Shown: positions 1-64,000, numbered from the stretch's first letter. The stretch is 64,000 nt of DNA from Candidatus Bathyarchaeia archaeon (GCA_049969855.1 JBMFOB010000005.1:1-64000), one strand, 5' to 3'. Translations and numbers: made by a program. Notes: generated by a model from the sequence alone, not told the origin.

Positions 1-976
1 CGTTCACTATGTCTGGTTTAACCTCTCTAATCAGCTGCAGAGTTCTTCCAAAGGCTTCTTCGCTTTCACCTGGAAAACCGCAAATGATGTCCGTGGCTAG
101 GGTTAACTCTGGAAAATTATCCCTAAAAGTTTTTACTACTTTTTTAAAATCGGCTATAGAGTAGAATCTCCGCATTCTTTTTAGAACATTATCATCTCCG
201 CTTTGAACTGGCAAGTGAACAAACTTGAAGACTTTATCGTTTTTGAATGCTTGAGTTAAATCTTCTAAAATGTTTAATGCCATGTTCGGAGTCATCATCC
301 CCACACGAATCTTAAAGTCTCCTTCAACATCGCATAAAGCCCAAAGCAGTTCAGCCAAATTCGTGCCAATATCCCTTCCATAACATGCTGTATCCTGCGA
401 AGTAAGCCAAAACTCCCTCACGCCCATAGCCAAATCCTTTTTCACCCTTTCAACAATTTCCCGAACGCTGTAGCTTCTCAAATGCCCTCTAGCGAAAACT
501 ACGCAGCAGTAGGCACATGAGCCTAAACAGCCATAGCTTATGGGAATTATGCCTATTACAGGATTCAAAAGAATACGCGGAAGATTCAGGCTTGGCTTAG
601 TGTTCACTGCTCCTTTTAAGGCAACAACCTTTTCGCCGTCTAAAACACGCCTAACCACACTAACAATTGAGTCGCCAGCGGCTGGACCAACAACTCCATC
701 AAAACGCACCTCTCTGCATAATCTTTCAAAATTTATTAGGGGTAAGCATCCAGCCACAATTAGTTTCTTATTTGGCGGAGTTTTCTTCAGAATTTCAATC
801 ATGCGATTTTCTGTTGGTCCCTTAACAGCACAAGTATTGTAAATTATCATGTCTGCTGCCGAAACTGAATTCACAATTTGGTATCCAGCCTCCGCTAAAC
901 ATCCAGCCAAAACTTCGCCATCAGCCAGATTCGTTGAACACCCGAAACTCTTAACGAAAACTTTCATAGCTTCCAT
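1..976 (-). CDS. MiaB/MtaB-like radical SAM tRNA methylthiotransferase (runs off the left edge of the window)
   Basis: Manual translation from ATG at 976: MEAMKVFVKSFGCSTNLADGE...YNTCAV...GCLGSCAYC (UPF0004 N-terminal cysteines plus CxxxCxxC); not in the ORF track. Confidence 0.9.
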   Translation of the reverse strand, partial: MEAMKVFVKSFGCSTNLADGEVLAGCLAEAGYQIVNSVSAADMIIYNTCAVKGPTENRMIEILKKTPPNKKLIVAGCLPLINFERLCREVRFDGVVGPAAGDSIVSVVRRVLDGEKVVALKGAVNTKPSLNLPRILLNPVIGIIPISYGCLGSCAYCCVVFARGHLRSYSVREIVERVKKDLAMGVREFWLTSQDTACYGRDIGTNLAELLWALCDVEGDFKIRVGMMTPNMALNILEDLTQAFKNDKVFKFVHLPVQSGDDNVLKRMRRFYSIADFKKVVKTFRDNFPELTLATDIICGFPGESEEAFGRTLQLIREVKPDIVN

Positions 977-1172
977 CGCGATACATTAAATGCTTTAATA
1001 AGGAATAAAAACATAGAGGTTGTCAGTAGCCAGAATTTACAAAAATCTGAAACACTCTCTGATAATACTTAAATAATCTGAAACAAACATATTTAAAACA
1101 TATTTAAATCATGATATACAGCGCTATAGGTTTAGTAAAGAATGTCTGTATCCTCTACAGAGGGAGAAATGC

Positions 1173-1328
1173 ATGAAGTTGATTACGCTTTATTTGCCTG
1201 AGCCTTACATTAAGGCTTTGGATCAGCTTGTGAATGAGAGGTTTTATCCGAATAGGGCTGAAGCCATTCGGGTTGCTATCCGTGACTTGATAAATGATGA
1301 GGTTGTTCGGAGGAAGAGGGTTGGCTAA
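1173..1328 (+). CDS. cdrS: Ribbon-helix-helix regulator, CdrS-like (51 aa)
   Basis: Manual translation MKLITLYLPEPYIKALDQLVNERFYPNRAEAIRVAIRDLINDEVVRRKRVG; overlaps the ftsZ start. Confidence 0.85.
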   Translation: MKLITLYLPEPYIKALDQLVNERFYPNRAEAIRVAIRDLINDEVVRRKRVG

Positions 1329-2439
1329 GGCTAGTCCAACTGAACATGCGCTTAAGTATACTTGGCATGACGAAGTAAGCGGGGAAGTTCTGCCGCTTGG
1401 TCACTGCCGCATAGTTGTGTTCGGCGTTGGCGGGGCTGGCAACAATACCGTCACCAGGCTGATGCAGATGGGCGTTGTCGGCGCAGAATGCATTGCAGTA
1501 AACACTGATGCGCTTCATTTAAGCGTTTCAAGAGCTCATCAGAAAGTTTTGATAGGGGAAAAACTCACAAAGGGGCTTGGAGTTGGCGGCGACCCAAAGC
1601 TTGGAAGAGCAGCAATTGAAGAGTCCAGAAAGCGAATAGAGGATTTGCTTTCAGATGTAGACATAGCATTTATAACGGCTGGTTTGGGCGGTGGAACAGG
1701 AACTGGTGCCGCGCCTGTTATTGCAGAGATTGCGAGGCGGAAGGGAGCTATAACTGTTGGTGTTGTAACCACGCCTTTCCGTATAGAGAAGGGCAGAATG
1801 GAGTATGCAGCCACTGCGCTAACTGAAATGAGGAGACAATGCGACACAGTTGTTGTGATAGACAATAATAAGCTTATGCAGCTTATGCCCCAACTACCCA
1901 TAAACGAAGCCTTCAGAGTGGCAGACCAGGTTTTGGCAAACATGATTAAGGGAATAACTGAAACAATTTCGGCGCCAAGCCTTATCAACCTTGACTTCTC
2001 AGACTTCAAAACAATCGTTAAGCGTGGCGGAGTTGCTGTTGTAGGCGTAGGCGAATCTGATGCTCCAAACAGGGCAGAAGAAGCCGTGAGGAATGCACTA
2101 AGAAGCCCACTGTTGGATGTGGATTATATGGGTGCAACTGGAGCACTAATTCATGTTACAGGCGATAGCCAAATGACCATTGAAGAGGCAAACCGTGTAG
2201 GCGAAATAGTAACAGAAATGATGGATGACAACGCATTAGTCATATGGGGCGCAAGAGTTAACCCAGAACAAAATGGAAAATTAAAAGTCACATTAGTTAT
2301 GACTGGCGTGAACTCCCCACACGTGTTAAGCGGATTCGGAACAATCGCGCCACAACTTTTCAACCTAGAACCTTATGCAGAGCCAGAGAAACCATTGAAT
2401 ATCGAATTAAACCTTTACCAAATGGAAAAACTCCCCTGA
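1321..2439 (+). CDS. ftsZ: Cell division protein FtsZ (FtsZ2-like context)
   Basis: GVGGAGNN, GLGGGTGTG tubulin signature and NLDFSD; likely TTG start at 1321 (ORF track opens at 1294). Confidence 0.97.
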   Translation: MAKASPTEHALKYTWHDEVSGEVLPLGHCRIVVFGVGGAGNNTVTRLMQMGVVGAECIAVNTDALHLSVSRAHQKVLIGEKLTKGLGVGGDPKLGRAAIEESRKRIEDLLSDVDIAFITAGLGGGTGTGAAPVIAEIARRKGAITVGVVTTPFRIEKGRMEYAATALTEMRRQCDTVVVIDNNKLMQLMPQLPINEAFRVADQVLANMIKGITETISAPSLINLDFSDFKTIVKRGGVAVVGVGESDAPNRAEEAVRNALRSPLLDVDYMGATGALIHVTGDSQMTIEEANRVGEIVTEMMDDNALVIWGARVNPEQNGKLKVTLVMTGVNSPHVLSGFGTIAPQLFNLEPYAEPEKPLNIELNLYQMEKLP

Positions 2440-2451
2440 AGCCTTCTCTTT

Positions 2452-3096
2452 TTATGAAAATTTTCTTTTAAGAACCAAAAGCTCCCTTTTCAATCTTGTC
2501 GTTACGGGTATTGCCTTACCAAAGGGTTGGCATAACCCATTGATTATGGATTTTACGATTTCCTCAACCTCTGATTCAGCATTTACTATGGTGTATGCGC
2601 AGCCTATTTCAGGACCATAATGCGCATCACTACCAGCAACTCTGGCTATTCCGAGGCGAGAAGCAATTTTTTGACTATGCTTTACAGAATATTGAAATGG
2701 GAAGGCTGAAGCGTTTATGACTTCCACAGCGTCAAACTTTGAACTTATGCGCTCTCCTAAGCTTCCTTTAAAAAACGATGTAGGATGACAGGCTACGGCT
2801 ATGCCGCCTAAGCTGTGGATTCTGTCTACAGTTTCATCAACGCTTAACCCTTTGGGAATGAGTTCTTGAATGTTAAGTGCAAGCACATGCCCGCCCAAGC
2901 TTGAAATTTCTATTCCTGGAATGATGAGGAAATTTGTTTCTTTAGCCATTTTTAATGCGCATTCTGTTTTGTCATGATCCGTTATTGCGACGCCGTCTAA
3001 CCTACGCTTTTTGGCATAGAAAACCACTTCTTCAGGCTTTATAACAGAGTCGTAAGAATAGCTTGTGTGAACGTGAAGATCTATTTTGAGCTGCAA
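2452..3096 (-). CDS. PHP-domain metallohydrolase
   Basis: DLHVHT, ITDHD, GIEI and GSDAH motifs. Confidence 0.9.
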   Translation of the reverse strand: MQLKIDLHVHTSYSYDSVIKPEEVVFYAKKRRLDGVAITDHDKTECALKMAKETNFLIIPGIEISSLGGHVLALNIQELIPKGLSVDETVDRIHSLGGIAVACHPTSFFKGSLGERISSKFDAVEVINASAFPFQYSVKHSQKIASRLGIARVAGSDAHYGPEIGCAYTIVNAESEVEEIVKSIINGLCQPFGKAIPVTTRLKRELLVLKRKFS

Positions 3097-3118
3097 AGCT
3101 TAACGCCAACACATTTCT

Positions 3119-4798
3119 TTAAGCTTTCTTCAATTTTTCTCTAACCTTCGCCAACAATTCGTCAAGCTCTTTCTCGCTGACCTCTATCTTCTTGAACAAA
3201 GGTTTGGCTTCAGCAATTTTATGTTTGGGCGGCAGCGGCTTTAGGGCTTCATCCCACCTTTGCTCATGAACGCTTCCGGGCAAGTTGAGAGTTTTCCAAA
3301 GTTCCTCTGCTGCGAAGGGTATGAAGGGCGCTGAGATTATGGCTAGGGCTTTAACGATTTGAGTTGCCACATAAATGACGTTTAAGGCTTTGTCTCTATC
3401 CTTTTTTATGAGTTTCCATGGTTCCTTCTCGTTTAGGTACTGATTTCCCATGCGGCTTACGCTTATAACATTGTTTGCTGCGGATTGTAATCTGCAATTT
3501 TCCATTTCTTTCGCTATGGTTTCAACTTTCTCTTTAAGCGCCTTCAGAATTTCCTCGTCATCCTTGTCCAAAGTTTTTGGTTGTGGAATTTCTCCATCAA
3601 GTTTAGTGTTTATGAATGTTAATGTTCTGTGGATGAAATTGCCAAAAGTGTCGTTTAAGTCCGAATTGACTTTTTCTATGAAGAGTTCCCATGAAAAGTT
3701 TGAATCTTTCGTTTCAGGTCTTGTCGCCATTAAATAGTAACGCCAATAATCTGCTGGAAAAAGCTGTATAGCCTCGTCAATGAAGATTCCTCTTCTTTGA
3801 CTTTTTGAAGCCTTTTCACCGCCAAACTGGAGGAATTCTGTTGCCGAAACGTTCCATGGAAGATTGTAGTCTTCGCCAGAAGCCAAAAGTAATGCTGGAA
3901 GGATTATTGTGTGGAAGGGAATGTTGTCCTTCCCTATAAAATATAAGGTTTTGGCGTCTTTGTCAAACCAGTATTCTTTCCACTTTTCCGGTTCGCCGCG
4001 GTTTCTGAAATATTCAATTGTGGCTGAAACATAGCCTAAAACGGCTTCAACCCAAACATAAATTGTCTTGCCTTCAGCTCCTGGGAAGGGTGCTGGAATT
4101 CCCCAGCTGACATCTCTTGTAACGGCTCTGGGTTTTAATCCTTCCTTTATCAAGTTTAGGCTGAAGTTTTTGGTTGTTGTTGGCAACTGCTCATTGCTGC
4201 TCAAGTAATTGCTTAGTTTTTCAGAGAATTTTGAAAGGTCAAAATACCAGTGCTTGGTCGTTTTTGTTACAGGTTTACTTTTGCAAATTACGCAGTAAGG
4301 GTCTAGAAGAAGCGTTGGTTCTAAAAGTCTTCCACAAGAATCGCATTGGTCACCTCGGGCTGACTCGTTTCCACAGTAAGGGCATTTTCCCTCAACAAAC
4401 CTGTCTGGCAAGAAGCGGCGACAGTTTTCGCAGTATAGCATTGTTGTTTCTTGAACGAATATGTAGCCATTATTGAATATTTTCATCAAATGGTTTTGGA
4501 CGAACTCTTTATGCATGGGATTTTCTGTTCTTGTGTAGTTGTCGAAGGATATCCCCCACGCTTTAAAGAGTGCAACAACTTTTGCATGGTTTTTGTCTGT
4601 TAAATTCTTGGGCGAAACGCCAAGCCTTATAGCTTCAACTTCTATTGGAGTTCCATGCTCATCCGAACCACTAACCATCACAACATCTTCGCCCTTCAGC
4701 CGATAATAGCGGGCAACAACATCCGCAGACAAGACAGAGCCAACTAAGTTACCTAAGTGTGGTGTGACGTTTATGTATGGCCACGCGGAAGTGACCAA
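3119..4798 (-). CDS. metG: Methionyl-tRNA synthetase
   Basis: TSAWPY..PHLGN (HIGH), GSDEHG, Zn knuckles and KASKS (KMSKS). Confidence 0.97.
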   Translation of the reverse strand: MVTSAWPYINVTPHLGNLVGSVLSADVVARYYRLKGEDVVMVSGSDEHGTPIEVEAIRLGVSPKNLTDKNHAKVVALFKAWGISFDNYTRTENPMHKEFVQNHLMKIFNNGYIFVQETTMLYCENCRRFLPDRFVEGKCPYCGNESARGDQCDSCGRLLEPTLLLDPYCVICKSKPVTKTTKHWYFDLSKFSEKLSNYLSSNEQLPTTTKNFSLNLIKEGLKPRAVTRDVSWGIPAPFPGAEGKTIYVWVEAVLGYVSATIEYFRNRGEPEKWKEYWFDKDAKTLYFIGKDNIPFHTIILPALLLASGEDYNLPWNVSATEFLQFGGEKASKSQRRGIFIDEAIQLFPADYWRYYLMATRPETKDSNFSWELFIEKVNSDLNDTFGNFIHRTLTFINTKLDGEIPQPKTLDKDDEEILKALKEKVETIAKEMENCRLQSAANNVISVSRMGNQYLNEKEPWKLIKKDRDKALNVIYVATQIVKALAIISAPFIPFAAEELWKTLNLPGSVHEQRWDEALKPLPPKHKIAEAKPLFKKIEVSEKELDELLAKVREKLKKA

Positions 4799-4871
4799 AA
4801 CTTTTCCGAGCTTTATGCACCTCCAAACTTATTTAGCCTAATATGAAATGTGAGTGCTATTACTTAATTAT

Positions 4872-5765
4872 TTATGTTACCTCTACGGTTTTGAGCGCCT
4901 CTTCAATTTCCCTTCTCTCATCATCTTTCAATGGTAGCGCTGGGCTTCGCGGGTAGCCTGCTGGCAAGCCAAGCAATTTTAATGCCTCTTTTATTGTTGC
5001 GAGTTGATTGTACTTTTTCACAAGAACATCATTCAAATAGCTTAAGCGCCGCTGCAGAAGACTGGCTTTTTCATAATCTCCCATTTTGAAAGCGTCATAT
5101 AGGCTTCGGCACATTTTTGGAAAAACATTTGCCACGGCGATTACTGCGCCTTTGCCTCCCAACATTAGAGTTGAAAGAGCCACATCTGCTGTTCCAGCCA
5201 AAACAGAAATCCTATCCCCCACTAGTCGTATTGTTTCAGCTATGTTTCCAATATTTCCCCCACTGTCTTTTACGCCAACAACATTATCATATTCCGAAGC
5301 AAGCTGAGCGATTACTGTTGGCTCCAGAGAAAAACCTGTGAATTTTGGCACGCTGTAAAGCACTATGGGAAGGTCAACAGTTTCTAAGACGGCTTTATAA
5401 TGTGCTATCAGTTCCCTATTTGAAAGTTTAAAATAAAATGGCGTAACCACAAGGGCGGCGTCCACTCCAAGCTCTTTGGCATCCTTCGTAAATAGAATAG
5501 TCTCCTTTGTGCTTAGGCTTCCTGTTCCAGCGACAACCCTGACTTTACCGCCAGCCTCCTCCATAACAATTTCAATAACCCTCTTACGCTCTTCTCTGTT
5601 AAGGTAAGGCGCTTCACCGTTACTTCCACAAGGCACAAGACCAGAAACTCCACCATCAACCCAAAACCTTATGCACGTTCTCAATGCTTCTTCGTCTAAT
5701 TCGCCTTCCCGCGTGAAAGGTGTTATATGCGGCACAAAAATTCCATCTAAGCTTATTCTTGGCAT
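4872..5765 (-). CDS. dapA: Dihydrodipicolinate synthase family protein
   Basis: ITPF, GSNGE, LYSVP and GVKDS Schiff-base lysine. Confidence 0.85.
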   Translation of the reverse strand: MPRISLDGIFVPHITPFTREGELDEEALRTCIRFWVDGGVSGLVPCGSNGEAPYLNREERKRVIEIVMEEAGGKVRVVAGTGSLSTKETILFTKDAKELGVDAALVVTPFYFKLSNRELIAHYKAVLETVDLPIVLYSVPKFTGFSLEPTVIAQLASEYDNVVGVKDSGGNIGNIAETIRLVGDRISVLAGTADVALSTLMLGGKGAVIAVANVFPKMCRSLYDAFKMGDYEKASLLQRRLSYLNDVLVKKYNQLATIKEALKLLGLPAGYPRSPALPLKDDERREIEEALKTVEVT

Positions 5766-5836
5766 AGTTCTCCCTCAAGAAAATGAAAGCCTAATCACTT
5801 ATATTGTTTTGGAAAGAAAAATGGAAAGATTCTTGT

Positions 5837-6406
5837 TTATTCTCCCTTTTCTTCTGCTTTCCACATGACTTGTGGTCTGCGGGCTGAAAGGAATATAGTT
5901 GCAGCGATGATCACAGTGCAGACAATTAATAGCACTGCTTGAATGGTGAACAGCGTCACGATTTGCTCCATGTACCTTGATGTTTCAACGATTTTGATTG
6001 TGGCACCGCCATATTCGTATCCCTTATCTGTGCCAACTATGACTCCAACGTTTGTTTCTACTGCTCTTCCGTCTGTGGGTACAGTGAAAGTTATTTCCAC
6101 TACATCATTAAGAAGTTTTGTCGTTTTCCCAGATAAAGGCACATCCATTGTATAGGTTTCGTTGCCTACCCATGCTCCGCCGATGTATGCTCTCCAAGCA
6201 TAATATATTAGCGTAACGTTTTTGACAGCCACTGCTTCGTTTCTGTTGTTATAAAAGGCAATGTATAATGTTCCTTTTTCTCCAGGAGCGTACTCCTGCT
6301 TATTTGTCCAAGCTGTTACTTCATTGGGTTCTTGTGCTTTCGCTATTGAAATGTAAAGTAGCATTGAGAGAATTATTAGGCTTAAGGCAAGTATTTTCTT
6401 ATTCAA
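5837..6406 (-). CDS. Secreted/membrane-anchored hypothetical protein
   Basis: N-terminal signal peptide, beta-rich middle, C-terminal TM helix. Confidence 0.7.
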   Translation of the reverse strand: MNKKILALSLIILSMLLYISIAKAQEPNEVTAWTNKQEYAPGEKGTLYIAFYNNRNEAVAVKNVTLIYYAWRAYIGGAWVGNETYTMDVPLSGKTTKLLNDVVEITFTVPTDGRAVETNVGVIVGTDKGYEYGGATIKIVETSRYMEQIVTLFTIQAVLLIVCTVIIAATIFLSARRPQVMWKAEEKGE

Positions 6407-6448
6407 TTTTGGTCACCCTAATCTGTCCATTTTAAAACCTAAGATTAT

Positions 6449-7663
6449 TTAAAACTTGTCATGTTCTTTAGTAATACAACTTTTCAAAATTTCCATAATC
6501 TCCTTGGCTGAAGCATTCGTCCTAACTCCATTAGAGTTAAAATGGGTTGCGAATGCTTGGAAGTCCTTTTCCTTTAAAGCTTCTAGAACCTTTTTAACTG
6601 AAGGCACAGGCATTCCTAATTCATCACATAGCCTATTAATCACATAATATGTTGGTGAACCGTCAACTTCACCTTTTATTAAAGCCAAAATTTTCAAAAC
6701 TTTTGCTCTGCATCCAAGCGTCATGTGTTGGGCTTCTTTTTCCATGTTTTCGCAAAAGTTTTTGTCGAATATTTTTCCAAGCCATAATGGTCCAGCATAA
6801 TCAAGTTTTGAGTTGCATTCGCTGCATTTTCCAGAATGCCCGATTAAGGATGGTATTTTTAGGGTTTCTCTGTGAAAACAATTGAAACAGTGCAGTATGT
6901 AGCCCATGTTTTTTATGCTTTCGTCAGCCTTTTTTGCGCCGTAGGCCATTTTTGCGTATATGCGAATGTAATGGTTTGTGCTGTGGCTGAAAACAACGCT
7001 TATGCCAATATCATGTTTTGCAGCAGTCGTTGCTAGACATCCAGCCAGAAGCCTCACAGCCAATTCATGGCAGTATTCTGTTCTAAGCGGTTTTCCACCA
7101 TATTTGCGTATGCATGCCTTTGGATAGACTCCGCATAAAGGCGCCATGTCCGTTGCTGTTAAGGCTATGAAACCGCCGTCTCTTAGGGCTCGTATTGCTG
7201 AATCAATGTAAGGCGTTGGGGAGCCAAACGGGTCTATGTCTATGGCGTCAAACCTTTTGCGGGGCGCACCATAATGGCTTAAGAGGCGGTTTGCATCTTC
7301 ATTCTTCACAATAACACGCCGTTTTAGCCCATTCATTTTCACGTTTACCATTGCAAGTTTGAAGGCTTCCCCGCTAATGTCATTAACCAAAACTTTTTTG
7401 ACGCCCTTGACTTCTGATGCGAAGCGTATGCCCCTAACACCGCAGCCAGCTAAAGGTTCGCAAACGACGATTTTGCGGTTAACAGTTTTCTGATATGCTT
7501 GTAGGGCTAGGACGGCTATGTCTCGGTTTAACTCCATAACTGGATTGTAAAAGACAGGAGCCTTTGAAGGCGCATATTCAGAAGGCTTTTTCACGAATGC
7601 GCTGAGTTTTGGAACTAAAATTTTCACTTTGCCTTCTGTGACTGTTTCTGTTGGAAAATCCAT
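6449..7663 (-). CDS. trm1: tRNA (guanine-26 N2) dimethyltransferase
   Basis: VFYNPVMELNRD, GVRGIR, IDIDPFGSP and GPLWLG. Confidence 0.95.
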   Translation of the reverse strand: MDFPTETVTEGKVKILVPKLSAFVKKPSEYAPSKAPVFYNPVMELNRDIAVLALQAYQKTVNRKIVVCEPLAGCGVRGIRFASEVKGVKKVLVNDISGEAFKLAMVNVKMNGLKRRVIVKNEDANRLLSHYGAPRKRFDAIDIDPFGSPTPYIDSAIRALRDGGFIALTATDMAPLCGVYPKACIRKYGGKPLRTEYCHELAVRLLAGCLATTAAKHDIGISVVFSHSTNHYIRIYAKMAYGAKKADESIKNMGYILHCFNCFHRETLKIPSLIGHSGKCSECNSKLDYAGPLWLGKIFDKNFCENMEKEAQHMTLGCRAKVLKILALIKGEVDGSPTYYVINRLCDELGMPVPSVKKVLEALKEKDFQAFATHFNSNGVRTNASAKEIMEILKSCITKEHDKF

Positions 7664-7745
7664 GCTTTGGCTTTCCTCATTAAAGGGTTATGAGAAATCA
7701 TTAATTAAGCGATAGTTATAAAACTGTAAGAAAATATCATTGAGG

Positions 7746-8192
7746 TCAAGTAAGGTTTTCCCATTCATGAATGATTAGATAAGCGCCTATCACATGAGTG
7801 ATTATCAATATTATTACGATGGTAAGGTTTTGGGATTGTGCAAGAAAATAAATTGAAAAGATTGTGTTGAGAATCGATAGCATTAGACCTAGGTATCCTG
7901 CATATTTTACTCCTAAACCAAGAAGGATTGCTACTGTTAACTCGAGCATCGCAGTAAATAAAAGGTAAGGTGAAAAAGAAATGAAAAGGAGAACTGCGTT
8001 TAAGAAGTATATTCCTGCTGAAATCAACAATAATGGAGTCGTATGAGGATTGAAGACTCTTCTACCGCAATAGGGACAATACTTATAGCCTTTTGAAAAG
8101 ACTTCCCCACAATTAGAACAGACAACATATTCCTCATTTTCCTCATCTTCATCCATATGAGCACCAAACCATTTTGATGATGAACCATACAC
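7746..8192 (-). CDS. Zinc-ribbon membrane protein
   Basis: CSNCG...CPYCG followed by four hydrophobic helices. Confidence 0.7.
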   Translation of the reverse strand: MYGSSSKWFGAHMDEDEENEEYVVCSNCGEVFSKGYKYCPYCGRRVFNPHTTPLLLISAGIYFLNAVLLFISFSPYLLFTAMLELTVAILLGLGVKYAGYLGLMLSILNTIFSIYFLAQSQNLTIVIILIITHVIGAYLIIHEWENLT

Positions 8193-8302
8193 TATTCTAT
8201 TATCAATTTTTAAAATGCTTTTATTCTTTTAAGGCTTAGGTTTAGGCGTAAATCTTACAGAGAATTAAGGTAATATTAGAATTTTGGTTTTGGGATGCCC
8301 AA

Positions 8303-8857
8303 TTGAAGAAGCGTGTTTTGCTTTTAACTGGCAGTCCAGGCATAGGAAAGACAACTGTTTTGCTGAAAGTTGTTGAAGCTTTGAAGGGTAAGGGTTACAG
8401 TGTTGGCGGTATGATAAGCCGTGAAGTTCGCTCATGTGGGGCTCGGGTTGGTTTTGAAATTTTAGATTTATGCAGCAATAGGCGTGGGTGGCTTGCCCAT
8501 GTAAATCAGAAGGTTGGTCCTCAAGTTGGTAAGTATCGTGTTAACTTGAATGATTTGGACGGTGTTGGCGCAGAAGCAATTTTGAAGGCTGTTAGAGAAT
8601 GTGATGTTATAGCTGTAGACGAGATTGGGCCTATGGAGTTGTTTTCTGAAAGGTTTAGGGTGGCTGTTGGGAAGGCTTTTGAGAGTGGCAAGTTTGTGGT
8701 TGGTGTTGTGCATTGGAAGGCTAGGCATAAGCTTATTGACGATGCGAAGGCAAGGGAAGATGCGGAAATTTATACGGTTACGTATGAGAATAGAGACAAA
8801 ATACATGAGAAAATTGTGGAAAAAGCCATTGAATATTTCAAATTAAAAAAGGAGTGA
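8303..8857 (+). CDS. NTPase (THEP1 family)
   Basis: GSPGIGKTT, GKYRVN and VDEIGPMEL. Confidence 0.92.
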   Translation: MKKRVLLLTGSPGIGKTTVLLKVVEALKGKGYSVGGMISREVRSCGARVGFEILDLCSNRRGWLAHVNQKVGPQVGKYRVNLNDLDGVGAEAILKAVRECDVIAVDEIGPMELFSERFRVAVGKAFESGKFVVGVVHWKARHKLIDDAKAREDAEIYTVTYENRDKIHEKIVEKAIEYFKLKKE

Positions 8858-8859
8858 GG

Positions 8860-9432
8860 TTAATAGTTTTCTACCCATAATTCAAAGTAGCTTCTTGGAT
8901 GGTCGCAAACTGGACATCTTTCTGGCGCTTCTTTGCCTTCGAAAACGTATCCGCAGTTTCTGCATTTCCACATGACTGGCGAGTCTTTTTGGAATACTTT
9001 GTCTTGCTCGATGTTTGCCAGCAACTTTCTATATCGTCTTTCATGGTATGCTTCTACTTTAGCAATCATACGGAAGGTTCTTGCGGCTTCTGCAAAGCCT
9101 TCCTCATCTGCCACTTCGGCAAATTTTGGATAAAGTGTTCCCCACTCATGTTTTTCGCCTTCAGCTGCAGCCCTCAAATTTTCTGCTGTTGAGCCAATAA
9201 CGCCGGCTGGATATGCAGCAGTAATTTCCGCCATTCCACCTTTCAAGAGTTTGAAGAATAGTTGGGCATGCTCCTTCTCGTTTTCAGCCGTTTCAGTGAA
9301 AATGGCGCTTATCTGTTCAAAGCCTTCCTTTTTTGCGGCGCTGGCGAAGAATGTGTAGCGGGTTCTTGCTTGAGATTCTCCGGCGAAAGCAGCTAACAAA
9401 TTCTTTTCGGTTCTGCTTCCTTTTAAATCCAA
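8860..9432 (-). CDS. rbr: Rubrerythrin
   Basis: AFAGESQA, EKEHA, EAYHE, C-terminal CRNCG...CPVC; TTG start at 9432 after GGAGG. Confidence 0.95.
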   Translation of the reverse strand: MDLKGSRTEKNLLAAFAGESQARTRYTFFASAAKKEGFEQISAIFTETAENEKEHAQLFFKLLKGGMAEITAAYPAGVIGSTAENLRAAAEGEKHEWGTLYPKFAEVADEEGFAEAARTFRMIAKVEAYHERRYRKLLANIEQDKVFQKDSPVMWKCRNCGYVFEGKEAPERCPVCDHPRSYFELWVENY

Positions 9433-9589
9433 AAGGCTAAACCTCCATTTTAAACCCAATATTTAGTTTAAAAGCATAATAAGATTTTGCAGAAAAGATA
9501 GAGGGTAGGCTCCGTATTGGTTGGTGGGTAAACCAAAAAATGTTATAACTCTAAAAATGTTATCAAAATTAAAAAGAGAAGGCTTTCTG

Positions 9590-10252
9590 ATGTTGGTTGC
9601 AGGTGTTGATGATGCTGGAAGGGGTTCAGTGATTGGTCCGTTAGTTATTGCGGGAGTCCTCATGCGGGAGGAGGAAATACCAAAACTTGTTGAATTAAAA
9701 GTTAGGGATTCGAAGCTTTTGTCGGCGCATAGGCGGGAAATTCTTGCTGTTGAAATTAAGCGTGTTGTCCAAAAATTTAGTGTTGTAAAAATTTCTCCGA
9801 AAGAAATTGACAAGGTTGTGGAAACGGGCAAGAAGCTTCATAGGTTGAATAGGTTGGAGGCTCAGAAAATGGCTGAAATCATAGAAGCGCTTAAGCCAGA
9901 TATCGCTTATGTGGACGCCTCAGACGTTTTAGAAGAGAGGTTTAAGCAGCACATTTTAGAATGCTTATCCTTCAAGCCGAAAATTGTTTCTGAGCACAAG
10001 GCGGATAGGAAGTATCCAATTGTTTCTGCAGCTTCCATAATTGCGAAGGTGGAAAGGGATAAAGCCATTATGGAATTGGCGGAGAAGTATGGCGATTTGG
10101 GTTGTGGATATCCAACTGACTCTAAAACTTTAGATTTTCTTAGGCGATGGTTAGAAAGGTTTGGTGAATATCCAGATTTTGTCAGAAAGTCTTGGAAGCC
10201 TGCCAAAAAAGCCAAAAATGAAAATGAATTACGTCAAACGAAGCTTATTTAA
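9590..10252 (+). CDS. rnhB: Ribonuclease HII
   Basis: AGVDDAGRG, DSK, AASIIAKVERD and GCGYPTD; ATG at 9590. Confidence 0.95.
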   Translation: MLVAGVDDAGRGSVIGPLVIAGVLMREEEIPKLVELKVRDSKLLSAHRREILAVEIKRVVQKFSVVKISPKEIDKVVETGKKLHRLNRLEAQKMAEIIEALKPDIAYVDASDVLEERFKQHILECLSFKPKIVSEHKADRKYPIVSAASIIAKVERDKAIMELAEKYGDLGCGYPTDSKTLDFLRRWLERFGEYPDFVRKSWKPAKKAKNENELRQTKLI

Positions 10253-11190
10253 AGCCTAATCAGGTCTTCTGGGTTTTTTATTTTTGAAATTTCTTCTTTG
10301 TGTATGCAGGAGATATCCTTGTTTGTGGGTTTTCTTCCTTCCGTTATTAGGATTGGATGGGCTTTTACAACTTTGCTTACGCTTAGGATTTCGTCAACCC
10401 TCTTGTTTAGTTCTTTTTCGTTGTTGTTTGCAACTCCGCCTATTATTCGCATTTTATCTTCTGGAACATTCACAACAAAGTCGAAAGGCGCCTTTTTCAC
10501 TGCTGTGATGTTGTAGCGGGAGAATTTTCTGAAAATCCTTTGCAAAAGCTTGTTTTTGGCTATGGCTTGTCCAGCCTTTGCTAGGAAGCATTTGCGTTGT
10601 TCTCTTGATTTTTCGAATATGTTTACGGATTTTGCCACGGGGATTCCAAGCGTGTAAATTAGGTTGTAGGCTGCGGTTACTGAGGCTTTAGCCATGCCGC
10701 GCTCGTAACCATAAAGGGTTCTTCTGGATATACCAACCATCTCTGCCATTTCGCCGACAGAAAATCCTAATTCTTGTCTTCTCTGTTTTACAGCTTCCCA
10801 GTTGATTTCAACATAATAGCCTCCTGGACCAGCTTGGATTAGCGGATGAATGTTTCGGAGCACAATGTTTTCGAAGGTTTTGGGCGTTACAGCAAGAACA
10901 TTATAGCGTGAATAGACCGTGTCGTCTTCTAAGGGTTTTTCGCGGGCTTTTTCGCTAACCAAAACTGAGGAGGCTGAAACGCATTTTGATATGACTTTAA
11001 GCTCCTGCGAATCTGTTTGGGAGAAGTTGTCAATGTCGTGTTGAAATTTTATAAATATGACTTTTTCGCCCTTTCTTGCTGCATAATCGAAGCAGCTTGG
11101 TCTACAGCAGCATTTTTCTGAAACCCTAAAGCCTGCTTCTTTCAGCACTTCTTCTGGAGCCTTTAGGTTCTCCTTCTCCCTATAAGTCAT
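10249..11190 (-). CDS. Archaeal HTH (Cro/C1-type) transcriptional regulator
   Basis: GPGGYYVEIN followed by HTH SVGEMAEMVGISRRTLYGYERG. Confidence 0.85.
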   Translation of the reverse strand: MTYREKENLKAPEEVLKEAGFRVSEKCCCRPSCFDYAARKGEKVIFIKFQHDIDNFSQTDSQELKVISKCVSASSVLVSEKAREKPLEDDTVYSRYNVLAVTPKTFENIVLRNIHPLIQAGPGGYYVEINWEAVKQRRQELGFSVGEMAEMVGISRRTLYGYERGMAKASVTAAYNLIYTLGIPVAKSVNIFEKSREQRKCFLAKAGQAIAKNKLLQRIFRKFSRYNITAVKKAPFDFVVNVPEDKMRIIGGVANNNEKELNKRVDEILSVSKVVKAHPILITEGRKPTNKDISCIHKEEISKIKNPEDLIRL

Positions 11191-11278
11191 CGAAACGTCA
11201 CAAAAGAATTCATAGGCATTGTCTGATATAAACTATACTTATCTTCTATAACAATAATACACTAGCGAAGGAAACCAT

Positions 11279-11974
11279 TTATTTCTGAGCCACTATCATG
11301 GCATGCGCCTTATCGTATGGTTCTAAATGCACAACCTCCTCTATACGGAAGCCTCTGTTTTCCAAAACCCTAACTTCACGCTCATAAATTTCTGATGGCT
11401 CCTTTGTTACATCTATGCTTTGGGCTTTAACTGCAAGCATTATCCACCCGCCACTTTTAAGGAATAGGTCGGCATTATCTGCTAAAATTTTTGCTTGCTC
11501 AGGCTGAGCTATGTCACAGTAAACTTCATCAACCTTTCCGCTTATGAAAAAGGCATATTTTTCTGGAAAACGGGCATCCTCCAAAATCGGCACCATATTA
11601 ACCCTATAAGCACAAACATTATTGACAAGCTCCCTTATGGATCTAGCAGCAAACTCTACGCAGTAAACACGCCCATTTTCGCCTACAATGTCTGAAACAT
11701 GGCTTGCTGTCGTGCCAGAGGCAGCGCCAAGATAAAGAACTTTATGCTCTGGCTTTATGGGAACAATTTTCAAATCTTTCAGTATGGCTGCTGCCAACTT
11801 ACTCCTAAAAGCATCCCAAACGCGATATTCAAAACCTTCAAAACGTATGAGCCTCTCGCCATAAACATTCCTTCCAAGCGCAAGATTCCTAGTTGCAAGC
11901 CTTCTGGCTCCATCCTCAAGGGTAACCTCAAAAATTGCTGGAAAACGCGGATGCGGTTTAACGTTTACCTGCAC
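11279..11974 (-). CDS. flpA: Fibrillarin-like rRNA/tRNA 2'-O-methyltransferase
   Basis: VYGE, RSKLAAAI, LYLGAASGTT and DIAQPEQ; probable GTG start at 11974. Confidence 0.96.
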   Translation of the reverse strand: MQVNVKPHPRFPAIFEVTLEDGARRLATRNLALGRNVYGERLIRFEGFEYRVWDAFRSKLAAAILKDLKIVPIKPEHKVLYLGAASGTTASHVSDIVGENGRVYCVEFAARSIRELVNNVCAYRVNMVPILEDARFPEKYAFFISGKVDEVYCDIAQPEQAKILADNADLFLKSGGWIMLAVKAQSIDVTKEPSEIYEREVRVLENRGFRIEEVVHLEPYDKAHAMIVAQK

Positions 11975-13178
11975 GTTTCCATTTTCTCCTCTTTTCACGC
12001 TTAGGCTTCCTTTCTGGAACAGGCGGCGGCTCAGCATACTTCTCATGAATTTCGCCTATTCGCCTTTCCAAGTTAGCCTTCAACTCTTCACCCAAATGGC
12101 GCCCGCCAAAAGCGTCAGCCCTAACAGCAATAGCCAATTTTCCAGCCAAAGCCCTAGCAATTTTACCCCTATGCCATTTTTTAGCCTCATGCAAAAACGT
12201 ATGCTGAAAAATTATTCCATGCTTCGGCGGCTTCGTCCCAGTCTTCAAAGAACGAAATAGGGCTTTCTCAGCGCCCAAAACCTGAATTGTGCTTGCTGGC
12301 ATTTTAGCCAAATTCTCCAAACCACCAGAAAGCGCAATTAAACGGGCTCCCAAAAGAGGACCAACCAAGGCTTTCGTGTTTGGCGCAACCTCCTCCATGG
12401 CAGTGTCCAAATAATTTTCCAAATTCTGCCTCAGCTGGTATAAGCCAAGCACGTTCTTGCATAACGCTTGAATCTGCGCCAAATCTGTTTCGGCAATGTC
12501 TGCACCCATGGAAGATTCAGCCATTTTGGCTATTTGCTCCGCCTTAGCCTTCGGCACATCTTCCTTCTCAAGCTTTTCAACAGTGAAATTTTCTTTGCTT
12601 CCAAGCTCCAAGACCAAGCGGGCGTAGGTTTCATGCTTATCCACTAAGCGGTCAAGCTCTGGAAAGTGAATGCCATACCATTCTCGAATGCGTCCCATAA
12701 ACAAATTTATGGTTCTATCCAAATCATCCAAAGTTTGAATAGCCTGAGCAATAATCAAATCTCTTTTCTCAACAGCCCCCTTAACCCTTAGCTTAGCCAT
12801 TTCCATACCTACATTATGCATCCAAAGATTAAACTCCCCAGAATCCTTAGCAAAGCCAGTTTTTACTGCGAAACTTTCCATATTAGACCTAAGAGCATCA
12901 CCAGCAGGCGAGGGCTTAGAAACTTCCACCCTAACGCCTAGTGCCTCTTGAATTTCTTTGGCTATGTTTGCATTTTCAAAAACGAAGGTTTCATAACCAT
13001 CCTTCTTAAGCCTCTCAATTAACTCTTTAACTTCATCAACCAGTTTTCCAGCCTCAAGCCTCATCAAAGCTTTAGCGGCACTTTGCGGATTTTTGGAAAA
13101 CAAAACATTACCTATCAGCTCGTTTTTCTCGTTGAAAGCCAAAACCCCAAAGGAACACCCAACTATTGCTGCCTTCAC
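11958..13178 (-). CDS. nop5: C/D box RNP protein Nop5 (Nop56/58)
   Basis: REWYGIHFPEL, PASTIQVLGAEKALF and PKHGIIF. Confidence 0.96.
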   Translation of the reverse strand: MKAAIVGCSFGVLAFNEKNELIGNVLFSKNPQSAAKALMRLEAGKLVDEVKELIERLKKDGYETFVFENANIAKEIQEALGVRVEVSKPSPAGDALRSNMESFAVKTGFAKDSGEFNLWMHNVGMEMAKLRVKGAVEKRDLIIAQAIQTLDDLDRTINLFMGRIREWYGIHFPELDRLVDKHETYARLVLELGSKENFTVEKLEKEDVPKAKAEQIAKMAESSMGADIAETDLAQIQALCKNVLGLYQLRQNLENYLDTAMEEVAPNTKALVGPLLGARLIALSGGLENLAKMPASTIQVLGAEKALFRSLKTGTKPPKHGIIFQHTFLHEAKKWHRGKIARALAGKLAIAVRADAFGGRHLGEELKANLERRIGEIHEKYAEPPPVPERKPKREKRRKWKRAGKR

Positions 13179-13302
13179 GCTTTTGTGCCTCCTCCACCGC
13201 TAATCAACTATTCCATAGCTTTATCCCATAAATAGTTGTTGCAAAAATCTTAAGAACCAAAAGGAAAGATACTATGAAAACAATGGGGAGAAGGCCAAAT
13301 TT

Positions 13303-13521
13303 ATGAATAACCTCAAAAGTTTAGTGGAGAAAATTAAAAATTTAGAAACTGAAAGAAAAAACCTAATGCTGGAAATTGAAGAACTTAGGAAAATGGCTGA
13401 CGCCAAAGCCAAGGCTTTAGAAGGCGAAATAAGCATGCTAAGAGAAGAAGTGAAATCCTTAAGGGTTCTGCTTGGAGCAGAAGAAACAGAAACAGAAGTT
13501 GAAAAGAAAAAGAAGAAATAA
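13303..13521 (+). CDS. Small coiled-coil hypothetical protein
   Basis: 72-aa heptad-rich ORF with a Lys tail in its own intergenic slot. Confidence 0.7.
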   Translation: MNNLKSLVEKIKNLETERKNLMLEIEELRKMADAKAKALEGEISMLREEVKSLRVLLGAEETETEVEKKKKK

Positions 13522-13597
13522 AATAAGCCATAATACGCCTATAAAACTAAGCTTTATCTTACAAAACAACAATTCTAAAACACCAGCGGTGAAAATC

Positions 13598-14518
13598 TTG
13601 AAAGAAAACAGCTTAGGCATCAATCTAGCTGGCTTAAAGCTTCCTAATCCAACAATGCTGGCTTCTGGAATTTTAGGCTACACAAAAGAAACATTCAAAA
13701 ACATCGCCGACGGCGGAGCAGGCGCCATAATAACAAAATCTGTAGGACTAAAGCCGCGAAGCGGTTACGCAAACCCAACAGTAACGCAAACAAGTTGTGG
13801 CTTAATAAACGCCATGGGACTTCCAAACCCTGGAATAGAAGAGTTTGCCAAGGAAATAAGCGAAGCAAAAAAAGTTTTGAATGTGCCCTTAATTGTTAGC
13901 GTTTACGGTTTCACAGCAGAAGAATACGCCACAGTAGCAAAAAAGGCTATTAAAGCGGGCGCTGATGCCGTTGAGCTTAATGTTTCATGCCCCCACGTTA
14001 AGGAAACTGGCTCAGAAATTGGACAGAACCCTGAAATTCTAAGAGAAGTTGTTAAAAAAGTTAAATCCGCAATGCCCAAGCCTGTTTTTGTTAAGCTTTC
14101 TCCAAACGTCACAAGCATAGCAGAAATTGCAGAAGCTGCCGTGAATGCTGGGGCTGACGCTATAACAGCAATAAACACGGTTAAAGCCATGGCAATCGAT
14201 GTGGAAACAGCCAAGCCGATTCTAAGCAATAAGGTGGGTGGACTTTCAGGACCAGCAATAAAACCCATAGCCTTAAGATGCATCTACGAAATTTATGAAC
14301 GGGTTAAAGTTCCAATAATAGGTTGCGGCGGAATAACAAGCTGGCGGGATGCCGTAGAATTCCTTTTAGCTGGAGCCTCAGCAATTCAAATCGGAACAGC
14401 CATAGCCACAAAAGGTCCAAATGCCTTTAGGACAATTACCAAAGGGATAGATGCATATTTGAAAAGGAAAGGTTTTAGGAGTGTAAATGAAATTGTCGGC
14501 TTATCGCATAAAAGCTAA
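13598..14518 (+). CDS. pyrD: Dihydroorotate dehydrogenase catalytic subunit (family 1B)
   Basis: LASG, NAMGLPNPG, ELNVSCPH and GGLSGPAIKP; start adjusted to TTG 13598. Confidence 0.95.
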   Translation: MKENSLGINLAGLKLPNPTMLASGILGYTKETFKNIADGGAGAIITKSVGLKPRSGYANPTVTQTSCGLINAMGLPNPGIEEFAKEISEAKKVLNVPLIVSVYGFTAEEYATVAKKAIKAGADAVELNVSCPHVKETGSEIGQNPEILREVVKKVKSAMPKPVFVKLSPNVTSIAEIAEAAVNAGADAITAINTVKAMAIDVETAKPILSNKVGGLSGPAIKPIALRCIYEIYERVKVPIIGCGGITSWRDAVEFLLAGASAIQIGTAIATKGPNAFRTITKGIDAYLKRKGFRSVNEIVGLSHKS

Positions 14519-15314
14519 CAAACATAGAATAACGAAGATTTTAGAAATTAAAACAGAAAGCCCAACAGTTAAAACCTTCACTTTTAAGGATAAAATATGC
14601 GCAAAGGCTAAGCCGGGACAATTTTTGATGCTTTGGATTCCAGGCGTGGATGAAATCCCCTTAAGCGTACTGGATGCAGATGAGGAAGGAAATGTTTCTG
14701 TGGCTGTTAAAAAGGTTGGCGAGGCAACCAAAGCACTACACAACAAAAAAGTTGGAGACTTCATAGGCTTAAGAGGACCTTTTGGAAACAGTTTCACTTT
14801 GAAAGAAGGAAAAATTTTGTTGGTTGGAGGCGGAACAGGCATAGCTCCACTATCCTTTTTGGCGAAGAAGTTAGCGCCTAAAGCTTCAAAATTAACCCTA
14901 ATAATTGGCGCAAAGACGAGGGAAGAACTGCTTTTCATGGAGAAACTGAAAAAGTTTTGCAAGGAAGAAAGTTTTTTGGCAACAACGGATAATGGAAGCT
15001 ACGGCGTTAAAGGTTTAGCCTCAGAACTTTCAGAAACAATCTTAACAAAAGAAAAGTATGATGCAATATACGCTTGCGGACCAGAACAGATGATACGCAA
15101 AGTCTTTGAAACCGCTGAAAAGGCTGGAATAGGCATGGAAGCAAGCTTAGAACGCCTAATGCGCTGCGCCATAGGCTTGTGCGGAAGCTGTGTCATAGGA
15201 AAATACCGCGTCTGCAAAGACGGCCCAGTTTTCAATGGTGACCAGCTTAGAGAAGTTAAGGAAGAGTTGGGAGTTTCTAAAAGAGATTTTGACGGAAGAA
15301 GGATACTGCTTTAA
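14487..15314 (+). CDS. pyrK: Dihydroorotate dehydrogenase electron transfer subunit
   Basis: GPFGN, GGGTGIAP and CAIGLCGSC...VCKDGPVF [2Fe-2S] motif. Confidence 0.95.
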   Translation: MKLSAYRIKANKHRITKILEIKTESPTVKTFTFKDKICAKAKPGQFLMLWIPGVDEIPLSVLDADEEGNVSVAVKKVGEATKALHNKKVGDFIGLRGPFGNSFTLKEGKILLVGGGTGIAPLSFLAKKLAPKASKLTLIIGAKTREELLFMEKLKKFCKEESFLATTDNGSYGVKGLASELSETILTKEKYDAIYACGPEQMIRKVFETAEKAGIGMEASLERLMRCAIGLCGSCVIGKYRVCKDGPVFNGDQLREVKEELGVSKRDFDGRRILL

Positions 15315-15326
15315 GCTGTGTTTTAA

Positions 15327-15827
15327 ATGCCCATAACTCCGCTTCATGCGCTTTCGCTCATGTTTCTTTATTTTAAGGATAAGAAGCGCATTGACCCTTT
15401 GGCTTTGACGGTTTCAGCCACATTCATTGATTTGGAGCCCCTCTATTATTTGTTGGTTGGAGAACCATTAGACCATAGGATTTGGCATGGCTTCGCCTTA
15501 GCAATAACAGTCTATCCCATCCTTGTTGCAATTGGCATTTACATTGCAGAGCATTTATTTGAGAAAAAATTGTGGACTACCTATAATGTCTTGAGACTTA
15601 AACCGAAACAAGTGCAATATCCACTTTTAACAGTATACCTCTGCAGTTTGCTCGGAGGCTTCACCCACGTCTTTTTTGACATGTTCACTCATAAGGACAT
15701 GCCTTATGTGATTTACCCATTAGCCTATGGAAACCCTTTCTACTTGGGAAACGCCTCAATAATAATTGAAATAATAGTGATTTTGTTGTCGGCTTACTCT
15801 CTTTTTGAATGGATAAAAGCAAAATAA
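15327..15827 (+). CDS. Membrane-bound metal-dependent hydrolase-like protein (DUF4184/YdjM-like)
   Basis: MPITPLH, DLEP, HRIWH and THVFFDMFTH. Confidence 0.7.
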   Translation: MPITPLHALSLMFLYFKDKKRIDPLALTVSATFIDLEPLYYLLVGEPLDHRIWHGFALAITVYPILVAIGIYIAEHLFEKKLWTTYNVLRLKPKQVQYPLLTVYLCSLLGGFTHVFFDMFTHKDMPYVIYPLAYGNPFYLGNASIIIEIIVILLSAYSLFEWIKAK

Positions 15828-15897
15828 ACTAAAAAGCAATAGAAAACGTGCACTTAGAAAAATTTAAAATAGTTATTGCGTCGATGTCAAAATTAAA

Positions 15898-17250
15898 GTG
15901 GGTGAAAATGTTATGGAAAATTTTAAGAAAATAGTCATCGCTGAACTTGTAATAATTGGTTTGCTGTTGGCACTCTTAGTTTATGCACTTTCAAAACCAG
16001 CAGTTTGTCCAGTTGCTGCAAGTTATACTGTTTGGCGGGAAGGAGACGAGTATTATGCTGCTGACACTTCTGGAATACGATTTAGTGGGAAAAATGCAAG
16101 CCAAGTAATCCAGTCAGCCATAGACGCCTTAACCCCTGGAAGAACATGGAAGGAAAAAATCCTGTTAAAAGGCGACTTCACAATTTCCACTCCAATCATT
16201 GTAAGGTCATACACGGCGTTAGAGTTTCAGGGAAAAATAACAGTTGCAGACAACGCCAACATAGACGCAGCAATAAAATCCGAAGGCTTTGACGATTTGG
16301 CTGGCACAGACTCCACAGGCGGAGTTGTTGAGGTGGAAATTGTTGGTTTGAAACTTGACGGAAATAAGGCAAAACAAACAAAAGGTTTTGGTTTGAAACT
16401 TTATGGAAGAAAACTAACAATGAAGGATGTAAACATTTACTATTGCAAGGAAGACGGCATATGGACAGAATGGAGCACCAACCCAAACGTCACCAGTCCA
16501 GAAGATGCAATGGAAGGAATCTTCTCAAACATACGCTCAAGTTTTAATGACGGAAGAGGATGGCGAATGCTAGGACCCCACGACAGTTACCTAACAGACA
16601 TCCTCCTATACTGCAATCGCCTCGTTGGTTTTGCATGCTGGGGAGAAGGTGGATGCCAAGGCATAAATTTGCACGCCTACGGAAATGGAGAAGTTGGCTT
16701 CTACATTGATGCCCCCGTAATATTCACCAACATTGTGTCGGAAAGTAACAATCAAAGCGGCGTCATAGTTTTACACAATGACGTGTATTTGGACGGCAAC
16801 TTCTATAATAACCATGAATATGGAATCGTAATGGGCGATGAATCACATGCTCCCGCGGGATGCTATATTCGAGGAAAAACTTTGGGTCATCCAATTGATA
16901 AAGCGGGATTACTATTAGTGAATGGAAGCACAAATCGTTACGAGCTTCACATGTGGGAGAATAACACAAGCATTAAAGGAACACCAAGTGTGAATGACAA
17001 ATACATTATTGTTAACACCAACAATAGCAAAAGAAGCCAAAACAGTGGAACCGCAACCATACCAAGCAGAAACACAAGCGTAACCATACCGCATTCGCTT
17101 ATATGGGTTCCAAAAATTGTTGTAGTCACGGGCAGAGATAACGAAACCGCTTGTGCTTACGTAAGCTATAGAAACGAAACCCACATAACCATAACAGTGC
17201 CCAATCCAGTTACAGCAGACAGAGAAGTCGACTGGTACGCAGAAATTTAA
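15898..17250 (+). CDS. Membrane-anchored right-handed beta-helix (pectin-lyase-like) protein
   Basis: N-terminal TM helix, VIQSAIDAL, LDGNK and repeating N/G beta-helix rungs. Confidence 0.8.
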   Translation: MGENVMENFKKIVIAELVIIGLLLALLVYALSKPAVCPVAASYTVWREGDEYYAADTSGIRFSGKNASQVIQSAIDALTPGRTWKEKILLKGDFTISTPIIVRSYTALEFQGKITVADNANIDAAIKSEGFDDLAGTDSTGGVVEVEIVGLKLDGNKAKQTKGFGLKLYGRKLTMKDVNIYYCKEDGIWTEWSTNPNVTSPEDAMEGIFSNIRSSFNDGRGWRMLGPHDSYLTDILLYCNRLVGFACWGEGGCQGINLHAYGNGEVGFYIDAPVIFTNIVSESNNQSGVIVLHNDVYLDGNFYNNHEYGIVMGDESHAPAGCYIRGKTLGHPIDKAGLLLVNGSTNRYELHMWENNTSIKGTPSVNDKYIIVNTNNSKRSQNSGTATIPSRNTSVTIPHSLIWVPKIVVVTGRDNETACAYVSYRNETHITITVPNPVTADREVDWYAEI

Positions 17251-17286
17251 AGCTAAAATGCCATTTTTAGACAAGAAAAAGGGGTT

Positions 17287-18135
17287 TTAGAGGATAAAGT
17301 CGCCTGGATAATTATCGTATAATTGTGGTTGCGAATCTGGTTGCTCTGCTGTCACGCGTGGATAGGCATACGCATGCGCTGCTTCAACAGAATTCGCCCG
17401 ATTATCCAACAATGCTTCATCCACGAAGTAGTAGCCCCATAAAGTGTTGCCCAACTGAAGATAGTCCCAGCCATACTGGTCGGCTTTACAAGCTGAAGCT
17501 ATAACTCTGCCATTTCCCTGCAAATCATCATCGTCGTCAAACATTCCCCCAGAAAAGCACGAGCCAAACATTAGAGCAAATTTTGTGCTTTCTATGGCTG
17601 CAAATTTTTCTTTAAACCAACCGTCTGGCAAGCCGTAAAAATCATAGGTTACAATCATCTCATCGTAACCATCAGATTCCACATCACTGTCCCAGCCTTC
17701 CGAGTCTGGTGCTCTGTAGCCGTGACCACTGTAGAAGAATACTACTTCGTCTCCTGCTTTTTCATTGGCAATTAGCCAATTTATTGCACTTATAATGGCT
17801 GAAGCTGTTGCCGCCTTATTAGTTAGCAGTTTAACATTGGCTTTCGGATAACCTTGCTGCCTTGTTAACTCAGTATACATTTCCTTAGCGTCTTCATCAG
17901 GATGCCACAAGTCCGAATCAGTTCCCCGATAATCTGCAATACCAATTATAACAGCCCATTTAGAACCTCCAGAAGGGTTAGGTGCGGCTACAAGAGGCTC
18001 AATGGATGACGAAAATGGTTCATTAAACTTCATTGGACGCACATAACGAAGCGGCACACGAGGAGCAGACACTGAAGGCGCAAAGATGGCGACAAAAAAT
18101 GCCGTCAACAGTAAGATAGCCAATATCTTCTTCAT
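17287..18135 (-). CDS. Secreted caspase-family (C14) peptidase
   Basis: Signal peptide; WAVIIGIADY, FYSGHG (His) and GSCFSG (Cys). Confidence 0.88.
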   Translation of the reverse strand: MKKILAILLLTAFFVAIFAPSVSAPRVPLRYVRPMKFNEPFSSSIEPLVAAPNPSGGSKWAVIIGIADYRGTDSDLWHPDEDAKEMYTELTRQQGYPKANVKLLTNKAATASAIISAINWLIANEKAGDEVVFFYSGHGYRAPDSEGWDSDVESDGYDEMIVTYDFYGLPDGWFKEKFAAIESTKFALMFGSCFSGGMFDDDDDLQGNGRVIASACKADQYGWDYLQLGNTLWGYYFVDEALLDNRANSVEAAHAYAYPRVTAEQPDSQPQLYDNYPGDFIL

Positions 18136-18269
18136 ACTTTTCCCTTTAGTAAAAATAGCAAGAAAGACTATTAAGAGTTATGGAAAAAGTTTCCACTTAA
18201 CGAAAATTCAAAAAGGTTATATGTTGCCAGTGCTATTTTGGAGTATTTGCGGGTGCAATGTGATGCAAG

Positions 18270-21200
18270 GTGACCGCCAAATTCCAAGCTAATTCTGAAA
18301 AATGGCTTACAACAGATTATCGCCCGCTCGAAATTGAAAAAGAAATCCGAGAATTCTGGAAAAGGAACCAAACTCAAAAGAAACTGATGGCGTTTAGAGA
18401 AAAAAACAACATTGGCTTTTCAGGCTGGGTTGAAGGACCGCCAACATTGAATGGCATACCCCATGTTGGACATGTCAGAGGCAGAGTAATGAAAGATTTA
18501 CGCTATAGATGGAAGACTATGCAGGGCTATTTCATGCCATTCTGGGCTGGATGGGACTGTCAAGGCTTGCCAGTGGAGCTTGAAGTTGAAAAACTTTTAG
18601 GCGTAAAAAACAAGCGCGAATTATTGGAAAGAGTGGGCGAAGAACTTTTCATAGAAGAATGTAAGAAGGCTATTATGAAGTATCATCGTGAATGGGTTGA
18701 GGCGGATGAAAAGCTTGGCATATTCATAGACCAGGAAAGGGCTTACTGGACGTATAAGGATGATTATATAGAGCGTGAGTGGCAATACCTAAAACGTGCC
18801 TGGGAACAAGGCCTATTGGAAGAGGGTTATTATGTTGTTGCTTATTGTCCAGGATGCCAAACAAGCTTGAGCAGTGCAGAAGTTGGCTACGAAGACTCGT
18901 ATAGGGAAGTTGAGGACCCATCGCTTTACTTCAAATTTAAAGTTGCCGACAGCGAAAAAGAGTATTTTCTTGTTTGGACAACTATGCCATTCACAATAGT
19001 AACTGACACGCTTTTGGCTGTGCATCCAGAAGCTGAATACGCAAGGGTTAGGGTCGGCGAAGAAGTTTGGATAATGGTTAGCCAACGTGTTGAAGCTGTT
19101 ATGCAAGAATTGGGCATAGAAAAATATGAAGTAATCGGAACAGTTACGGGCAAAAGTCTTGAAGGAACAAGATATGAATATCCGCTTAAAGATTTGGTTC
19201 CAAAACTGGCAGAGTTAGAAAAAGTGCATGAGCTAGTGCATAGGGTTATATGCGAAGACTTTGTCGACGTGAACACCGCCACAGGCGTAGTGCATCAGTC
19301 CCCAGGAAACGGTGAAGAAGACTTTTTCGCTGCACAAAAGCGGGGCGTTCCAATATTTGCCCCCTTCGACGACGAAGTCAGATTCACAGCTGAAGCTGGA
19401 GCTTTTCATGGCGTATTTGCACGAGATGCTGACAAAATGGTTATCGAAGAGCTTCGAAAGAGAGGATTGCTTGTTAAAGTTGAAACTATAAAGCATGAAT
19501 ATCCAACGTGTTGGCGTTCTCATCACAAGCTTGTTTGGCTTGCCAGAAGGGAATACTTCCTAAGAACAGACAAAATAAATAGTAAGGTTGTGGAAGCGGC
19601 GGAAAAGGTGGAGTATTTCTTTGAAGGTCCAAAGAACCGTTTCCTCTCCTTTCTTAAAGAGGGCAAACCGTGGTGCATATCACGAGAGCGTGTTTGGGGT
19701 ACGCCATTGCCCATATGGAGATGCGAAAAATGCGGAGCAAAAACCATTGTTGGAAGCAAAAAAGAACTATTGGAAAGAGCCATAGAAAAGCCTCAAGGCT
19801 ATTTTGAACTTCACAAGCCATGGGTTGACCGCATAACAATGAAATGCGAAAAATGCGGAGGCACAATGCACAGAGAACCCTTCGTTTTGGATACGTGGCA
19901 TAACAGTGGAGCTTCACCATACGCCAGATTTACAGATGAAGAATTTGCGAAATATGTGCCAACAGACTTCTTAACAGAAGGAATAGACCAAACAAGAGGA
20001 TGGGCAAACTCGCTTCTTCTGGAACATGTCATATTAACTGGCAAAGCAGAAGCCCCATACAAGGCATTTCTATTTCAGGGTTTAGCTCAAGATGCAAAGG
20101 GCAGAAAAATGAGTAAAAGCCTTGGAAACGTAATCGAAGCAAACAAGCTTTTAGAGAAGCATTCAGCAGACATTTGCAGATTCTACACGCTTAGGAAATG
20201 CTCCCCAGTGGACTTCATAAACTTTGACATGCAAGAGTTAAACCGCCGCCCATACCAAGTGCTGTCTACGCTTTATCACCTAAACAGATTCTTTGTTCAA
20301 AATGCTGAATATGACGGATTTAACCCGCAAAAGCATACGTTAAAATGGGCTTTGGAAGAGAAACAACTCAAAAATCCAGAACTTTGGCTTTTATCAAAAC
20401 TTCAAAATGCCATAAAAGAGTACACTTCAAAATTGGAAACATGCGAGTTCAACTTTGCCCTTGCCACATTGGAAGATTATGTTATAGAAACATTAAGCAG
20501 ACTTTACGTGCCAATGGTTCGGAAAGAACTGTGGACAGACGACCCTGAAACTCTAAACAGAAGACTCGCCATATACGCAACCCTATGGCATGTCCTAAAA
20601 ACTCTAACGCTACTCTTTAACCCTGTAACGCCATACTTAAGCGAAGCCTTATACCAAAAAATCTACAGAAAACTTGACCCAACACTGCCCGAATCAGTAA
20701 ACTTTGAAGGTTGGCCAAAACCAGAAGAGAAACTGCTAAACGAGGCTTTGGAAGAGGATTTCCAGACATTGTTCAAATGCGTTTCAATGGTTTATTCTGC
20801 TAGACAATCAGCCAAACTAAAGAGAAGGTGGCCCCTTCGCAGAGCGGTTGTTGTGGCTCCAGAAAAAGTTTGCAAAGCCCTCAAAAACTTTGATGAATTA
20901 TTCCTTGAACTTTCAAACGTGAAAGCCGCAGAATATATGCAAGAAACTCCAGAATACACTTCTTTTGACGGTTGGACTTCCACATCAGAAGACAACATAA
21001 AAGTCTTTTTGGACATTCACCGCGACGAAAGTTTAATGGGCGAAGGCTTAATGCGAGACATAGCCCGAAGAGTCCAATCCTTAAGGAAAGAGTTGGGTTA
21101 CGTGCCAACAGACGTTTTAGAAGCCGTCCACATAGCTGAACTTGATAAGGAGAGCGTTAAACTGTTAAGACCATACTTGAAGGAAATGGAGGAGCTTGTC

Positions 21201-21302
21201 AGAGCTAAAAAAGTTTACATACGTGAAAAACGCGGAGAAATCAGTGCTGAGTGGCATGAGCATCAACTTGATGACAAGAAGGTTTACATTGCTATTTCTT
21301 AG
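18270..21302 (+). CDS. ileS: Isoleucyl-tRNA synthetase
   Basis: EGPPTLNGIPHVGH, GWDCQGLPVE, WTTMPFT, WCISRER, EGIDQTRGW and KMSKS. Confidence 0.97.
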   Translation: MTAKFQANSEKWLTTDYRPLEIEKEIREFWKRNQTQKKLMAFREKNNIGFSGWVEGPPTLNGIPHVGHVRGRVMKDLRYRWKTMQGYFMPFWAGWDCQGLPVELEVEKLLGVKNKRELLERVGEELFIEECKKAIMKYHREWVEADEKLGIFIDQERAYWTYKDDYIEREWQYLKRAWEQGLLEEGYYVVAYCPGCQTSLSSAEVGYEDSYREVEDPSLYFKFKVADSEKEYFLVWTTMPFTIVTDTLLAVHPEAEYARVRVGEEVWIMVSQRVEAVMQELGIEKYEVIGTVTGKSLEGTRYEYPLKDLVPKLAELEKVHELVHRVICEDFVDVNTATGVVHQSPGNGEEDFFAAQKRGVPIFAPFDDEVRFTAEAGAFHGVFARDADKMVIEELRKRGLLVKVETIKHEYPTCWRSHHKLVWLARREYFLRTDKINSKVVEAAEKVEYFFEGPKNRFLSFLKEGKPWCISRERVWGTPLPIWRCEKCGAKTIVGSKKELLERAIEKPQGYFELHKPWVDRITMKCEKCGGTMHREPFVLDTWHNSGASPYARFTDEEFAKYVPTDFLTEGIDQTRGWANSLLLEHVILTGKAEAPYKAFLFQGLAQDAKGRKMSKSLGNVIEANKLLEKHSADICRFYTLRKCSPVDFINFDMQELNRRPYQVLSTLYHLNRFFVQNAEYDGFNPQKHTLKWALEEKQLKNPELWLLSKLQNAIKEYTSKLETCEFNFALATLEDYVIETLSRLYVPMVRKELWTDDPETLNRRLAIYATLWHVLKTLTLLFNPVTPYLSEALYQKIYRKLDPTLPESVNFEGWPKPEEKLLNEALEEDFQTLFKCVSMVYSARQSAKLKRRWPLRRAVVVAPEKVCKALKNFDELFLELSNVKAAEYMQETPEYTSFDGWTSTSEDNIKVFLDIHRDESLMGEGLMRDIARRVQSLRKELGYVPTDVLEAVHIAELDKESVKLLRPYLKEMEELVRAKKVYIREKRGEISAEWHEHQLDDKKVYIAIS

Positions 21303-22224
21303 GATCGAGCTTGCAACATTTAAAATGGATAACTCTAATTTTGTCTGTTCCTTGGAAAGGAGTCCCATCCAAGAACTTGCCAATAAGCGTCAGTGAAACT
21401 TTTACAGACTTTTTAGCGCAAACCGTTTCATTCAAAGACGCTTTTATCAGTTCTATGACTGCTGTTCTATTAAATTTCAAAACAATCAAATTATAACACT
21501 CACAAATCTTATAATGCCTTTGGTCTGCGGGCACCGTTCCATTTAATAATATTGATGAAATGTCAATGTCCGTTACATCGTATTCTTTTGGCACTTTAAC
21601 AATGGCGGTAATCCACCTTCCCCTGCTCTTAAGGTTCAGCGTTCTCGGACAATAATGCACCCAAACATTTACAGGCGTTAGCGCGGCAACGACAAGATCT
21701 TGGAAGTCCGCATCGCCCAATCCCCACAAGTCTTCCCAAGCAATTATGTATCCAGACGCATTTGGATTCACAAAAACTAAAGCATGGTCTTTTCCATCTC
21801 CGTTTCGCCAAGCTTCTGTGTAGAAGTAGCCTTCTGGCGAGCCTAAGCATAAGCCAAAGGTTCCATTAGCAAGGAAATAGGTGGTGTCGTTTACGGTGTT
21901 TTCTCCAAGAAACAAAAGATGCAATTTCTCATCGCCAACTAAATACCAGCTCAAATTGTTTATAGGCGCATAAGCGGCAATTTCAGCCAAAATGCTAACC
22001 CTATAATATCCAGCTGCAAATGTTTCAATTCCAGTTTCATCGTTTGTGACGTTAATGGCGTATCCATGCTCATCAAACCATTCCTGCAGAGTTGGTTCGC
22101 CATAAATCGTTGAACCCGATGGAGATGCATCAGCAATGGAGTTAACTGTTGAACCAAAGCTAACCAGTTCAAAAAGAATTAAAGTTACCAACAACAAGCT
22201 AATGGTTAGCAGGAGTTTTCTCAT
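21292..22224 (-). CDS. Secreted hypothetical protein (DUF4114-like)
   Basis: Signal peptide; WEDLWGLGDADFQDLVV motif; PRTLNLKSRGRWITA C-terminal module. Confidence 0.65.
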   Translation of the reverse strand: MRKLLLTISLLLVTLILFELVSFGSTVNSIADASPSGSTIYGEPTLQEWFDEHGYAINVTNDETGIETFAAGYYRVSILAEIAAYAPINNLSWYLVGDEKLHLLFLGENTVNDTTYFLANGTFGLCLGSPEGYFYTEAWRNGDGKDHALVFVNPNASGYIIAWEDLWGLGDADFQDLVVAALTPVNVWVHYCPRTLNLKSRGRWITAIVKVPKEYDVTDIDISSILLNGTVPADQRHYKICECYNLIVLKFNRTAVIELIKASLNETVCAKKSVKVSLTLIGKFLDGTPFQGTDKIRVIHFKCCKLDPKK

Positions 22225-22357
22225 TCTCAGCCTTCTCCACCATAAAATTTGTTTAGATAAATAAAAACACTAAAGGAATAATGTTACAGAAGAATCCTCT
22301 ATACGCATATACTATCAGAAACTCTAAATTCAACCAACAAACATCATTCATTAAAGA

Positions 22358-22432
22358 GGGCCGGTAGATCAGTCTGGTATGATCGCCGCCTTCGCAAGGC
22401 GGAAGCCGCGGGTTCAAATCCCGCCCGGTCCA
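22358..22432 (+). tRNA. tRNA-Ala(CGC)
   Basis: Acceptor gggccgg/ccggtcc with G3:U70; anticodon arm ccgcc-ttCGCaa-ggcgg; T-loop ttcaaat. Confidence 0.95.
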
Positions 22433-22468
22433 CAAATTAACGCATAAAACCATAATGGAGTTTAGAGC

Positions 22469-22768
22469 ATGGAAGTTGAATGCTTTCCTAGACTTTCAAA
22501 AGAACAGCAGAAAGTTTTGCCAAAAAATTATCGTCCTCCTCCAATTGAAGGAATGTATTCTGTAGATGAAGAACATCCAGAAGGTATCATTTACGTGTAT
22601 GTGGGCTACTGCGATTGGGAAAAGAACTTTGACAATTGCTTAAAAGAATTCATTTTGACAATATTCCACGAAGCCATGCACATCATGATTCCAGAAATAG
22701 GAGACTACATACCATACGCAGAAAAAATATTAGCTGACATTCTCGACAGAAAACCTAAAAGAAAGTAA
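22469..22768 (+). CDS. Small hypothetical protein with HExxH motif
   Basis: 99-aa ORF between two tRNAs; TIFHEAMH. Confidence 0.65.
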   Translation: MEVECFPRLSKEQQKVLPKNYRPPPIEGMYSVDEEHPEGIIYVYVGYCDWEKNFDNCLKEFILTIFHEAMHIMIPEIGDYIPYAEKILADILDRKPKRK

Positions 22769-22775
22769 TTTGAAA

Positions 22776-22854
22776 TGGCGGGCCCGGTGGGATTTGAACC
22801 CACGTTCTCCGGCTCCGAAGGCCGACGCCTTAATCCGTGCTGGGCTACGGGCCC
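22776..22854 (-). tRNA. tRNA-Arg(TCG), CCA encoded
   Basis: Reverse complement gggcccg...tcggc-ctTCGga-gccgg...ggttcaaatccc...cgggccc-gcca. Confidence 0.95.
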
Positions 22855-22938
22855 TTCTGGAGAAGAGATTAGTTAATAAGTGTTTAAAAGACTTCGGAAA
22901 ATCCTTAAAAATGGTTGTTGATTAATATTTTGTTGTTT

Positions 22939-23030
22939 GGGCCGGTAGCTCAGCTTGGTTGGAGCGTTCGGCTGATAATGGCTGTTTAGCGGAAACCGAA
23001 AGGTCGAGAGTTCAAATCTCTCCCGGCCCA
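22939..23030 (+). tRNA. tRNA-Ile(GAT) with 17-nt intron at 37/38 (22978-22994)
   Basis: gggccgg/ccggccc acceptor; ttcgg-ctGATa-[atggctgtttagcggaa]-a-ccgaa; T-loop ttcaaat. Confidence 0.9.
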
Positions 23031-23039
23031 TTATTATTG

Positions 23040-23213
23040 TTATTTTTCTTTTTTCTTTTCTTCTTCGCCTTTTACGCCTTTTACCAAGCCTTTTCCGACG
23101 CCCTTTACTATTCCGAAGCCTTTCTTTACGCCTTTGCCTACAACTTCGCCTGTTTTTTCTGCTGCTGCTTCAGCTTTGCCTTTTTCTTCCTTCTTCTTTT
23201 CCTTCTCGCTCAT
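23040..23213 (-). CDS. 57-aa Lys/Gly-rich amphipathic small protein
   Basis: Manual translation MSEKEKKKEEKGKAEAAAEKTGEVVGKGVKKGFGIVKGVGKGLVKGVKGEEEKKKEK; strong SD AGGAGGTGA upstream. Confidence 0.75.
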   Translation of the reverse strand: MSEKEKKKEEKGKAEAAAEKTGEVVGKGVKKGFGIVKGVGKGLVKGVKGEEEKKKEK

Positions 23214-23338
23214 AATAATTCACCTCCTATAAAGTGGCAATATGTTGTTCTGTTTATTTGGAGTTAAAACTTTCGAAATACTCGTTCTTAGCAAGTTTTA
23301 AATTCGCTTTGCAACATAAAAGTAGGAATGGTGATTAT

Positions 23339-23776
23339 GTGCCTAAAGATGAAGAAATTTTGGAAGTTTTGAAGGAAATTAAGGCTTTGTTGGAACCGAA
23401 ACCTGCGCCACCAGCACCGCCGCCGCCTAAGGGTTTGTGGAACGAGTTCATAGATTTTATTTCTAAGTATAAAGTGTTGGGTTTGGCTGTGGCTTTCATT
23501 ATGGGTGTTTATGTTGGTCAAGTTATCCAGTCGCTTGTTAAGGACTTGTTGATGCCGCTTATAGGTTTGGCAATCCCGGGTCTTGGAAACCTGTCCACTT
23601 TTAAAATTGCAGTTCCGCCAACAGCTTTAGATGCTGAAGGAAAACCGATTGACCCGACATGGACGGGACAGTTGTTTGGAATTGGAAACTTTTTGGTGGC
23701 TATAATAACATTCATAATCGTTGCCTTCGTCATTTTCCTAATTGTGAAGATAACTAAGAAGTGGGGCATCGAATAG
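23339..23776 (+). CDS. mscL: Large-conductance mechanosensitive channel family protein
   Basis: EFIDFISKYKVLGLAVAFIMG, SLVKDLLMP and GNFLVAIITFIIVAFVIF; GTG start at 23339. Confidence 0.9.
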   Translation: MPKDEEILEVLKEIKALLEPKPAPPAPPPPKGLWNEFIDFISKYKVLGLAVAFIMGVYVGQVIQSLVKDLLMPLIGLAIPGLGNLSTFKIAVPPTALDAEGKPIDPTWTGQLFGIGNFLVAIITFIIVAFVIFLIVKITKKWGIE

Positions 23777-23781
23777 CGCAG

Positions 23782-23967
23782 TTAAACTTTTGAAAAACTT
23801 CCCACTTTCCGCATTTCAAAAGTTTCCGTGTCCTCGTTTTTTACGTATGCCTTTAGTCCTAGTCTTATTAGGTGTTCTATGAATGTGCTGCGTTTTTCTC
23901 TTCCTCTGAGTTCTTCTATTTCTTTTAGGAGTTTTGAGTCTATTGTTAAGCCAATATGATGCTTCAT
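23782..23967 (-). CDS. Ribbon-helix-helix protein
   Basis: IGLTIDSKLLKEIEELRGREKRSTFIEHLIR pattern. Confidence 0.7.
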   Translation of the reverse strand: MKHHIGLTIDSKLLKEIEELRGREKRSTFIEHLIRLGLKAYVKNEDTETFEMRKVGSFSKV

Positions 23968-24058
23968 TCTTTATGCCTCGTGTATTTTGTATATTTATTA
24001 TACCGAAAAGCTTTATTAGTCTTATCCTACAAGTTATACTTTCAGCGAGAGTGTTTAA

Positions 24059-24502
24059 ATGAAGACTTTGAGGATTTCGGATGATGCTCATCAGAGGTTG
24101 ACGGCTTTGCTTGGCGAGTTGACGGCTCAGACGATGAAGATGCAGACTTATACTGATGCTATAGAAAGTCTTCTTTCGCAGTCGGTGATTTTGCCTCCTG
24201 AGCTTCTTAATCAGATTGAAAGTTTCATTGAGGAGAATAGGCATTTGGGGTTCACTACACGAGAGGAGTTTATTAGGGATGCTGTCCGTTGGAGACTCCG
24301 CTTTTTGAGGGAAGAGTATGAGTATATTGAGATTCCGAGGGATGAATGTGAAAGGGTTATGCAGGCTATAAGGGATATGGAGTTGCCCTTTTTAAGTGTG
24401 AGCGAGTTTGTGGAGCAGCAGATTAAGAATTTGTTGGAAAAATATGCGGAATATAGCAAGCAGAAGGAGGCTTATGAGAGAAGGAGCAGAAAAAGAGAAT
24501 AG
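24059..24502 (+). CDS. Multi-RHH (CopG/Arc-like) DNA-binding protein
   Basis: KTLRISDDAH, then VILPPELLNQIE...TTREEFIRDAVR, then a third similar unit. Confidence 0.75.
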   Translation: MKTLRISDDAHQRLTALLGELTAQTMKMQTYTDAIESLLSQSVILPPELLNQIESFIEENRHLGFTTREEFIRDAVRWRLRFLREEYEYIEIPRDECERVMQAIRDMELPFLSVSEFVEQQIKNLLEKYAEYSKQKEAYERRSRKRE

Positions 24503-24511
24503 TCAAAAGCG

Positions 24512-24760
24512 TTACTTTTCGTTTTCGCGGCTTCTTAATTGGGTTTCGACTGGTGTAAGCGCCTTTTTTATTCCCAAGTGAATGATTAGGCTCGTTAGGA
24601 TTATTACGCCTGTTAGGATGGAGTATATGGCGAGGGTTAAGAGCTGCTTTTTTATGGCGTCGTCTATTGATTGGAGGGATAGGAAGGAGAAGTAGAAGGT
24701 TAGGAATATGCAGAACGTGAGAATGGCTACGGCTGCGGATTCAACCTTCAACTGACGCAC
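24512..24760 (-). CDS. Small two-TM membrane protein
   Basis: Two hydrophobic helices in an 82-aa ORF. Confidence 0.6.
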   Translation of the reverse strand: MRQLKVESAAVAILTFCIFLTFYFSFLSLQSIDDAIKKQLLTLAIYSILTGVIILTSLIIHLGIKKALTPVETQLRSRENEK

Positions 24761-25068
24761 TTACTCCATCAATTAAAGCATAAGTTATATGCAATCAAAA
24801 GACTTTATGGATTCAAAATCTTTAGGCTAATTAAAGATTGAAAAATAAAAAGAAGGGGCAATTTATTGGATTGTTGGGTTTTTCTGTTTATTTTGAGCAG
24901 GATTTCTTCTTTTCTTCTTTCTTTTTCTTCTTTTCACACACTTTTAATTCACCCATTTAGCCAACAATATTTTCGTGAAGTTTTATAATAAAAGCTTTGT
25001 TGTAGTGGGTTAAAGCGCAAAGTAAAAGTGAAGGTTTCCGTATATTATAGTGGAATGTGAATTATAGC

Positions 25069-25176
25069 GTGAGCAAGCCTAGACTTTTTGACAGACCTGA
25101 ATGTAGGAATTGCATTTTTAAGGGTGGAAGCTACTGCTGGAACCAGTGTCCATACAATATTTGGCGAAGACCATAA
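25069..25176 (+). CDS. Putative 35-aa Cys-rich peptide
   Basis: Manual translation MSKPRLFDRPECRNCIFKGGSYCWNQCPYNIWRRP (CxxC...CxxxC). Confidence 0.4.
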   Translation: MSKPRLFDRPECRNCIFKGGSYCWNQCPYNIWRRP

Positions 25177-25211
25177 ATGTTGTAGAAGCAAAAGAAGCAT
25201 GGTTGTTAAGG

Positions 25212-25316
25212 ATGAGAAAGTTGAAGTGAGAAAACAGGATAGAAAGGTTTAGGCAAATTGCCGAAAGGTTAGTTTCGAAAATGGCTTCTTTTGATGGTGT
25301 TTGGGGGATTGTTTTT
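25212..25316 (+). pseudogene. 5' remnant of a probable nucleotidyltransferase-domain gene
   Basis: MRKLK*ENRIERFRQIAERLVSKMASFDGVWGIVF: in-frame TGA, and similarity ends before the expected G-x-x-x-RG...SDxD motif. Confidence 0.45.
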
Positions 25317-25329
25317 GCTCCAAAGAATG

Positions 25330-26763
25330 TTACTTTTTCCAGAAGAGATAAACTTTTGTTTGAGCCAAAAAACCAAGCGTCTTTAACGCTTTAGCCAAAC
25401 CCTCATCACTAAACCCTCTAATTTTCGCTATAAACTCTCCATGCGTTGGATAGGCTCCACCAGAAGCCATAAGCCGCTTCCTCACAGACGCTTCACGCTT
25501 AGAAAGCTTTTCCAAAATTTTTACAATTTTAGCCTTCCCAACACGCCTAATCATTAACAAATTCTGCTCCACACTTCCAAGCATGGCTGGATTAAAACCT
25601 AAAAGGTAAAGCCTATCCAAAGCCCACAAAACCCCTTGGCTTGGTTTGCTTTCAGCTATTTTTTGCATTCCAGCCCTTTCAAAAAATGGGTTATACCGTG
25701 CCATAACAGCCAAAGCCTCAACGTAGGGCGTTCCAGCTAAAGGCAACGTTTCACGCACGAGCTTTGCGCCTAAGCCTATTGTGCGATATTTTGGATGCAC
25801 AACAACCCGCGATATAACACTAACATCCCTCTGCAGTTCCGAAAAACTGCCCCTCCAAACCTTGCTTCGTCCAAAACAGAAGGGCGGCGGAAAACTGTAA
25901 ACAATAACTCCGCATAATTCGCTATCACGCTTCAAAACAAAAACCCTACGCGGAGGCGGACACCGATTTGAACGATAATGGAAAAGGCTTAAACGCTTAT
26001 AATCGCTAAAACTGCCCTCTTCAACACGCATCTCCCTCGTTAAGCTACATTCCTCAACTGGCTCATTCGCATAATAGTTCACAGTTATTTCCCTTCCAAA
26101 ACGCTTGTGAATATGCACAGAAGGCTTCAAATCCTCTAAAAGGTCTGTATGCGTAGTCGCAACAATAACCGCTTTGCCCATCAGTCTCGCAATTTTTTGA
26201 ATGTTAAAAGCCACAATCTTAGCCATATCACGGTCAAGAACGCTGCAAAACTCGTCGGCAAACCACCACTGCTTATTACTCTCCATAAGCTTAGCAATCT
26301 TGTAACGATACCTCTGCCCATCACTTAACTCGCTAAAACGTCTAACAAAAAGGAAGGCATCATTCAAACCAGCACGGTTCAAAAACTCTAAACCTTCACT
26401 GAAGTTTCTGCCAACCGTGTCGATTAAGGGCTTGTCTGGTTCTGGCTGGATTTCAGCCAAGTCGATAGCGCTATCGCCCAAATCTCGCCTCAAAGCCCTT
26501 AGCAAGACGCTTTTGCCAGAACCACTATCACCAGTAATGTAAACAATATCCCGCTCGCCAATCTTCAACTCAACATTATCGTAAACCACAAAACGCTTAT
26601 GCTCATCCAAACCCAAACCGAAAGCTTCAGCAACCGCTAAAGTGCGAGGTGTCGGCTGAGCAGCCGTTTCATAGGCAACGTTTATTATGAATTTTCCTTC
26701 TCGGGCATCATAACGCCTTTTAAAATGGCGAATCCTAAAAAACTCTGTTTTACGCGTTTTCAT
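25330..26763 (-). CDS. ABC-type ATPase fused to GNAT acetyltransferase (COG2401-like)
   Basis: GDSGSGKS, LSDGQRYR, FADEF and ATTH; C-terminal VVVHPKYRTIGLGAKLV acetyl-CoA motif. Confidence 0.88.
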   Translation of the reverse strand: MKTRKTEFFRIRHFKRRYDAREGKFIINVAYETAAQPTPRTLAVAEAFGLGLDEHKRFVVYDNVELKIGERDIVYITGDSGSGKSVLLRALRRDLGDSAIDLAEIQPEPDKPLIDTVGRNFSEGLEFLNRAGLNDAFLFVRRFSELSDGQRYRYKIAKLMESNKQWWFADEFCSVLDRDMAKIVAFNIQKIARLMGKAVIVATTHTDLLEDLKPSVHIHKRFGREITVNYYANEPVEECSLTREMRVEEGSFSDYKRLSLFHYRSNRCPPPRRVFVLKRDSELCGVIVYSFPPPFCFGRSKVWRGSFSELQRDVSVISRVVVHPKYRTIGLGAKLVRETLPLAGTPYVEALAVMARYNPFFERAGMQKIAESKPSQGVLWALDRLYLLGFNPAMLGSVEQNLLMIRRVGKAKIVKILEKLSKREASVRKRLMASGGAYPTHGEFIAKIRGFSDEGLAKALKTLGFLAQTKVYLFWKK

Positions 26764-28199
26764 CTTGACACGCCTAAAACTTGATGCTTCAACAATTTCT
26801 TCCTCAACCGCTCCAATTTCGCTTTACCCGCAGAAGCCAAACGTGGCAAAACCCAAAGTTTAGGAGCGCTCAGTCCTCTTGTGGCATATATGGCTAGGGC
26901 TAAACTCCAAAACCTGTCATCGTGAGCGCCTTCAGGATGATTGAATTTTATTTTACCTTCCTTTGTTAACTCGAAACGTTCAACATTTAATTCTGCAATC
27001 AAATCGCTGTCATATGGAATTTTAAGCCTCTTTTCTGTCATGCATTTTTTGAGCCATTCAGCCATTTTCTCCTTTGTTTCCTGCGTGAACTTTACACCTT
27101 CTGTTTGGCTTATTCCAGCGTTTACCATGTCTTCGGTTATGTAGTCGCCTACGCCTGTCATGTCAACAAGAACCTTCATTATTTTTTGCCATCTGTCGCA
27201 TAAGGTTTTTACATAGCCAATAACGCTTGCGTATGGAGTGTGTAGCGGAAAACGGTGCATGTGGATTAATTTTATAGAAGAATCTTCCATTTTCACTATG
27301 GCTAAGACGCTGTAATCCTGATGTTTGCCCAAGTCTAAACCAGCGTAAAACTCGCCCTTAACGGCTTGGTTAAAATCTGCATATTCGAGTTGGCTGTCAA
27401 TGCAGCTTGTGATTAAGGCTTGCGATAACCAAACGTTTTCGTCTTCAGCCCATTCCGCCTCCATTTCACGGCGCCAACGCCACGGGTCGCCTTCCAACTG
27501 CCTCTTAATCTTGTCTAAAATTTTCTTTTTTAATGGTCCTTTTGGCTCAACGGCATCTTGCCATGAAACGTGACTTTTTGCGAAGTCGCTGAAAGCTGGG
27601 TCATGCCAAATTTTGTAAAATATGGAATCCGTCGTCCAAGGTGTTGAACTGCAGATGAATTTTCCGTCTGTTGTGCCGAGCGTGAAAAGCACGGCATCAT
27701 ATAATTCCTCATCTTTTGCTATAAAATTCATTTCATCACAATAAACCAAATTTAATGTTGGACCGCGGATGGTTTCTGGATTGTTTGGAAAAGCCTCAAT
27801 TAGGCTGCCGTTGCTAAGTCTAACCATGGTGTGTAAAGGCTTTTCATAAAGGCTTTTGGGCAATTTCCTCAAAAAAGCATTGATTCTCCGTATAACAAGT
27901 TTGGTTTGACGCCAGCTTGGACCTACTACTCCTATGTAGTTTTTTGGGTTTTTGAGGGCATGCCATAAAAGTAGGGCTGCGATAGTGTGGCTTTTTCCAC
28001 TTTGGCGACACCATCTGGCAGCTACGAACTGGTTTTGTTCGAAAAGCCTTATGAGTTGTTGCTGGTAGGCTGTTGGTGTAAAGCCTAAAATTTTTGTGCA
28101 GAATTCAATTGGGTCTTGGGGGATTTGTATAATGGCACTTTGGACTTCAGCAAGGCGCTGTTCCAGTTTGTGTAGTTTTTGTTTTTGCTGCTGCTTCAT
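26760..28199 (-). CDS. terL: Terminase large subunit
   Basis: PTAYQ, CRQSGKS, IRG, LVYCDE and SSTP; nuclease GLDLG, D-x-TGVG and HDD. Confidence 0.95.
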   Translation of the reverse strand: MKQQQKQKLHKLEQRLAEVQSAIIQIPQDPIEFCTKILGFTPTAYQQQLIRLFEQNQFVAARWCRQSGKSHTIAALLLWHALKNPKNYIGVVGPSWRQTKLVIRRINAFLRKLPKSLYEKPLHTMVRLSNGSLIEAFPNNPETIRGPTLNLVYCDEMNFIAKDEELYDAVLFTLGTTDGKFICSSTPWTTDSIFYKIWHDPAFSDFAKSHVSWQDAVEPKGPLKKKILDKIKRQLEGDPWRWRREMEAEWAEDENVWLSQALITSCIDSQLEYADFNQAVKGEFYAGLDLGKHQDYSVLAIVKMEDSSIKLIHMHRFPLHTPYASVIGYVKTLCDRWQKIMKVLVDMTGVGDYITEDMVNAGISQTEGVKFTQETKEKMAEWLKKCMTEKRLKIPYDSDLIAELNVERFELTKEGKIKFNHPEGAHDDRFWSLALAIYATRGLSAPKLWVLPRLASAGKAKLERLRKKLLKHQVLGVSR

Positions 28200-28440
28200 T
28201 TACTAGTTCCTCCAGTTTTGCCAGATCTTGGTCAATTTGGTGTTCGTCGAAGCCTTTTGCTATGCTTTGGATGACTTGCGCTGTGTAGGCTGCCACTCGT
28301 GCCCAGGCTTGTCTTTGTTTTATGTTTAGGGTTTCCTTGTTTACGGTTGTTTCGCCTTTTGCCATGCTCACAGCGTTTTCAAAAATGGCTTGGAGGTCTT
28401 CTAGGATTTTCTCCCTAATCCTTTGGGTGTCAATCTTCAC
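28147..28440 (-). CDS. Putative terminase small subunit
   Basis: Helical ~100-aa ORF overlapping the 5' end of terL; positional inference. Confidence 0.5.
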   Translation of the reverse strand: MKIDTQRIREKILEDLQAIFENAVSMAKGETTVNKETLNIKQRQAWARVAAYTAQVIQSIAKGFDEHQIDQDLAKLEELVNEAAAKTKTTQTGTAPC

Positions 28441-28519
28441 TTTTTCCTTTAGTTGGGCGATTTTGCGGGTTATGAAAAATGGACGGGAAAATTTTGGTAT
28501 TTTCTCTACCCCCTCCCCT

Positions 28520-28750
28520 CTAGGTTTTTTGTGCTAGGAATATTCCGCTTACTGTGCCAGTTAAGCCCGTTATTGCGGCGAAGATTTCGCTGTTCCACCT
28601 GCCAAGAAAGGCCATGTGGACGATTTCTAAAGCGGAAAGGCATAGGGTCATGGCTATGGCGAATTTTACGCCGTAGACTAGGCGCGTTTCTGGCGGGATT
28701 TCGCCTCTGCGGGTTCTTCTTGTTAAAGCCTTTTTAATCCAGTCAGCCAT
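28520..28750 (-). CDS. Small two-TM membrane protein (holin-like)
   Basis: Basic N-terminus plus two hydrophobic helices, within the virion operon. Confidence 0.55.
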   Translation of the reverse strand: MADWIKKALTRRTRRGEIPPETRLVYGVKFAIAMTLCLSALEIVHMAFLGRWNSEIFAAITGLTGTVSGIFLAQKT

Positions 28751-29141
28751 GGTTTTTCACCGTTTTCTGTTTTTTCTTGCCACTAACTGTTGCGCGTTTG
28801 CCTCCAGCTAGAAAACTGTTGAGCAGCTGCTTAGCCTCTTCAGGTGAAACATGCGCTTTAGCTATTAGGGTTATGTTGGCTGTCCAAGCTGTTGGAACAG
28901 CCGTATAATCAATGTCGTATACGCCGTCGGCATAGCGGAAACTGTTTTGGGCTAGGATTATGTGCTTGTTTTTGGCTCCTAAAACGCCGAGGAAAATGCC
29001 CCAACTAGTAACAGGAACATCAATACCATTCAAACCACCGCCTAGGCTTTTGCCAATACTAGCATCAAACCATTCAACACGAACCAAATCACCCAAGCTT
29101 AAACCTTTAACTTGTTTACTAACCTCCTTCATCTTCATCAT
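28743..29141 (-). CDS. Hypothetical virus-type protein (VEWxDA motif)
   Basis: LVRVEWFDA...SWGIFLG; overlaps the next gene. Confidence 0.7.
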   Translation of the reverse strand: MMKMKEVSKQVKGLSLGDLVRVEWFDASIGKSLGGGLNGIDVPVTSWGIFLGVLGAKNKHIILAQNSFRYADGVYDIDYTAVPTAWTANITLIAKAHVSPEEAKQLLNSFLAGGKRATVSGKKKQKTVKNHG

Positions 29142-29225
29142 CAAACAAAACAAAAAGAAAAACCGAATATAAAGAACAGCGAAATTTATAAATTTATTAA
29201 TTTATTCCCAAAATTTTCGAATTAC

Positions 29226-29816
29226 TTACTTCTTTTCGGCAACGCTTTTAACTAGGTCAAGTATTTTTTTATGTTTCTTTCCTTTGCCAACTCCCTTGAC
29301 AAATTGGAGAAGTTCTGAAAACCTCTTTTCACCATCCCTTTTGTATATTTGAACGAAAATTTCAAGCATAGAACCTGAAAGATTCCACGGAAGGTTTCTG
29401 AAGCTTTCGCAGTACATCTTCATCTTCCTAGTAGTTGGTCTACCGATCCCACGTAACCTTCTAAATGGAAGTTCTTCTGTGGTTACACCATATCTGACTC
29501 TATCTTTAAATTCTTTAAAATCTGCTGGAACGCTTATACTTTTTTTGATTGCAAGACGTTCATAAACATTTAAAAGGTTAAAGAGTTCTTTTGCCACTTG
29601 CGGGCATCTACTTGCGTATACCTTGTACTTGGATTCTATATCTGCTAACTCTTGATTTTCCATCCAACCATAATAAACTGCATATGCCGAATACTCCGGA
29701 TCTCTTTGATCAGACACGGGCACGCCTTTTTTCTCATAAAAACTTGTTATTTCCTCTGATTTCTCTCGTGGATTTTTACCGAGACGAGCTCCTTCAAACA
29801 AACGCCTTTTTCTCAA
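29226..29816 (-). pseudogene. C-terminal fragment of a Hel308/Ski2-like helicase
   Basis: RVRYGVTTEELPFRRLRGIGRPTTRK matches the ratchet/HhH end of Hel308; no motor motifs present. Confidence 0.6.
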
Positions 29817-30126
29817 ATTTTTTGTCAGAAATTATTACGTCAACACTGTATGGCGTTTCCCCATCCCTAAAAGTGGCTATCCTATAGCCGGACTCTAAAG
29901 CGCGGTCAATTTCTGCTTCATCCACAACCAATCCAGCCTTACGCAAGGCATCAACAAGCTTTGCTTTACATGTATCATCAGAAACGTAAACTATAACATC
30001 AACATCCACAGTTGTCCGTGGAACACTATAAAAGCTGGCTGCCAAAGCGCCAGTAAAAGCATAATTTAATTCCGCCTTCTCAAAACCCTTTATGAGACGC
30101 TTAACAAAATCATAAAAAGCTTCCAA
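29794..30126 (-). pseudogene. Truncated nucleotidyltransferase toxin (MenT1/DUF6036-like)
   Basis: FTGALAASFYSVPRTTVDVDVIV motif; ends after ~110 aa, running into the helicase fragment. Confidence 0.65.
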
Positions 30127-30127
30127 A

Positions 30128-30328
30128 TTAAACGCCTCTTCTGCGCCAGCGTTTGCTCCACTCAAACCTTTCCCGCAGTTTCTCAATAAGCTCTTTATCG
30201 CTTATGTTTGGATTCTACGCTTTAATACCATCAGCGCAAACCCTCACGACAAAATCCGACATCCCAATTGCTAGCGTAACTTTCTCTTCTGGTTTAAGCC
30301 TTCCAAGCCTTTCTGCATCCTTATCCAC
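30128..30328 (-). pseudogene. Antitoxin-like (MenA1/Rv0078B-like) gene with internal TAG
   Basis: VDKDAERLGRLKPEEKVTLAIGMSDFVVRVCADGIKA*NPNISDKELIEKLRERF; stop at 30215-30217. Confidence 0.6.
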
Positions 30329-30366
30329 ACATGCACACCAAACCATAAATTAGGGCGATTGTTCCT

Positions 30367-30543
30367 TTAAAGCTTCAACCTTCTAATTAGACTTTTCACC
30401 TTCTCCTCATCTTTTAGGAAATCCTCTATTATAGCGTTTGCCACCACATAAATTCGCAAATCATTCAACAAAGCCAACTTCCTAATCTCCCTATGCAAGT
30501 CTTCACGAATTTCAACAACAGTCCTTCTAGCGCTTCTAACCAA
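30367..30543 (-). CDS. 58-aa ribbon-helix-helix protein
   Basis: Manual translation MVRSARRTVVEIREDLHREIRKLALLNDLRIYVVANAIIEDFLKDEEKVKSLIRRLKL; GGAGG upstream. Confidence 0.7.
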   Translation of the reverse strand: MVRSARRTVVEIREDLHREIRKLALLNDLRIYVVANAIIEDFLKDEEKVKSLIRRLKL

Positions 30544-30558
30544 AGCCTGTGCATCCTC

Positions 30559-31065
30559 CTAGCTGCCTTGGATTTGGATGGCTAAATCGCCCAAAATTAG
30601 AAACAGCCTTGTAACCTTCACTTCCGCTGGCTTTAATACGGCGACTTCTGCAAGCACATGCACTGCGGCTTCTGGGCTTATGCCGAACTCAGATTGGATT
30701 AGTGATGCCGCCGTTGCTTGAACTGCTGCGTCTACATAGATTTCGTAAATTCCCGCGTGGATTAACTCAACGAGAACATCTGCGAGGGGTTGAGTAACTG
30801 CGTTTTGGTTTATGTTAAAATTTGATTCTTGAGCGGTTACGCTTTGGCTTGCGGCAACAGCGTCTTTAACGATATTGTAAGTTGTTTCGCTAACAGGCGT
30901 GGCAAGCGATTGGCTTACAGCATCCACATATATTTCATAAACCTGCCCACCAGAAATTATGATTATTTTTGTTCCATCCTCAAGTAAAGCGTCTATTTTT
31001 CTGCGTCCCCACTCGTCTAAAATGGCGTTGAGCATTATGTCGCCGTATTCGCTGACGTTAACCAA
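30559..31065 (-). CDS. Putative tail fibre-associated protein with internal repeat
   Basis: YEIYVDA occurs twice; located at the end of the tail module. Confidence 0.55.
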   Translation of the reverse strand: MVNVSEYGDIMLNAILDEWGRRKIDALLEDGTKIIIISGGQVYEIYVDAVSQSLATPVSETTYNIVKDAVAASQSVTAQESNFNINQNAVTQPLADVLVELIHAGIYEIYVDAAVQATAASLIQSEFGISPEAAVHVLAEVAVLKPAEVKVTRLFLILGDLAIQIQGS

Positions 31066-31828
31066 ACAAGACGCCTCGGCACTTTATTTGTGTTGGAACT
31101 GGAAACCTGTAAACGCTCGGCGGACTCGTGCTTTTTGTGTTTACATATGCTGTGTTAAGGAGTGTGGCGTCGCCGTGTGCAACCCTAATTAAACCGTAAG
31201 GCTCCACAGCCGCCAAGAATGTGATGCCAGACAAGGTGAAGCCCGTGGATGTGTTGTTGTTATAATTAATTGACGTATGCCCATTATATACATAAGTGGC
31301 GCCCTGTGTGCCTGTAAGCCCTGCGCTGAAGTTTACAAATGTTGAGCTTCCCCCGCAAACTATCGTCACGTCCTTATGCAGTGGCGTTTTAAACAGTTTA
31401 ATGCGTGAAACGTGAACAGCAAAAGCATACCTATCAAGAATGCTGTCGCTAACTGAACTCCAAAGTTTTAGGGCTAAAACATCGCCAACCTGCACGTCAA
31501 GGAAGCATGCAGTGCAACTCCAATAATAATTGGCACTTACAGACGTGCTGCTGCTTGCAACGCTCTGACCGTTTTTTAACATCCTCCAGTAAAGCGTCCC
31601 AGCCGTCACAAATTGACCGCCAGCCAACACACGGGCAAGCCAAACCTTACTGAAAGGCTTAACATCAAATGTTGGAAGGTCGCTTTCCTGAACCGCATAA
31701 GCTACTTGCGGGTCTGTCGGCTCCGTTGTCGGCAAAGTTAATGGCGTGCCTAAAAGCGTTTCCCTTGGAGTCTGATAAGTAATATTCAAAGTTTTGAAGC
31801 TTGTAAACAAAGGTGTTAGCTTTGTCAT
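31058..31828 (-). CDS. Putative receptor-binding/fibre protein
   Basis: Thr/Ser/Tyr-rich beta-strand protein in the distal tail module. Confidence 0.55.
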   Translation of the reverse strand: MTKLTPLFTSFKTLNITYQTPRETLLGTPLTLPTTEPTDPQVAYAVQESDLPTFDVKPFSKVWLARVLAGGQFVTAGTLYWRMLKNGQSVASSSTSVSANYYWSCTACFLDVQVGDVLALKLWSSVSDSILDRYAFAVHVSRIKLFKTPLHKDVTIVCGGSSTFVNFSAGLTGTQGATYVYNGHTSINYNNNTSTGFTLSGITFLAAVEPYGLIRVAHGDATLLNTAYVNTKSTSPPSVYRFPVPTQIKCRGVLFG

Positions 31829-32115
31829 TTAGTCTGCACACCATCAAAGCCTATCAATTGTGCTGATGCTGTTGTATTTTTAACTCGGATGCAAATTGAG
31901 TTGGTCACGTGGAAAGAATACTTAGCATAAACGCCAGCACCAGCATCAGTGTCAAAGATTAGGCTGTTTGTGCCGTCATAAAGTTCCAGTTGAACATCGC
32001 TTGCATGATAAATGTTGTGAATTACCGCCTCAACACCAACCGCTGGCTGAATGTCCAAGTAAGCACCTGCCGCAATGCTTTGTAAACCGCTAAAAACATC
32101 TCCAACAGCCATCAT
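31825..32115 (-). CDS. Small beta-rich virion protein
   Basis: 96-aa ORF overlapping the downstream tail-module gene. Confidence 0.6.
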   Translation of the reverse strand: MMAVGDVFSGLQSIAAGAYLDIQPAVGVEAVIHNIYHASDVQLELYDGTNSLIFDTDAGAGVYAKYSFHVTNSICIRVKNTTASAQLIGFDGVQTK

Positions 32116-32126
32116 TTACCCTCCGT

Positions 32127-32603
32127 TTACGCTGGACGCTGGAATTTAGGCGTATAGTAAACTTTCACTTGATCGCCTGAAACCACGTTTTTTGTCGTGT
32201 AAGTGTCTCTGCAATACATTGTTCCGCCGCTGGAAGCATTAAACAAGCCGCATTCTTGCAATGCGTAAGTATTTGTTATGTTGAATGTTGCATCCATACT
32301 ACACTCGCCAGTGTTGGCGTCCTTACTGTATGTTCCCTGAACACGCATAACTTCAGCGAGTAAAGCCGTTTGTGTAGATGCGGGTGCTGTTCCATCAGTG
32401 CCAATAGCCACATAGTTAAAAACTGCTGGACGATTAGCGCTACCGTCAAAAGCTTGACCACACAAAGCATTAAGTCCGCCATCAACCACCAAATCTTCGA
32501 AGTCAATCAACCGTTCGTCTACGTCTATCAGTTTACCGTTCCGCCATATTTCAATGCGTCTGCCCATTCCAACTATTATTTTAGCTTTATTTTTCAAACT
32601 CAT
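32127..32603 (-). CDS. Tail fibre/baseplate-attachment-like protein
   Basis: LVVDGGLN...YVAIGTDGTAP...QTALLAEVMR...ECGLFNA..GTMY pattern typical of phage fibre N-terminal domains. Confidence 0.7.
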   Translation of the reverse strand: MSLKNKAKIIVGMGRRIEIWRNGKLIDVDERLIDFEDLVVDGGLNALCGQAFDGSANRPAVFNYVAIGTDGTAPASTQTALLAEVMRVQGTYSKDANTGECSMDATFNITNTYALQECGLFNASSGGTMYCRDTYTTKNVVSGDQVKVYYTPKFQRPA

Positions 32604-32839
32604 TTCTCAACTTTTTCTCCTCCGCTTACACCAGCAAGATTTGAACAACCAGCTTCAGCTTTTGGAAAGCGAACAACCGCTATCCAGCCAACCTCACCGT
32701 CATAATAAACGCGGACAACCAAAACGTTCTCATGAGTTTTGAAGAGTTTTTTGCCTTCAGCTCGGGCTACGGCTAAGACGTCGCCGACATCCTTGAACTT
32801 TTCTTTGTCGTCTCGGATGACTAGGGCTTTGTCAGGCAT
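32600..32839 (-). CDS. Hypothetical protein
   Basis: 79-aa ORF overlapping both neighbours. Confidence 0.6.
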   Translation of the reverse strand: MPDKALVIRDDKEKFKDVGDVLAVARAEGKKLFKTHENVLVVRVYYDGEVGWIAVVRFPKAEAGCSNLAGVSGGEKVEK

Positions 32840-33071
32840 TTGAGCGGTTAACCTCCTTTAAAGTGCCATCTGCGTTCCATGCGAAAGTGAGTGTGAAAAT
32901 TTCGTTATCGCCTTCATAGGCTTTTAGTGTGGCTATTGTGCCGTCAGCGTTCCATATGAAAATTAGCTTTGTTATCTTTTTTCCCGCAGGTGGAGCCATA
33001 ATTCCGCTTAAGGCGCTGTGAATCGCCTTGTAAGCTTCTTCGTAACGTCCATAGGGAACATTATTGCTCAT
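32832..33071 (-). CDS. Hypothetical virion protein
   Basis: WNADGT repeated twice; ATG at 33071. Confidence 0.65.
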   Translation of the reverse strand: MSNNVPYGRYEEAYKAIHSALSGIMAPPAGKKITKLIFIWNADGTIATLKAYEGDNEIFTLTFAWNADGTLKEVNRSNA

Positions 33072-33072
33072 T

Positions 33073-34663
33073 TTATAGTAACCTCGCAATTTTGTGTCTG
33101 CTGATGTGGTCTGTTTTGCTTCTTAGGGCATAGAGATAATCTGCTAAAAGCGGTTGTTCGCGTCCAAGCTCCAAGGTGATTTCTAATGTTTGCGTTTTTG
33201 CGTCAACATTGTATTCTACGGTTTCTATGCGAAAGTCTGCGTCTATGTTCTCGTTTGGCAATGTCACATGGATTTTGTCTGCTGGCAAAAGCGGTGTGTT
33301 GCCATAATCTATGACTGCGCTCTTTATGGTTAAGCATTCTGCTGGGTTTTTGTAATGGTTAAGTAAGGCTTTGGCTCGCAAGGCGCATTCGTTGTCGCTG
33401 CAAAGCTCCTCATCCGTGTCGGCTAATTCCCTTAAGCCATAAGCGTTTTGGCTGTTAGCGTCTCCTTGTGTGCTGTTGTATCTGCGTCCGCCGAAGAATA
33501 AGCCGTCAACCCAGAAGCTGCCCGTTCCAACTCCAGTGAACCAGCAGTCAAAACGCACCTTCTTTATTTGTGTCCAATCAAAACCACTTTCAACATTCCA
33601 CAAATCAGCATTTTCTTTGCCAGCCTTAACTTGCATTTGAACCCACTTTTCGGGTCCAATTGGAAAGGTGTGGCTTGCAGCCTTACTTGAAGTGTCATAG
33701 AGTATGACAATTAAGTTTCCGTCAAAGGCTGCTTCACGGTATGCCCAGAAGCTTAATAGTGGGTAGAGGTTTGCGTTAACCTCTTTGCCGCTGTTTAATG
33801 TAAAAGTGCAGCCTATCCAATACTGGTTTGCTCCATAAGTTTTGATGCTTCCGCTGCCCTTAACCTTGTTTCCAGTGTCAAAACTTACTTCGCCCGCTGC
33901 TGCGCTCCAGCTTCCATCCGCTGGCGTTAGGCTTTCAGTCCAAGCATCTTTATCGCTTGGCACACTTTTGTCAGCAACGCCGTAAACGGTAATTTTGTTG
34001 CGAATGCTACTGATGTCTTTTCGGTATTCGCTTTCCTCAATTTTCTCTGTTAGGCTTATGGCGCTTGTCTTGCTGTTGCGTGGGAAAAACTCGAATTTGC
34101 CCGTCTGGCGCTATGCGGAAATCAAAGCCTATTACGCCTTGCTTGTCTGCTGATTCTGCCACGTATTGGAGAATGTCGAATACTGGCGTGTTTTCATATT
34201 CCAGTTTCGTGAATGTTGTATCTGTGTTTTCAACAAGTTCTGTTCCGCTGCGATTATGGCTTAAACCAACATAATAATCAAGCAAGTGTTTGACTATGTC
34301 TTCGCCCTTCATGTTTTCAAAGGTGCCTGTGAAAACTCTTCGAAAGAGGCGTTCTCCCCAGCACCGCCCACTAACACGCACATAGTTTTCTGTTGGCGTA
34401 GATTCATACTTTACACTTTCAACACGGCAAGTAAGAATTTGCGGACAATTTGCGCCTCTTCCAATGCTTATGCCCCCATCCATTCCAACATTTATGGGAA
34501 AAGAACCGCTTGGGCTATACTTTTTATCCCAATTCTGCAACAACACTTCGAAGCTGCTAACCTCTTTTGTGCAGCCCAAATGCACACGACACTGGATAAC
34601 GTCGCCTTGCGGAATCCCATAAGAGCCGAAGGCTATGGCGACTTTTGGAATGTCAACGCTCAT
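33073..34663 (-). pseudogene. Baseplate hub/Tal-like protein split by a single extra base (about 529 aa if restored)
   Basis: Removing one C of the CCC run at 34100-34102 joins ORF 34037-34663 to ORF 33073-33963 via DGKFEFFPRNSK...IRNKITVYG. Confidence 0.75.
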
Positions 34664-35205
34664 TTTTCGACGCCTCTGCGGTAAAGCTCTTCTTCTCGAG
34701 CGCGAGTTATCGAACGAGTGTGCGTAGACGTTTCAGCGACAGCAGCATTATATTCCTTTACCGAATCTGTGGCTGCGTTCATTTGACTGGCAAAATAAGC
34801 CATGGCTGCTGCAGCCCCAATAATGGCGGCTATGCCTACGCCTGTTAAAGCCAGGAAAGTCGCATAACTAATGTTCAAAGCGTTCTGGGCTGCAGTGGCT
34901 ATCCAGCAAGCAGCAGCATAAACTTTTTGGGCTATGGCAACGCCCCAGCTTGTGCGCATAAACATGCCTAAAACGCTGATAACCATCATGGCGCTGTTGA
35001 AAACCCGAGCCTGCTCATCATTTAATAAGCCGAACTGGTGGGCTATGTGTCCAATGGCTGCGCCAGTTGCTCCTAAACCGGCAATGGCTGAGCCGAGGCT
35101 TTTTATGCGAAGGCTTAAGGCTTCAGCGTCGGTTTGAATCCTTGCAAACTCGTGGCTTGCACGATTAACAGCACGAATTGTTATGGCTACTTCCCTGAAG
35201 CTCAT
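34660..35205 (-). CDS. Very short tape-measure-like protein (181 aa)
   Basis: EVAITIRAVNRAS N-terminus, Ala/Gly-rich amphipathic helices, TAAQNALN motif, position before the hub. Confidence 0.75.
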   Translation of the reverse strand: MSFREVAITIRAVNRASHEFARIQTDAEALSLRIKSLGSAIAGLGATGAAIGHIAHQFGLLNDEQARVFNSAMMVISVLGMFMRTSWGVAIAQKVYAAACWIATAAQNALNISYATFLALTGVGIAAIIGAAAAMAYFASQMNAATDSVKEYNAAVAETSTHTRSITRAREEELYRRGVEK

Positions 35206-35573
35206 TCTAAGCCAGCCTCCAATTTGGCTTCATCAATAGCCTCGCAGATAATCTGCTCAAGCCTTGGCAAATGCTCCTGTATGGCTGGGTAAAGGTAGGG
35301 GTGGGCTTGCATATAGCGTGTGCCAAACTCAACAAACAAAGCGTAAGTGGCTTCAGCGCCCACTTCGGCAACCCAATCGTTTATCTTTGCGTAAATTGAG
35401 CTTCGCAAGTGTCCAGTTCTAAGAGGAGCCAAGGATTTAGCGTACTCTTTAACTTCCATTGCCCACCTTTCCAACTGCGCATTCACTTGCTTCTGCAGTG
35501 CCAAATCAAACTGCTGAACTGCTTGCTTAAACTCCTCTAAACCTTCCAAGTCGCATATTATTTCGACCGCCAT
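35202..35573 (-). CDS. HK97 gp10-like tail component
   Basis: APLRTGHLRSSI and YALFVEFGTRYMQAHPYLYPA. Confidence 0.88.
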   Translation of the reverse strand: MAVEIICDLEGLEEFKQAVQQFDLALQKQVNAQLERWAMEVKEYAKSLAPLRTGHLRSSIYAKINDWVAEVGAEATYALFVEFGTRYMQAHPYLYPAIQEHLPRLEQIICEAIDEAKLEAGLE

Positions 35574-35619
35574 CGTGTTTCACGCTCCGCCTTCCTTTTT
35601 TCCTCCTCCATTTGACGGT

Positions 35620-36093
35620 CTAACTCGTTGAGGATGACAATGAACTGCTGAACTGCTTTGACTGGCTGTTTCGCAAGCTGTTTTGGTGTCCACCCGAATT
35701 CTTTGCAGAGGCGGAACTCTGTAAGCATTTGGTTTGGTTTTTGGCGTCTGATGGCTCTGATAAAAAAGTTGTCTCTTCAAGGCTAACATTGTTTAGGCGG
35801 TTAACAATTTGGCTGAAAAATTCTCCCAAGCCTATTGGAACGCCATTTTCTTCGCTTAAAAGCTTATCCAATGTTATAGGCTTGTTTGGCGGCTGTTCCT
35901 TAAGCGAAGCCATTATGGTTTCTGCTTGAATAGCCACATAATCACTTGCTATGACTTGTCCAGTGTGCTGGCTGTATCGCGTGTATTTTTGGATTATGCG
36001 GTTGCGTTTAGCCCATGAAATTTCGCCAAAAACATAGCGCCCAGCATAATCCTTGCCAAATTCTTCGCCGACTAAAACGGTTTCTGTTCGCAT
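35620..36093 (-). CDS. Tail assembly chaperone (gpG-like); -1 frameshift product extends to 35558
   Basis: Follows the tail tube gene; slippery TTTTTTA at 35767-35761. Confidence 0.8.
   Translation of the reverse strand: MRTETVLVGEEFGKDYAGRYVFGEISWAKRNRIIQKYTRYSQHTGQVIASDYVAIQAETIMASLKEQPPNKPITLDKLLSEENGVPIGLGEFFSQIVNRLNNVSLEETTFLSEPSDAKNQTKCLQSSASAKNSGGHQNSLRNSQSKQFSSSLSSSTS
35761..35767 (-). other. Programmed -1 ribosomal frameshift site (T TTT TTA)
   Basis: In-frame X XXY YYZ heptamer; -1 frame gives 67 further residues including LCKEFGWTPKQL. Confidence 0.8.
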
Positions 36094-36956
36094 CAGCTTA
36101 TCACCACATCCCTCGAAACAAAAGAGGCCTTGAGGCTTACGAGGTCCTCAATTTTTGTCGGTGTGCTCACGCTTTCCCACTTGCAATATTTGAAAAAGGC
36201 GCTGTTTGTTCCGCCTAAACCGAATTTTAAGCTGAATTCGCCGTCGTTTACTACATCATCATATTCTTGTTTGCTTTCAAACTCGAAGATTAACTCGCCA
36301 CTTAAGCTGCGGTGGCGGGCTGGCAAATATTTGAGGATTTCACCGTTTGTCGAACGGATTACTGGCACTTGTTTTAAGTTGTTTTCTATGGTGAATTTCC
36401 AGTCTGTTATGCGCTCTATTGCCGTCAAGCCTGAACCATCTGCTGCTCCGCATTGCACAAAACTTTCATAGTATGGAACAACTCCAGCATAGTCAGCGTA
36501 TGTGGCTCCGCTTAGCTTTGAATTTCCAACAACCACATTTTGTCCAACAAGTTCAACAGTTGCCTTAACAAACTCTTCAATGCCGCATTCCACAACAGCC
36601 TTATCCATTCTGCACCCTTTAAGAAGCAAGTCAACAATTCCAGAAGGCTTTTCATAAAATATTTCAATGCTCAAAGAGTTCAGCGTAGCTATGTGCTGGA
36701 GAAAGTTTATTGGAGAATCGCTTGGCAATGGATAAACAACTTTTACGCCGACATCCCTCAAGCCCTTCCTAACCGCCTGTAAATCCCTACTTCCAACTCC
36801 ACGAACCTTAATCAAACTTGGATTCAAAACTGGTTCAATGCTTTCCGCCTTTAAGCCAAGCATCGAAGGATTTGAAGGCGTTTCTCCATAGCTTGTTTCC
36901 TCCACATAATAGATTTTTGCTTCATGCGCCCCAAATGGCATACTCATTCTCTTCAT
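36093..36956 (-). CDS. Major tail tube protein
   Basis: YYVEETSYGETP N-terminus and WKFTIENNL...RSLSGELIFEF. Confidence 0.85.
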   Translation of the reverse strand: MKRMSMPFGAHEAKIYYVEETSYGETPSNPSMLGLKAESIEPVLNPSLIKVRGVGSRDLQAVRKGLRDVGVKVVYPLPSDSPINFLQHIATLNSLSIEIFYEKPSGIVDLLLKGCRMDKAVVECGIEEFVKATVELVGQNVVVGNSKLSGATYADYAGVVPYYESFVQCGAADGSGLTAIERITDWKFTIENNLKQVPVIRSTNGEILKYLPARHRSLSGELIFEFESKQEYDDVVNDGEFSLKFGLGGTNSAFFKYCKWESVSTPTKIEDLVSLKASFVSRDVVIS

Positions 36957-37918
36957 CCCTCCATTAATGCTGAAACATTTTCAAAAGACCATGACTTCAC
37001 GATGAATTCAGTTCGCCACAGGAACGGTTTAATGCGCACTTCATCATCATCGCGGAAACTAACAATGTCCACATAAGTTATGCCATCAACAGTAAACTCA
37101 ACCTCAACATAATCGCAATAAAGAACTGCTTGCGCTGCACCGTTGCTTGGAAAAATTGTTTTGGCAAGCAAATATGCATAGCCGTCTGCGTCAACATAAT
37201 TTGGCAGGGCAGACGCCAAAGTTATCGTTAAAAGCTCATCGCTTTCTCCGCTGCCAGAAACGGGATTCTCCCAAGCGCTTGCAACATGGTTCCAAACCTT
37301 AACTGTAACGCCATTTCCAGCTGGAGCAAAGCCGTATCCTTCAAACTTCAAAACAATCTGTTTAAGAACATTTTCTTCGGCGTCGATTTTAAAGCGGAAA
37401 AGCATGAAGGCAAATTTTCCATCCTCTAAGACTGATTTGCTGAATCGGTTGTCGTCGCTGTACCAGATTTTCTGGTACTCCCCATCCGTGAGCTCGCTCC
37501 AGCCATAATCGTTAGGCAACAACTCATTCGCTGAAGCGCAGTGATAGGCTTTATGGGTTGCGGAAGCTACGCCGACGCCGCAAAAACTGTAATCCGCATG
37601 GTTTGGCGTGTTGCGTTTTCCATGAATGACACGGTTAATTTCGCTGCGCATCTTTTCGCGGATACTTTTATCAAAAGTCCAAGCATTAACACGCATAAAC
37701 AAGCAGAGACGCCTAAGGCTTCCATCAAAACTTAACTTTTCATCATCGCCCCTATCAAGCCCAACAGTGATTTGTCCATCAAAACTTTTCAGAAGTTCAC
37801 GGTCTAACCATTCTTGTCCAACTTGGATGTTTGCTAATGCGCCGTCATCTTTAATGACAGCCAAATATCTTTTAAGTAATCGAATAAGTGTGGAAACAGG
37901 ATTCTCTATTGCTGTCAT
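36953..37918 (-). CDS. Tail terminator/completion-like protein with inserted beta-sandwich domain
   Basis: Position before the tail tube; MRVNAW...SEINRVI and WRTEFIV flank an aromatic beta-rich insert. Confidence 0.6.
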   Translation of the reverse strand: MTAIENPVSTLIRLLKRYLAVIKDDGALANIQVGQEWLDRELLKSFDGQITVGLDRGDDEKLSFDGSLRRLCLFMRVNAWTFDKSIREKMRSEINRVIHGKRNTPNHADYSFCGVGVASATHKAYHCASANELLPNDYGWSELTDGEYQKIWYSDDNRFSKSVLEDGKFAFMLFRFKIDAEENVLKQIVLKFEGYGFAPAGNGVTVKVWNHVASAWENPVSGSGESDELLTITLASALPNYVDADGYAYLLAKTIFPSNGAAQAVLYCDYVEVEFTVDGITYVDIVSFRDDDEVRIKPFLWRTEFIVKSWSFENVSALMEG

Positions 37919-39303
37919 TGTGTGATGAGCCTCCTACAAGTTGCTTGGTGATATGCTGGTTCGCCCATCCAACGGTAAATTTTAACTGGACCAACTTCAA
38001 AGTCAACGCCTCCACGCCTAATCTTGTCGCGGGTTCTTATGGGCAGAAAAGTTTGAATGGTAATGTAGTCTGTTATTGCATAGCCTGGCTCAAGAACAAT
38101 TTCTGTTGGAGTTTCAACTCTAACCATTGCTTTAAGGTTGATTCCTTCACCGTAAGAAACGGTTTCGCTGGCTTCAAGAATGGGGTATAGGGTTATGTTT
38201 TCTCCGAATTTTTCCAAAATAGCCTTAAAAAGTGTATGTTTAGGCGTATAACGCAGAAGCAGTAGTCCAAGCCAAGAAACCGTTATGATGCTTTGCTTAT
38301 TTTCCACTGGATTCCAATCTTTGAATTTGACTCCCCAAAACATAAAATCACGATAATGCCTATCCAGAATTTGCATGCTCAGTTCTAGGCTTGGCTTGTC
38401 CTTGGCTGCGCGGAGGTCATGCAAGATTCCGCATGTTACGCTGTCATAGTAATCGCATGCAGCCTTACGCTTGACAATGTCTATGTAGCCTCCCCAGCAA
38501 ATGTTTGGGTTGTATCCGGCATAATCGGTGCTCGGTCCAATAGCGTTAATGGCTTCATAAACTCTTTGAACTGTTTGGCTCCAGCCTTCATAAGCGTAAA
38601 GTCCCAGTAATGCATAAGTGAAGCAGTCATCATAAATTTGATTTTCTTCTATGCCAATCCTATGCCATGAATTGTCTGAAGGTTCATAGTACAGCCAAAG
38701 GTTTTCGAAGCCGCTTCGGAGAAAATCCACAAGCTTAACCATCATGCTCTGATAAGTGTTCGCATTATCTTTGTCGTAGGTTTCGGCAAGCATTTTCAAG
38801 CCCAAAAGCCCATAAAGGCATTCGATGTCCATCTGTAGAAGCCAATCATCATTAACAGTAACAGCCCTTGCAAAACCGCCGTAGCTTTGCCTATCCTGCA
38901 TTGTCTTTAAGAAGGTGGAACCAGCAAGCTTGGCAGAATTTAAATAATCCATTTTATTCGTCAGCTTATAGGCTTTCAAAAGTGAAGGGATAATGCGACA
39001 AGCATCTATGGCATAATAATAATCGCTTGCCTCGTTGCTTTTGAAACCGCCATAAGCTTGTTTAGCGTTGTCAGTGCATTGCTGGGTTAAAATCCAATAA
39101 GCCAAAGAAACAATCTTATCATAAATCTCACTTTTTTTGGCTGCGCAGCGACTGTCAGAATAGGCTTCAGTGAGGAAATCTATGGCGAAGGAAGCAGCTG
39201 CAACTCCACGATCGCCCATAACGCCGGAACCTGGCACATAATAAAAGTATGGTGCATTGTCTAAGACAAATTGCAAATAAGCGTTTAGGGCTTCATCGAA
39301 CAT
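37915..39303 (-). CDS. Alpha/alpha-toroid domain fused to a head-closure-like domain
   Basis: WILTQQ...YGGF and MQ...YGGF repeats; C-terminal FGENITL...RDKIRRGGVDFEV...ATCRR; position after the adaptor. Confidence 0.6.
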   Translation of the reverse strand: MFDEALNAYLQFVLDNAPYFYYVPGSGVMGDRGVAAASFAIDFLTEAYSDSRCAAKKSEIYDKIVSLAYWILTQQCTDNAKQAYGGFKSNEASDYYYAIDACRIIPSLLKAYKLTNKMDYLNSAKLAGSTFLKTMQDRQSYGGFARAVTVNDDWLLQMDIECLYGLLGLKMLAETYDKDNANTYQSMMVKLVDFLRSGFENLWLYYEPSDNSWHRIGIEENQIYDDCFTYALLGLYAYEGWSQTVQRVYEAINAIGPSTDYAGYNPNICWGGYIDIVKRKAACDYYDSVTCGILHDLRAAKDKPSLELSMQILDRHYRDFMFWGVKFKDWNPVENKQSIITVSWLGLLLLRYTPKHTLFKAILEKFGENITLYPILEASETVSYGEGINLKAMVRVETPTEIVLEPGYAITDYITIQTFLPIRTRDKIRRGGVDFEVGPVKIYRWMGEPAYHQATCRRLITQ

Positions 39304-39657
39304 TTAGGCATACCCCACATGAGGCGTTTTTAAGCCTTGCAAAATCCTTTCAAGCTCACTTTGCAAAACATCCAAGGGCGGAGCTTTGCTTAACACGTTT
39401 ATGTTTTGGTCGCCGAGGCTGAAGCTTAATCCAACCGCTGAACCGCCAGTCAAATAGCAAATGGCATAAACAGCAGCCAAAACGGTTATGAACTCCTTTT
39501 CGGCATCAGCGCAATCTTCATAGTCGATTTCTCTTCCAAGCTCAAGCTCCAAAGTAACCTCAGCCCTTTTAATCATCTTAACAATTTTTGTGTCTGGAAC
39601 ATCAGCCGAACTGAGATTCAACACGTCGCGGACGTCATCAGGCGTTACAGTTGCCAA
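39304..39657 (-). CDS. Head-tail adaptor (gp15/gp6-like)
   Basis: VTPDDVRDVL...SFSLGDQNI pattern; first gene of the neck module; TTG start after GAGGTG. Confidence 0.7.
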   Translation of the reverse strand: MATVTPDDVRDVLNLSSADVPDTKIVKMIKRAEVTLELELGREIDYEDCADAEKEFITVLAAVYAICYLTGGSAVGLSFSLGDQNINVLSKAPPLDVLQSELERILQGLKTPHVGYA

Positions 39658-39752
39658 ACACCTCAAACCTCAAACAGAAAATGGAAAGAAGCAAAATTTA
39701 AACAATTTTCACGATAAAAAAGCATGTTTTTTGTCTGTTTTTGAAAAAATGC

Positions 39753-40655
39753 TTAATTCATATACTTTTTAGAATAATAGCTTTTGAAGATGACGACAGC
39801 AGCGGCGATAATTGTTAGGATTGTCAGTATTAGCAGTGTTGGATTTGGTCCGTATTCTGGAATCACTTCTTTAATGTAGAAAGTGTGTAGAACATCTGCC
39901 AGTAGGTTCACTGCCAAGTTAAGCGATTCTCCGCATCTGTTTCTGAATGCCGGATTGCTCCAGTCATAGTTTTGGTTCATCCAAACACATGTGAGGTCTC
40001 CGTCCACATCGAATGTTGTGTCATACGCAAGCATCAGCGTGGCATTGTAAGCTGAAATTTCAGTTAATTCACCATCAAATGATAGGAAACTGTTGAATTC
40101 ATCATTGTAGCTGTTTGTTCGTGTATTAACATAATTTTCATAACTGCTGTGGAGGGTTTTGTTTTCGCTTCCCCAATCCGTTTTGCTACCCATGACATGG
40201 GCAAAAACTGCGACGCCAACAATGTAATGGCTCATGACGCCGAGCCTTTTAGCCGCGTTAACCATGTCACCAGCTTTTACATATGCAACAGCAGCCTCAT
40301 ATTCTTCTTCAGCCCTAACCGCAGCATCATCCTCCTGCAAAGAACCGTTAGCAAAATAGTAAACGTGATGCTTACTCGTATCGCCTATTCCGTCTGGAGC
40401 TTGGTTGTTGTCGGGCAGTTCTGTGCCATACAAATAGGCAGCAAGGTTGTCAAGGATGAATTGTTTCTCTTCTGATGGCAAATAGTCTAAAGCGTGTTCT
40501 GCAATCCAGTCATGCGTTCCATATTTTGGGTTTGAAGGGTCATCGCTGTAACCGCCATTACTCCACCCGAAAACCAAGGTAAAGTTGACAGCTGCCACTG
40601 TTAATCCGCTCAAGAAAGTGCATATCCAAAAAAGAACAATGCACTTCTTTATCAT
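39753..40655 (-). CDS. Zinc-dependent phospholipase C/P1 nuclease-family secreted protein with PEF-CTERM-like tail
   Basis: Signal peptide, WS..., THDWIA, PD, HH, SHY and HSSYE; IPEY plus TM helix plus basic tail. Confidence 0.8.
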   Translation of the reverse strand: MIKKCIVLFWICTFLSGLTVAAVNFTLVFGWSNGGYSDDPSNPKYGTHDWIAEHALDYLPSEEKQFILDNLAAYLYGTELPDNNQAPDGIGDTSKHHVYYFANGSLQEDDAAVRAEEEYEAAVAYVKAGDMVNAAKRLGVMSHYIVGVAVFAHVMGSKTDWGSENKTLHSSYENYVNTRTNSYNDEFNSFLSFDGELTEISAYNATLMLAYDTTFDVDGDLTCVWMNQNYDWSNPAFRNRCGESLNLAVNLLADVLHTFYIKEVIPEYGPNPTLLILTILTIIAAAVVIFKSYYSKKYMN

Positions 40656-40838
40656 AATGCTCTGTAATCATATTGTTGTTGTCAAGTTAAAAATTTGCTT
40701 ACATGAGTTTAAGGCATCAAAGTCTTTTAACAGAATAGACGTTAAACGTAGCATTGCTTGTGCTTTAATTAGAGAATAAGGTTTAATAATGTCTATACTA
40801 ACCACTTTTGTTTAAAATGGTTAGCGGAGTGAGATGGT

Positions 40839-41051
40839 ATGGTTAATGAGGGAAAAGGACGCTTGTTCAAAAGGAAAGACGGAAAATACTTGATTTATTT
40901 ACCGCTTGATTTGGCCCAAGACAGCATGTTTCCATTCAAAGAGTATAAGAAAACTAAGAGGGGCACGGATTCCATAGCTGTGAAAGTGAGTTTCAAGCTT
41001 GGAGACGATAAACTAATCATTGAGAAGTGGCAGGAACCAAAACAGCAATAA
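40839..41051 (+). CDS. AbrB/SpoVT-like small protein
   Basis: GRLFKRKDGKYLIYLPLDLA...VKVSF...KLIIE swapped-hairpin pattern. Confidence 0.6.
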   Translation: MVNEGKGRLFKRKDGKYLIYLPLDLAQDSMFPFKEYKKTKRGTDSIAVKVSFKLGDDKLIIEKWQEPKQQ

Positions 41052-41078
41052 AATAAAAAATTGGGTGCTTTGCTGTCT

Positions 41079-42746
41079 TTAAGGCTTGCTAAGTTTTGTT
41101 TTTCTTTTGCGAATTACTACTGCTGATAGTGTGGATGCGGCAAGTATTGGAAGTATTAGCTGTAGCGAGAATTCTGGAATCACATGATATCTGTATTCTT
41201 GTCCCATCTCTTGGGTTGTGATTGTATTGTTGAAGTTGTCTTCGGCTATAATTATGTAGGTTACGTTTGTGCAGTATGGAAAAGCGGGTATTGTGCCATT
41301 GTAGAGGTTTCCTTCAACGTTGTCCATGACAACTGTTCCATTCCATGTTCCAGTGCTGTTAGTGTAAGTGTAGTTTAGCGTTACCTGTTTTACTCCGCTA
41401 AGGTCGTCGGTAACATTAGCGTAAACCATAACCTCATCTTCTGGATAAACGCTGTCGTTGACTGGCTGCTGATGCACATTCTCTATCACAGGCGGAGTGT
41501 TATCCTCTATTGTTTGGAAAACGTAAAGGCTATCATAACCGGGACCAGCAACTACAGTTATGATGCCGTCTCCAGACATGGAAACCAATGGGCTAGGTTG
41601 GGGCAAGGAAAAGTTTGCTATCATAGTGCCATCAGACTTGAAAAAGTAAGCCGTATTATTGGATTCATCTGGAGCTTGAGCAGCTGCAGCTATTAGGCCG
41701 CCATTACCGCTTATAGCAACATCCAATATTACTTCACCTTCACGTCTTGTCCAGTTTTCAACTTCATTATAGCCAGAAAGTTCCCTCGCATTAGCCCAAA
41801 AATGCAAGCCGCATGGACCCGCTGGGGCGGTGCCAGCTATAACTTCGTCGCCATTATAGCTCATATCCACACAAAGGAACGCCACATTTCTAGTCCATGT
41901 AGGGTCTGGTTCTCCAGAAAGGTTTGTGGCGTCTGCCCAATAGTAAAGAGTCTCTGGACCAGGAATTGCAGTCACTGCGTCTACTGCGACAACGGAGTAG
42001 CCATCATCAGATACAGCCAAATCTATTATTGGAGCAGTTATTGAACTCCAAGAAACCCACAGGGGATTGTGGGTTCCGCTGGCAGTGGTTGCATCTTTAT
42101 AAAAGACAACAAAGCCATTAGTGAAGTTGCTCCCGCCTGCAGCGACATATTCACCATTCGGCGATATTTTTACAGCGCGAAAGTCTTCTACGAGGAAACC
42201 TGTCAACCAAGTTTCGCTTTCAGCAGAGCCCGACCTTGTTGTGCAGTCAGCAAAGTAATATAGGGTTATGCCTGTTCCACTCACAACCACATAGTCTCCA
42301 TCATAAGACATGTCTAAAGTGCCTCTCTCAACTGCTCCTCCGAGGTCTCTGCTTGTCCATGTTGGGGCTGAGCGTTCGCCAGTTGTTGCCCGTGAATTAT
42401 TAAAGTAGCTTAAATATCCGCTGTCGTCGCCTGTAACCACGTATTCGCCGTCTCCAGATATGGCAACAGAAAGGAACGTTGTTCCAGAATACCACCATTT
42501 AGGAGTTGAAATGTTCCACTCAAAATAGTACAAGCCCGTATCATTCACAGCAGCTATATAATTGCCATCCGCTGAAACTGCCACATCATATACACTCATA
42601 GAATTGTTCCAAAGCATCACTATTCCATAAATCTTTGAAGGGTCTACGCCGTCAGGCGCTTTAACTTCAACAGCCTTAAACCCAACCATCAGCACAGCAA
42701 AGAGCAAAGCAAATAGGCTTAGAACCGAAACGAATTTTCTCTTCAT
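41079..42746 (-). CDS. WD40-like beta-propeller surface protein with PEF-CTERM
   Basis: Signal peptide; repeated VAISxDGxYVV blades; DNTPPVI Ig-like domain; IPEF-TM-basic tail. Confidence 0.85.
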   Translation of the reverse strand: MKRKFVSVLSLFALLFAVLMVGFKAVEVKAPDGVDPSKIYGIVMLWNNSMSVYDVAVSADGNYIAAVNDTGLYYFEWNISTPKWWYSGTTFLSVAISGDGEYVVTGDDSGYLSYFNNSRATTGERSAPTWTSRDLGGAVERGTLDMSYDGDYVVVSGTGITLYYFADCTTRSGSAESETWLTGFLVEDFRAVKISPNGEYVAAGGSNFTNGFVVFYKDATTASGTHNPLWVSWSSITAPIIDLAVSDDGYSVVAVDAVTAIPGPETLYYWADATNLSGEPDPTWTRNVAFLCVDMSYNGDEVIAGTAPAGPCGLHFWANARELSGYNEVENWTRREGEVILDVAISGNGGLIAAAAQAPDESNNTAYFFKSDGTMIANFSLPQPSPLVSMSGDGIITVVAGPGYDSLYVFQTIEDNTPPVIENVHQQPVNDSVYPEDEVMVYANVTDDLSGVKQVTLNYTYTNSTGTWNGTVVMDNVEGNLYNGTIPAFPYCTNVTYIIIAEDNFNNTITTQEMGQEYRYHVIPEFSLQLILPILAASTLSAVVIRKRKTKLSKP

Positions 42747-42827
42747 AACTCATCGCCCATTATTATTCCTATTCGGTTTTTATAACTTGCGGAAAAACAT
42801 TCCAATTCAAAAATAAAAGAAGAGATG

Positions 42828-43067
42828 TCACGCTTTAGCTGTGTCAACAAGTTTCTGCAACCAAACCGTAATCGCCGTAGGACCTACAAGCGCAGTGTAA
42901 ACGTCAAAGGTCATGCCAGCCATATCCAGCCCCAAAGCCGAAAAAGCTCCAATAGCCGCAGTCCGCAGAAACTTCTTCCAACTGAAAGGCTTATCCTGCG
43001 CTGCATAACCCAAAAAAGCATAGATTAAGGCTGCACAAATCCCCAAACCTATGTTTAACACGTTCAC
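42828..43067 (-). CDS. Small membrane protein (holin-like)
   Basis: 79 aa with 2-3 hydrophobic segments; strong GGAGGTGA SD; follows the portal. Confidence 0.6.
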   Translation of the reverse strand: MNVLNIGLGICAALIYAFLGYAAQDKPFSWKKFLRTAAIGAFSALGLDMAGMTFDVYTALVGPTAITVWLQKLVDTAKA

Positions 43068-43170
43068 TTTTTCACCTCCCTTTTTAAGCTTTTAATTTTG
43101 GTTTCCCGCCTCCAGGAAAGCGCATAGGCCACTTGACCCATGAGGAGAAAGGAGAAAACCAAGACAGAAG

Positions 43171-44388
43171 CTATAGCGTTGCACTCTCCATGAAGGTTTC
43201 GGGCTTCTCCCAAAGCTGCCAACCAAACTTTACAGCGTTCTTGCGAAACTCTTCCGTGCGAATTAAACCCAACTCAGCAGCCTTCAGCATATCAGCCATA
43301 ACAATTTCAGGCGCTTTCTCGCTTCCCCAGTTTAAACGAACCTGAGCCTCGGCTGGGTTAAAGCCGGCTTGAGCTAAAACTGGATTGAAGATTTCGCTTT
43401 CAACTTGCCGCTTAACATAACGCTGAATAGGCTTGATGAGCATGCTTTGAAGGTCTAAGGCCGCCTTTGCAGAAGCCTCCGTAAAGCCAGGAGTGCTGAA
43501 AAGGCGTGGAAGTGGGGTTTCGCATCCCAAATAGAACTGGTTTATTATATGTTCAATGTAATATTCAAAGCGGGCGCGGGGGTCAAGCGTCAACGGTTTT
43601 ATGTCGCCTTTCCCGCTGTAGAAAAGCCAAGCGCCTTCTTCGCTTCGACTTTTTATGGCTCTCTCAAACTTTTGAATTGTGGCTTCATCAGCCTTTTCCA
43701 GCAAAGCCAAAACATCTGGACCCGCATACTTTTCAAAAATTTTCGGCATTACCCGCTCTATTTTTGCTTTCATCCAAGCATATGCTGGACGCCGATCAGA
43801 CTGGAACGTAAGCGAGTGCAGGAGCACTTGTAAAACGCCCGTTCCGAAACCTGAAAAGCCAAGAGGGTTTATTCTCCAGTGGATTATGGCTTCTGGTCTT
43901 AGGCTTTCGCCACCGTAACTTTGCCTAAGCTTATAGCCTTCAGTTTTGTAGGGAACTTTTAATGCGCCATCCTGTATGTAGTTTTGTTCAATGCGTTCCA
44001 CAGCATCCACTGGAAGCCTATGCAGTTCTGTTAGGCGTTCAGGAGTGATTTTAAGCCAAAACTCGTTTCCACAAGCAATTAAAATGCGCGCCATATCACA
44101 GAGAAGCGCATCCAAATTAACATTTTCATTAAACTTGTCCACAACCTTTTTCGCTTCTTCAGCCCTCTCATACGCTTCATTAACAGTCGTGTAAAAGCCC
44201 ATGCCAACGGCAGAAGCCGCCAACAAATCAACACTTGCCTTACATGTTGGGTCTCGCTCATAAAGTTTCACGACATCACTGAGCGGAATGCTTGGCGTTT
44301 CATAAACGACTGCAGACTGCGGAGAAGCGCATCCACTTTTGGCTTTAATGGAGAAGGCTTCAGTTAGGCGTTTCAAAATTCTGTTCAC
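43171..44388 (-). CDS. Portal protein
   Basis: LYERDPTCKASVD, ACGNEFW, IIHWRINP..FGTG and FTEASAK; 405 aa. Confidence 0.88.
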   Translation of the reverse strand: MNRILKRLTEAFSIKAKSGCASPQSAVVYETPSIPLSDVVKLYERDPTCKASVDLLAASAVGMGFYTTVNEAYERAEEAKKVVDKFNENVNLDALLCDMARILIACGNEFWLKITPERLTELHRLPVDAVERIEQNYIQDGALKVPYKTEGYKLRQSYGGESLRPEAIIHWRINPLGFSGFGTGVLQVLLHSLTFQSDRRPAYAWMKAKIERVMPKIFEKYAGPDVLALLEKADEATIQKFERAIKSRSEEGAWLFYSGKGDIKPLTLDPRARFEYYIEHIINQFYLGCETPLPRLFSTPGFTEASAKAALDLQSMLIKPIQRYVKRQVESEIFNPVLAQAGFNPAEAQVRLNWGSEKAPEIVMADMLKAAELGLIRTEEFRKNAVKFGWQLWEKPETFMESATL

Positions 44389-44633
44389 TCCAAACCCTCC
44401 AAAAGTTTAACGCCTTTCTCTGTAATCACGTATGGCGCCCGATGCTTCTGCCCACTCTTTTGCACATAACCATTCTGAACAAGATAATGAAATATGCCTT
44501 CAAAAGTGGCGTGGGTCCCAAACTTTCTAACAGTTCTCTTCTCAAGCTCAGTTCTGCAAAGAGATTGCCTACTAAGCTCTTTTAATACGGTTTTGGCTAG
44601 ATTTAATCTATCACGTAAATTTCTCATGTGCAA
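44385..44633 (-). CDS. Small winged-helix protein
   Basis: YLVQNGYVQK...YVITEKGVKLL wHTH signature. Confidence 0.75.
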   Translation of the reverse strand: MHMRNLRDRLNLAKTVLKELSRQSLCRTELEKRTVRKFGTHATFEGIFHYLVQNGYVQKSGQKHRAPYVITEKGVKLLEGLE

Positions 44634-44878
44634 ACAACCTCCACAGGTTTTTTATCGCTAAAAAATGGGGGAGAATGACGAGGGCAAACCATTAGAATCG
44701 CAAAGTCCCTTTTGGCATCAGCCGCATAAGTTTTAGGCGCTAAGTCTGGAGTGTAAGGCTCCATTTCAGCCCCGCATATTGGGCAATGCCTATAGCAGTC
44801 GCAGACAACAACGTCGCCCTTACGGTTTGAATAATGCGTTTTCCCGCAGGATGGGCATTTTCCTTCAAACTTTAACAT
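44624..44878 (-). CDS. Small zinc-finger protein
   Basis: CPSC, CDC..HCPIC and CPRH. Confidence 0.75.
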   Translation of the reverse strand: MLKFEGKCPSCGKTHYSNRKGDVVVCDCYRHCPICGAEMEPYTPDLAPKTYAADAKRDFAILMVCPRHSPPFFSDKKPVEVVCT

Positions 44879-44907
44879 TTTAACCTAGCCCAAATGCGCT
44901 TTTACGG

Positions 44908-45861
44908 TTATAGCGAAGTGCTAATGTTGACCATTTTTGCAACAGCCTTGCTTCTCAAAACGCCTAAGCCAAACCTTGTTGTTGCTCTAACGCCATACTT
45001 GCCACTTTTCGGGTCTTCCCAATCCTCAACAGTTATATCTCTTCGCAATAGCATGACCGCAGCCACGCGGGTGTCTATGGCGTAGGCTGTTCCATTAGGC
45101 ACTAAAGTGCTGGCTAAAACCTTCATGCCAAGGACGCTGCCGATAACGCCGCGCTCCAAATCCACTTGTTCCGCTGGCAAGTATTGGGCGTGGATGAACT
45201 TGTCGTCGCTTAAAAGCTGATGCAGTTGGATTTCGTTAACGGCTAAGACTGTTGGGCGCCAGTTTTCCTCTCTAACGGCGTTATGAAGTTTTAGCACTCC
45301 AGACCAGTTTATGGCGTTTCCACCATTGTCTATTGGAGCCCCACCAGCCAAATCAGCATTTGCAATAGCCCCATACAATTCCAATATCTTGTTTGTCTCC
45401 GCCTCGCCTAAGGCTCTTCCAACCTTTTCAGTCATGCTGTCCATAACATTCCATGTAGCGTCTTCCAAGAATTCCCTTGTCCACTCTTCAGAGGCTTCAG
45501 CAATAATATTTGTGTAAACGTCAACTGTGCTGATTTTCTTCCCACTAAGTCTTGTGTAGGCGCCTTCAGCATAACGATATGCAATAGCCGTCTCATCCAA
45601 TGGAAATCTTTCCATGGTTTCCGTTGTTGGTCTAACAATTATAATGTCTCGACCTATCATTTCAGGGTTAGCAGCCTCAACGAGAGTGTCATGCATTCGC
45701 CCCAAAGCGCCAACCATGTCGCTGAACAACTGTTCTTTAACGCCAACTTCGCAGTAACGCTTGAGGAAGGGATGCGTAACAGCCTTATGCTTTAATTCTT
45801 CCATGAGTTGCCTAAATTCTGGGTCGGAGTGCATGAGACTTTCAAAAAGTTTTGGTTTCAT
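44908..45861 (-). CDS. Major capsid protein (HK97 fold)
   Basis: TREFLEDAT, GSVLGMKVLASTLVPNGTAY and RFGLGVLRSKAV. Confidence 0.92.
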   Translation of the reverse strand: MKPKLFESLMHSDPEFRQLMEELKHKAVTHPFLKRYCEVGVKEQLFSDMVGALGRMHDTLVEAANPEMIGRDIIIVRPTTETMERFPLDETAIAYRYAEGAYTRLSGKKISTVDVYTNIIAEASEEWTREFLEDATWNVMDSMTEKVGRALGEAETNKILELYGAIANADLAGGAPIDNGGNAINWSGVLKLHNAVREENWRPTVLAVNEIQLHQLLSDDKFIHAQYLPAEQVDLERGVIGSVLGMKVLASTLVPNGTAYAIDTRVAAVMLLRRDITVEDWEDPKSGKYGVRATTRFGLGVLRSKAVAKMVNISTSL

Positions 45862-45867
45862 GCCGTT

Positions 45868-46299
45868 TCACCGTTCCACATAAATGAAGATTAGGTCGTC
45901 TGCTGCTGAAGCAGATTCAAGGGCTATTCCAAGTTTTCGGGCATAGTAAATTGTGTATTGAGCTGTTCCGCCTTCGTTTACAGACTGGTCTGTTAACTGA
46001 AGAATTCTTTTTGAGGCGTCAGCTCCATAAACCGCTTTTCCACGAGTTACGGCTCCGCCAACCTTCACCTTAACCCTTCCGCTAATAAGAACTGGACAAG
46101 GTTCGCCAGATGCAACACTTTTAAGTGCTATGCCAATGCAGTCTTGGGTTGCTGTTGCTGGGCTAACCTTGTCATCAGCGCTTAAGTAAACTGGGTCTCC
46201 TTTGGTTATGGCTGCATTAGCCACGAAAGTTTCAGTGATAGCGTTTGGGTCGTCTGTTTCGCCGATGCTCATCCAAGTTTTTCCAGTGTTATCTGCCAT
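45868..46299 (-). CDS. Capsid decoration/cement protein (DUF2190-like)
   Basis: AAITKGDPV, IGIAL...SGRVKV and LGIALESASAADDLI. Confidence 0.8.
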   Translation of the reverse strand: MADNTGKTWMSIGETDDPNAITETFVANAAITKGDPVYLSADDKVSPATATQDCIGIALKSVASGEPCPVLISGRVKVKVGGAVTRGKAVYGADASKRILQLTDQSVNEGGTAQYTIYYARKLGIALESASAADDLIFIYVER

Positions 46300-46373
46300 A
46301 AAAATCACTCCTCAAATCCATTATTGTTTCAGCCAGTTCATCCTGGCTTACTCCAAAAATTATACGTCTACTT

Positions 46374-47999
46374 TTAACCATGCGCTTTCACCCTCTTACG
46401 AAGGTTTAAGATGATGCCTCGGAGTTCTTGGCAAAGCCTCTGCGGACCCAAACCCCAACTTCTCTCAACCATTGGGCTTGGCAAAACATTCTGAATCATG
46501 CCAACGGCTTCATCAACCGAAATCATAGCTTTAGAATTCTTTACAAAACCTTCAGCAACTTTACCAGCATCCTCGGCTTTTATAGCAAACTCTTTTTCAA
46601 GCCTTTCAACGCGGTTCGTTAAAGCATTAAGGGCATCCTCAATTTCTCCCAAAACGTCTTCCATATTTGCTATGAGCTCATCCATTGTTGGCTCCAAAGA
46701 AAACGCAAAATCTGCATTGGCTGTTTTGTCTTCGCCTTCCTGTTCCAGAAGCTTCTCTTCTTCAGCTGAAGCGCCTACACCAAGTTTCTTTTTGTGAGTT
46801 GCTAAATGCTTCATGGCTTGCTGCTTATAAGCGGCGGGAATTTCGCTTTGAGGCAACCGTGCGTTAGCGTTTCTTAGGTGGGGCAAGTCGACGGTGCCGT
46901 CTGCATTGTGATGCGGAAACTTTCTGATGACTTTGCCGTTTTCTTTGTAAACTATGGCGAAGGCTGAGTCTGGAAGCGCATTAACGTATTTGCGAGTCCA
47001 AACACGCTCAAAAAATCTTTTACCACCCATTTTTCCACGCTCTTTCAGCGGCGTCTGCAAAGGCGCAGAAGCACCTGCTGGAGCCATATAATGCGGATGG
47101 AGAAGAAGCCAGTCGCGAATCTTGCCCTCATCCCACATCTTCTCTTTAGCAAAAAATATGCTCTGAACCCTCTGAGTTTCAGGCTCAGCCCGTAATCTTC
47201 CAATAAGGGCTAAAACACCGTTTTCCTTGTCAAGCCAAACAGTGCTGAAATGTTCAGGCATAAAGGCTGAAAAATCCTGACAGAAGCCAAGGATATATTC
47301 ACCAGAAATTATGGGTTCAAACTCCTGCTCCTTAACGATTAATCTTTCTAAAATTTGAATGTTAGTTTCTGGAACGCCCGGCACAGCCACAAGGCTTAGT
47401 TCTGCATCATGTAAGCCGTGCGGAATCTTTCCATCAACAACATCGATTGTTTCATAGTCCGCTCCGACGCTTACGTGTCCAATTAAGCCTTTTCTTATTT
47501 TCTCAGCTATTTCATCATCATAAATTTCAGCTTCATACCAAAGATTAGTGCCATCCCATTCGGCTTTAACTATTTTTCCAACAGCGTTAGGCACAGCCAC
47601 ATGCTCAACATAAACTGGTGCGGAAACAAGCTTCTGGGCGAAGGCTTGCAGTTCTTCAAGCGTGTAAATGTTAAAGTTTCTGCTCATGCCAGCCCTAAGC
47701 GCAATGCCGCGAATTTTTAAGGGTTTGTCGACGATTTTCTCTAAAACCTTGATGGGTAAAGATGCTTCGTTTTTCCGATGTTTTTCAAACCATGCCTTAG
47801 CCTTTTCAATGGTCCAGCCCTTAGAAATTTCAAACAAGTAACTTTGAACATTCATTTTATCTTTGCCCTTTGGTTTGCCGACAACAGCCTTAATCCCCTC
47901 ACTCTCGTTCAGCGTTATCGTGCGTAAACTGTTCGGCTCGAACTCCTCTGGGCTGCGATGCCCACTGCGGATGTATTGATCAGTTATTTCCCAAGGCAA
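46374..47999 (-). CDS. Multidomain prohead protease/scaffold
   Basis: SRNFNIY, PVYVEH, GHVSVG and ELSLVAVPG protease core; acidic coiled-coil tail; TTG start at 47999. Confidence 0.82.
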   Translation of the reverse strand: MPWEITDQYIRSGHRSPEEFEPNSLRTITLNESEGIKAVVGKPKGKDKMNVQSYLFEISKGWTIEKAKAWFEKHRKNEASLPIKVLEKIVDKPLKIRGIALRAGMSRNFNIYTLEELQAFAQKLVSAPVYVEHVAVPNAVGKIVKAEWDGTNLWYEAEIYDDEIAEKIRKGLIGHVSVGADYETIDVVDGKIPHGLHDAELSLVAVPGVPETNIQILERLIVKEQEFEPIISGEYILGFCQDFSAFMPEHFSTVWLDKENGVLALIGRLRAEPETQRVQSIFFAKEKMWDEGKIRDWLLLHPHYMAPAGASAPLQTPLKERGKMGGKRFFERVWTRKYVNALPDSAFAIVYKENGKVIRKFPHHNADGTVDLPHLRNANARLPQSEIPAAYKQQAMKHLATHKKKLGVGASAEEEKLLEQEGEDKTANADFAFSLEPTMDELIANMEDVLGEIEDALNALTNRVERLEKEFAIKAEDAGKVAEGFVKNSKAMISVDEAVGMIQNVLPSPMVERSWGLGPQRLCQELRGIILNLRKRVKAHG

Positions 48000-48115
48000 G
48001 CTTAACCGCCTCACACAACTAACACCAAACTAATATACGAAGAAAATGAAAAGGCGAATTGTACAACCCAAAAGCCCACATAAGCACCAACAAGAGGGGC
48101 TAAGGGAGTGGTTGA

Positions 48116-48304
48116 ATGCCTAGAAAATGCATAGTGAAAGTTGTTCTAAGCAAGGAGCAGAAGGAAATCTTAAGCGAACTTGCGAGGAGACTTGGAACAA
48201 GCGAAAGCGAAACATTACGGATGGCTTTGATGGATTACGCAAAAGAACTTAGCCTCATAAGGGAAAGGGTGCACAGGTTGGGCAACCAATTAAAAATTGT
48301 CTAA
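48116..48304 (+). CDS. CopG/RHH regulator divergent from the virion operon
   Basis: VKVVLSKEQKEILSELARRLGTSESETLRMAL. Confidence 0.8.
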   Translation: MPRKCIVKVVLSKEQKEILSELARRLGTSESETLRMALMDYAKELSLIRERVHRLGNQLKIV

Positions 48305-48427
48305 TTCCAATTTTGACTCGGATTTAAACTCCAAATCAGCAAAATCAATAATTAAATTTAAAAATTCAAAAACCATTTATTATCAGAACAAGCTTAATCT
48401 GCGAATATTCTCAGAGGAGCCCTAACA

Positions 48428-48760
48428 TTGAAGAGAAAAAAGGAAGCCTTCGAAACACTTTTACTCGAAGCTGTAGATGAAGCCTTGGCTTCCCTTGGAG
48501 ACTCAGCAAGGCAAGCAATTTATTATCACCTTGAAGACAAGTTTAAAATAACAAAAAATGAAATTCCATACCGCCTCCAAGATTTTGCCGATGGACTTGA
48601 GAAGATTTTTGGTTTGGGAGCCCGCTTCATAGAAATTATCATAATGAAAAAAGTGTATGAAAAGATTGGGCAACCTCTCGAATGGGACGAAAGCAAGGAG
48701 CTTGTGTTTTCTGAATATGTGACGGCAGCTAAACAAAGCTTTCAGAAAAGGAAGGCTTAG
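48428..48760 (+). CDS. DUF3227/NitrOD5-like protein
   Basis: LLEAVDEALASLG...IYYHLE...FADGLEKIFGLGA. Confidence 0.75.
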   Translation: MKRKKEAFETLLLEAVDEALASLGDSARQAIYYHLEDKFKITKNEIPYRLQDFADGLEKIFGLGARFIEIIIMKKVYEKIGQPLEWDESKELVFSEYVTAAKQSFQKRKA

Positions 48761-48869
48761 GCAACAAAACTGCGGGTTTCGCAATTCAGATTCAGAGTTC
48801 ACAAATAATTTATCAAAGCATCATGAATCTCTTCTTAAAACCACGCTTATTCCCTCGAGGGAAAACCCT

Positions 48870-49190
48870 TTGACTCAAAATGACTTTAGCAAAATTCTCT
48901 TATCAGCGGTTGAAGAAAGCCTATCTTCCCTTGGAGATTCTCCCAAACAAGCCATACTTTTCCACTTAGAAGCTTCCTTCAACCTAAAAAAGGAAAAAAT
49001 TCCAACAAATCTGACAGAATTTGCAAAAGCCTTGGAAGGAATTTTTGGACCAGGAGCCTCATACCTTGAAAAGCTTATTGTGAAACGCCTTTACGAAAAG
49101 CTTGGCTTAAAATTTGAAGAAAATGCTGGCTTAGATTTTCTACAATGCGTTGACAGCGTGAAGAAAAGAATACTGCTTGAAGGAGAATGA
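48870..49190 (+). CDS. DUF3227/NitrOD5-like protein (paralogue)
   Basis: LLSAVEESLSSLG...ILFHLE...FAKALEGIFGPGA. Confidence 0.75.
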   Translation: MTQNDFSKILLSAVEESLSSLGDSPKQAILFHLEASFNLKKEKIPTNLTEFAKALEGIFGPGASYLEKLIVKRLYEKLGLKFEENAGLDFLQCVDSVKKRILLEGE

Positions 49191-52100
49191 GCGAAGCAAT
49201 GAATAAGGACGCTGCAGAAAAGCTTAGACATGTTCTGGAAAGCTTGAGCGCACTAAGCGACGGAATAGAGGAGCCAGTCTACGTCATAGACCCAGACAAG
49301 TATAAAGTGCTTTTTGCCAACAGAAAGGCTAAAGAGATTTTCGGCGAAGACCTCACAAGAAAAAAATGTTATGCAGTTTTCGAAAACTTAAACCATCCAT
49401 GTCCCTCATGCAATAACAAGTATGTTCTCGGAGAAAACATTGGAAAAACCCATACCAGCGAATACCAAGATAAAAAGACAAAACGCTGGTACAAAGTAAC
49501 ATGCAAAGCCATAAAGTGGCTTGAAAACAAGCATGTAAAGTATGGAATAGCCATAGACATCACTGAACAAAAGAAAATGGAAGAAGCCATAAAAAGCAGC
49601 GAGGAACTTTTTCGCTCTATTGTCGAAAACTCCCACAACGTCATACTGCTTATAGATGAAAACTTTAAGATAACCTACGCCAACAACGAAGCTGTCTCCC
49701 TAAGCGGTTATCAAAAAGAGGAAATCATTGGACAAGACTTCAGAAAATTCCTCGACGAAGAAAGCAGAGCCATAGTTGAAGAAAGATACTTGCGAAGACA
49801 AAAAGGAGAACCCATCCCTCCAAGATACGAGTTTAAAATAGTTCGAAAGGACGGCGAGAAAAGAGACGTTGAGCTTAAAGCAACAATCACACAAGACAAA
49901 TTTGGCAAAGTACATAGCATAGCCCAACTGCTTGACATAACAGAACGGAAGAAAATAGAAACTGAAAGAAAACGCTTCGAAGAAAGACTTTCAACGCTTA
50001 ACAAGTACGGACAAAGCTTGAACATGGCAAAAAACATGGATGAAATTTACAAACTAACATTGGACGCCATGGAAAAGACTTTGGGATTCGAATTCGCCGA
50101 CATCTTCATAATAGAAGGAAAAATGCTTTGCCTAAAAGCCCACAGGGGATACTCAAAAGACTTATCGGTCAAACTGCCCTTGGATGGAGACAGAGGCGTA
50201 ACCGTTAAGGCAGCAAGAACCAAAAAATCAATTTTCATTCCAGACGTAAGCAAAGAAAAGGCTTTTGTTGGAGGCGAAGGCGCAGAAGATGTACGCTCAG
50301 AACTTGCCGTACCAATAAAAGTTGGAAACAAAGTCTTAGGAGTTTTGAACGTTGAAAGCAAAAAGCTCTCAGCCTTCGACATGGAAGATAGGAGACTGTT
50401 GGAGATTCTTGCTTCTCACGCTGCAATAGCCATAAGCAACCTAAAGAGGCAAGAGAGACTTTCAGCGTTAAATGATTATGGCAGAAACCTAAACATGGCA
50501 AAATGCATGGAAGAAATTTACCAGCTAACATTGGACGCTATGAAAAAAACCTTAGGATTCGAATACGCATCCATCCTCATGATAAAGGGAAAAACACTCT
50601 GCATGGTAGCTTACAAAGGATACTCAAAAATTCCATCACTCAAATTGCGCTTAGACGGAAAAAAGGGAATAACCGTTAGGGTTGCAAGAACAAGACATTC
50701 AGTCATCGTCCGAGACGTCACAAAAGAAAAAGCATACGTTAAAGGCGGAGAGGGCATACGCTCCGAACTTGCAGTGCCAATAAAAGTGGGAAATAACGTT
50801 ATAGGCGTCTTAAATGTTGAAAGCAAAAAAATTGCAGCCTTCGACGAAGAAGACAAGAAATTATTAGAAACATTGGCTTCCCATGCAGCCACAGCCATAA
50901 GCAATCTGAAAAGACGAGAAAAACTGAAAACACTCTCAGAAAAGATAACAAACCTAATGAAAAGCTCAACCGAAATCATGCATGTAAAAGATACACATCA
51001 AAGACTGAAAGTAATAGCAAAAGCCATACAAAACTTCGGCTGGCGAAGAGTTGTAATAGGCCGCGTAGACGAAAACCTCGAAAGAAAAGAACTCATCACA
51101 GTAGGCCTAACAAGAGAGGAAATTAAACTCCTAAAGGAGAGAAGGGCTCCAGGAGACGTCTGGAAGGAACGTCTGGGACCAAAGTTTGAGAAGTACAAGA
51201 TTGGCGAATTCTACTACATACCTTGGATGGATCCGTGGGCTAGGGAACACTTCTTCCATGTCCCACCAGATATGCCAACAGAAGAGGCAATAAAGCACAT
51301 GAATGCCGTCCCAAGCCGCCTTTCCGAAGAGAACATGGTGGACTGGCACCCGCAGGATATGCTTTATGCGCCGCTCCGCACTCCAGAAGGGAGAATTGTG
51401 GGCATCCTAAGCATGGACGACCCAGTGGATGGACGAAAACCAACAAAGGAATCCCTTATTCCATTAGAGCTTTTCTTGCACCAAGCCGCAATAACCATTG
51501 AAAACGCCCAGCTTATTGAAGGTTTAAGAGAGGCAAGGAAAAAGCTTGAAGACTACGCCGAGCAACTTGAACAGAAAGTTGAAGAGAGAACAGCTGAACT
51601 GAAGAAATCCCAAGAACAGCTTCTCAAAGCTCAAAGGCTGGCGGTTATAGGCGAATTAGCTGGGATGGTTGGACATGACCTCCGCAATCCATTAACAAGC
51701 ATTGCCGGAGCACAATATTACTTGAAAAAGCGTTTGAATTTAGAGGCTAACCATAAAATTAGGGATATGCTTGACCTCATAGAAAGAAACATTGCCTACT
51801 CAAACAAGATAATAAATGACCTTTTGGACTACTCGAGAGAGATAGAACTTGAAATTTCTGAAAAAACTCCAAAATCCATAGTGAAAGAAGCCTTAGAACT
51901 TGTGGAGATTCCAAAAAATGTCAAGGTTTTAGATTTAACAAAGAACAAACCAAAAGTAAGGGTTGACGTCGAAAAAATAAGAAGAGTCTTTGTAAACTTG
52001 ATTAAAAACGCAGTTGAAGCCATGCCAAAAGGCGGCGAAATAACAATAAAAAGCACAAAAACAGGCGAGAATTTGGAGATGATTTTCTCAGACACAGGCG

Positions 52101-52357
52101 TTGGCATGTCAAAAGAAACAATGAAAAGGCTTTGGACACCCCTCTTCACAACAAAAGCGAAGGGAATGGGCTTCGGCTTAGCCATCTGCAAACGCTTTGT
52201 GGAAGCTCACGGCGGCTCCATTTCAGTAAAAAGCGTCCTTGGAAAGGGCACAACCTTCACGGTCACAATTCCAATCCAACCGAAAATAAAAGAAGGAGGT
52301 GAAAAAATATGGATGAAACCGCTAGAATCCTCATTGTTGACGACGACGAAAACATAA
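49187..52357 (+). CDS. PAS-PAS-GAF-GAF-GAF sensor histidine kinase
   Basis: H-box GHDLRNPL, NLIKNA, DTGVG and TTKAKGMGFGL; DITE PAS ends; SELAVP GAF motifs. Confidence 0.95.
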   Translation: MSEAMNKDAAEKLRHVLESLSALSDGIEEPVYVIDPDKYKVLFANRKAKEIFGEDLTRKKCYAVFENLNHPCPSCNNKYVLGENIGKTHTSEYQDKKTKRWYKVTCKAIKWLENKHVKYGIAIDITEQKKMEEAIKSSEELFRSIVENSHNVILLIDENFKITYANNEAVSLSGYQKEEIIGQDFRKFLDEESRAIVEERYLRRQKGEPIPPRYEFKIVRKDGEKRDVELKATITQDKFGKVHSIAQLLDITERKKIETERKRFEERLSTLNKYGQSLNMAKNMDEIYKLTLDAMEKTLGFEFADIFIIEGKMLCLKAHRGYSKDLSVKLPLDGDRGVTVKAARTKKSIFIPDVSKEKAFVGGEGAEDVRSELAVPIKVGNKVLGVLNVESKKLSAFDMEDRRLLEILASHAAIAISNLKRQERLSALNDYGRNLNMAKCMEEIYQLTLDAMKKTLGFEYASILMIKGKTLCMVAYKGYSKIPSLKLRLDGKKGITVRVARTRHSVIVRDVTKEKAYVKGGEGIRSELAVPIKVGNNVIGVLNVESKKIAAFDEEDKKLLETLASHAATAISNLKRREKLKTLSEKITNLMKSSTEIMHVKDTHQRLKVIAKAIQNFGWRRVVIGRVDENLERKELITVGLTREEIKLLKERRAPGDVWKERLGPKFEKYKIGEFYYIPWMDPWAREHFFHVPPDMPTEEAIKHMNAVPSRLSEENMVDWHPQDMLYAPLRTPEGRIVGILSMDDPVDGRKPTKESLIPLELFLHQAAITIENAQLIEGLREARKKLEDYAEQLEQKVEERTAELKKSQEQLLKAQRLAVIGELAGMVGHDLRNPLTSIAGAQYYLKKRLNLEANHKIRDMLDLIERNIAYSNKIINDLLDYSREIELEISEKTPKSIVKEALELVEIPKNVKVLDLTKNKPKVRVDVEKIRRVFVNLIKNAVEAMPKGGEITIKSTKTGENLEMIFSDTGVGMSKETMKRLWTPLFTTKAKGMGFGLAICKRFVEAHGGSISVKSVLGKGTTFTVTIPIQPKIKEGGEKIWMKPLESSLLTTTKT
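49981..50922 (+). repeat. Tandem GAF-domain duplication (~471-nt period)
   Basis: ERLSTLNKYG...SELAVPIKVGNKVLGVLNVESKK versus ERLSALNDYG...SELAVPIKVGNNVIGVLNVESKK, similar at DNA level. Confidence 0.85.
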
Positions 52358-52779
52358 GAAAAGTGTTGACAACAATCCTTGAAGAAGAGGGATATCAGAT
52401 TGATTCAGCAGAAACAGCGAAAAAAGCCATAGAAAAGACGAGGAAAAATTTTTACAACATAGCCCTAATAGACATTAGGCTTCCAGACATGGAGGGCATA
52501 GAGCTTCTAACAAAAATGAAGGACACAACGCCGAAAATACGAAAAGTAATCATCACTGGTTATCCAACACTTCAGAACGCCATAGAAGCCGTAAACAGAG
52601 GAGCAGACGCCTATATCGTAAAGCCCTTTGACATGGACAAAGTTCTAGAAACAATCAGAGAACAGCTCAAAAAACAAGAAGAGGAAAAGAAGTATAACCA
52701 AGAGAAAGTCGCCGAGTTCATTGAAACCAGAGTACGGGAACTAGAGGTGGGAAAGGGAGCTCCAGAGAAAAGCCACTAA
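52309..52779 (+). CDS. Response regulator (receiver domain)
   Basis: LIVDDD, LIDIRLP, IITG and KPF. Confidence 0.95.
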   Translation: MDETARILIVDDDENIRKVLTTILEEEGYQIDSAETAKKAIEKTRKNFYNIALIDIRLPDMEGIELLTKMKDTTPKIRKVIITGYPTLQNAIEAVNRGADAYIVKPFDMDKVLETIREQLKKQEEEKKYNQEKVAEFIETRVRELEVGKGAPEKSH

Positions 52780-52839
52780 TTTTTCGCTAAATTTTCACGA
52801 TTTTCCGTTTACTCTTTTAATTAATTTTCATTTTGCTTT

Positions 52840-53733
52840 TTACTGTTTAGCCAATTTTTTGTGCATAAATGTCCAGTGATGCCCAACCTTGAAGCCTAAT
52901 CTTTGTAGAAGGGTTATTGATGGAATGTTTCCTTCTGAAGTATAAAGCGCCACTGAATCCATTCCTTTTTCATGGAGAAAGTTCATAGCTCGGCATGTGA
53001 GAGCGGATGCAAGATTTTTCCCTCTATGTTCTGGAAGGGTGGCTGCTGGACCCAAATAGCCTCTTTTGCCATTAAAGAATTTGTTGTATTCCGCATCCAG
53101 TCTGGAAACCACGACTGAAACAATCTTATTGTCAAATTCTGCAACGTGAATCCACTCCTCATTGAAGGGGGGAAATTCGCTTTTCCATCTTGCAATACTG
53201 CCCATGGTGACTCTTTCATGACCAAATCCAGCATTCACAGTCTCCACAAACTTTTCCTCCTCATCTGGTTTTAAACTTCGGAGAATTGTGCCCTCTGGAA
53301 TTTTTGGAAGAGGCTTTAAGCCTTCAAGCCTAGCAATCATGTGGTATAAGCCGCCCTCAGCCTTATAGCCCCTCTCAACCCACTCTTTAATTTCTTGGCT
53401 TTCAGCATCAACAGCCGTGAAAACTGCTTCGCTTTTAACTTGTTTTTCAACTTCGCTCACTAAAGCGTCTTTTACAAGTTTTTGTTTTGGAATTTTAGAA
53501 ACAGCAAGCCATTCCATTTCTTCTCCCCAATGTCCCTCATGGTAGGCTGCGGAACCCAAAACCTCACCGTTCTCTTCAGCCACCAAAACCTTTAGATTAT
53601 CCTCTTTAATTTGGGAAAGGAGCCCATCCACAGTGTAAGGGACAAACTCGTATGAATCTGCATATTTTTCATTAAGTAGTTTAACGAGAATTGACAAGTC
53701 TTTGCCATCAAAACACCGAATTCGAATAACCAT
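52840..53733 (-). CDS. Tandem GNAT acetyltransferase
   Basis: ATLPEHRGKNLASAL and N..SITLLQRLGF. Confidence 0.85.
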   Translation of the reverse strand: MVIRIRCFDGKDLSILVKLLNEKYADSYEFVPYTVDGLLSQIKEDNLKVLVAEENGEVLGSAAYHEGHWGEEMEWLAVSKIPKQKLVKDALVSEVEKQVKSEAVFTAVDAESQEIKEWVERGYKAEGGLYHMIARLEGLKPLPKIPEGTILRSLKPDEEEKFVETVNAGFGHERVTMGSIARWKSEFPPFNEEWIHVAEFDNKIVSVVVSRLDAEYNKFFNGKRGYLGPAATLPEHRGKNLASALTCRAMNFLHEKGMDSVALYTSEGNIPSITLLQRLGFKVGHHWTFMHKKLAKQ

Positions 53734-53853
53734 TATGCTTTCCGTTTTTAATGAAGCAATTGAGTTACAATAAATGTTTACGGTGAAAACTCCCCATTTT
53801 AAAGCAAGAAAACTTTAACCGTAGATGCGCTTACTTCAGAATGGTGCAGTTTT

Positions 53854-54369
53854 ATGAAGTGGGTGACTCGTGAATTTGTTCACGTTGACAGAACAGCATG
53901 TCCATGGCTCATCAAAAAATTCGTTGACTCAGAAGCCGAATTCATTTTTGTGCCAACGGAGAAAATTGCAGAAATTGTAGAGAAGGAGGGGGCAATACCC
54001 TTCGATGCTCCTGGGGTTAAACTGGGGCATAGAAACGGAAAGTGCAGTTTCGAAACCATAATAGAAGAATACAACATTAGCGACCCAGTACTTCATGAAC
54101 TTGCAAAAATTGTCCATGCCGCGGACACGCATGACGTGCAAGGGGCTGTTGAGGGTTTTGGGTTAAGCGCCATAATGACTGGCGCAAGATTCAATGTGGA
54201 GGATGATTTTGAGGCTGTTAAGAAGGCTGAGTATGTTTATGATGCGCTTTACTGCTATTGTAAGTTTAAGCTGCTCCGTGAAAAGTATAGGGATGAATTG
54301 GCGAAAATGAATCAAAGACAACAAAATGAATTTTTAAGAAAGAAAATGCGTGAAGAGACAAGAATTTAG
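53854..54369 (+). CDS. Chromate resistance protein ChrB-like (C-terminal domain)
   Basis: KWVTR..HVDRTACPWLI, AIPFD and CSFE. Confidence 0.85.
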   Translation: MKWVTREFVHVDRTACPWLIKKFVDSEAEFIFVPTEKIAEIVEKEGAIPFDAPGVKLGHRNGKCSFETIIEEYNISDPVLHELAKIVHAADTHDVQGAVEGFGLSAIMTGARFNVEDDFEAVKKAEYVYDALYCYCKFKLLREKYRDELAKMNQRQQNEFLRKKMREETRI

Positions 54370-55572
54370 TTGGCTTGTCTAATGGATTCCCATATGAAAA
54401 ATAGTGTTTTCTGGACAATTTGCATAATGGGTGCGCTTGCAATATTAAGCTCCACAATGTCGAAGAACCCAGTTTTAAAACCCTTCGCCTCAAGCCTAGG
54501 AACCCCGGCGGAATGGAGCGGTGTTGTAGGTGCAGCCTCAACGATTCCTGGGATATTGGTTAGTTTGCCTGCTGCTTCCCTTTCAGACGTTTTTGGAAGG
54601 AAAAAGTTCTTGTTTATGGCTGGTTTTGTTTTTGCTTCTGCGCCATTCCTTTACATTTTTATTGTTGAGTGGTGGCAACTAATAATAGTCCGCTTCTATC
54701 ATGGATTTGCCACAGCAATTTTTGTTCCAGTGGCAGAGGCCTCAATAGCTGAAGCCTTTCCAACAAAACGTGGAGAAAGAATTTCGCTTTTCTCTTCTTC
54801 AACATATGTTGGAAGGGGAATAGCGCCCATTTTGGGGGCAACAATCCTCACCGTGACAAACAGCAACTTTCACGTGCTTTACTTGGCTGTTGGCGTTTTT
54901 GGCTTAACAGCCCTAATCACCGCCTTGCCCTTTCTTTTTAAAAGTAGAGAGCCCACCAGTACGCAGCATGGAAAAAAGGAAGACGCCATCCCAAAAATGT
55001 TTCAAGGCTGGCGAATAACAATCAGAAATCGTGCGGTTTTAACAGTCTGCCTAGTTCAAGCTTGTCAATATTATGTTTACGGCGCTTTTGAATTTTATAT
55101 TTCTGGCTATTTGAAGGAGTTCATAGGTTTTGACTGGCTCTTAACTGCCGTAATCACAGCAAGCCTCATAGCGGTTCCAATTTTTGCCAAACCATACATG
55201 GGCAGAATGTCAGACAAGATTGGGAGGCGAATTCCAATAGTGGTTGGCTGCATAATCAGCGGATTTCCACTTTTGGCTGTTCCATTTTTCCACGAATTCG
55301 CGATTCTCCTTCTGCTTTCGGTTGCCTATGGAATTGGCTTCGCAACAGTAACGGCAGCCACGCCAGCATTAATCAGCGAGCTTACGCCTAAGGAGTTTGT
55401 TGGAACAGCCATGGGTTTTCTTGACATGATAATGGATGTTGGGCAAACAATTGGACCAATAATTAGTGGATTAATATTTGCAACAAGCCTCCAATACACT
55501 GGCGTCTTTCCATCTTTGACTCTTGTGCTGCTATTTTCATGTGCAGTTTTTATCCTTTCAAAGCAAGCATGA
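54370..55572 (+). CDS. MFS transporter
   Basis: LSDVFGRK and MSDKIGRR motif A; about 12 TM helices. Confidence 0.92.
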   Translation: MACLMDSHMKNSVFWTICIMGALAILSSTMSKNPVLKPFASSLGTPAEWSGVVGAASTIPGILVSLPAASLSDVFGRKKFLFMAGFVFASAPFLYIFIVEWWQLIIVRFYHGFATAIFVPVAEASIAEAFPTKRGERISLFSSSTYVGRGIAPILGATILTVTNSNFHVLYLAVGVFGLTALITALPFLFKSREPTSTQHGKKEDAIPKMFQGWRITIRNRAVLTVCLVQACQYYVYGAFEFYISGYLKEFIGFDWLLTAVITASLIAVPIFAKPYMGRMSDKIGRRIPIVVGCIISGFPLLAVPFFHEFAILLLLSVAYGIGFATVTAATPALISELTPKEFVGTAMGFLDMIMDVGQTIGPIISGLIFATSLQYTGVFPSLTLVLLFSCAVFILSKQA

Positions 55573-55760
55573 GAAAACAGTTTTAACTTTATGGAAAATT
55601 TTAAACACGTCAGCTATAGCCAAAAAATGAGACTGTTTCCGCCAAAAACCCCTATTTTGCCATTCTCCGTTTTCCTTAATCATGCTTAATAAAAGCATGT
55701 TTTCCATAAAGGTTTAGTCCATTATTGCAACATTGTTGTGGAAAGCGCTTAAATAAACAA

Positions 55761-55809
55761 ACTCTACATTTAGTGTCTACTTTAGTTATAAAAACACTAA
55801 AATTTGAAG
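55761..55809 (+). promoter_or_regulatory. Tandem NrdR boxes downstream of a TATA-like element
   Basis: actctacatttagtgt (55761-55776) and acactaaaatttgaag (55794-55809) resemble acaCwAtATaTwGtgt; ttaaataa at 55749-55756. Confidence 0.7.
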
Positions 55810-55827
55810 CAATCGAATGTGAATTCC

Positions 55828-56274
55828 ATGAAATGTCCATATTGCGGGTCTGAAAACATCAAAACCCTTGAAACAAGAGATTCGCCGGATAATGCGGTTA
55901 GGAGACGTAAGGAATGCGTAGACTGTGGAAAACGGTTCACGACTTATGAGTATGTGGAAGCAATCGAGCTTATGGTTAAAAAGAAAGACGGCGGACTTGA
56001 ACGCTTCGACTTAAACAAGATTGTTAGAGGTTTGCAGAAAGCCTGCGAGAAAAGACCCGTAACAATGGAGCAAATTCAAGGTTTAGCGGAACGTGTAAGG
56101 CAAGATTTGATGATGATGGGCAAAACCGAGGTTTCTTCACAAGAAATTGGAGATTTGGTTATGAAATACCTAAAAAATCTTGACCGTATCGCTTACATTC
56201 GCTTTGCTTCCGTTTACAGGCAATTTGAAGAGCCTGAAGATTTCCGCAAAGTGCTTTTAGAGGTGAAAAAATGA
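55828..56274 (+). CDS. nrdR: Transcriptional repressor NrdR
   Basis: MKCPYC...RRRKECVDCGKRFTTYE, ATP cone and AYIRFASVYRQF. Confidence 0.96.
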   Translation: MKCPYCGSENIKTLETRDSPDNAVRRRKECVDCGKRFTTYEYVEAIELMVKKKDGGLERFDLNKIVRGLQKACEKRPVTMEQIQGLAERVRQDLMMMGKTEVSSQEIGDLVMKYLKNLDRIAYIRFASVYRQFEEPEDFRKVLLEVKK

Positions 56275-58397
56275 AGTTTGTCAGAAAACGTGATGGAAGA
56301 TTAGAACCCTTCGACCAAGAACGCATAACAAATGCGATATGGAAAGCCGCAAAGGCCGTTGGCGGAAAAGACCGCGAACAAGCCAAGAAACTAAGCGACC
56401 AAGTTGTGGCTGAACTAAAGAAGCGCTTCGGAGAAGACGGAGTCCCAACAGTTGAGGAAATTCAGGATTTAGTTGAAAAGACGCTTATAGAGAATGGACA
56501 TGCAAGAACAGCTAAGGCTTATATCCTCTACAGAAAGCAACACCAAGACTTACGGGAGTTAGCCTCCCTATTAAGCTCAGCAGACCTAGTAGACCAATAC
56601 TTAGACATTGAAGACTGGCGGGTCCGCGAAAACTCAAACATGAGCTATTCACTGCAGGGCTTAAACAATTACCTATCCTCAACAGTCATAGCTAAATACT
56701 GGATAACAAGAATTTATCCGCCAGAAATTGCAGACGCCCACTTCTCAGGCGACATCCACATCCACAACCTCGGCGTACTGGGACCATACTGTGTAGGTTG
56801 GGACATTAAGGATTTGTTGCTTTCAGGATTCGGCGGAGTCCCGGGAAAAATTGAGAGCAAACCAGCAAAGCATTTCAGAACAGCCCTTGGACAAGTTGTT
56901 AACTTCTTCTATACACTTCAAGGCGAAGCGGCAGGAGCCCAAGCCTTCAGCAACTTCGACGTTTACCTTGCGCCCTTCATACATTATGATGGACTGAACA
57001 GGAAAGAAGTGGAACAGGCCCTTCAAGAATTCCTATTCAACATGAACGTGCCAACCCGCGTCGGATTTCAAACGCCGTTCACGAATATTACTTTGGATTT
57101 GACTGTTCCAGAATTCATGCGAGATGAACCAGTGATTATTGGCGGAGAAGTTATGAATGAAAATTATGGCGGCATGGAAAAAGAGATGGAAATGTTTAAT
57201 CAGGCTTATGCGGACATTATGGGTCAAGGTGATGCTAAGAGGCGGGTTTTCACTTTTCCAATACCAACATACAACATAACAAAAGATTTTGATTGGGACT
57301 CGCCGATAACTCAGAAAATTTTCGAAGTAACAGCAAAATATGGCGTGCCATACTTCTCAAATTTTGTAAACAGCGACATGAAACCAGAAGACGTCAGAAG
57401 CATGTGTTGCCGCTTAAGAATAGACAACAGAGAACTGCGAAAACGCGGCGGAGGCTTATTCGGAGCAAATCCGCTTACAGGCTCAATAGGAGTTGTAACA
57501 TTGAATCTTCCAAGAATTGGATATTTGACAAAGGATGAAGACGAATTTTTTGAACGCTTAGGAACGCTTATGGAAATCGCCAAAAACAGCCTAGAAATAA
57601 AGAGAAAAGCCCTAGAAAGCTTAACAGAGAATGGGCTTTATCCATACTCCAGACGTTACCTACACAATATTAAGGAAAGTTTTGGAAAATACTGGAAAAA
57701 CCACTTCTCAACCATAGGCTTGATTGGAATGAATGAGGCAATCATGAACCTTTTCGGTTATACGATAGCCACTCCAGAAGGGTTAGAATTCGCAAGAAAA
57801 GTACTCAATTTCATGCGGGAAAAACTTGCAGACTTCCAAGAGGAAACTGGAAACATATACAACTTAGAGGCAACACCAGCTGAAGGCACATCTTATAGGC
57901 TTGCACGCATAGACAAAAAGAAATATCCAGACATAATTGTGGCTAACGAAAAACACTTAGCCAATGGAGCTGAACCCTTCTACACGAATTCCTCCCAGTT
58001 GCCAGTGGATTATGAAGGAGACCTCTTCGAAGCCCTAGAACATCAGGAAAAGCTGCAAACGCTTTACACTGGCGGAACAGTTTTCCACATTTACCTCGGC
58101 GAAAGACTTTATTCATGGGAAACAGCGGCGGAACTAATCCGAAAAGTGGCTTGGAACACAACCCTACCATACTTCACTTTGACGCCAACCTTCAGCGTCT
58201 GCCCAACCCACGGCTACATAAACGGAGAACACAAACAATGCCCAACTTGCGGAGCAAACTGCGAAGTCTATTCGCGGGTTGTAGGCTACTTAAGACCAGT
58301 AGACCAGTGGAATGATGGAAAACAAGCAGAATTTGCCATACGCAGAACATTTGACAAATCAGTCATTGTGCCAACAGCAGTGATTCCAGCCAAGTGA
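56271..58397 (+). CDS. nrdD: Anaerobic (class III) ribonucleoside-triphosphate reductase
   Basis: ATP cone, SMCCRL, TPAEGTSYRLA and YSRVVGYLRP glycyl radical motif. Confidence 0.96.
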   Translation: MKFVRKRDGRLEPFDQERITNAIWKAAKAVGGKDREQAKKLSDQVVAELKKRFGEDGVPTVEEIQDLVEKTLIENGHARTAKAYILYRKQHQDLRELASLLSSADLVDQYLDIEDWRVRENSNMSYSLQGLNNYLSSTVIAKYWITRIYPPEIADAHFSGDIHIHNLGVLGPYCVGWDIKDLLLSGFGGVPGKIESKPAKHFRTALGQVVNFFYTLQGEAAGAQAFSNFDVYLAPFIHYDGLNRKEVEQALQEFLFNMNVPTRVGFQTPFTNITLDLTVPEFMRDEPVIIGGEVMNENYGGMEKEMEMFNQAYADIMGQGDAKRRVFTFPIPTYNITKDFDWDSPITQKIFEVTAKYGVPYFSNFVNSDMKPEDVRSMCCRLRIDNRELRKRGGGLFGANPLTGSIGVVTLNLPRIGYLTKDEDEFFERLGTLMEIAKNSLEIKRKALESLTENGLYPYSRRYLHNIKESFGKYWKNHFSTIGLIGMNEAIMNLFGYTIATPEGLEFARKVLNFMREKLADFQEETGNIYNLEATPAEGTSYRLARIDKKKYPDIIVANEKHLANGAEPFYTNSSQLPVDYEGDLFEALEHQEKLQTLYTGGTVFHIYLGERLYSWETAAELIRKVAWNTTLPYFTLTPTFSVCPTHGYINGEHKQCPTCGANCEVYSRVVGYLRPVDQWNDGKQAEFAIRRTFDKSVIVPTAVIPAK

Positions 58398-58404
58398 AAA
58401 CTCT

Positions 58405-59082
58405 ATGAAGTTCAGCGGCATCCAAAAAACAAGCCTAATAGACTATCCAAAAAGAATAGCCTCAATCCTCTTCACGCCAGGCTGCAACTTACGCTGTCCA
58501 TACTGCCATAATTGGCGAATAGTTTTAAACCCAAAACCACCATTCCTAAACGAAGAAACAGCCATCAACATCCTTGAATCCCGCAAAAAATATGTAGATG
58601 CAGTGGTTATAACTGGCGGAGAACCAACAAACCATAAAGAAATCCCAAAATTTCTAAAAAAGCTCAAGGAAAAGGGATTCGCAGTAAAACTTGACACTAA
58701 TGGGTTTAACTCAAGCGTCCTCGAAGAAAGCTTACCCTACGTGGATTACGTTGCCCTAGACGTGAAAACCTCTCTGGAAAAATATCCAAAACTAGGAGCA
58801 AAAGACACAAAAGATTTTCTGCACTCTATTGAAATTTTGAAAAGCGGCAAAGTTGAATATGAATTTAGGACAACTGTTGTTCCAGGCTTAGTGGATGCGG
58901 AAGACATTCCAAAAATAGGCGAACTCGTAAAAGGCGCAAAAACCTTCGCCTTCCAACAATTTATTCCAGGAGACACACTGGACAAAACTTTTAGCACGCT
59001 TAAACCATACTCGCCAGAAAAAATCGCTGGTTTCGCTGAAATCATGAAAAAATATGTTAATGAAATAATACTTAGAATTTGA
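58405..59082 (+). CDS. nrdG: Anaerobic RNR activating protein (radical SAM)
   Basis: GCNLRCPYCHN, TGGEP and LDTNG. Confidence 0.93.
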   Translation: MKFSGIQKTSLIDYPKRIASILFTPGCNLRCPYCHNWRIVLNPKPPFLNEETAINILESRKKYVDAVVITGGEPTNHKEIPKFLKKLKEKGFAVKLDTNGFNSSVLEESLPYVDYVALDVKTSLEKYPKLGAKDTKDFLHSIEILKSGKVEYEFRTTVVPGLVDAEDIPKIGELVKGAKTFAFQQFIPGDTLDKTFSTLKPYSPEKIAGFAEIMKKYVNEIILRI

Positions 59083-59101
59083 AAATAAAATAATGGGGAA
59101 T

Positions 59102-60484
59102 TTAGTAGGCGGAGATTCCGACAAAGCGTAGTTTCTTCAATTTCATTATTGGAACAGTTGTTTCTTCAACCATTTCCAACTCTTTGCCGATCATTGGTAT
59201 GTCCTTAAAGGCTGAGAGCATGCTGTCAGTGAAACGCATGTTAACAATTGGCTTGGAGATTTCACCCTTTTCTATTAGGAATGTGCCATCCCTTGTAAGT
59301 CCAGTCAAAATGGCTTTGGTTGGCTCCACTGGATTAACGTAATGGAATGTTGTTACGAGTATGCCATGTTTTGTTTCTGAAATGGCTTCTTCCAGAGTTG
59401 AGTCTCCAGCCTCAACTATCACATTGAAGGGCATTGGCATTTCACCATAATATGCACCTATCGGAGGAAAAGCATGCCCAGTGCTCTTCTTGTTTTCTTT
59501 CCCAGCGGTAAAAGAGTTGTAGCAAATGCTATTTTCTGAAACCACACCTTTGTTTATCAAATCTAAAGTCTTTTTTGGAACCCCTTCGCCGTCGATTGGC
59601 AGTGCATAAAGTGTTTTCGGATTTCTGGCATCATCCCTAACAGTGAGTTTACCATCGAAGACCTGTTGGTTTAGGCAGTATTTAACAAAGGATTGCCCAT
59701 CCTGGTATGGTGTAGCTGAAAAACCAATGTAGCCTAAATACGCTATAAGCGCAGAAACAGCCAGCGGTGACAAAACAACTTCATATTCTCCAGGCTCAAG
59801 CTTAACTGGGTTTAAGCTTTTAACAGATTTTTCCGCAGCATCTTCAGCCAATAAGGAAGGCTTAATGTCTTTAACATTTCTGGAATATTTTTCAGCCGTT
59901 CCAAAGCCCTCGGAAGCTCCAGACTGCGAAATGACTGTGGCTTTCATGTAAGTTATGGACATTTCAGCCCAAGCTGATACTCCAAGCGAATTGGCTACGG
60001 CATAGGCTAAAGAACCCGTGTTAAAGAATCCTGCAACAGCCCTCACAAAGCGAGATTTTGAATGGGCTGTTTCGATGGCTTCCTTAACCTTTTCCGCCCT
60101 ATATTTGGGTTCGCAGTTTGCAGTTTCTTTATCAAAGGCTCCTTTTATAGGCGTCCACTTTTCTGGTTCTGGAAGGCTTCTGAACTCCTTATTTGGCGGA
60201 GAAGCCTTAGCAATTTTAACCGCTTGCTCAACAGCCTTTTCGATTTCTTTTTCTTCCAAAGTGTTAACTTGAATTGTGCTAATTCTCTTGTTTAGAATAA
60301 CTTTGATATTTACGCCGCCAGATTTTCTCGCCACATTCTGATGCACCTGAGAATTGGCAAACCTTGTCAAAGAATTATCCATAATAAATGCTGAAGCCTG
60401 CGCTTGATCCGCTTTCTGTTTAACAGCATACTTGACGGTTTTTTCAGCTATTTCCCTTAATCTTTCTGTAACCATAACTTTCAC
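59102..60484 (-). CDS. pmbA: TldE/PmbA family protein
   Basis: TRFANSQVHQN, PGEYEVVL, DGEGVP and TGLTRDG. Confidence 0.88.
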   Translation of the reverse strand: MKVMVTERLREIAEKTVKYAVKQKADQAQASAFIMDNSLTRFANSQVHQNVARKSGGVNIKVILNKRISTIQVNTLEEKEIEKAVEQAVKIAKASPPNKEFRSLPEPEKWTPIKGAFDKETANCEPKYRAEKVKEAIETAHSKSRFVRAVAGFFNTGSLAYAVANSLGVSAWAEMSITYMKATVISQSGASEGFGTAEKYSRNVKDIKPSLLAEDAAEKSVKSLNPVKLEPGEYEVVLSPLAVSALIAYLGYIGFSATPYQDGQSFVKYCLNQQVFDGKLTVRDDARNPKTLYALPIDGEGVPKKTLDLINKGVVSENSICYNSFTAGKENKKSTGHAFPPIGAYYGEMPMPFNVIVEAGDSTLEEAISETKHGILVTTFHYVNPVEPTKAILTGLTRDGTFLIEKGEISKPIVNMRFTDSMLSAFKDIPMIGKELEMVEETTVPIMKLKKLRFVGISAY

Positions 60485-60487
60485 CCT

Positions 60488-61951
60488 CTACTTTATTAGT
60501 CCAACCCTCACTTTACGGAAGCGGGCTGTTCCACAGCCATGTCCAACATACATAACTTGTCCAGGCACTCCCTTGCCGCAGTTAGGCGTACCCCACATTT
60601 TCCAGTCATCCTTGCTTACAGCGTCGCAGGAACCCCAAAATTGTGGAGTAACTCCCATGTATGTTGGATTCTTAATCATTTTTTCTCTGCTGCCATTTTT
60701 TATTCTCCAGCCGATTTCTGTGCCAAACTGGAAGTTTACTCTTTTATCGTCTATGCTCCAAGAACGGTTGGTGGTTATAAGAATGCCGTCCTTTGTGTCT
60801 TCAATGATTTCTTCAGCTTTCCAGTCGCCGGGAAGCAAATTAATGTTTGTCATTCGTATTATTGGCAAAGCCAAAGGCGAGTCTGCCCTCATTCCGCCGC
60901 TGCTTTCTTTAAGATTTAACTCAGCCGCAGATTCACGGGAGCTTTGGTATCCAACAAAGATTCCTTCCTTAATTAGGTAAACTCTCTTTGCCTGCACGCC
61001 TTCGTCGTCGAAGCCAAAAGTTCCAAGCCCTTTCGGAACTGTGGCATCAGCGACAATGTTTACCTTTTCTGAGCCATACCTGAATTTTCCAAGTTTTTCA
61101 GGCGTTAAGAAGCTTGTTCCAGCATAGTCAGCCTCTGTTCCAAGCGCTCTGTCAAGCTCTGTTGGGTGACCGCAACTTTCATGGATTTGGAGGGCAAGCT
61201 GATCGCCGTTTAAAATTAAATCCATCTCTCCAGAAGGACACTTTTCAGCTTCAAAAAGCATCAAAAGCTCTTTTCCAACTTCCTCTGCATGGTCAATTAG
61301 GGTTAAGGATTCAAAGAACTCGTAGCCGCTTGTTGCAAAGTCCCCCCTAAAAGCAGATGGGTAAGATCTTGTTTGCATTTCTCCATTCTTAACAGCTATC
61401 GCTGACAAGCCGCCGCCACACCAAGTTATCTGCTGATTAATCTCTGCCCCTTCGCTGCTCATGAAAAGCTTGTTCTCCCTAAATCCGTGATAGAAGGCGT
61501 AAGAAGCCCTTATTAGCGGCGAGTATTCCTTGAGGATTCTTCCGGCTTGAACTAGTACGTTTAGTTTTTCTTCTAATGGAACATTGAATGGGTCCTTTTT
61601 GAAACTTGTGGAGTACCTGCCTTTCTCAGCTTTTTCCTTTATCAAAACTGCCTCTTTCTTCTTCAGCAAAGCACTCGCCTTAGCAATGCTAACAGCCCTA
61701 TCAACAGTCTTGGAAATTTCCTCTTTGTTCACATCAACAGAACCGGCAAAACCCCATGCGCCATTCACTATAACGCGAACACCAAACCCTTTAGTTTGCG
61801 AAAAACTGACAGCTTCTGGCTCGCCGTTTTTGACAGTTAGGCTTTCATTGAGAATTTCGCTTATCCTAATGTCAGCGTATGAAGCACCCTTTTTCTCAGC
61901 TTCGTTTAAGGCTATTTTTCCATAATCCACACTCATGTTAAGCACATCCAA
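60488..61951 (-). CDS. tldD: TldD family metalloprotease
   Basis: HESCGHPTELD, DDEGV, RMTN and CGKG. Confidence 0.93.
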   Translation of the reverse strand: MDVLNMSVDYGKIALNEAEKKGASYADIRISEILNESLTVKNGEPEAVSFSQTKGFGVRVIVNGAWGFAGSVDVNKEEISKTVDRAVSIAKASALLKKKEAVLIKEKAEKGRYSTSFKKDPFNVPLEEKLNVLVQAGRILKEYSPLIRASYAFYHGFRENKLFMSSEGAEINQQITWCGGGLSAIAVKNGEMQTRSYPSAFRGDFATSGYEFFESLTLIDHAEEVGKELLMLFEAEKCPSGEMDLILNGDQLALQIHESCGHPTELDRALGTEADYAGTSFLTPEKLGKFRYGSEKVNIVADATVPKGLGTFGFDDEGVQAKRVYLIKEGIFVGYQSSRESAAELNLKESSGGMRADSPLALPIIRMTNINLLPGDWKAEEIIEDTKDGILITTNRSWSIDDKRVNFQFGTEIGWRIKNGSREKMIKNPTYMGVTPQFWGSCDAVSKDDWKMWGTPNCGKGVPGQVMYVGHGCGTARFRKVRVGLIK

Positions 61952-62068
61952 ACTTTTGAGAAGAAATTAAATATGCCGATTTCACTTTTAACTTTTGGCT
62001 TAAGCGTAAAGTTTAAGGGTTAATCCATCATTTAGGTTTCGAATACTCCCCAACATGAGGTTTAAAGT

Positions 62069-62620
62069 TTGAGTGTAGAAGAAGAAAGCCTAGAAGAGCG
62101 TAAAGCAAAAGTTTTGATAAAACTCAGAGGATACAAGCTTATTAAAAAAGAAAAACATAAAGAAAATATCAGCTACATTGTGGAAGCGCCAAAAGAAAAA
62201 CAAAAAATCCTCATATGGTGCACCCCAGAAGAAGCCACAGTTGGCATAACATCAATAAGCCTCATGCAAAAAGCCATGAAAGAAGCCAACGTGGACATGG
62301 GAATAATGGTAACAAGCGGCAGATATACGCATGCGGTGAAACAAAGCGCAAAAAAAAGGAAAATAGAACTTTTACCAAGAACCTTCCCAGCCTTCGACAT
62401 CTTCGAACACCAACTTGTTCCAAAACACGAAATCCTAACCCAAGAGGAAAAAGAAAAAATATTAGCACAATACAAGGTTCAACCCTACCAACTACCACAG
62501 ATTAAGGCTTCAGACCCAGCGGTTAAAGCCATAGGTGCAAAACCAGGCGATATACTGCGAATAATAAGAAAAAGCCCAACAGCAGGACAACACATAGCCT
62601 ACCGCTACGTAGTAGAATAA
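62069..62620 (+). CDS. rpo5: DNA-directed RNA polymerase subunit Rpo5 (H) with extra N-terminal domain
   Basis: [21 protein letters not shown] and RKSPTAG..IAYRYV; ~105-aa N-terminal extension. Confidence 0.93.
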
Positions 62621-62679
62621 AACAAAACAGCCGATACCTATCGCTTCAATGAACACTAAAGCGTTTTTTAAGCAAAAAC

Positions 62680-63525
62680 TCACTCACTATCATATAAGAT
62701 GACCACTATAAACTCTCGAACGTAAACTTGCCCAAACCCAGGATGGTTATACCAAAGCCCATTCCCTATTGTTGCTTCGAAGACTCTGTCGTTTTGCGGT
62801 TCTATATATCTGAGGCCTTCTTGGCATATTATTGCGTTGAAGGCATGGTTAAACTCCCTTCCATCGCTGAGGTTTCCGAGAACACAGACTACTCCCATGT
62901 CCCAATGTTTCAGTTTTGCGTGCATGTGAAGCATTACAGCATAGTCGCCGCATACAAAGTCGGGATATGTATAAGTTATCTCGTTAGTTGGGTCTTCTGT
63001 AAGCCACTGCGTTAGTTCATCGACTGTTGGCACAACCTTATCTTTCGACAACAGAGGTTCGTAAAATGCAGCATAAAGCACATCATACTCGTCTTTGAGC
63101 TTAGTGTAATTTTGCAAGAGTGATTGGTAGCTCTGCGTAAGCTCCTGGTACTGGCTTAAAAGTTCCGTATAGTTTGAGGCTACACTCTCAAGTTCTGTGT
63201 AATTTTGCAGAAGCGAATAATAGGTTTCATTAAGCGAAGTGTAGGCGACCATTAAGTTGACATAGTTTGTTAAGACATTCTGGTATTCGGTTGAAAGCTC
63301 CGTGTAGTTTTGTACGAGTGTATAATGCGTTTGGTTAAGCGAATTGAACTCTCCAGAAAGTTTTTGGTACTCGTCCAGCAATTCCGCATTTTCAATGTCT
63401 AATGCATGGTAGGATTCGCTGAGGCTTTGAAGCTCTGCTTTAAGCCTTAAATTCTCGAAGCCTAAAAACGCTATTAATGCCAACGATATCATGAAAAAGG
63501 CTAAAAGAAGTTTAAACTTAATCAA
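62680..63525 (-). CDS. Membrane-anchored coiled-coil protein with transglutaminase-like cysteine protease domain
   Basis: TM helix, Y/L heptad repeats, then FVCGDYA, HAFNA and YIEPQ. Confidence 0.75.
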   Translation of the reverse strand: MIKFKLLLAFFMISLALIAFLGFENLRLKAELQSLSESYHALDIENAELLDEYQKLSGEFNSLNQTHYTLVQNYTELSTEYQNVLTNYVNLMVAYTSLNETYYSLLQNYTELESVASNYTELLSQYQELTQSYQSLLQNYTKLKDEYDVLYAAFYEPLLSKDKVVPTVDELTQWLTEDPTNEITYTYPDFVCGDYAVMLHMHAKLKHWDMGVVCVLGNLSDGREFNHAFNAIICQEGLRYIEPQNDRVFEATIGNGLWYNHPGFGQVYVREFIVVILYDSE

Positions 63526-63586
63526 CGAATTTCACCTTCACTGGATAAAAGCCTTCAAAGTATTTTGCATTTTCTCTCAGAATTGA

Positions 63587-63934
63587 CTATTCTTCAGTGC
63601 GATTTACACTTGCAAGCGCCTTACTTAGACGGTCTTCCACATGCTTATACTCTTCAAGCAAGCTTTCACCAAGCGTTGTAAGCTTTGCGCCTCCTCCGCC
63701 CATTTTGCCGCCTCTGAAAGTTTCCACAACTGGTTCGCCCAGTGCCTTCTTAATCCTTTGCAGATAACTCCAAACGTAACGGTAAGACATTCCAAGTTTT
63801 TCTGCAGCTTTTGAAATTGATTTTTCCTTTTCTATTTCTTCTAGAATTTGGGCTCCACCCTTGCCTAGGACTGGTTTTCCTTCATACTCAACCCATACTT
63901 TGCAGGAAAATTTGTGTTTTTTGTCGGTTGGCAT
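63587..63934 (-). CDS. ModE-type winged-helix regulator
   Basis: SISKAAEKLGMSYRYVW and GGKMGGGAKLT. Confidence 0.88.
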   Translation of the reverse strand: MPTDKKHKFSCKVWVEYEGKPVLGKGGAQILEEIEKEKSISKAAEKLGMSYRYVWSYLQRIKKALGEPVVETFRGGKMGGGGAKLTTLGESLLEEYKHVEDRLSKALASVNRTEE

Positions 63935-64000
63935 TGTGTATTTTTATGGTTGCGCAATGCTTATAAGCCATTGGGAAGATACCGTTATGAACAAGTAAAC

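Follow-up and report, generated by a model that had tools for sequence, protein, structure and literature searches.

A virus-particle gene cluster of ~24 kb (24.3 kb) occupies positions 24.0-48.3 kb, on the minus strand, of the 64,000-nucleotide stretch of Candidatus Bathyarchaeia archaeon DNA analysed here (the window), and we interpret it, with a probability of roughly 0.55, as an anciently endogenised, tailed-virus-derived cluster that resembles a gene transfer agent (GTA), or 'viriform'. Comparison with related copies gives good support to a GTA-like element that is inherited vertically and kept by selection; gene transfer by the cluster is what we infer. The preliminary description of this DNA had proposed a host-domesticated particle; every comparative check that was run favoured domestication, although two contrary observations, a complete-provirus homologue and a patchy distribution, were each found in qualified form.

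Gene content and limits of the cluster

Gene labels were assigned by Pfam and PHROGs profile searches, of which Pfam covered 30 cluster ORFs and 18 flank ORFs. The head-tail-packaging genes lie on one strand (-), from 48014 down to 25330 (Table 1), and encode an HK97-type capsid protein, a cement protein, a portal, a tail tube, gp10-like and fibre-like proteins and a large terminase. An HK97-type (Duplodnaviria) morphogenetic module is present, with the major capsid protein (MCP; PF05065, 33 bits, cut-off 24.2) and the large terminase subunit (TerL; PF03237, PF17289) above cut-offs, and the portal below its cut-off (PF04860, 30.7 bits against 39.1) and backed by phrog_12 and position. Pfam matches of the flanking ORFs agreed with the earlier placement of the cluster among chromosomal genes, as both the left flank (IleRS-type synthetase, three tRNAs, MscL) and the right flank (PAS-GAF histidine kinase, response regulator [RR], NrdR, NrdD) are cellular. 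Public contigs from three runs bridge the right border, which rules out a single-genome assembly artefact at that junction. Base composition of the element tracks each host, with an offset of only about +2% GC.

Table 1. Features of the cluster in window coordinates
Position	Strand	Feature	Basis
24059..24502	+	147-aa conserved gene, function not assigned	no Pfam match; left end of element
24512..24760	-	82-aa conserved small gene, function not assigned	80% identity to G001, dN/dS 0.26
25330..26763	-	P-loop (ABC-type) ATPase fused to GNAT acetyltransferase	PF00005 6.9e-10, PF00583 3.5e-6
26760..28199	-	large terminase subunit (TerL)	PF03237 4.7e-17, PF17289 4.1e-5
28147..29153	-	pair of small conserved ORFs preceding TerL (97 aa, 136 aa)	no family match
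29226..32115	-	variable distal-tail region, ORFs of 196, 130, 168, 256 and 96 aa	no family matches
32127..33089	-	fibre-like protein (158 aa), then ORFs of 79 and 85 aa	phrog_5417 1.1e-16
33073..35205	-	baseplate-like protein (296 aa) and tail ORFs of 208 and 181 aa	weak YQBQ-like match
35202..36093	-	HK97 gp10-like tail-completion protein (123 aa) and 157-aa conserved ORF	PF04883 4.9e-10, phrog_5 2.8e-21
36093..36956	-	tail tube protein	PF18906 1.2e-14, phrog_290 4.9e-16, dN/dS 0.062
36953..37918	-	321-aa beta-sandwich virion protein	AlphaFold2 model, 35 sequences, pLDDT 90.4, pTM 0.84
37915..39303	-	462-aa core gene, C5-epimerase-like	PF06662 exactly at cut-off
39304..39666	-	120-aa conserved ORF	no family match; in almost all tailed relatives
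39753..42746	-	accessory genes: Zn-dependent phospholipase-C-like (300 aa), WD40/DUF7743 (555 aa)	PF00882 9.7e-10, PF24893 1e-6
42828..43067	-	79-aa conserved ORF after portal gene	78-96% identity in many relatives
43171..44388	-	portal protein	PF04860 2.3e-7, phrog_12 4.3e-7
44385..44878	-	winged-helix (82 aa) and zinc-ribbon-like (84 aa) proteins	PF14947 6.6e-5; weak zinc-ribbon matches
44908..45861	-	HK97-fold MCP	PF05065 5.4e-8, phrog_267 2.7e-17
45868..46308	-	capsid cement/decoration protein	PF09956 1.5e-13, phrog_673 2.1e-17
46374..48014	-	first head gene, 546 aa	no Pfam match
48116..48304	+	ribbon-helix-helix (RHH, CopG-type) regulator, divergent from head operon	PF01402 6.8e-6

The left limit had previously been set at 25330, but the element reaches ~24000 and takes in two more conserved, element-linked genes. 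The 147-aa gene is the left end also in G001, G030, G036 and G025, is 92% identical to its G001 counterpart (dN/dS 0.074), and in L093-L102 is flanked by the RHH gene and the first head gene; its presence in the non-syntenic copies L057 and L080 indicates that it travels with the element. A 142-aa ORF overlapping it on the opposite strand has stops in relatives and was dismissed as spurious. The 82-aa gene was found in G036 and G063 as well. At the right end, the RHH gene is found with the first head gene whether copies are syntenic or non-syntenic and is missing from G018, which has the host genes o110-o106-HK-RR-NrdR-NrdD and no element.

Earlier labels for the decoration protein, MCP, portal (weakly), tail tube, gp10-like protein, fibre and TerL stood, whereas those for protease (46374-48014), adaptor, closure, terminator, chaperone, TMP and hub found no family support, the only hint being a weak YQBQ-like match at 33073-33963 (PF24032 9.8e-5, under cut-off). 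The gene at 25330-26763, formerly labelled TerS, carries P-loop ATPase and GNAT domains by Pfam, and that label was rejected; it invariably follows TerL immediately, whether the copy is syntenic or not, its nearest Atlas clusters are 48-60% viral, and its dN/dS is 0.107. By position, the 97-aa and 136-aa ORFs are small terminase candidates; they accompany TerL always, including at the split loci of G061 and G062. Conservation of the distal-tail region is patchy among relatives, and the G064 insertions and the G061/G062 inversion breakpoint fall between this region and the terminase module. The genes of 33073..35205 are kept in nearly all tailed relatives (dN/dS 0.07-0.14). The fibre-like protein itself (32127-32603) also matched phrog_4176 (tail fiber, 2.3e-8) and, weakly, PF23140, and the gp10-like protein proper spans 35202-35573. 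For the 321-aa model, the best Foldseek matches were baseplate chains of phage phi812 (E 1e-6, TM only 0.37), with a further match to a tail chain of Haloferax tailed virus 1, which weakly suggests a tail- or baseplate-like protein; a sheath assignment was rejected.

Two supposed 'host-type inserts' within the operon proved to differ in kind. The C5-epimerase-like gene belongs to the core of the element family and occurs in nearly all relatives, an integrase-bearing provirus among them, whereas the phospholipase-C-like and WD40-like genes are accessory and vary in presence. The 462-aa core protein (nearest Atlas clusters 62-73% viral) has weak likeness to the GH127, GH88 and C5-epimerase families, looks like an (alpha/alpha)6 glycan-acting enzyme, and is probably a virion-borne envelope-degrading enzyme. 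The 120-aa ORF is, by position, a head-tail connector candidate. In the first head protein the N-terminal ~325 aa are conserved, the middle is variable and the C-terminus is helical; its AlphaFold2 model was poor (pLDDT 56.9), and it may be a protease-scaffold fusion. The winged-helix (wHTH) and zinc-ribbon-like genes, between the MCP and portal genes, are kept in most relatives.

Integration functions and a provirus relative

Lack of an integrase, of att repeats and of replication genes, as reported earlier, was confirmed. Six matches to the integrase family PF00589 were found in the genome, none of them on the window's contig, and Pfam searches of the 30 cluster and 18 flank ORFs (13 to 58 kb) returned no recombinase, MCM, primase, polymerase or Orc1 family. 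The longest repeat common to both borders was 12 nt, which is at chance level (shuffles: mean 11 nt, maximum 15 nt). The cluster therefore lacks both the integrase at one end with att direct repeats that marks temperate proviruses of Caudoviricetes and, with no replication family among its 30 ORFs, their replication/lysogeny module, in place of which it has only the small RHH, wHTH and zinc-ribbon genes. No integrase was found close to the cluster in any of the nine syntenic genomes searched: the contigs of G000 and G030 had none, and the nearest was >40 kb away in G001, G012 and G025 and >120 kb away in G061-G064.

The same approach, as a positive control, recovered the tyrosine integrase, next to tRNA-Pro, and the 22-nt att direct repeat of G026:C37, a complete 33.3-kb provirus. 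Like the cluster, this provirus has the head-tail-packaging module in the same order, ATPase-GNAT gene included; unlike it, the provirus has the integrase, the att repeat and ~14 kb of extras including a DNA methylase and a UvrD/PD-(D/E)XK helicase-nuclease. A close homologue in a complete provirus had been named beforehand as evidence against domestication; this one has an MCP 74% identical to that of the window, yet falls outside the syntenic clade. The nearest relatives outside that clade are ordinary proviruses, as would be expected if the cluster were a grounded defective provirus in slow decay, a reading to which we return below.

The provirus also bears on a second reading, that the cluster is a selfish transmissible element that gave up its own integrase, re-enters the same site by homologous recombination through its flanks, and is packaged either in situ, taking flanking host DNA along, or with a related integrase-bearing virus as helper. 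We regard this account, packaging included, as possible but unlikely. A capsid large enough for the 33.3-kb relative could also accommodate 24 kb together with flanks, and related active-looking elements do co-occur in some genomes (six MCP matches in G026, five ATPase-GNAT matches in G062). The account would also cover the constant site, the lack of att and integrase, purifying selection and congruence with linked flanks, and tail-less relatives with head plus terminase genes resemble satellites.

Conservation of site and co-divergence with the host

The MCP occurs in 17 of 36 host-family genomes and was located at 76 genome loci, many with the same right-hand host genes, in agreement with the wide presence predicted for a domesticated element; the element was not found in the other 19, several of them 97-100% complete. 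Copies were scored as syntenic when the capsid gene stood beside the same host genes (RR/NrdR/NrdD), and among 144 full-length MCP rows 61 were syntenic, 31 were non-syntenic and 52 were too truncated to tell. The head module abuts RHH-o110-o106-HK-RR-NrdR-NrdD in G001, G004, G012, G025, G030, G033 and G036, and the left flank (o147, MscL) is common to G001, G025 and G030, which are those where it is visible. Gene order is kept among syntenic copies, as had been predicted, and the chromosomal site is the same across genera.

All 51 distinct syntenic MCPs, with four nested non-syntenic ones, formed one clade (SH-aLRT 99.7, IQ-TREE; support 99 with FastTree, 124 rows), and 22 other non-syntenic copies fell outside it, which supports a single origin of the syntenic copies. 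The expected congruence of trees was likewise found: the element tree and the host-flank tree had 9 of 11 splits in common, the two conflicts lying at weak nodes, and the Mantel correlation was 0.90 (14 taxa; reached by 0 of 2000 permutations; slope 1.22 through the origin). Because the 'host' tree was built from flank genes linked to the element, such congruence is also expected from co-transfer with the flanks. MCP identity also followed the identity of IleRS, a mostly unlinked marker (Spearman 0.82, n = 12), which counts against re-entry of a selfish element. Four syntenic copies, scattered across the clade, have a distant TerL allele (33-37% identity), which implies horizontal replacement or old polymorphism; for a selfish element it would be a sign of DNA exchange at the locus. 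Patchy distribution with incongruent trees had been listed as contrary evidence, and the distribution is indeed patchy with many eroded copies, yet the trees are congruent. Frequent erosion, patchiness and the scattered TerL allele all sit awkwardly with a simple GTA story.

Purifying selection and erosion

Low dN/dS, which had also been predicted, was observed at near-saturated dS. Between the window and G001, 29 cluster genes had dN/dS of 0.04-0.33 at dS 0.4-2.7 (TerL, 0.067), similar to the host flanks (0.04-0.27 at dS 0.54-1.03); the MCP value was 0.040. Thirteen syntenic copies were read through; five (window, G001, G064, G061, G062) are fully intact, and the other eight (~60%) carry stops, truncations or deletions: one stop in G030, stops or truncations in G025, G063 and G065, loss of tail genes in G012, G036 and G026:C102 with loss of the terminase as well in the latter two, and only a fragment of the element in G007. 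Several related genomes have lost it completely. Erosion and loss on this scale are what a defective provirus with no present function would leave behind, the intact copies being those not yet hit; we nevertheless consider this explanation improbable, since dN/dS of 0.04-0.34 at dS ~0.3-2.7 in four independent pairs requires selection, and ~30 ORFs are still open in both the window and G001 after a dS of roughly 0.8.

In the Bathy-6 genomes G061 and G062 the o136-o97-TerL-ATPase/GNAT module is inverted and lies ~21-22 kb from the rest of the cluster, separated from it by cellular genes (GHMP kinase, GH5 cellulase, Zn-ADH, MscS), such that the cluster genes span ~46 kb. The genes of both pieces are nevertheless all intact, and a comparison of the two genomes gave dN/dS of 0.04-0.34 at dS 0.27-1.9 (TerL, 0.077; MCP, 0.049; portal, 0.036). 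Selection maintained on both pieces of an element interrupted by cellular genes is difficult to reconcile with selfish transmission. So is the terminase module's pointing away from the structural genes, such that a first headful would be predicted to miss them.

The G012/L090 lineage has lost its tail, yet its head genes have dN/dS of 0.03-0.08 and its TerL and ATPase-GNAT ORFs are open; head modules persist in several copies after tail loss. A transfer agent should need a tail, and the selected heads of G012/L090 are thus at odds with a simple GTA story. Exaptation for another host function, for example capsid and terminase proteins that disturb the assembly of infecting related viruses, would fit these copies, but we think it very improbable overall: tail, baseplate and fibre genes are equally constrained in intact copies (dN/dS 0.05-0.17), which points to a complete particle, and Pfam returned no defence-system family for the cluster.

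Comparison with known systems

The RcGTA cluster, which we take to be ~15 kb long, differs in size from the ~24-kb cluster of Bathyarchaeia, which moreover has an independent origin in another host domain, keeps its own RHH, wHTH, zinc-ribbon and ATPase-GNAT genes, is eroded in ~60% of fully examined copies, and has a head capacity that may exceed cluster size. The likeness, in which the Bathyarchaeia cluster is represented by its genes alone, is to an endogenised head-tail-terminase cluster without integration or replication genes that is vertical, co-diversifying and present at more than one locus in some genomes, as the available portion of PMC9662315 describes for RcGTA-type elements (Rhodogtaviriformidae, Alphaproteobacteria). 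The same portion lists as GTA attributes an endogenised genome, often over several loci; mostly vertical, co-diversifying inheritance with congruent phylogenies; a head too small for the full GTA genome; and packaging of random pieces of host DNA that are delivered to other cells (PMC9662315). The cluster is fully endogenised, split over two loci in G061 and G062, and is mostly vertical and co-diversifying, with the caveats of linked flank markers and the scattered TerL allele. Its capsid may hold the whole 24 kb, because the G026:C37 provirus, 33.3 kb long, shares its head genes, and in this attribute it would depart from a GTA.

Among other particle-forming elements, capsid-forming phage satellites (cf-PICIs) have, of virion genes, only those for head and packaging, and are mobile, with an integrase and a replication module; tail-less relatives and G012-type copies resemble them in having head and packaging genes only. 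PBSX-like defective prophages are chromosomally fixed particle makers, and the cluster's 296-aa protein weakly matches the YqbQ family. The VTA of Methanococcus voltae packages small host-DNA fragments and, to our knowledge, is recognised by its transduction phenotype and not by a defined gene cluster. Its host is a methanogen (Euryarchaeota), not a member of Bathyarchaeia. In the literature examined, VTA (Bertani 1999, cited in the available portion of PMC9662315) was the sole archaeal GTA to be mentioned. Of the Bathyarchaeia Caudoviricetes described in the accessible part of PMC10848311, Fuxivirus (a complete 32-kb genome) and Kunpengvirus resemble the cluster, by description only, in HK97 MCP, portal, TerL and tail tube; both have Cas4, and Kunpengvirus further encodes an integrase, MCM and PolB (PMC10848311).

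Proposed mode of action

Were the GTA-like reading correct, a host or RHH/wHTH-controlled signal would lead a few cells to express the operon and assemble HK97-type heads, which the T4-type terminase, the small upstream ORFs and the ATPase-GNAT protein would fill by headful packaging from the unexcised chromosome. Tails would then be attached, and the virion-borne glycan-acting enzyme could help deliver DNA to related cells. Given that the terminase module occupies the left end and is oriented away from the structural genes, packaging in situ might, speculatively, carry mostly host DNA to the left of the cluster.

No published account of this Bathyarchaeia cluster was found. At the level of comparative genomics, the element entered at one site, between the MscL gene and the two-component/NrdRD block, in the ancestor of a family-level Bathyarchaeia clade, and its later descent has been vertical, with purifying selection acting even on copies split into two loci. 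On these genomic grounds the cluster is a strong candidate for an archaeal gene transfer agent defined at the sequence level.

Gene content and borders of the cluster

Thirty closely packed ORFs make up the main run of the cluster. Family searches confirmed a cement protein, an HK97-type major capsid protein (MCP), a tail tube, an HK97 gp10-like protein, a fibre-like protein and a T4-type large terminase (TerL), in agreement with the preliminary description, and gave weak support for its portal. Other assignments in that description had to be revised. The last gene, labelled there as a small terminase, encodes instead a fusion of a P-loop ATPase and a GNAT acetyltransferase that is always downstream of TerL across the element family and whose Atlas clusters are 48-60% viral, others being from Planctomycetota. 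The 462-aa "C5-epimerase-like" gene, regarded as a host insert, proved to be a core gene of the family, and no tape-measure gene was recognised in the cluster with Pfam or PHROGs where a short one had been proposed. The 321-aa protein was modelled as a beta-sandwich (pLDDT 90.4); a sheath identity was ruled out, the Foldseek matches being only weakly like phage baseplate and tail chains. The 546-aa first head gene gave a poor AlphaFold2 model (pLDDT 56.9), and its earlier label of protease is kept as putative only.

None of three temperate-provirus features, an integrase, att repeats and a replication module, was found when the cluster was tested for them, as the preliminary description had stated: all six integrase (PF00589) matches in the 1.28-Mb genome lie on contigs other than the window's, no recombinase or replication family was present among the ORFs scanned between 13 and 58 kb of the window, and the longest repeat common to both borders was 12 nt, which is chance level. 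The genes on both sides are cellular, again as described, and MscL at the left is a host gene. The related genome G018, which is without the element, has the order o110-o106-HK-RR-NrdR-NrdD (ORFs of 110 and 106 aa, histidine kinase, response regulator and the two Nrd genes) and no ribbon-helix-helix (RHH) or head gene, and this places the right border; together with the 147-aa (o147) and 82-aa genes at the left end, it delimits an element of ~24.0-48.3 kb. Contigs from three independent public sequencing runs bridge the right border, so that an assembly chimera was ruled out, and the assembled contigs of four public runs, with the borders examined singly, contained no circular junction or excision joint. 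The GC content of the cluster was 0.441, compared with 0.417-0.418 in the flanks and 0.409 in the whole genome, and GC3 was 0.421 versus 0.406. Scanning by k-mers revealed no CRISPR array in the genome of the window.

Coordinates of features in the window and of loci in related genomes (G, genome; C, contig; L, element locus)
Feature	Position	Strand	Remark
DUF4184/Zn-phospholipase-C-like gene	15327-15827		left flank; shares its Pfam family with the accessory phospholipase-C-like gene of the element
Caspase-like peptidase C14 gene	17287-18135		left flank
Third tRNA	22938-23031		94 nt; odd, four-letter ARAGORN anticodon; Rfam tRNA at 59 bits; probably contains an intron
142-aa ORF	23816-24244	minus	overlaps the 147-aa gene; spurious, counterparts in G001 and G030 full of stops
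147-aa gene	24059-24502		travels with element in other genomes
82-aa gene	24512-24760		travels with element in other genomes
ATPase-GNAT gene	25330-26763	minus	last gene
Main run of ORFs	48014 to 25330	minus
Right border	between 48304 and 48428
Broken NrdD homologue	G009:C51:68216-70005		66% identical, with several stop codons, of which 4 fall in the main match
Copy without tube/tail genes	G012:C1 ~334-372 kb		L017-L019
Complete provirus	G026:C37 ~240.2-273.6 kb		L032-L034
Split cluster	G061:C1 ~1.43-1.49 Mb		terminase module beyond response regulator
Split cluster	G062:C1 ~1.19-1.24 Mb		terminase module beyond response regulator
Copy with inserts	G064:C17 ~6.3-13.4 kb		L190

Distribution and chromosomal site

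The MCP was present in 28 of 61 related genomes, the window's own included, and in 17 of the 36 from the same family, with identities of 95% in the genus, 63-91% for full-length copies in other genera and 31-49% in other families of the order. When each species was represented by one genome, 76 MCP loci were obtained, all with titles naming Bathyarchaeia or Bathyarchaeota except two Thermoproteota, and IMG/VR contained 51. The same host genes adjoin the head module in genomes of several genera, and the left end, where visible, has o147 and MscL as neighbours as in the window; the wide presence and conserved order proposed as a check on a domesticated particle were observed, with a patchy distribution. 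Some IMG/VR contigs catalogued as viral carry the host flank genes and are pieces of the chromosomal locus. The IMG/VR loci in which HK, RR, NrdR and NrdD adjoin the head module include L037, L045, L046 and L066.

When 144 full-length MCP rows were scored for position beside RR, NrdR and NrdD, 61 were syntenic, 31 were non-syntenic and 52 were too short to classify. After removal of identical sequences, all 51 syntenic MCPs fell into a single clade (FastTree support 99 with 124 rows; IQ-TREE SH-aLRT 99.7 with 77 rows), in which four non-syntenic rows that still have the RHH gene were nested, while the other 22 non-syntenic copies lay outside it. In the nine syntenic genomes searched, no PF00589 match lay near the cluster. 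A hot spot with repeated site-specific integration was rejected as an explanation, because it needs an integrase and att repeats and would not yield a single syntenic clade.

Relatives outside the syntenic clade are ordinary proviruses. The G026:C37 copy belongs to the same structural family (MCP 74%) and lies between direct repeats of 22 nt, 33.3 kb apart, that match the end of a tRNA-Pro(ggg) gene, with a tyrosine integrase beside the tRNA, an N6/N4 DNA methylase, a UvrD/PD-(D/E)XK helicase-nuclease and a wHTH-HEAT protein; integrases also adjoin copies in G052:C1 and one IMG/VR contig. A homologue in the form of a complete provirus, which the preliminary description had named as evidence against a gene transfer agent (GTA), therefore does exist, but outside the syntenic clade. 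We consider it unlikely that the cluster is an integrase-less yet still selfish element. Some relatives have no tail genes (IMG/VR loci L054, L056, L058, L059, L064 and L076 and genome locus L124), the head module being followed directly by o136-o97-TerL-ATPase/GNAT (o136 and o97 are ORFs of 136 and 97 aa), so that they resemble capsid-forming satellites in gene content; L054, L056, L058 and L059 form an MCP clade of their own with L063.

Co-divergence with the host and selection

Distances for cement protein, MCP and portal were compared with those for NrdD, NrdR and RR, host markers that are linked to the element, in 14 taxa. The pairwise distances correlated at r = 0.90, a value that none of 2000 permutations reached, with a slope of 1.22 and an intercept of zero, and the element and linked-flank trees had 9 of 11 splits in common, the two conflicts falling at weakly supported nodes; the congruence expected of a vertically inherited locus was thereby recovered. 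Because of this linkage IleRS, which most of these genomes carry on a different contig, was also used, and MCP and IleRS identities to the window gave a Spearman coefficient of 0.82 over 12 syntenic copies, whose points are not independent. The syntenic clade reaches hosts with IleRS only 69-71% identical to that of the window. Between the window and G001, a genome of the same genus, dS was 0.4-2.7 for cluster genes and 0.54-1.03 for host flanks, and dN/dS was 0.04-0.33 for the former (MCP 0.040, TerL 0.067, tube 0.062) and 0.04-0.27 for the latter, in line with the low dN/dS that the preliminary description had set as a check.

Split cluster in Bathy-6 genomes

The most informative arrangement is that of G061, whose Bathy-6 genome is closed, and of G062. 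In both, the o136-o97-TerL-ATPase/GNAT module is inverted and lies ~21-22 kb from the remaining cluster, and the DNA between the pieces is cellular (GHMP kinase, AIR-synthase-like protein, GH5 cellulase, Zn-ADH and MscS). The intervening DNA of G061 also encodes a tubulin-like protein (PF13809) and metabolic genes. Since the arrangement is common to both genomes, the split is older than the divergence of their species, and all genes remain open in both pieces with dN/dS of 0.04-0.34 at dS of 0.27-1.9. Upkeep of such a split would not be expected of a provirus that leaves as one piece, and would be expected of a host-owned multi-locus particle system. A VirSorter provirus of 46.8 kb that is reported for the closed Bathy-6 genome in the accessible text of PMC11697101 is probably a different element, because the nearest PF00589 match in that genome lies 124 kb from the cluster.

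Erosion, tail loss and terminase exchange

Five of the 13 syntenic copies that were read along their length are fully intact (the window, G001, G064, G061 and G062). In the others, a single stop interrupts the ATPase-GNAT gene of G030, both TerL and the baseplate-like gene contain stops in G025, TerL and ATPase-GNAT are truncated in G063, stops occur throughout G065, G012, G036 and G026:C102 are without tail genes, and only a fragment is left in G007; in G029, MscL lies 2.5 kb from NrdR with nothing between. The otherwise intact G064 copy has its tail genes separated from the terminase module by a type I restriction-modification system (N6 methylase and S subunit), an IS240-type DDE transposase and a Schlafen/AlbA_2 protein. 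A functionless, decaying provirus would agree with the eroded copies and would have to be reconciled with the low dN/dS of the cluster genes, and we judge it improbable.

Tail loss is common to G012 and its sister L090, and no tube gene occurs anywhere in G012, which is 98% complete. The G012 copy is also interrupted by ~28 kb of cellular-type genes, including AsnC/MarR regulators, KaiC-like ATPases and PKD and CarboxypepD_reg proteins. Head genes compared between G012 and L090 nevertheless have dN/dS of about 0.03-0.08 (MCP 0.026 at dS 0.79), and we are unable to account for head genes under strong selection without a tail if the cluster is purely a transfer agent. An exapted function other than gene transfer could be entertained for such copies; for the cluster as a whole, with tails kept in the intact ones, we give it very little weight. 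A second TerL allele, 33-37% identical to that of the window, takes the place of TerL, with the conserved o136 and ATPase-GNAT on either side, in four syntenic copies (G012, L106, G025 and G065) that belong to different subclades, and has stops in two of the four; because this divergent allele is scattered over subclades, the locus is not strictly clonal.

Comparison with gene transfer agents

The accessible text of PMC9662315 lists five GTA attributes, among which the cluster displays endogenisation, at several loci in some genomes, and vertical co-diversification. The remaining ones are a limited head capacity, random host DNA inside the particles and its delivery to other cells, the last two being predictions for the cluster. 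As to head capacity, the provirus relative measures 33.3 kb versus 24 kb for the cluster, which suggests that the entire cluster may fit into the head. Because the GTA attributes are present in part and the provirus features are absent, we file the element as one that would work like a GTA and is a candidate member of that class. On this evidence we favour a GTA-like particle system that is inherited vertically and maintained by selection, with a probability of roughly 0.55. That the cluster actually transfers genes is a more tentative proposition, falling somewhat short of even odds. The particles would be filled with chromosomal DNA from the unexcised locus, perhaps one-sidedly and beginning at the terminase end, in a manner resembling lateral transduction. 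We would likewise advance only cautiously, as a claim that may well fail, that this is the first sequence-defined archaeal GTA, a tailed-virus particle system that was domesticated independently and has been inherited vertically throughout a Bathyarchaeia clade of family rank, packaging chromosomal DNA from an unexcised locus and present at two loci in some lineages. Searches of the literature outside subscription journals yielded no account of a GTA, or of a particle cluster fixed in the chromosome, for Bathyarchaeia, including the accessible text of PMC10848311, PMC11705971, PMC11697101, PMC13573593 and PMC9662315.

The data set holds a natural series that runs from an integrating provirus through a chromosome-fixed intact cluster, a split cluster and a tail-less cluster to a remnant, and we know of few systems in which virus domestication is displayed this completely. 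It also carries a practical warning, in that fragments of a chromosomal locus are catalogued as viral genomes by IMG/VR. To our knowledge, archaeal GTAs amount essentially to one transduction phenotype, VTA of Methanococcus voltae, to which no gene cluster has been tied. Bathyarchaeia are an uncultured, globally abundant class, and in sediments they are one of the archaeal groups present in greatest abundance. If our reading is true, a defined, widespread and selected cluster would provide a concrete genetic handle on archaeal GTA biology, and horizontal gene flow in Bathyarchaeia could be put to a direct test, since enrichment cultures of Bathy-6 are already available, as is a closed genome with the split cluster (PMC11697101).
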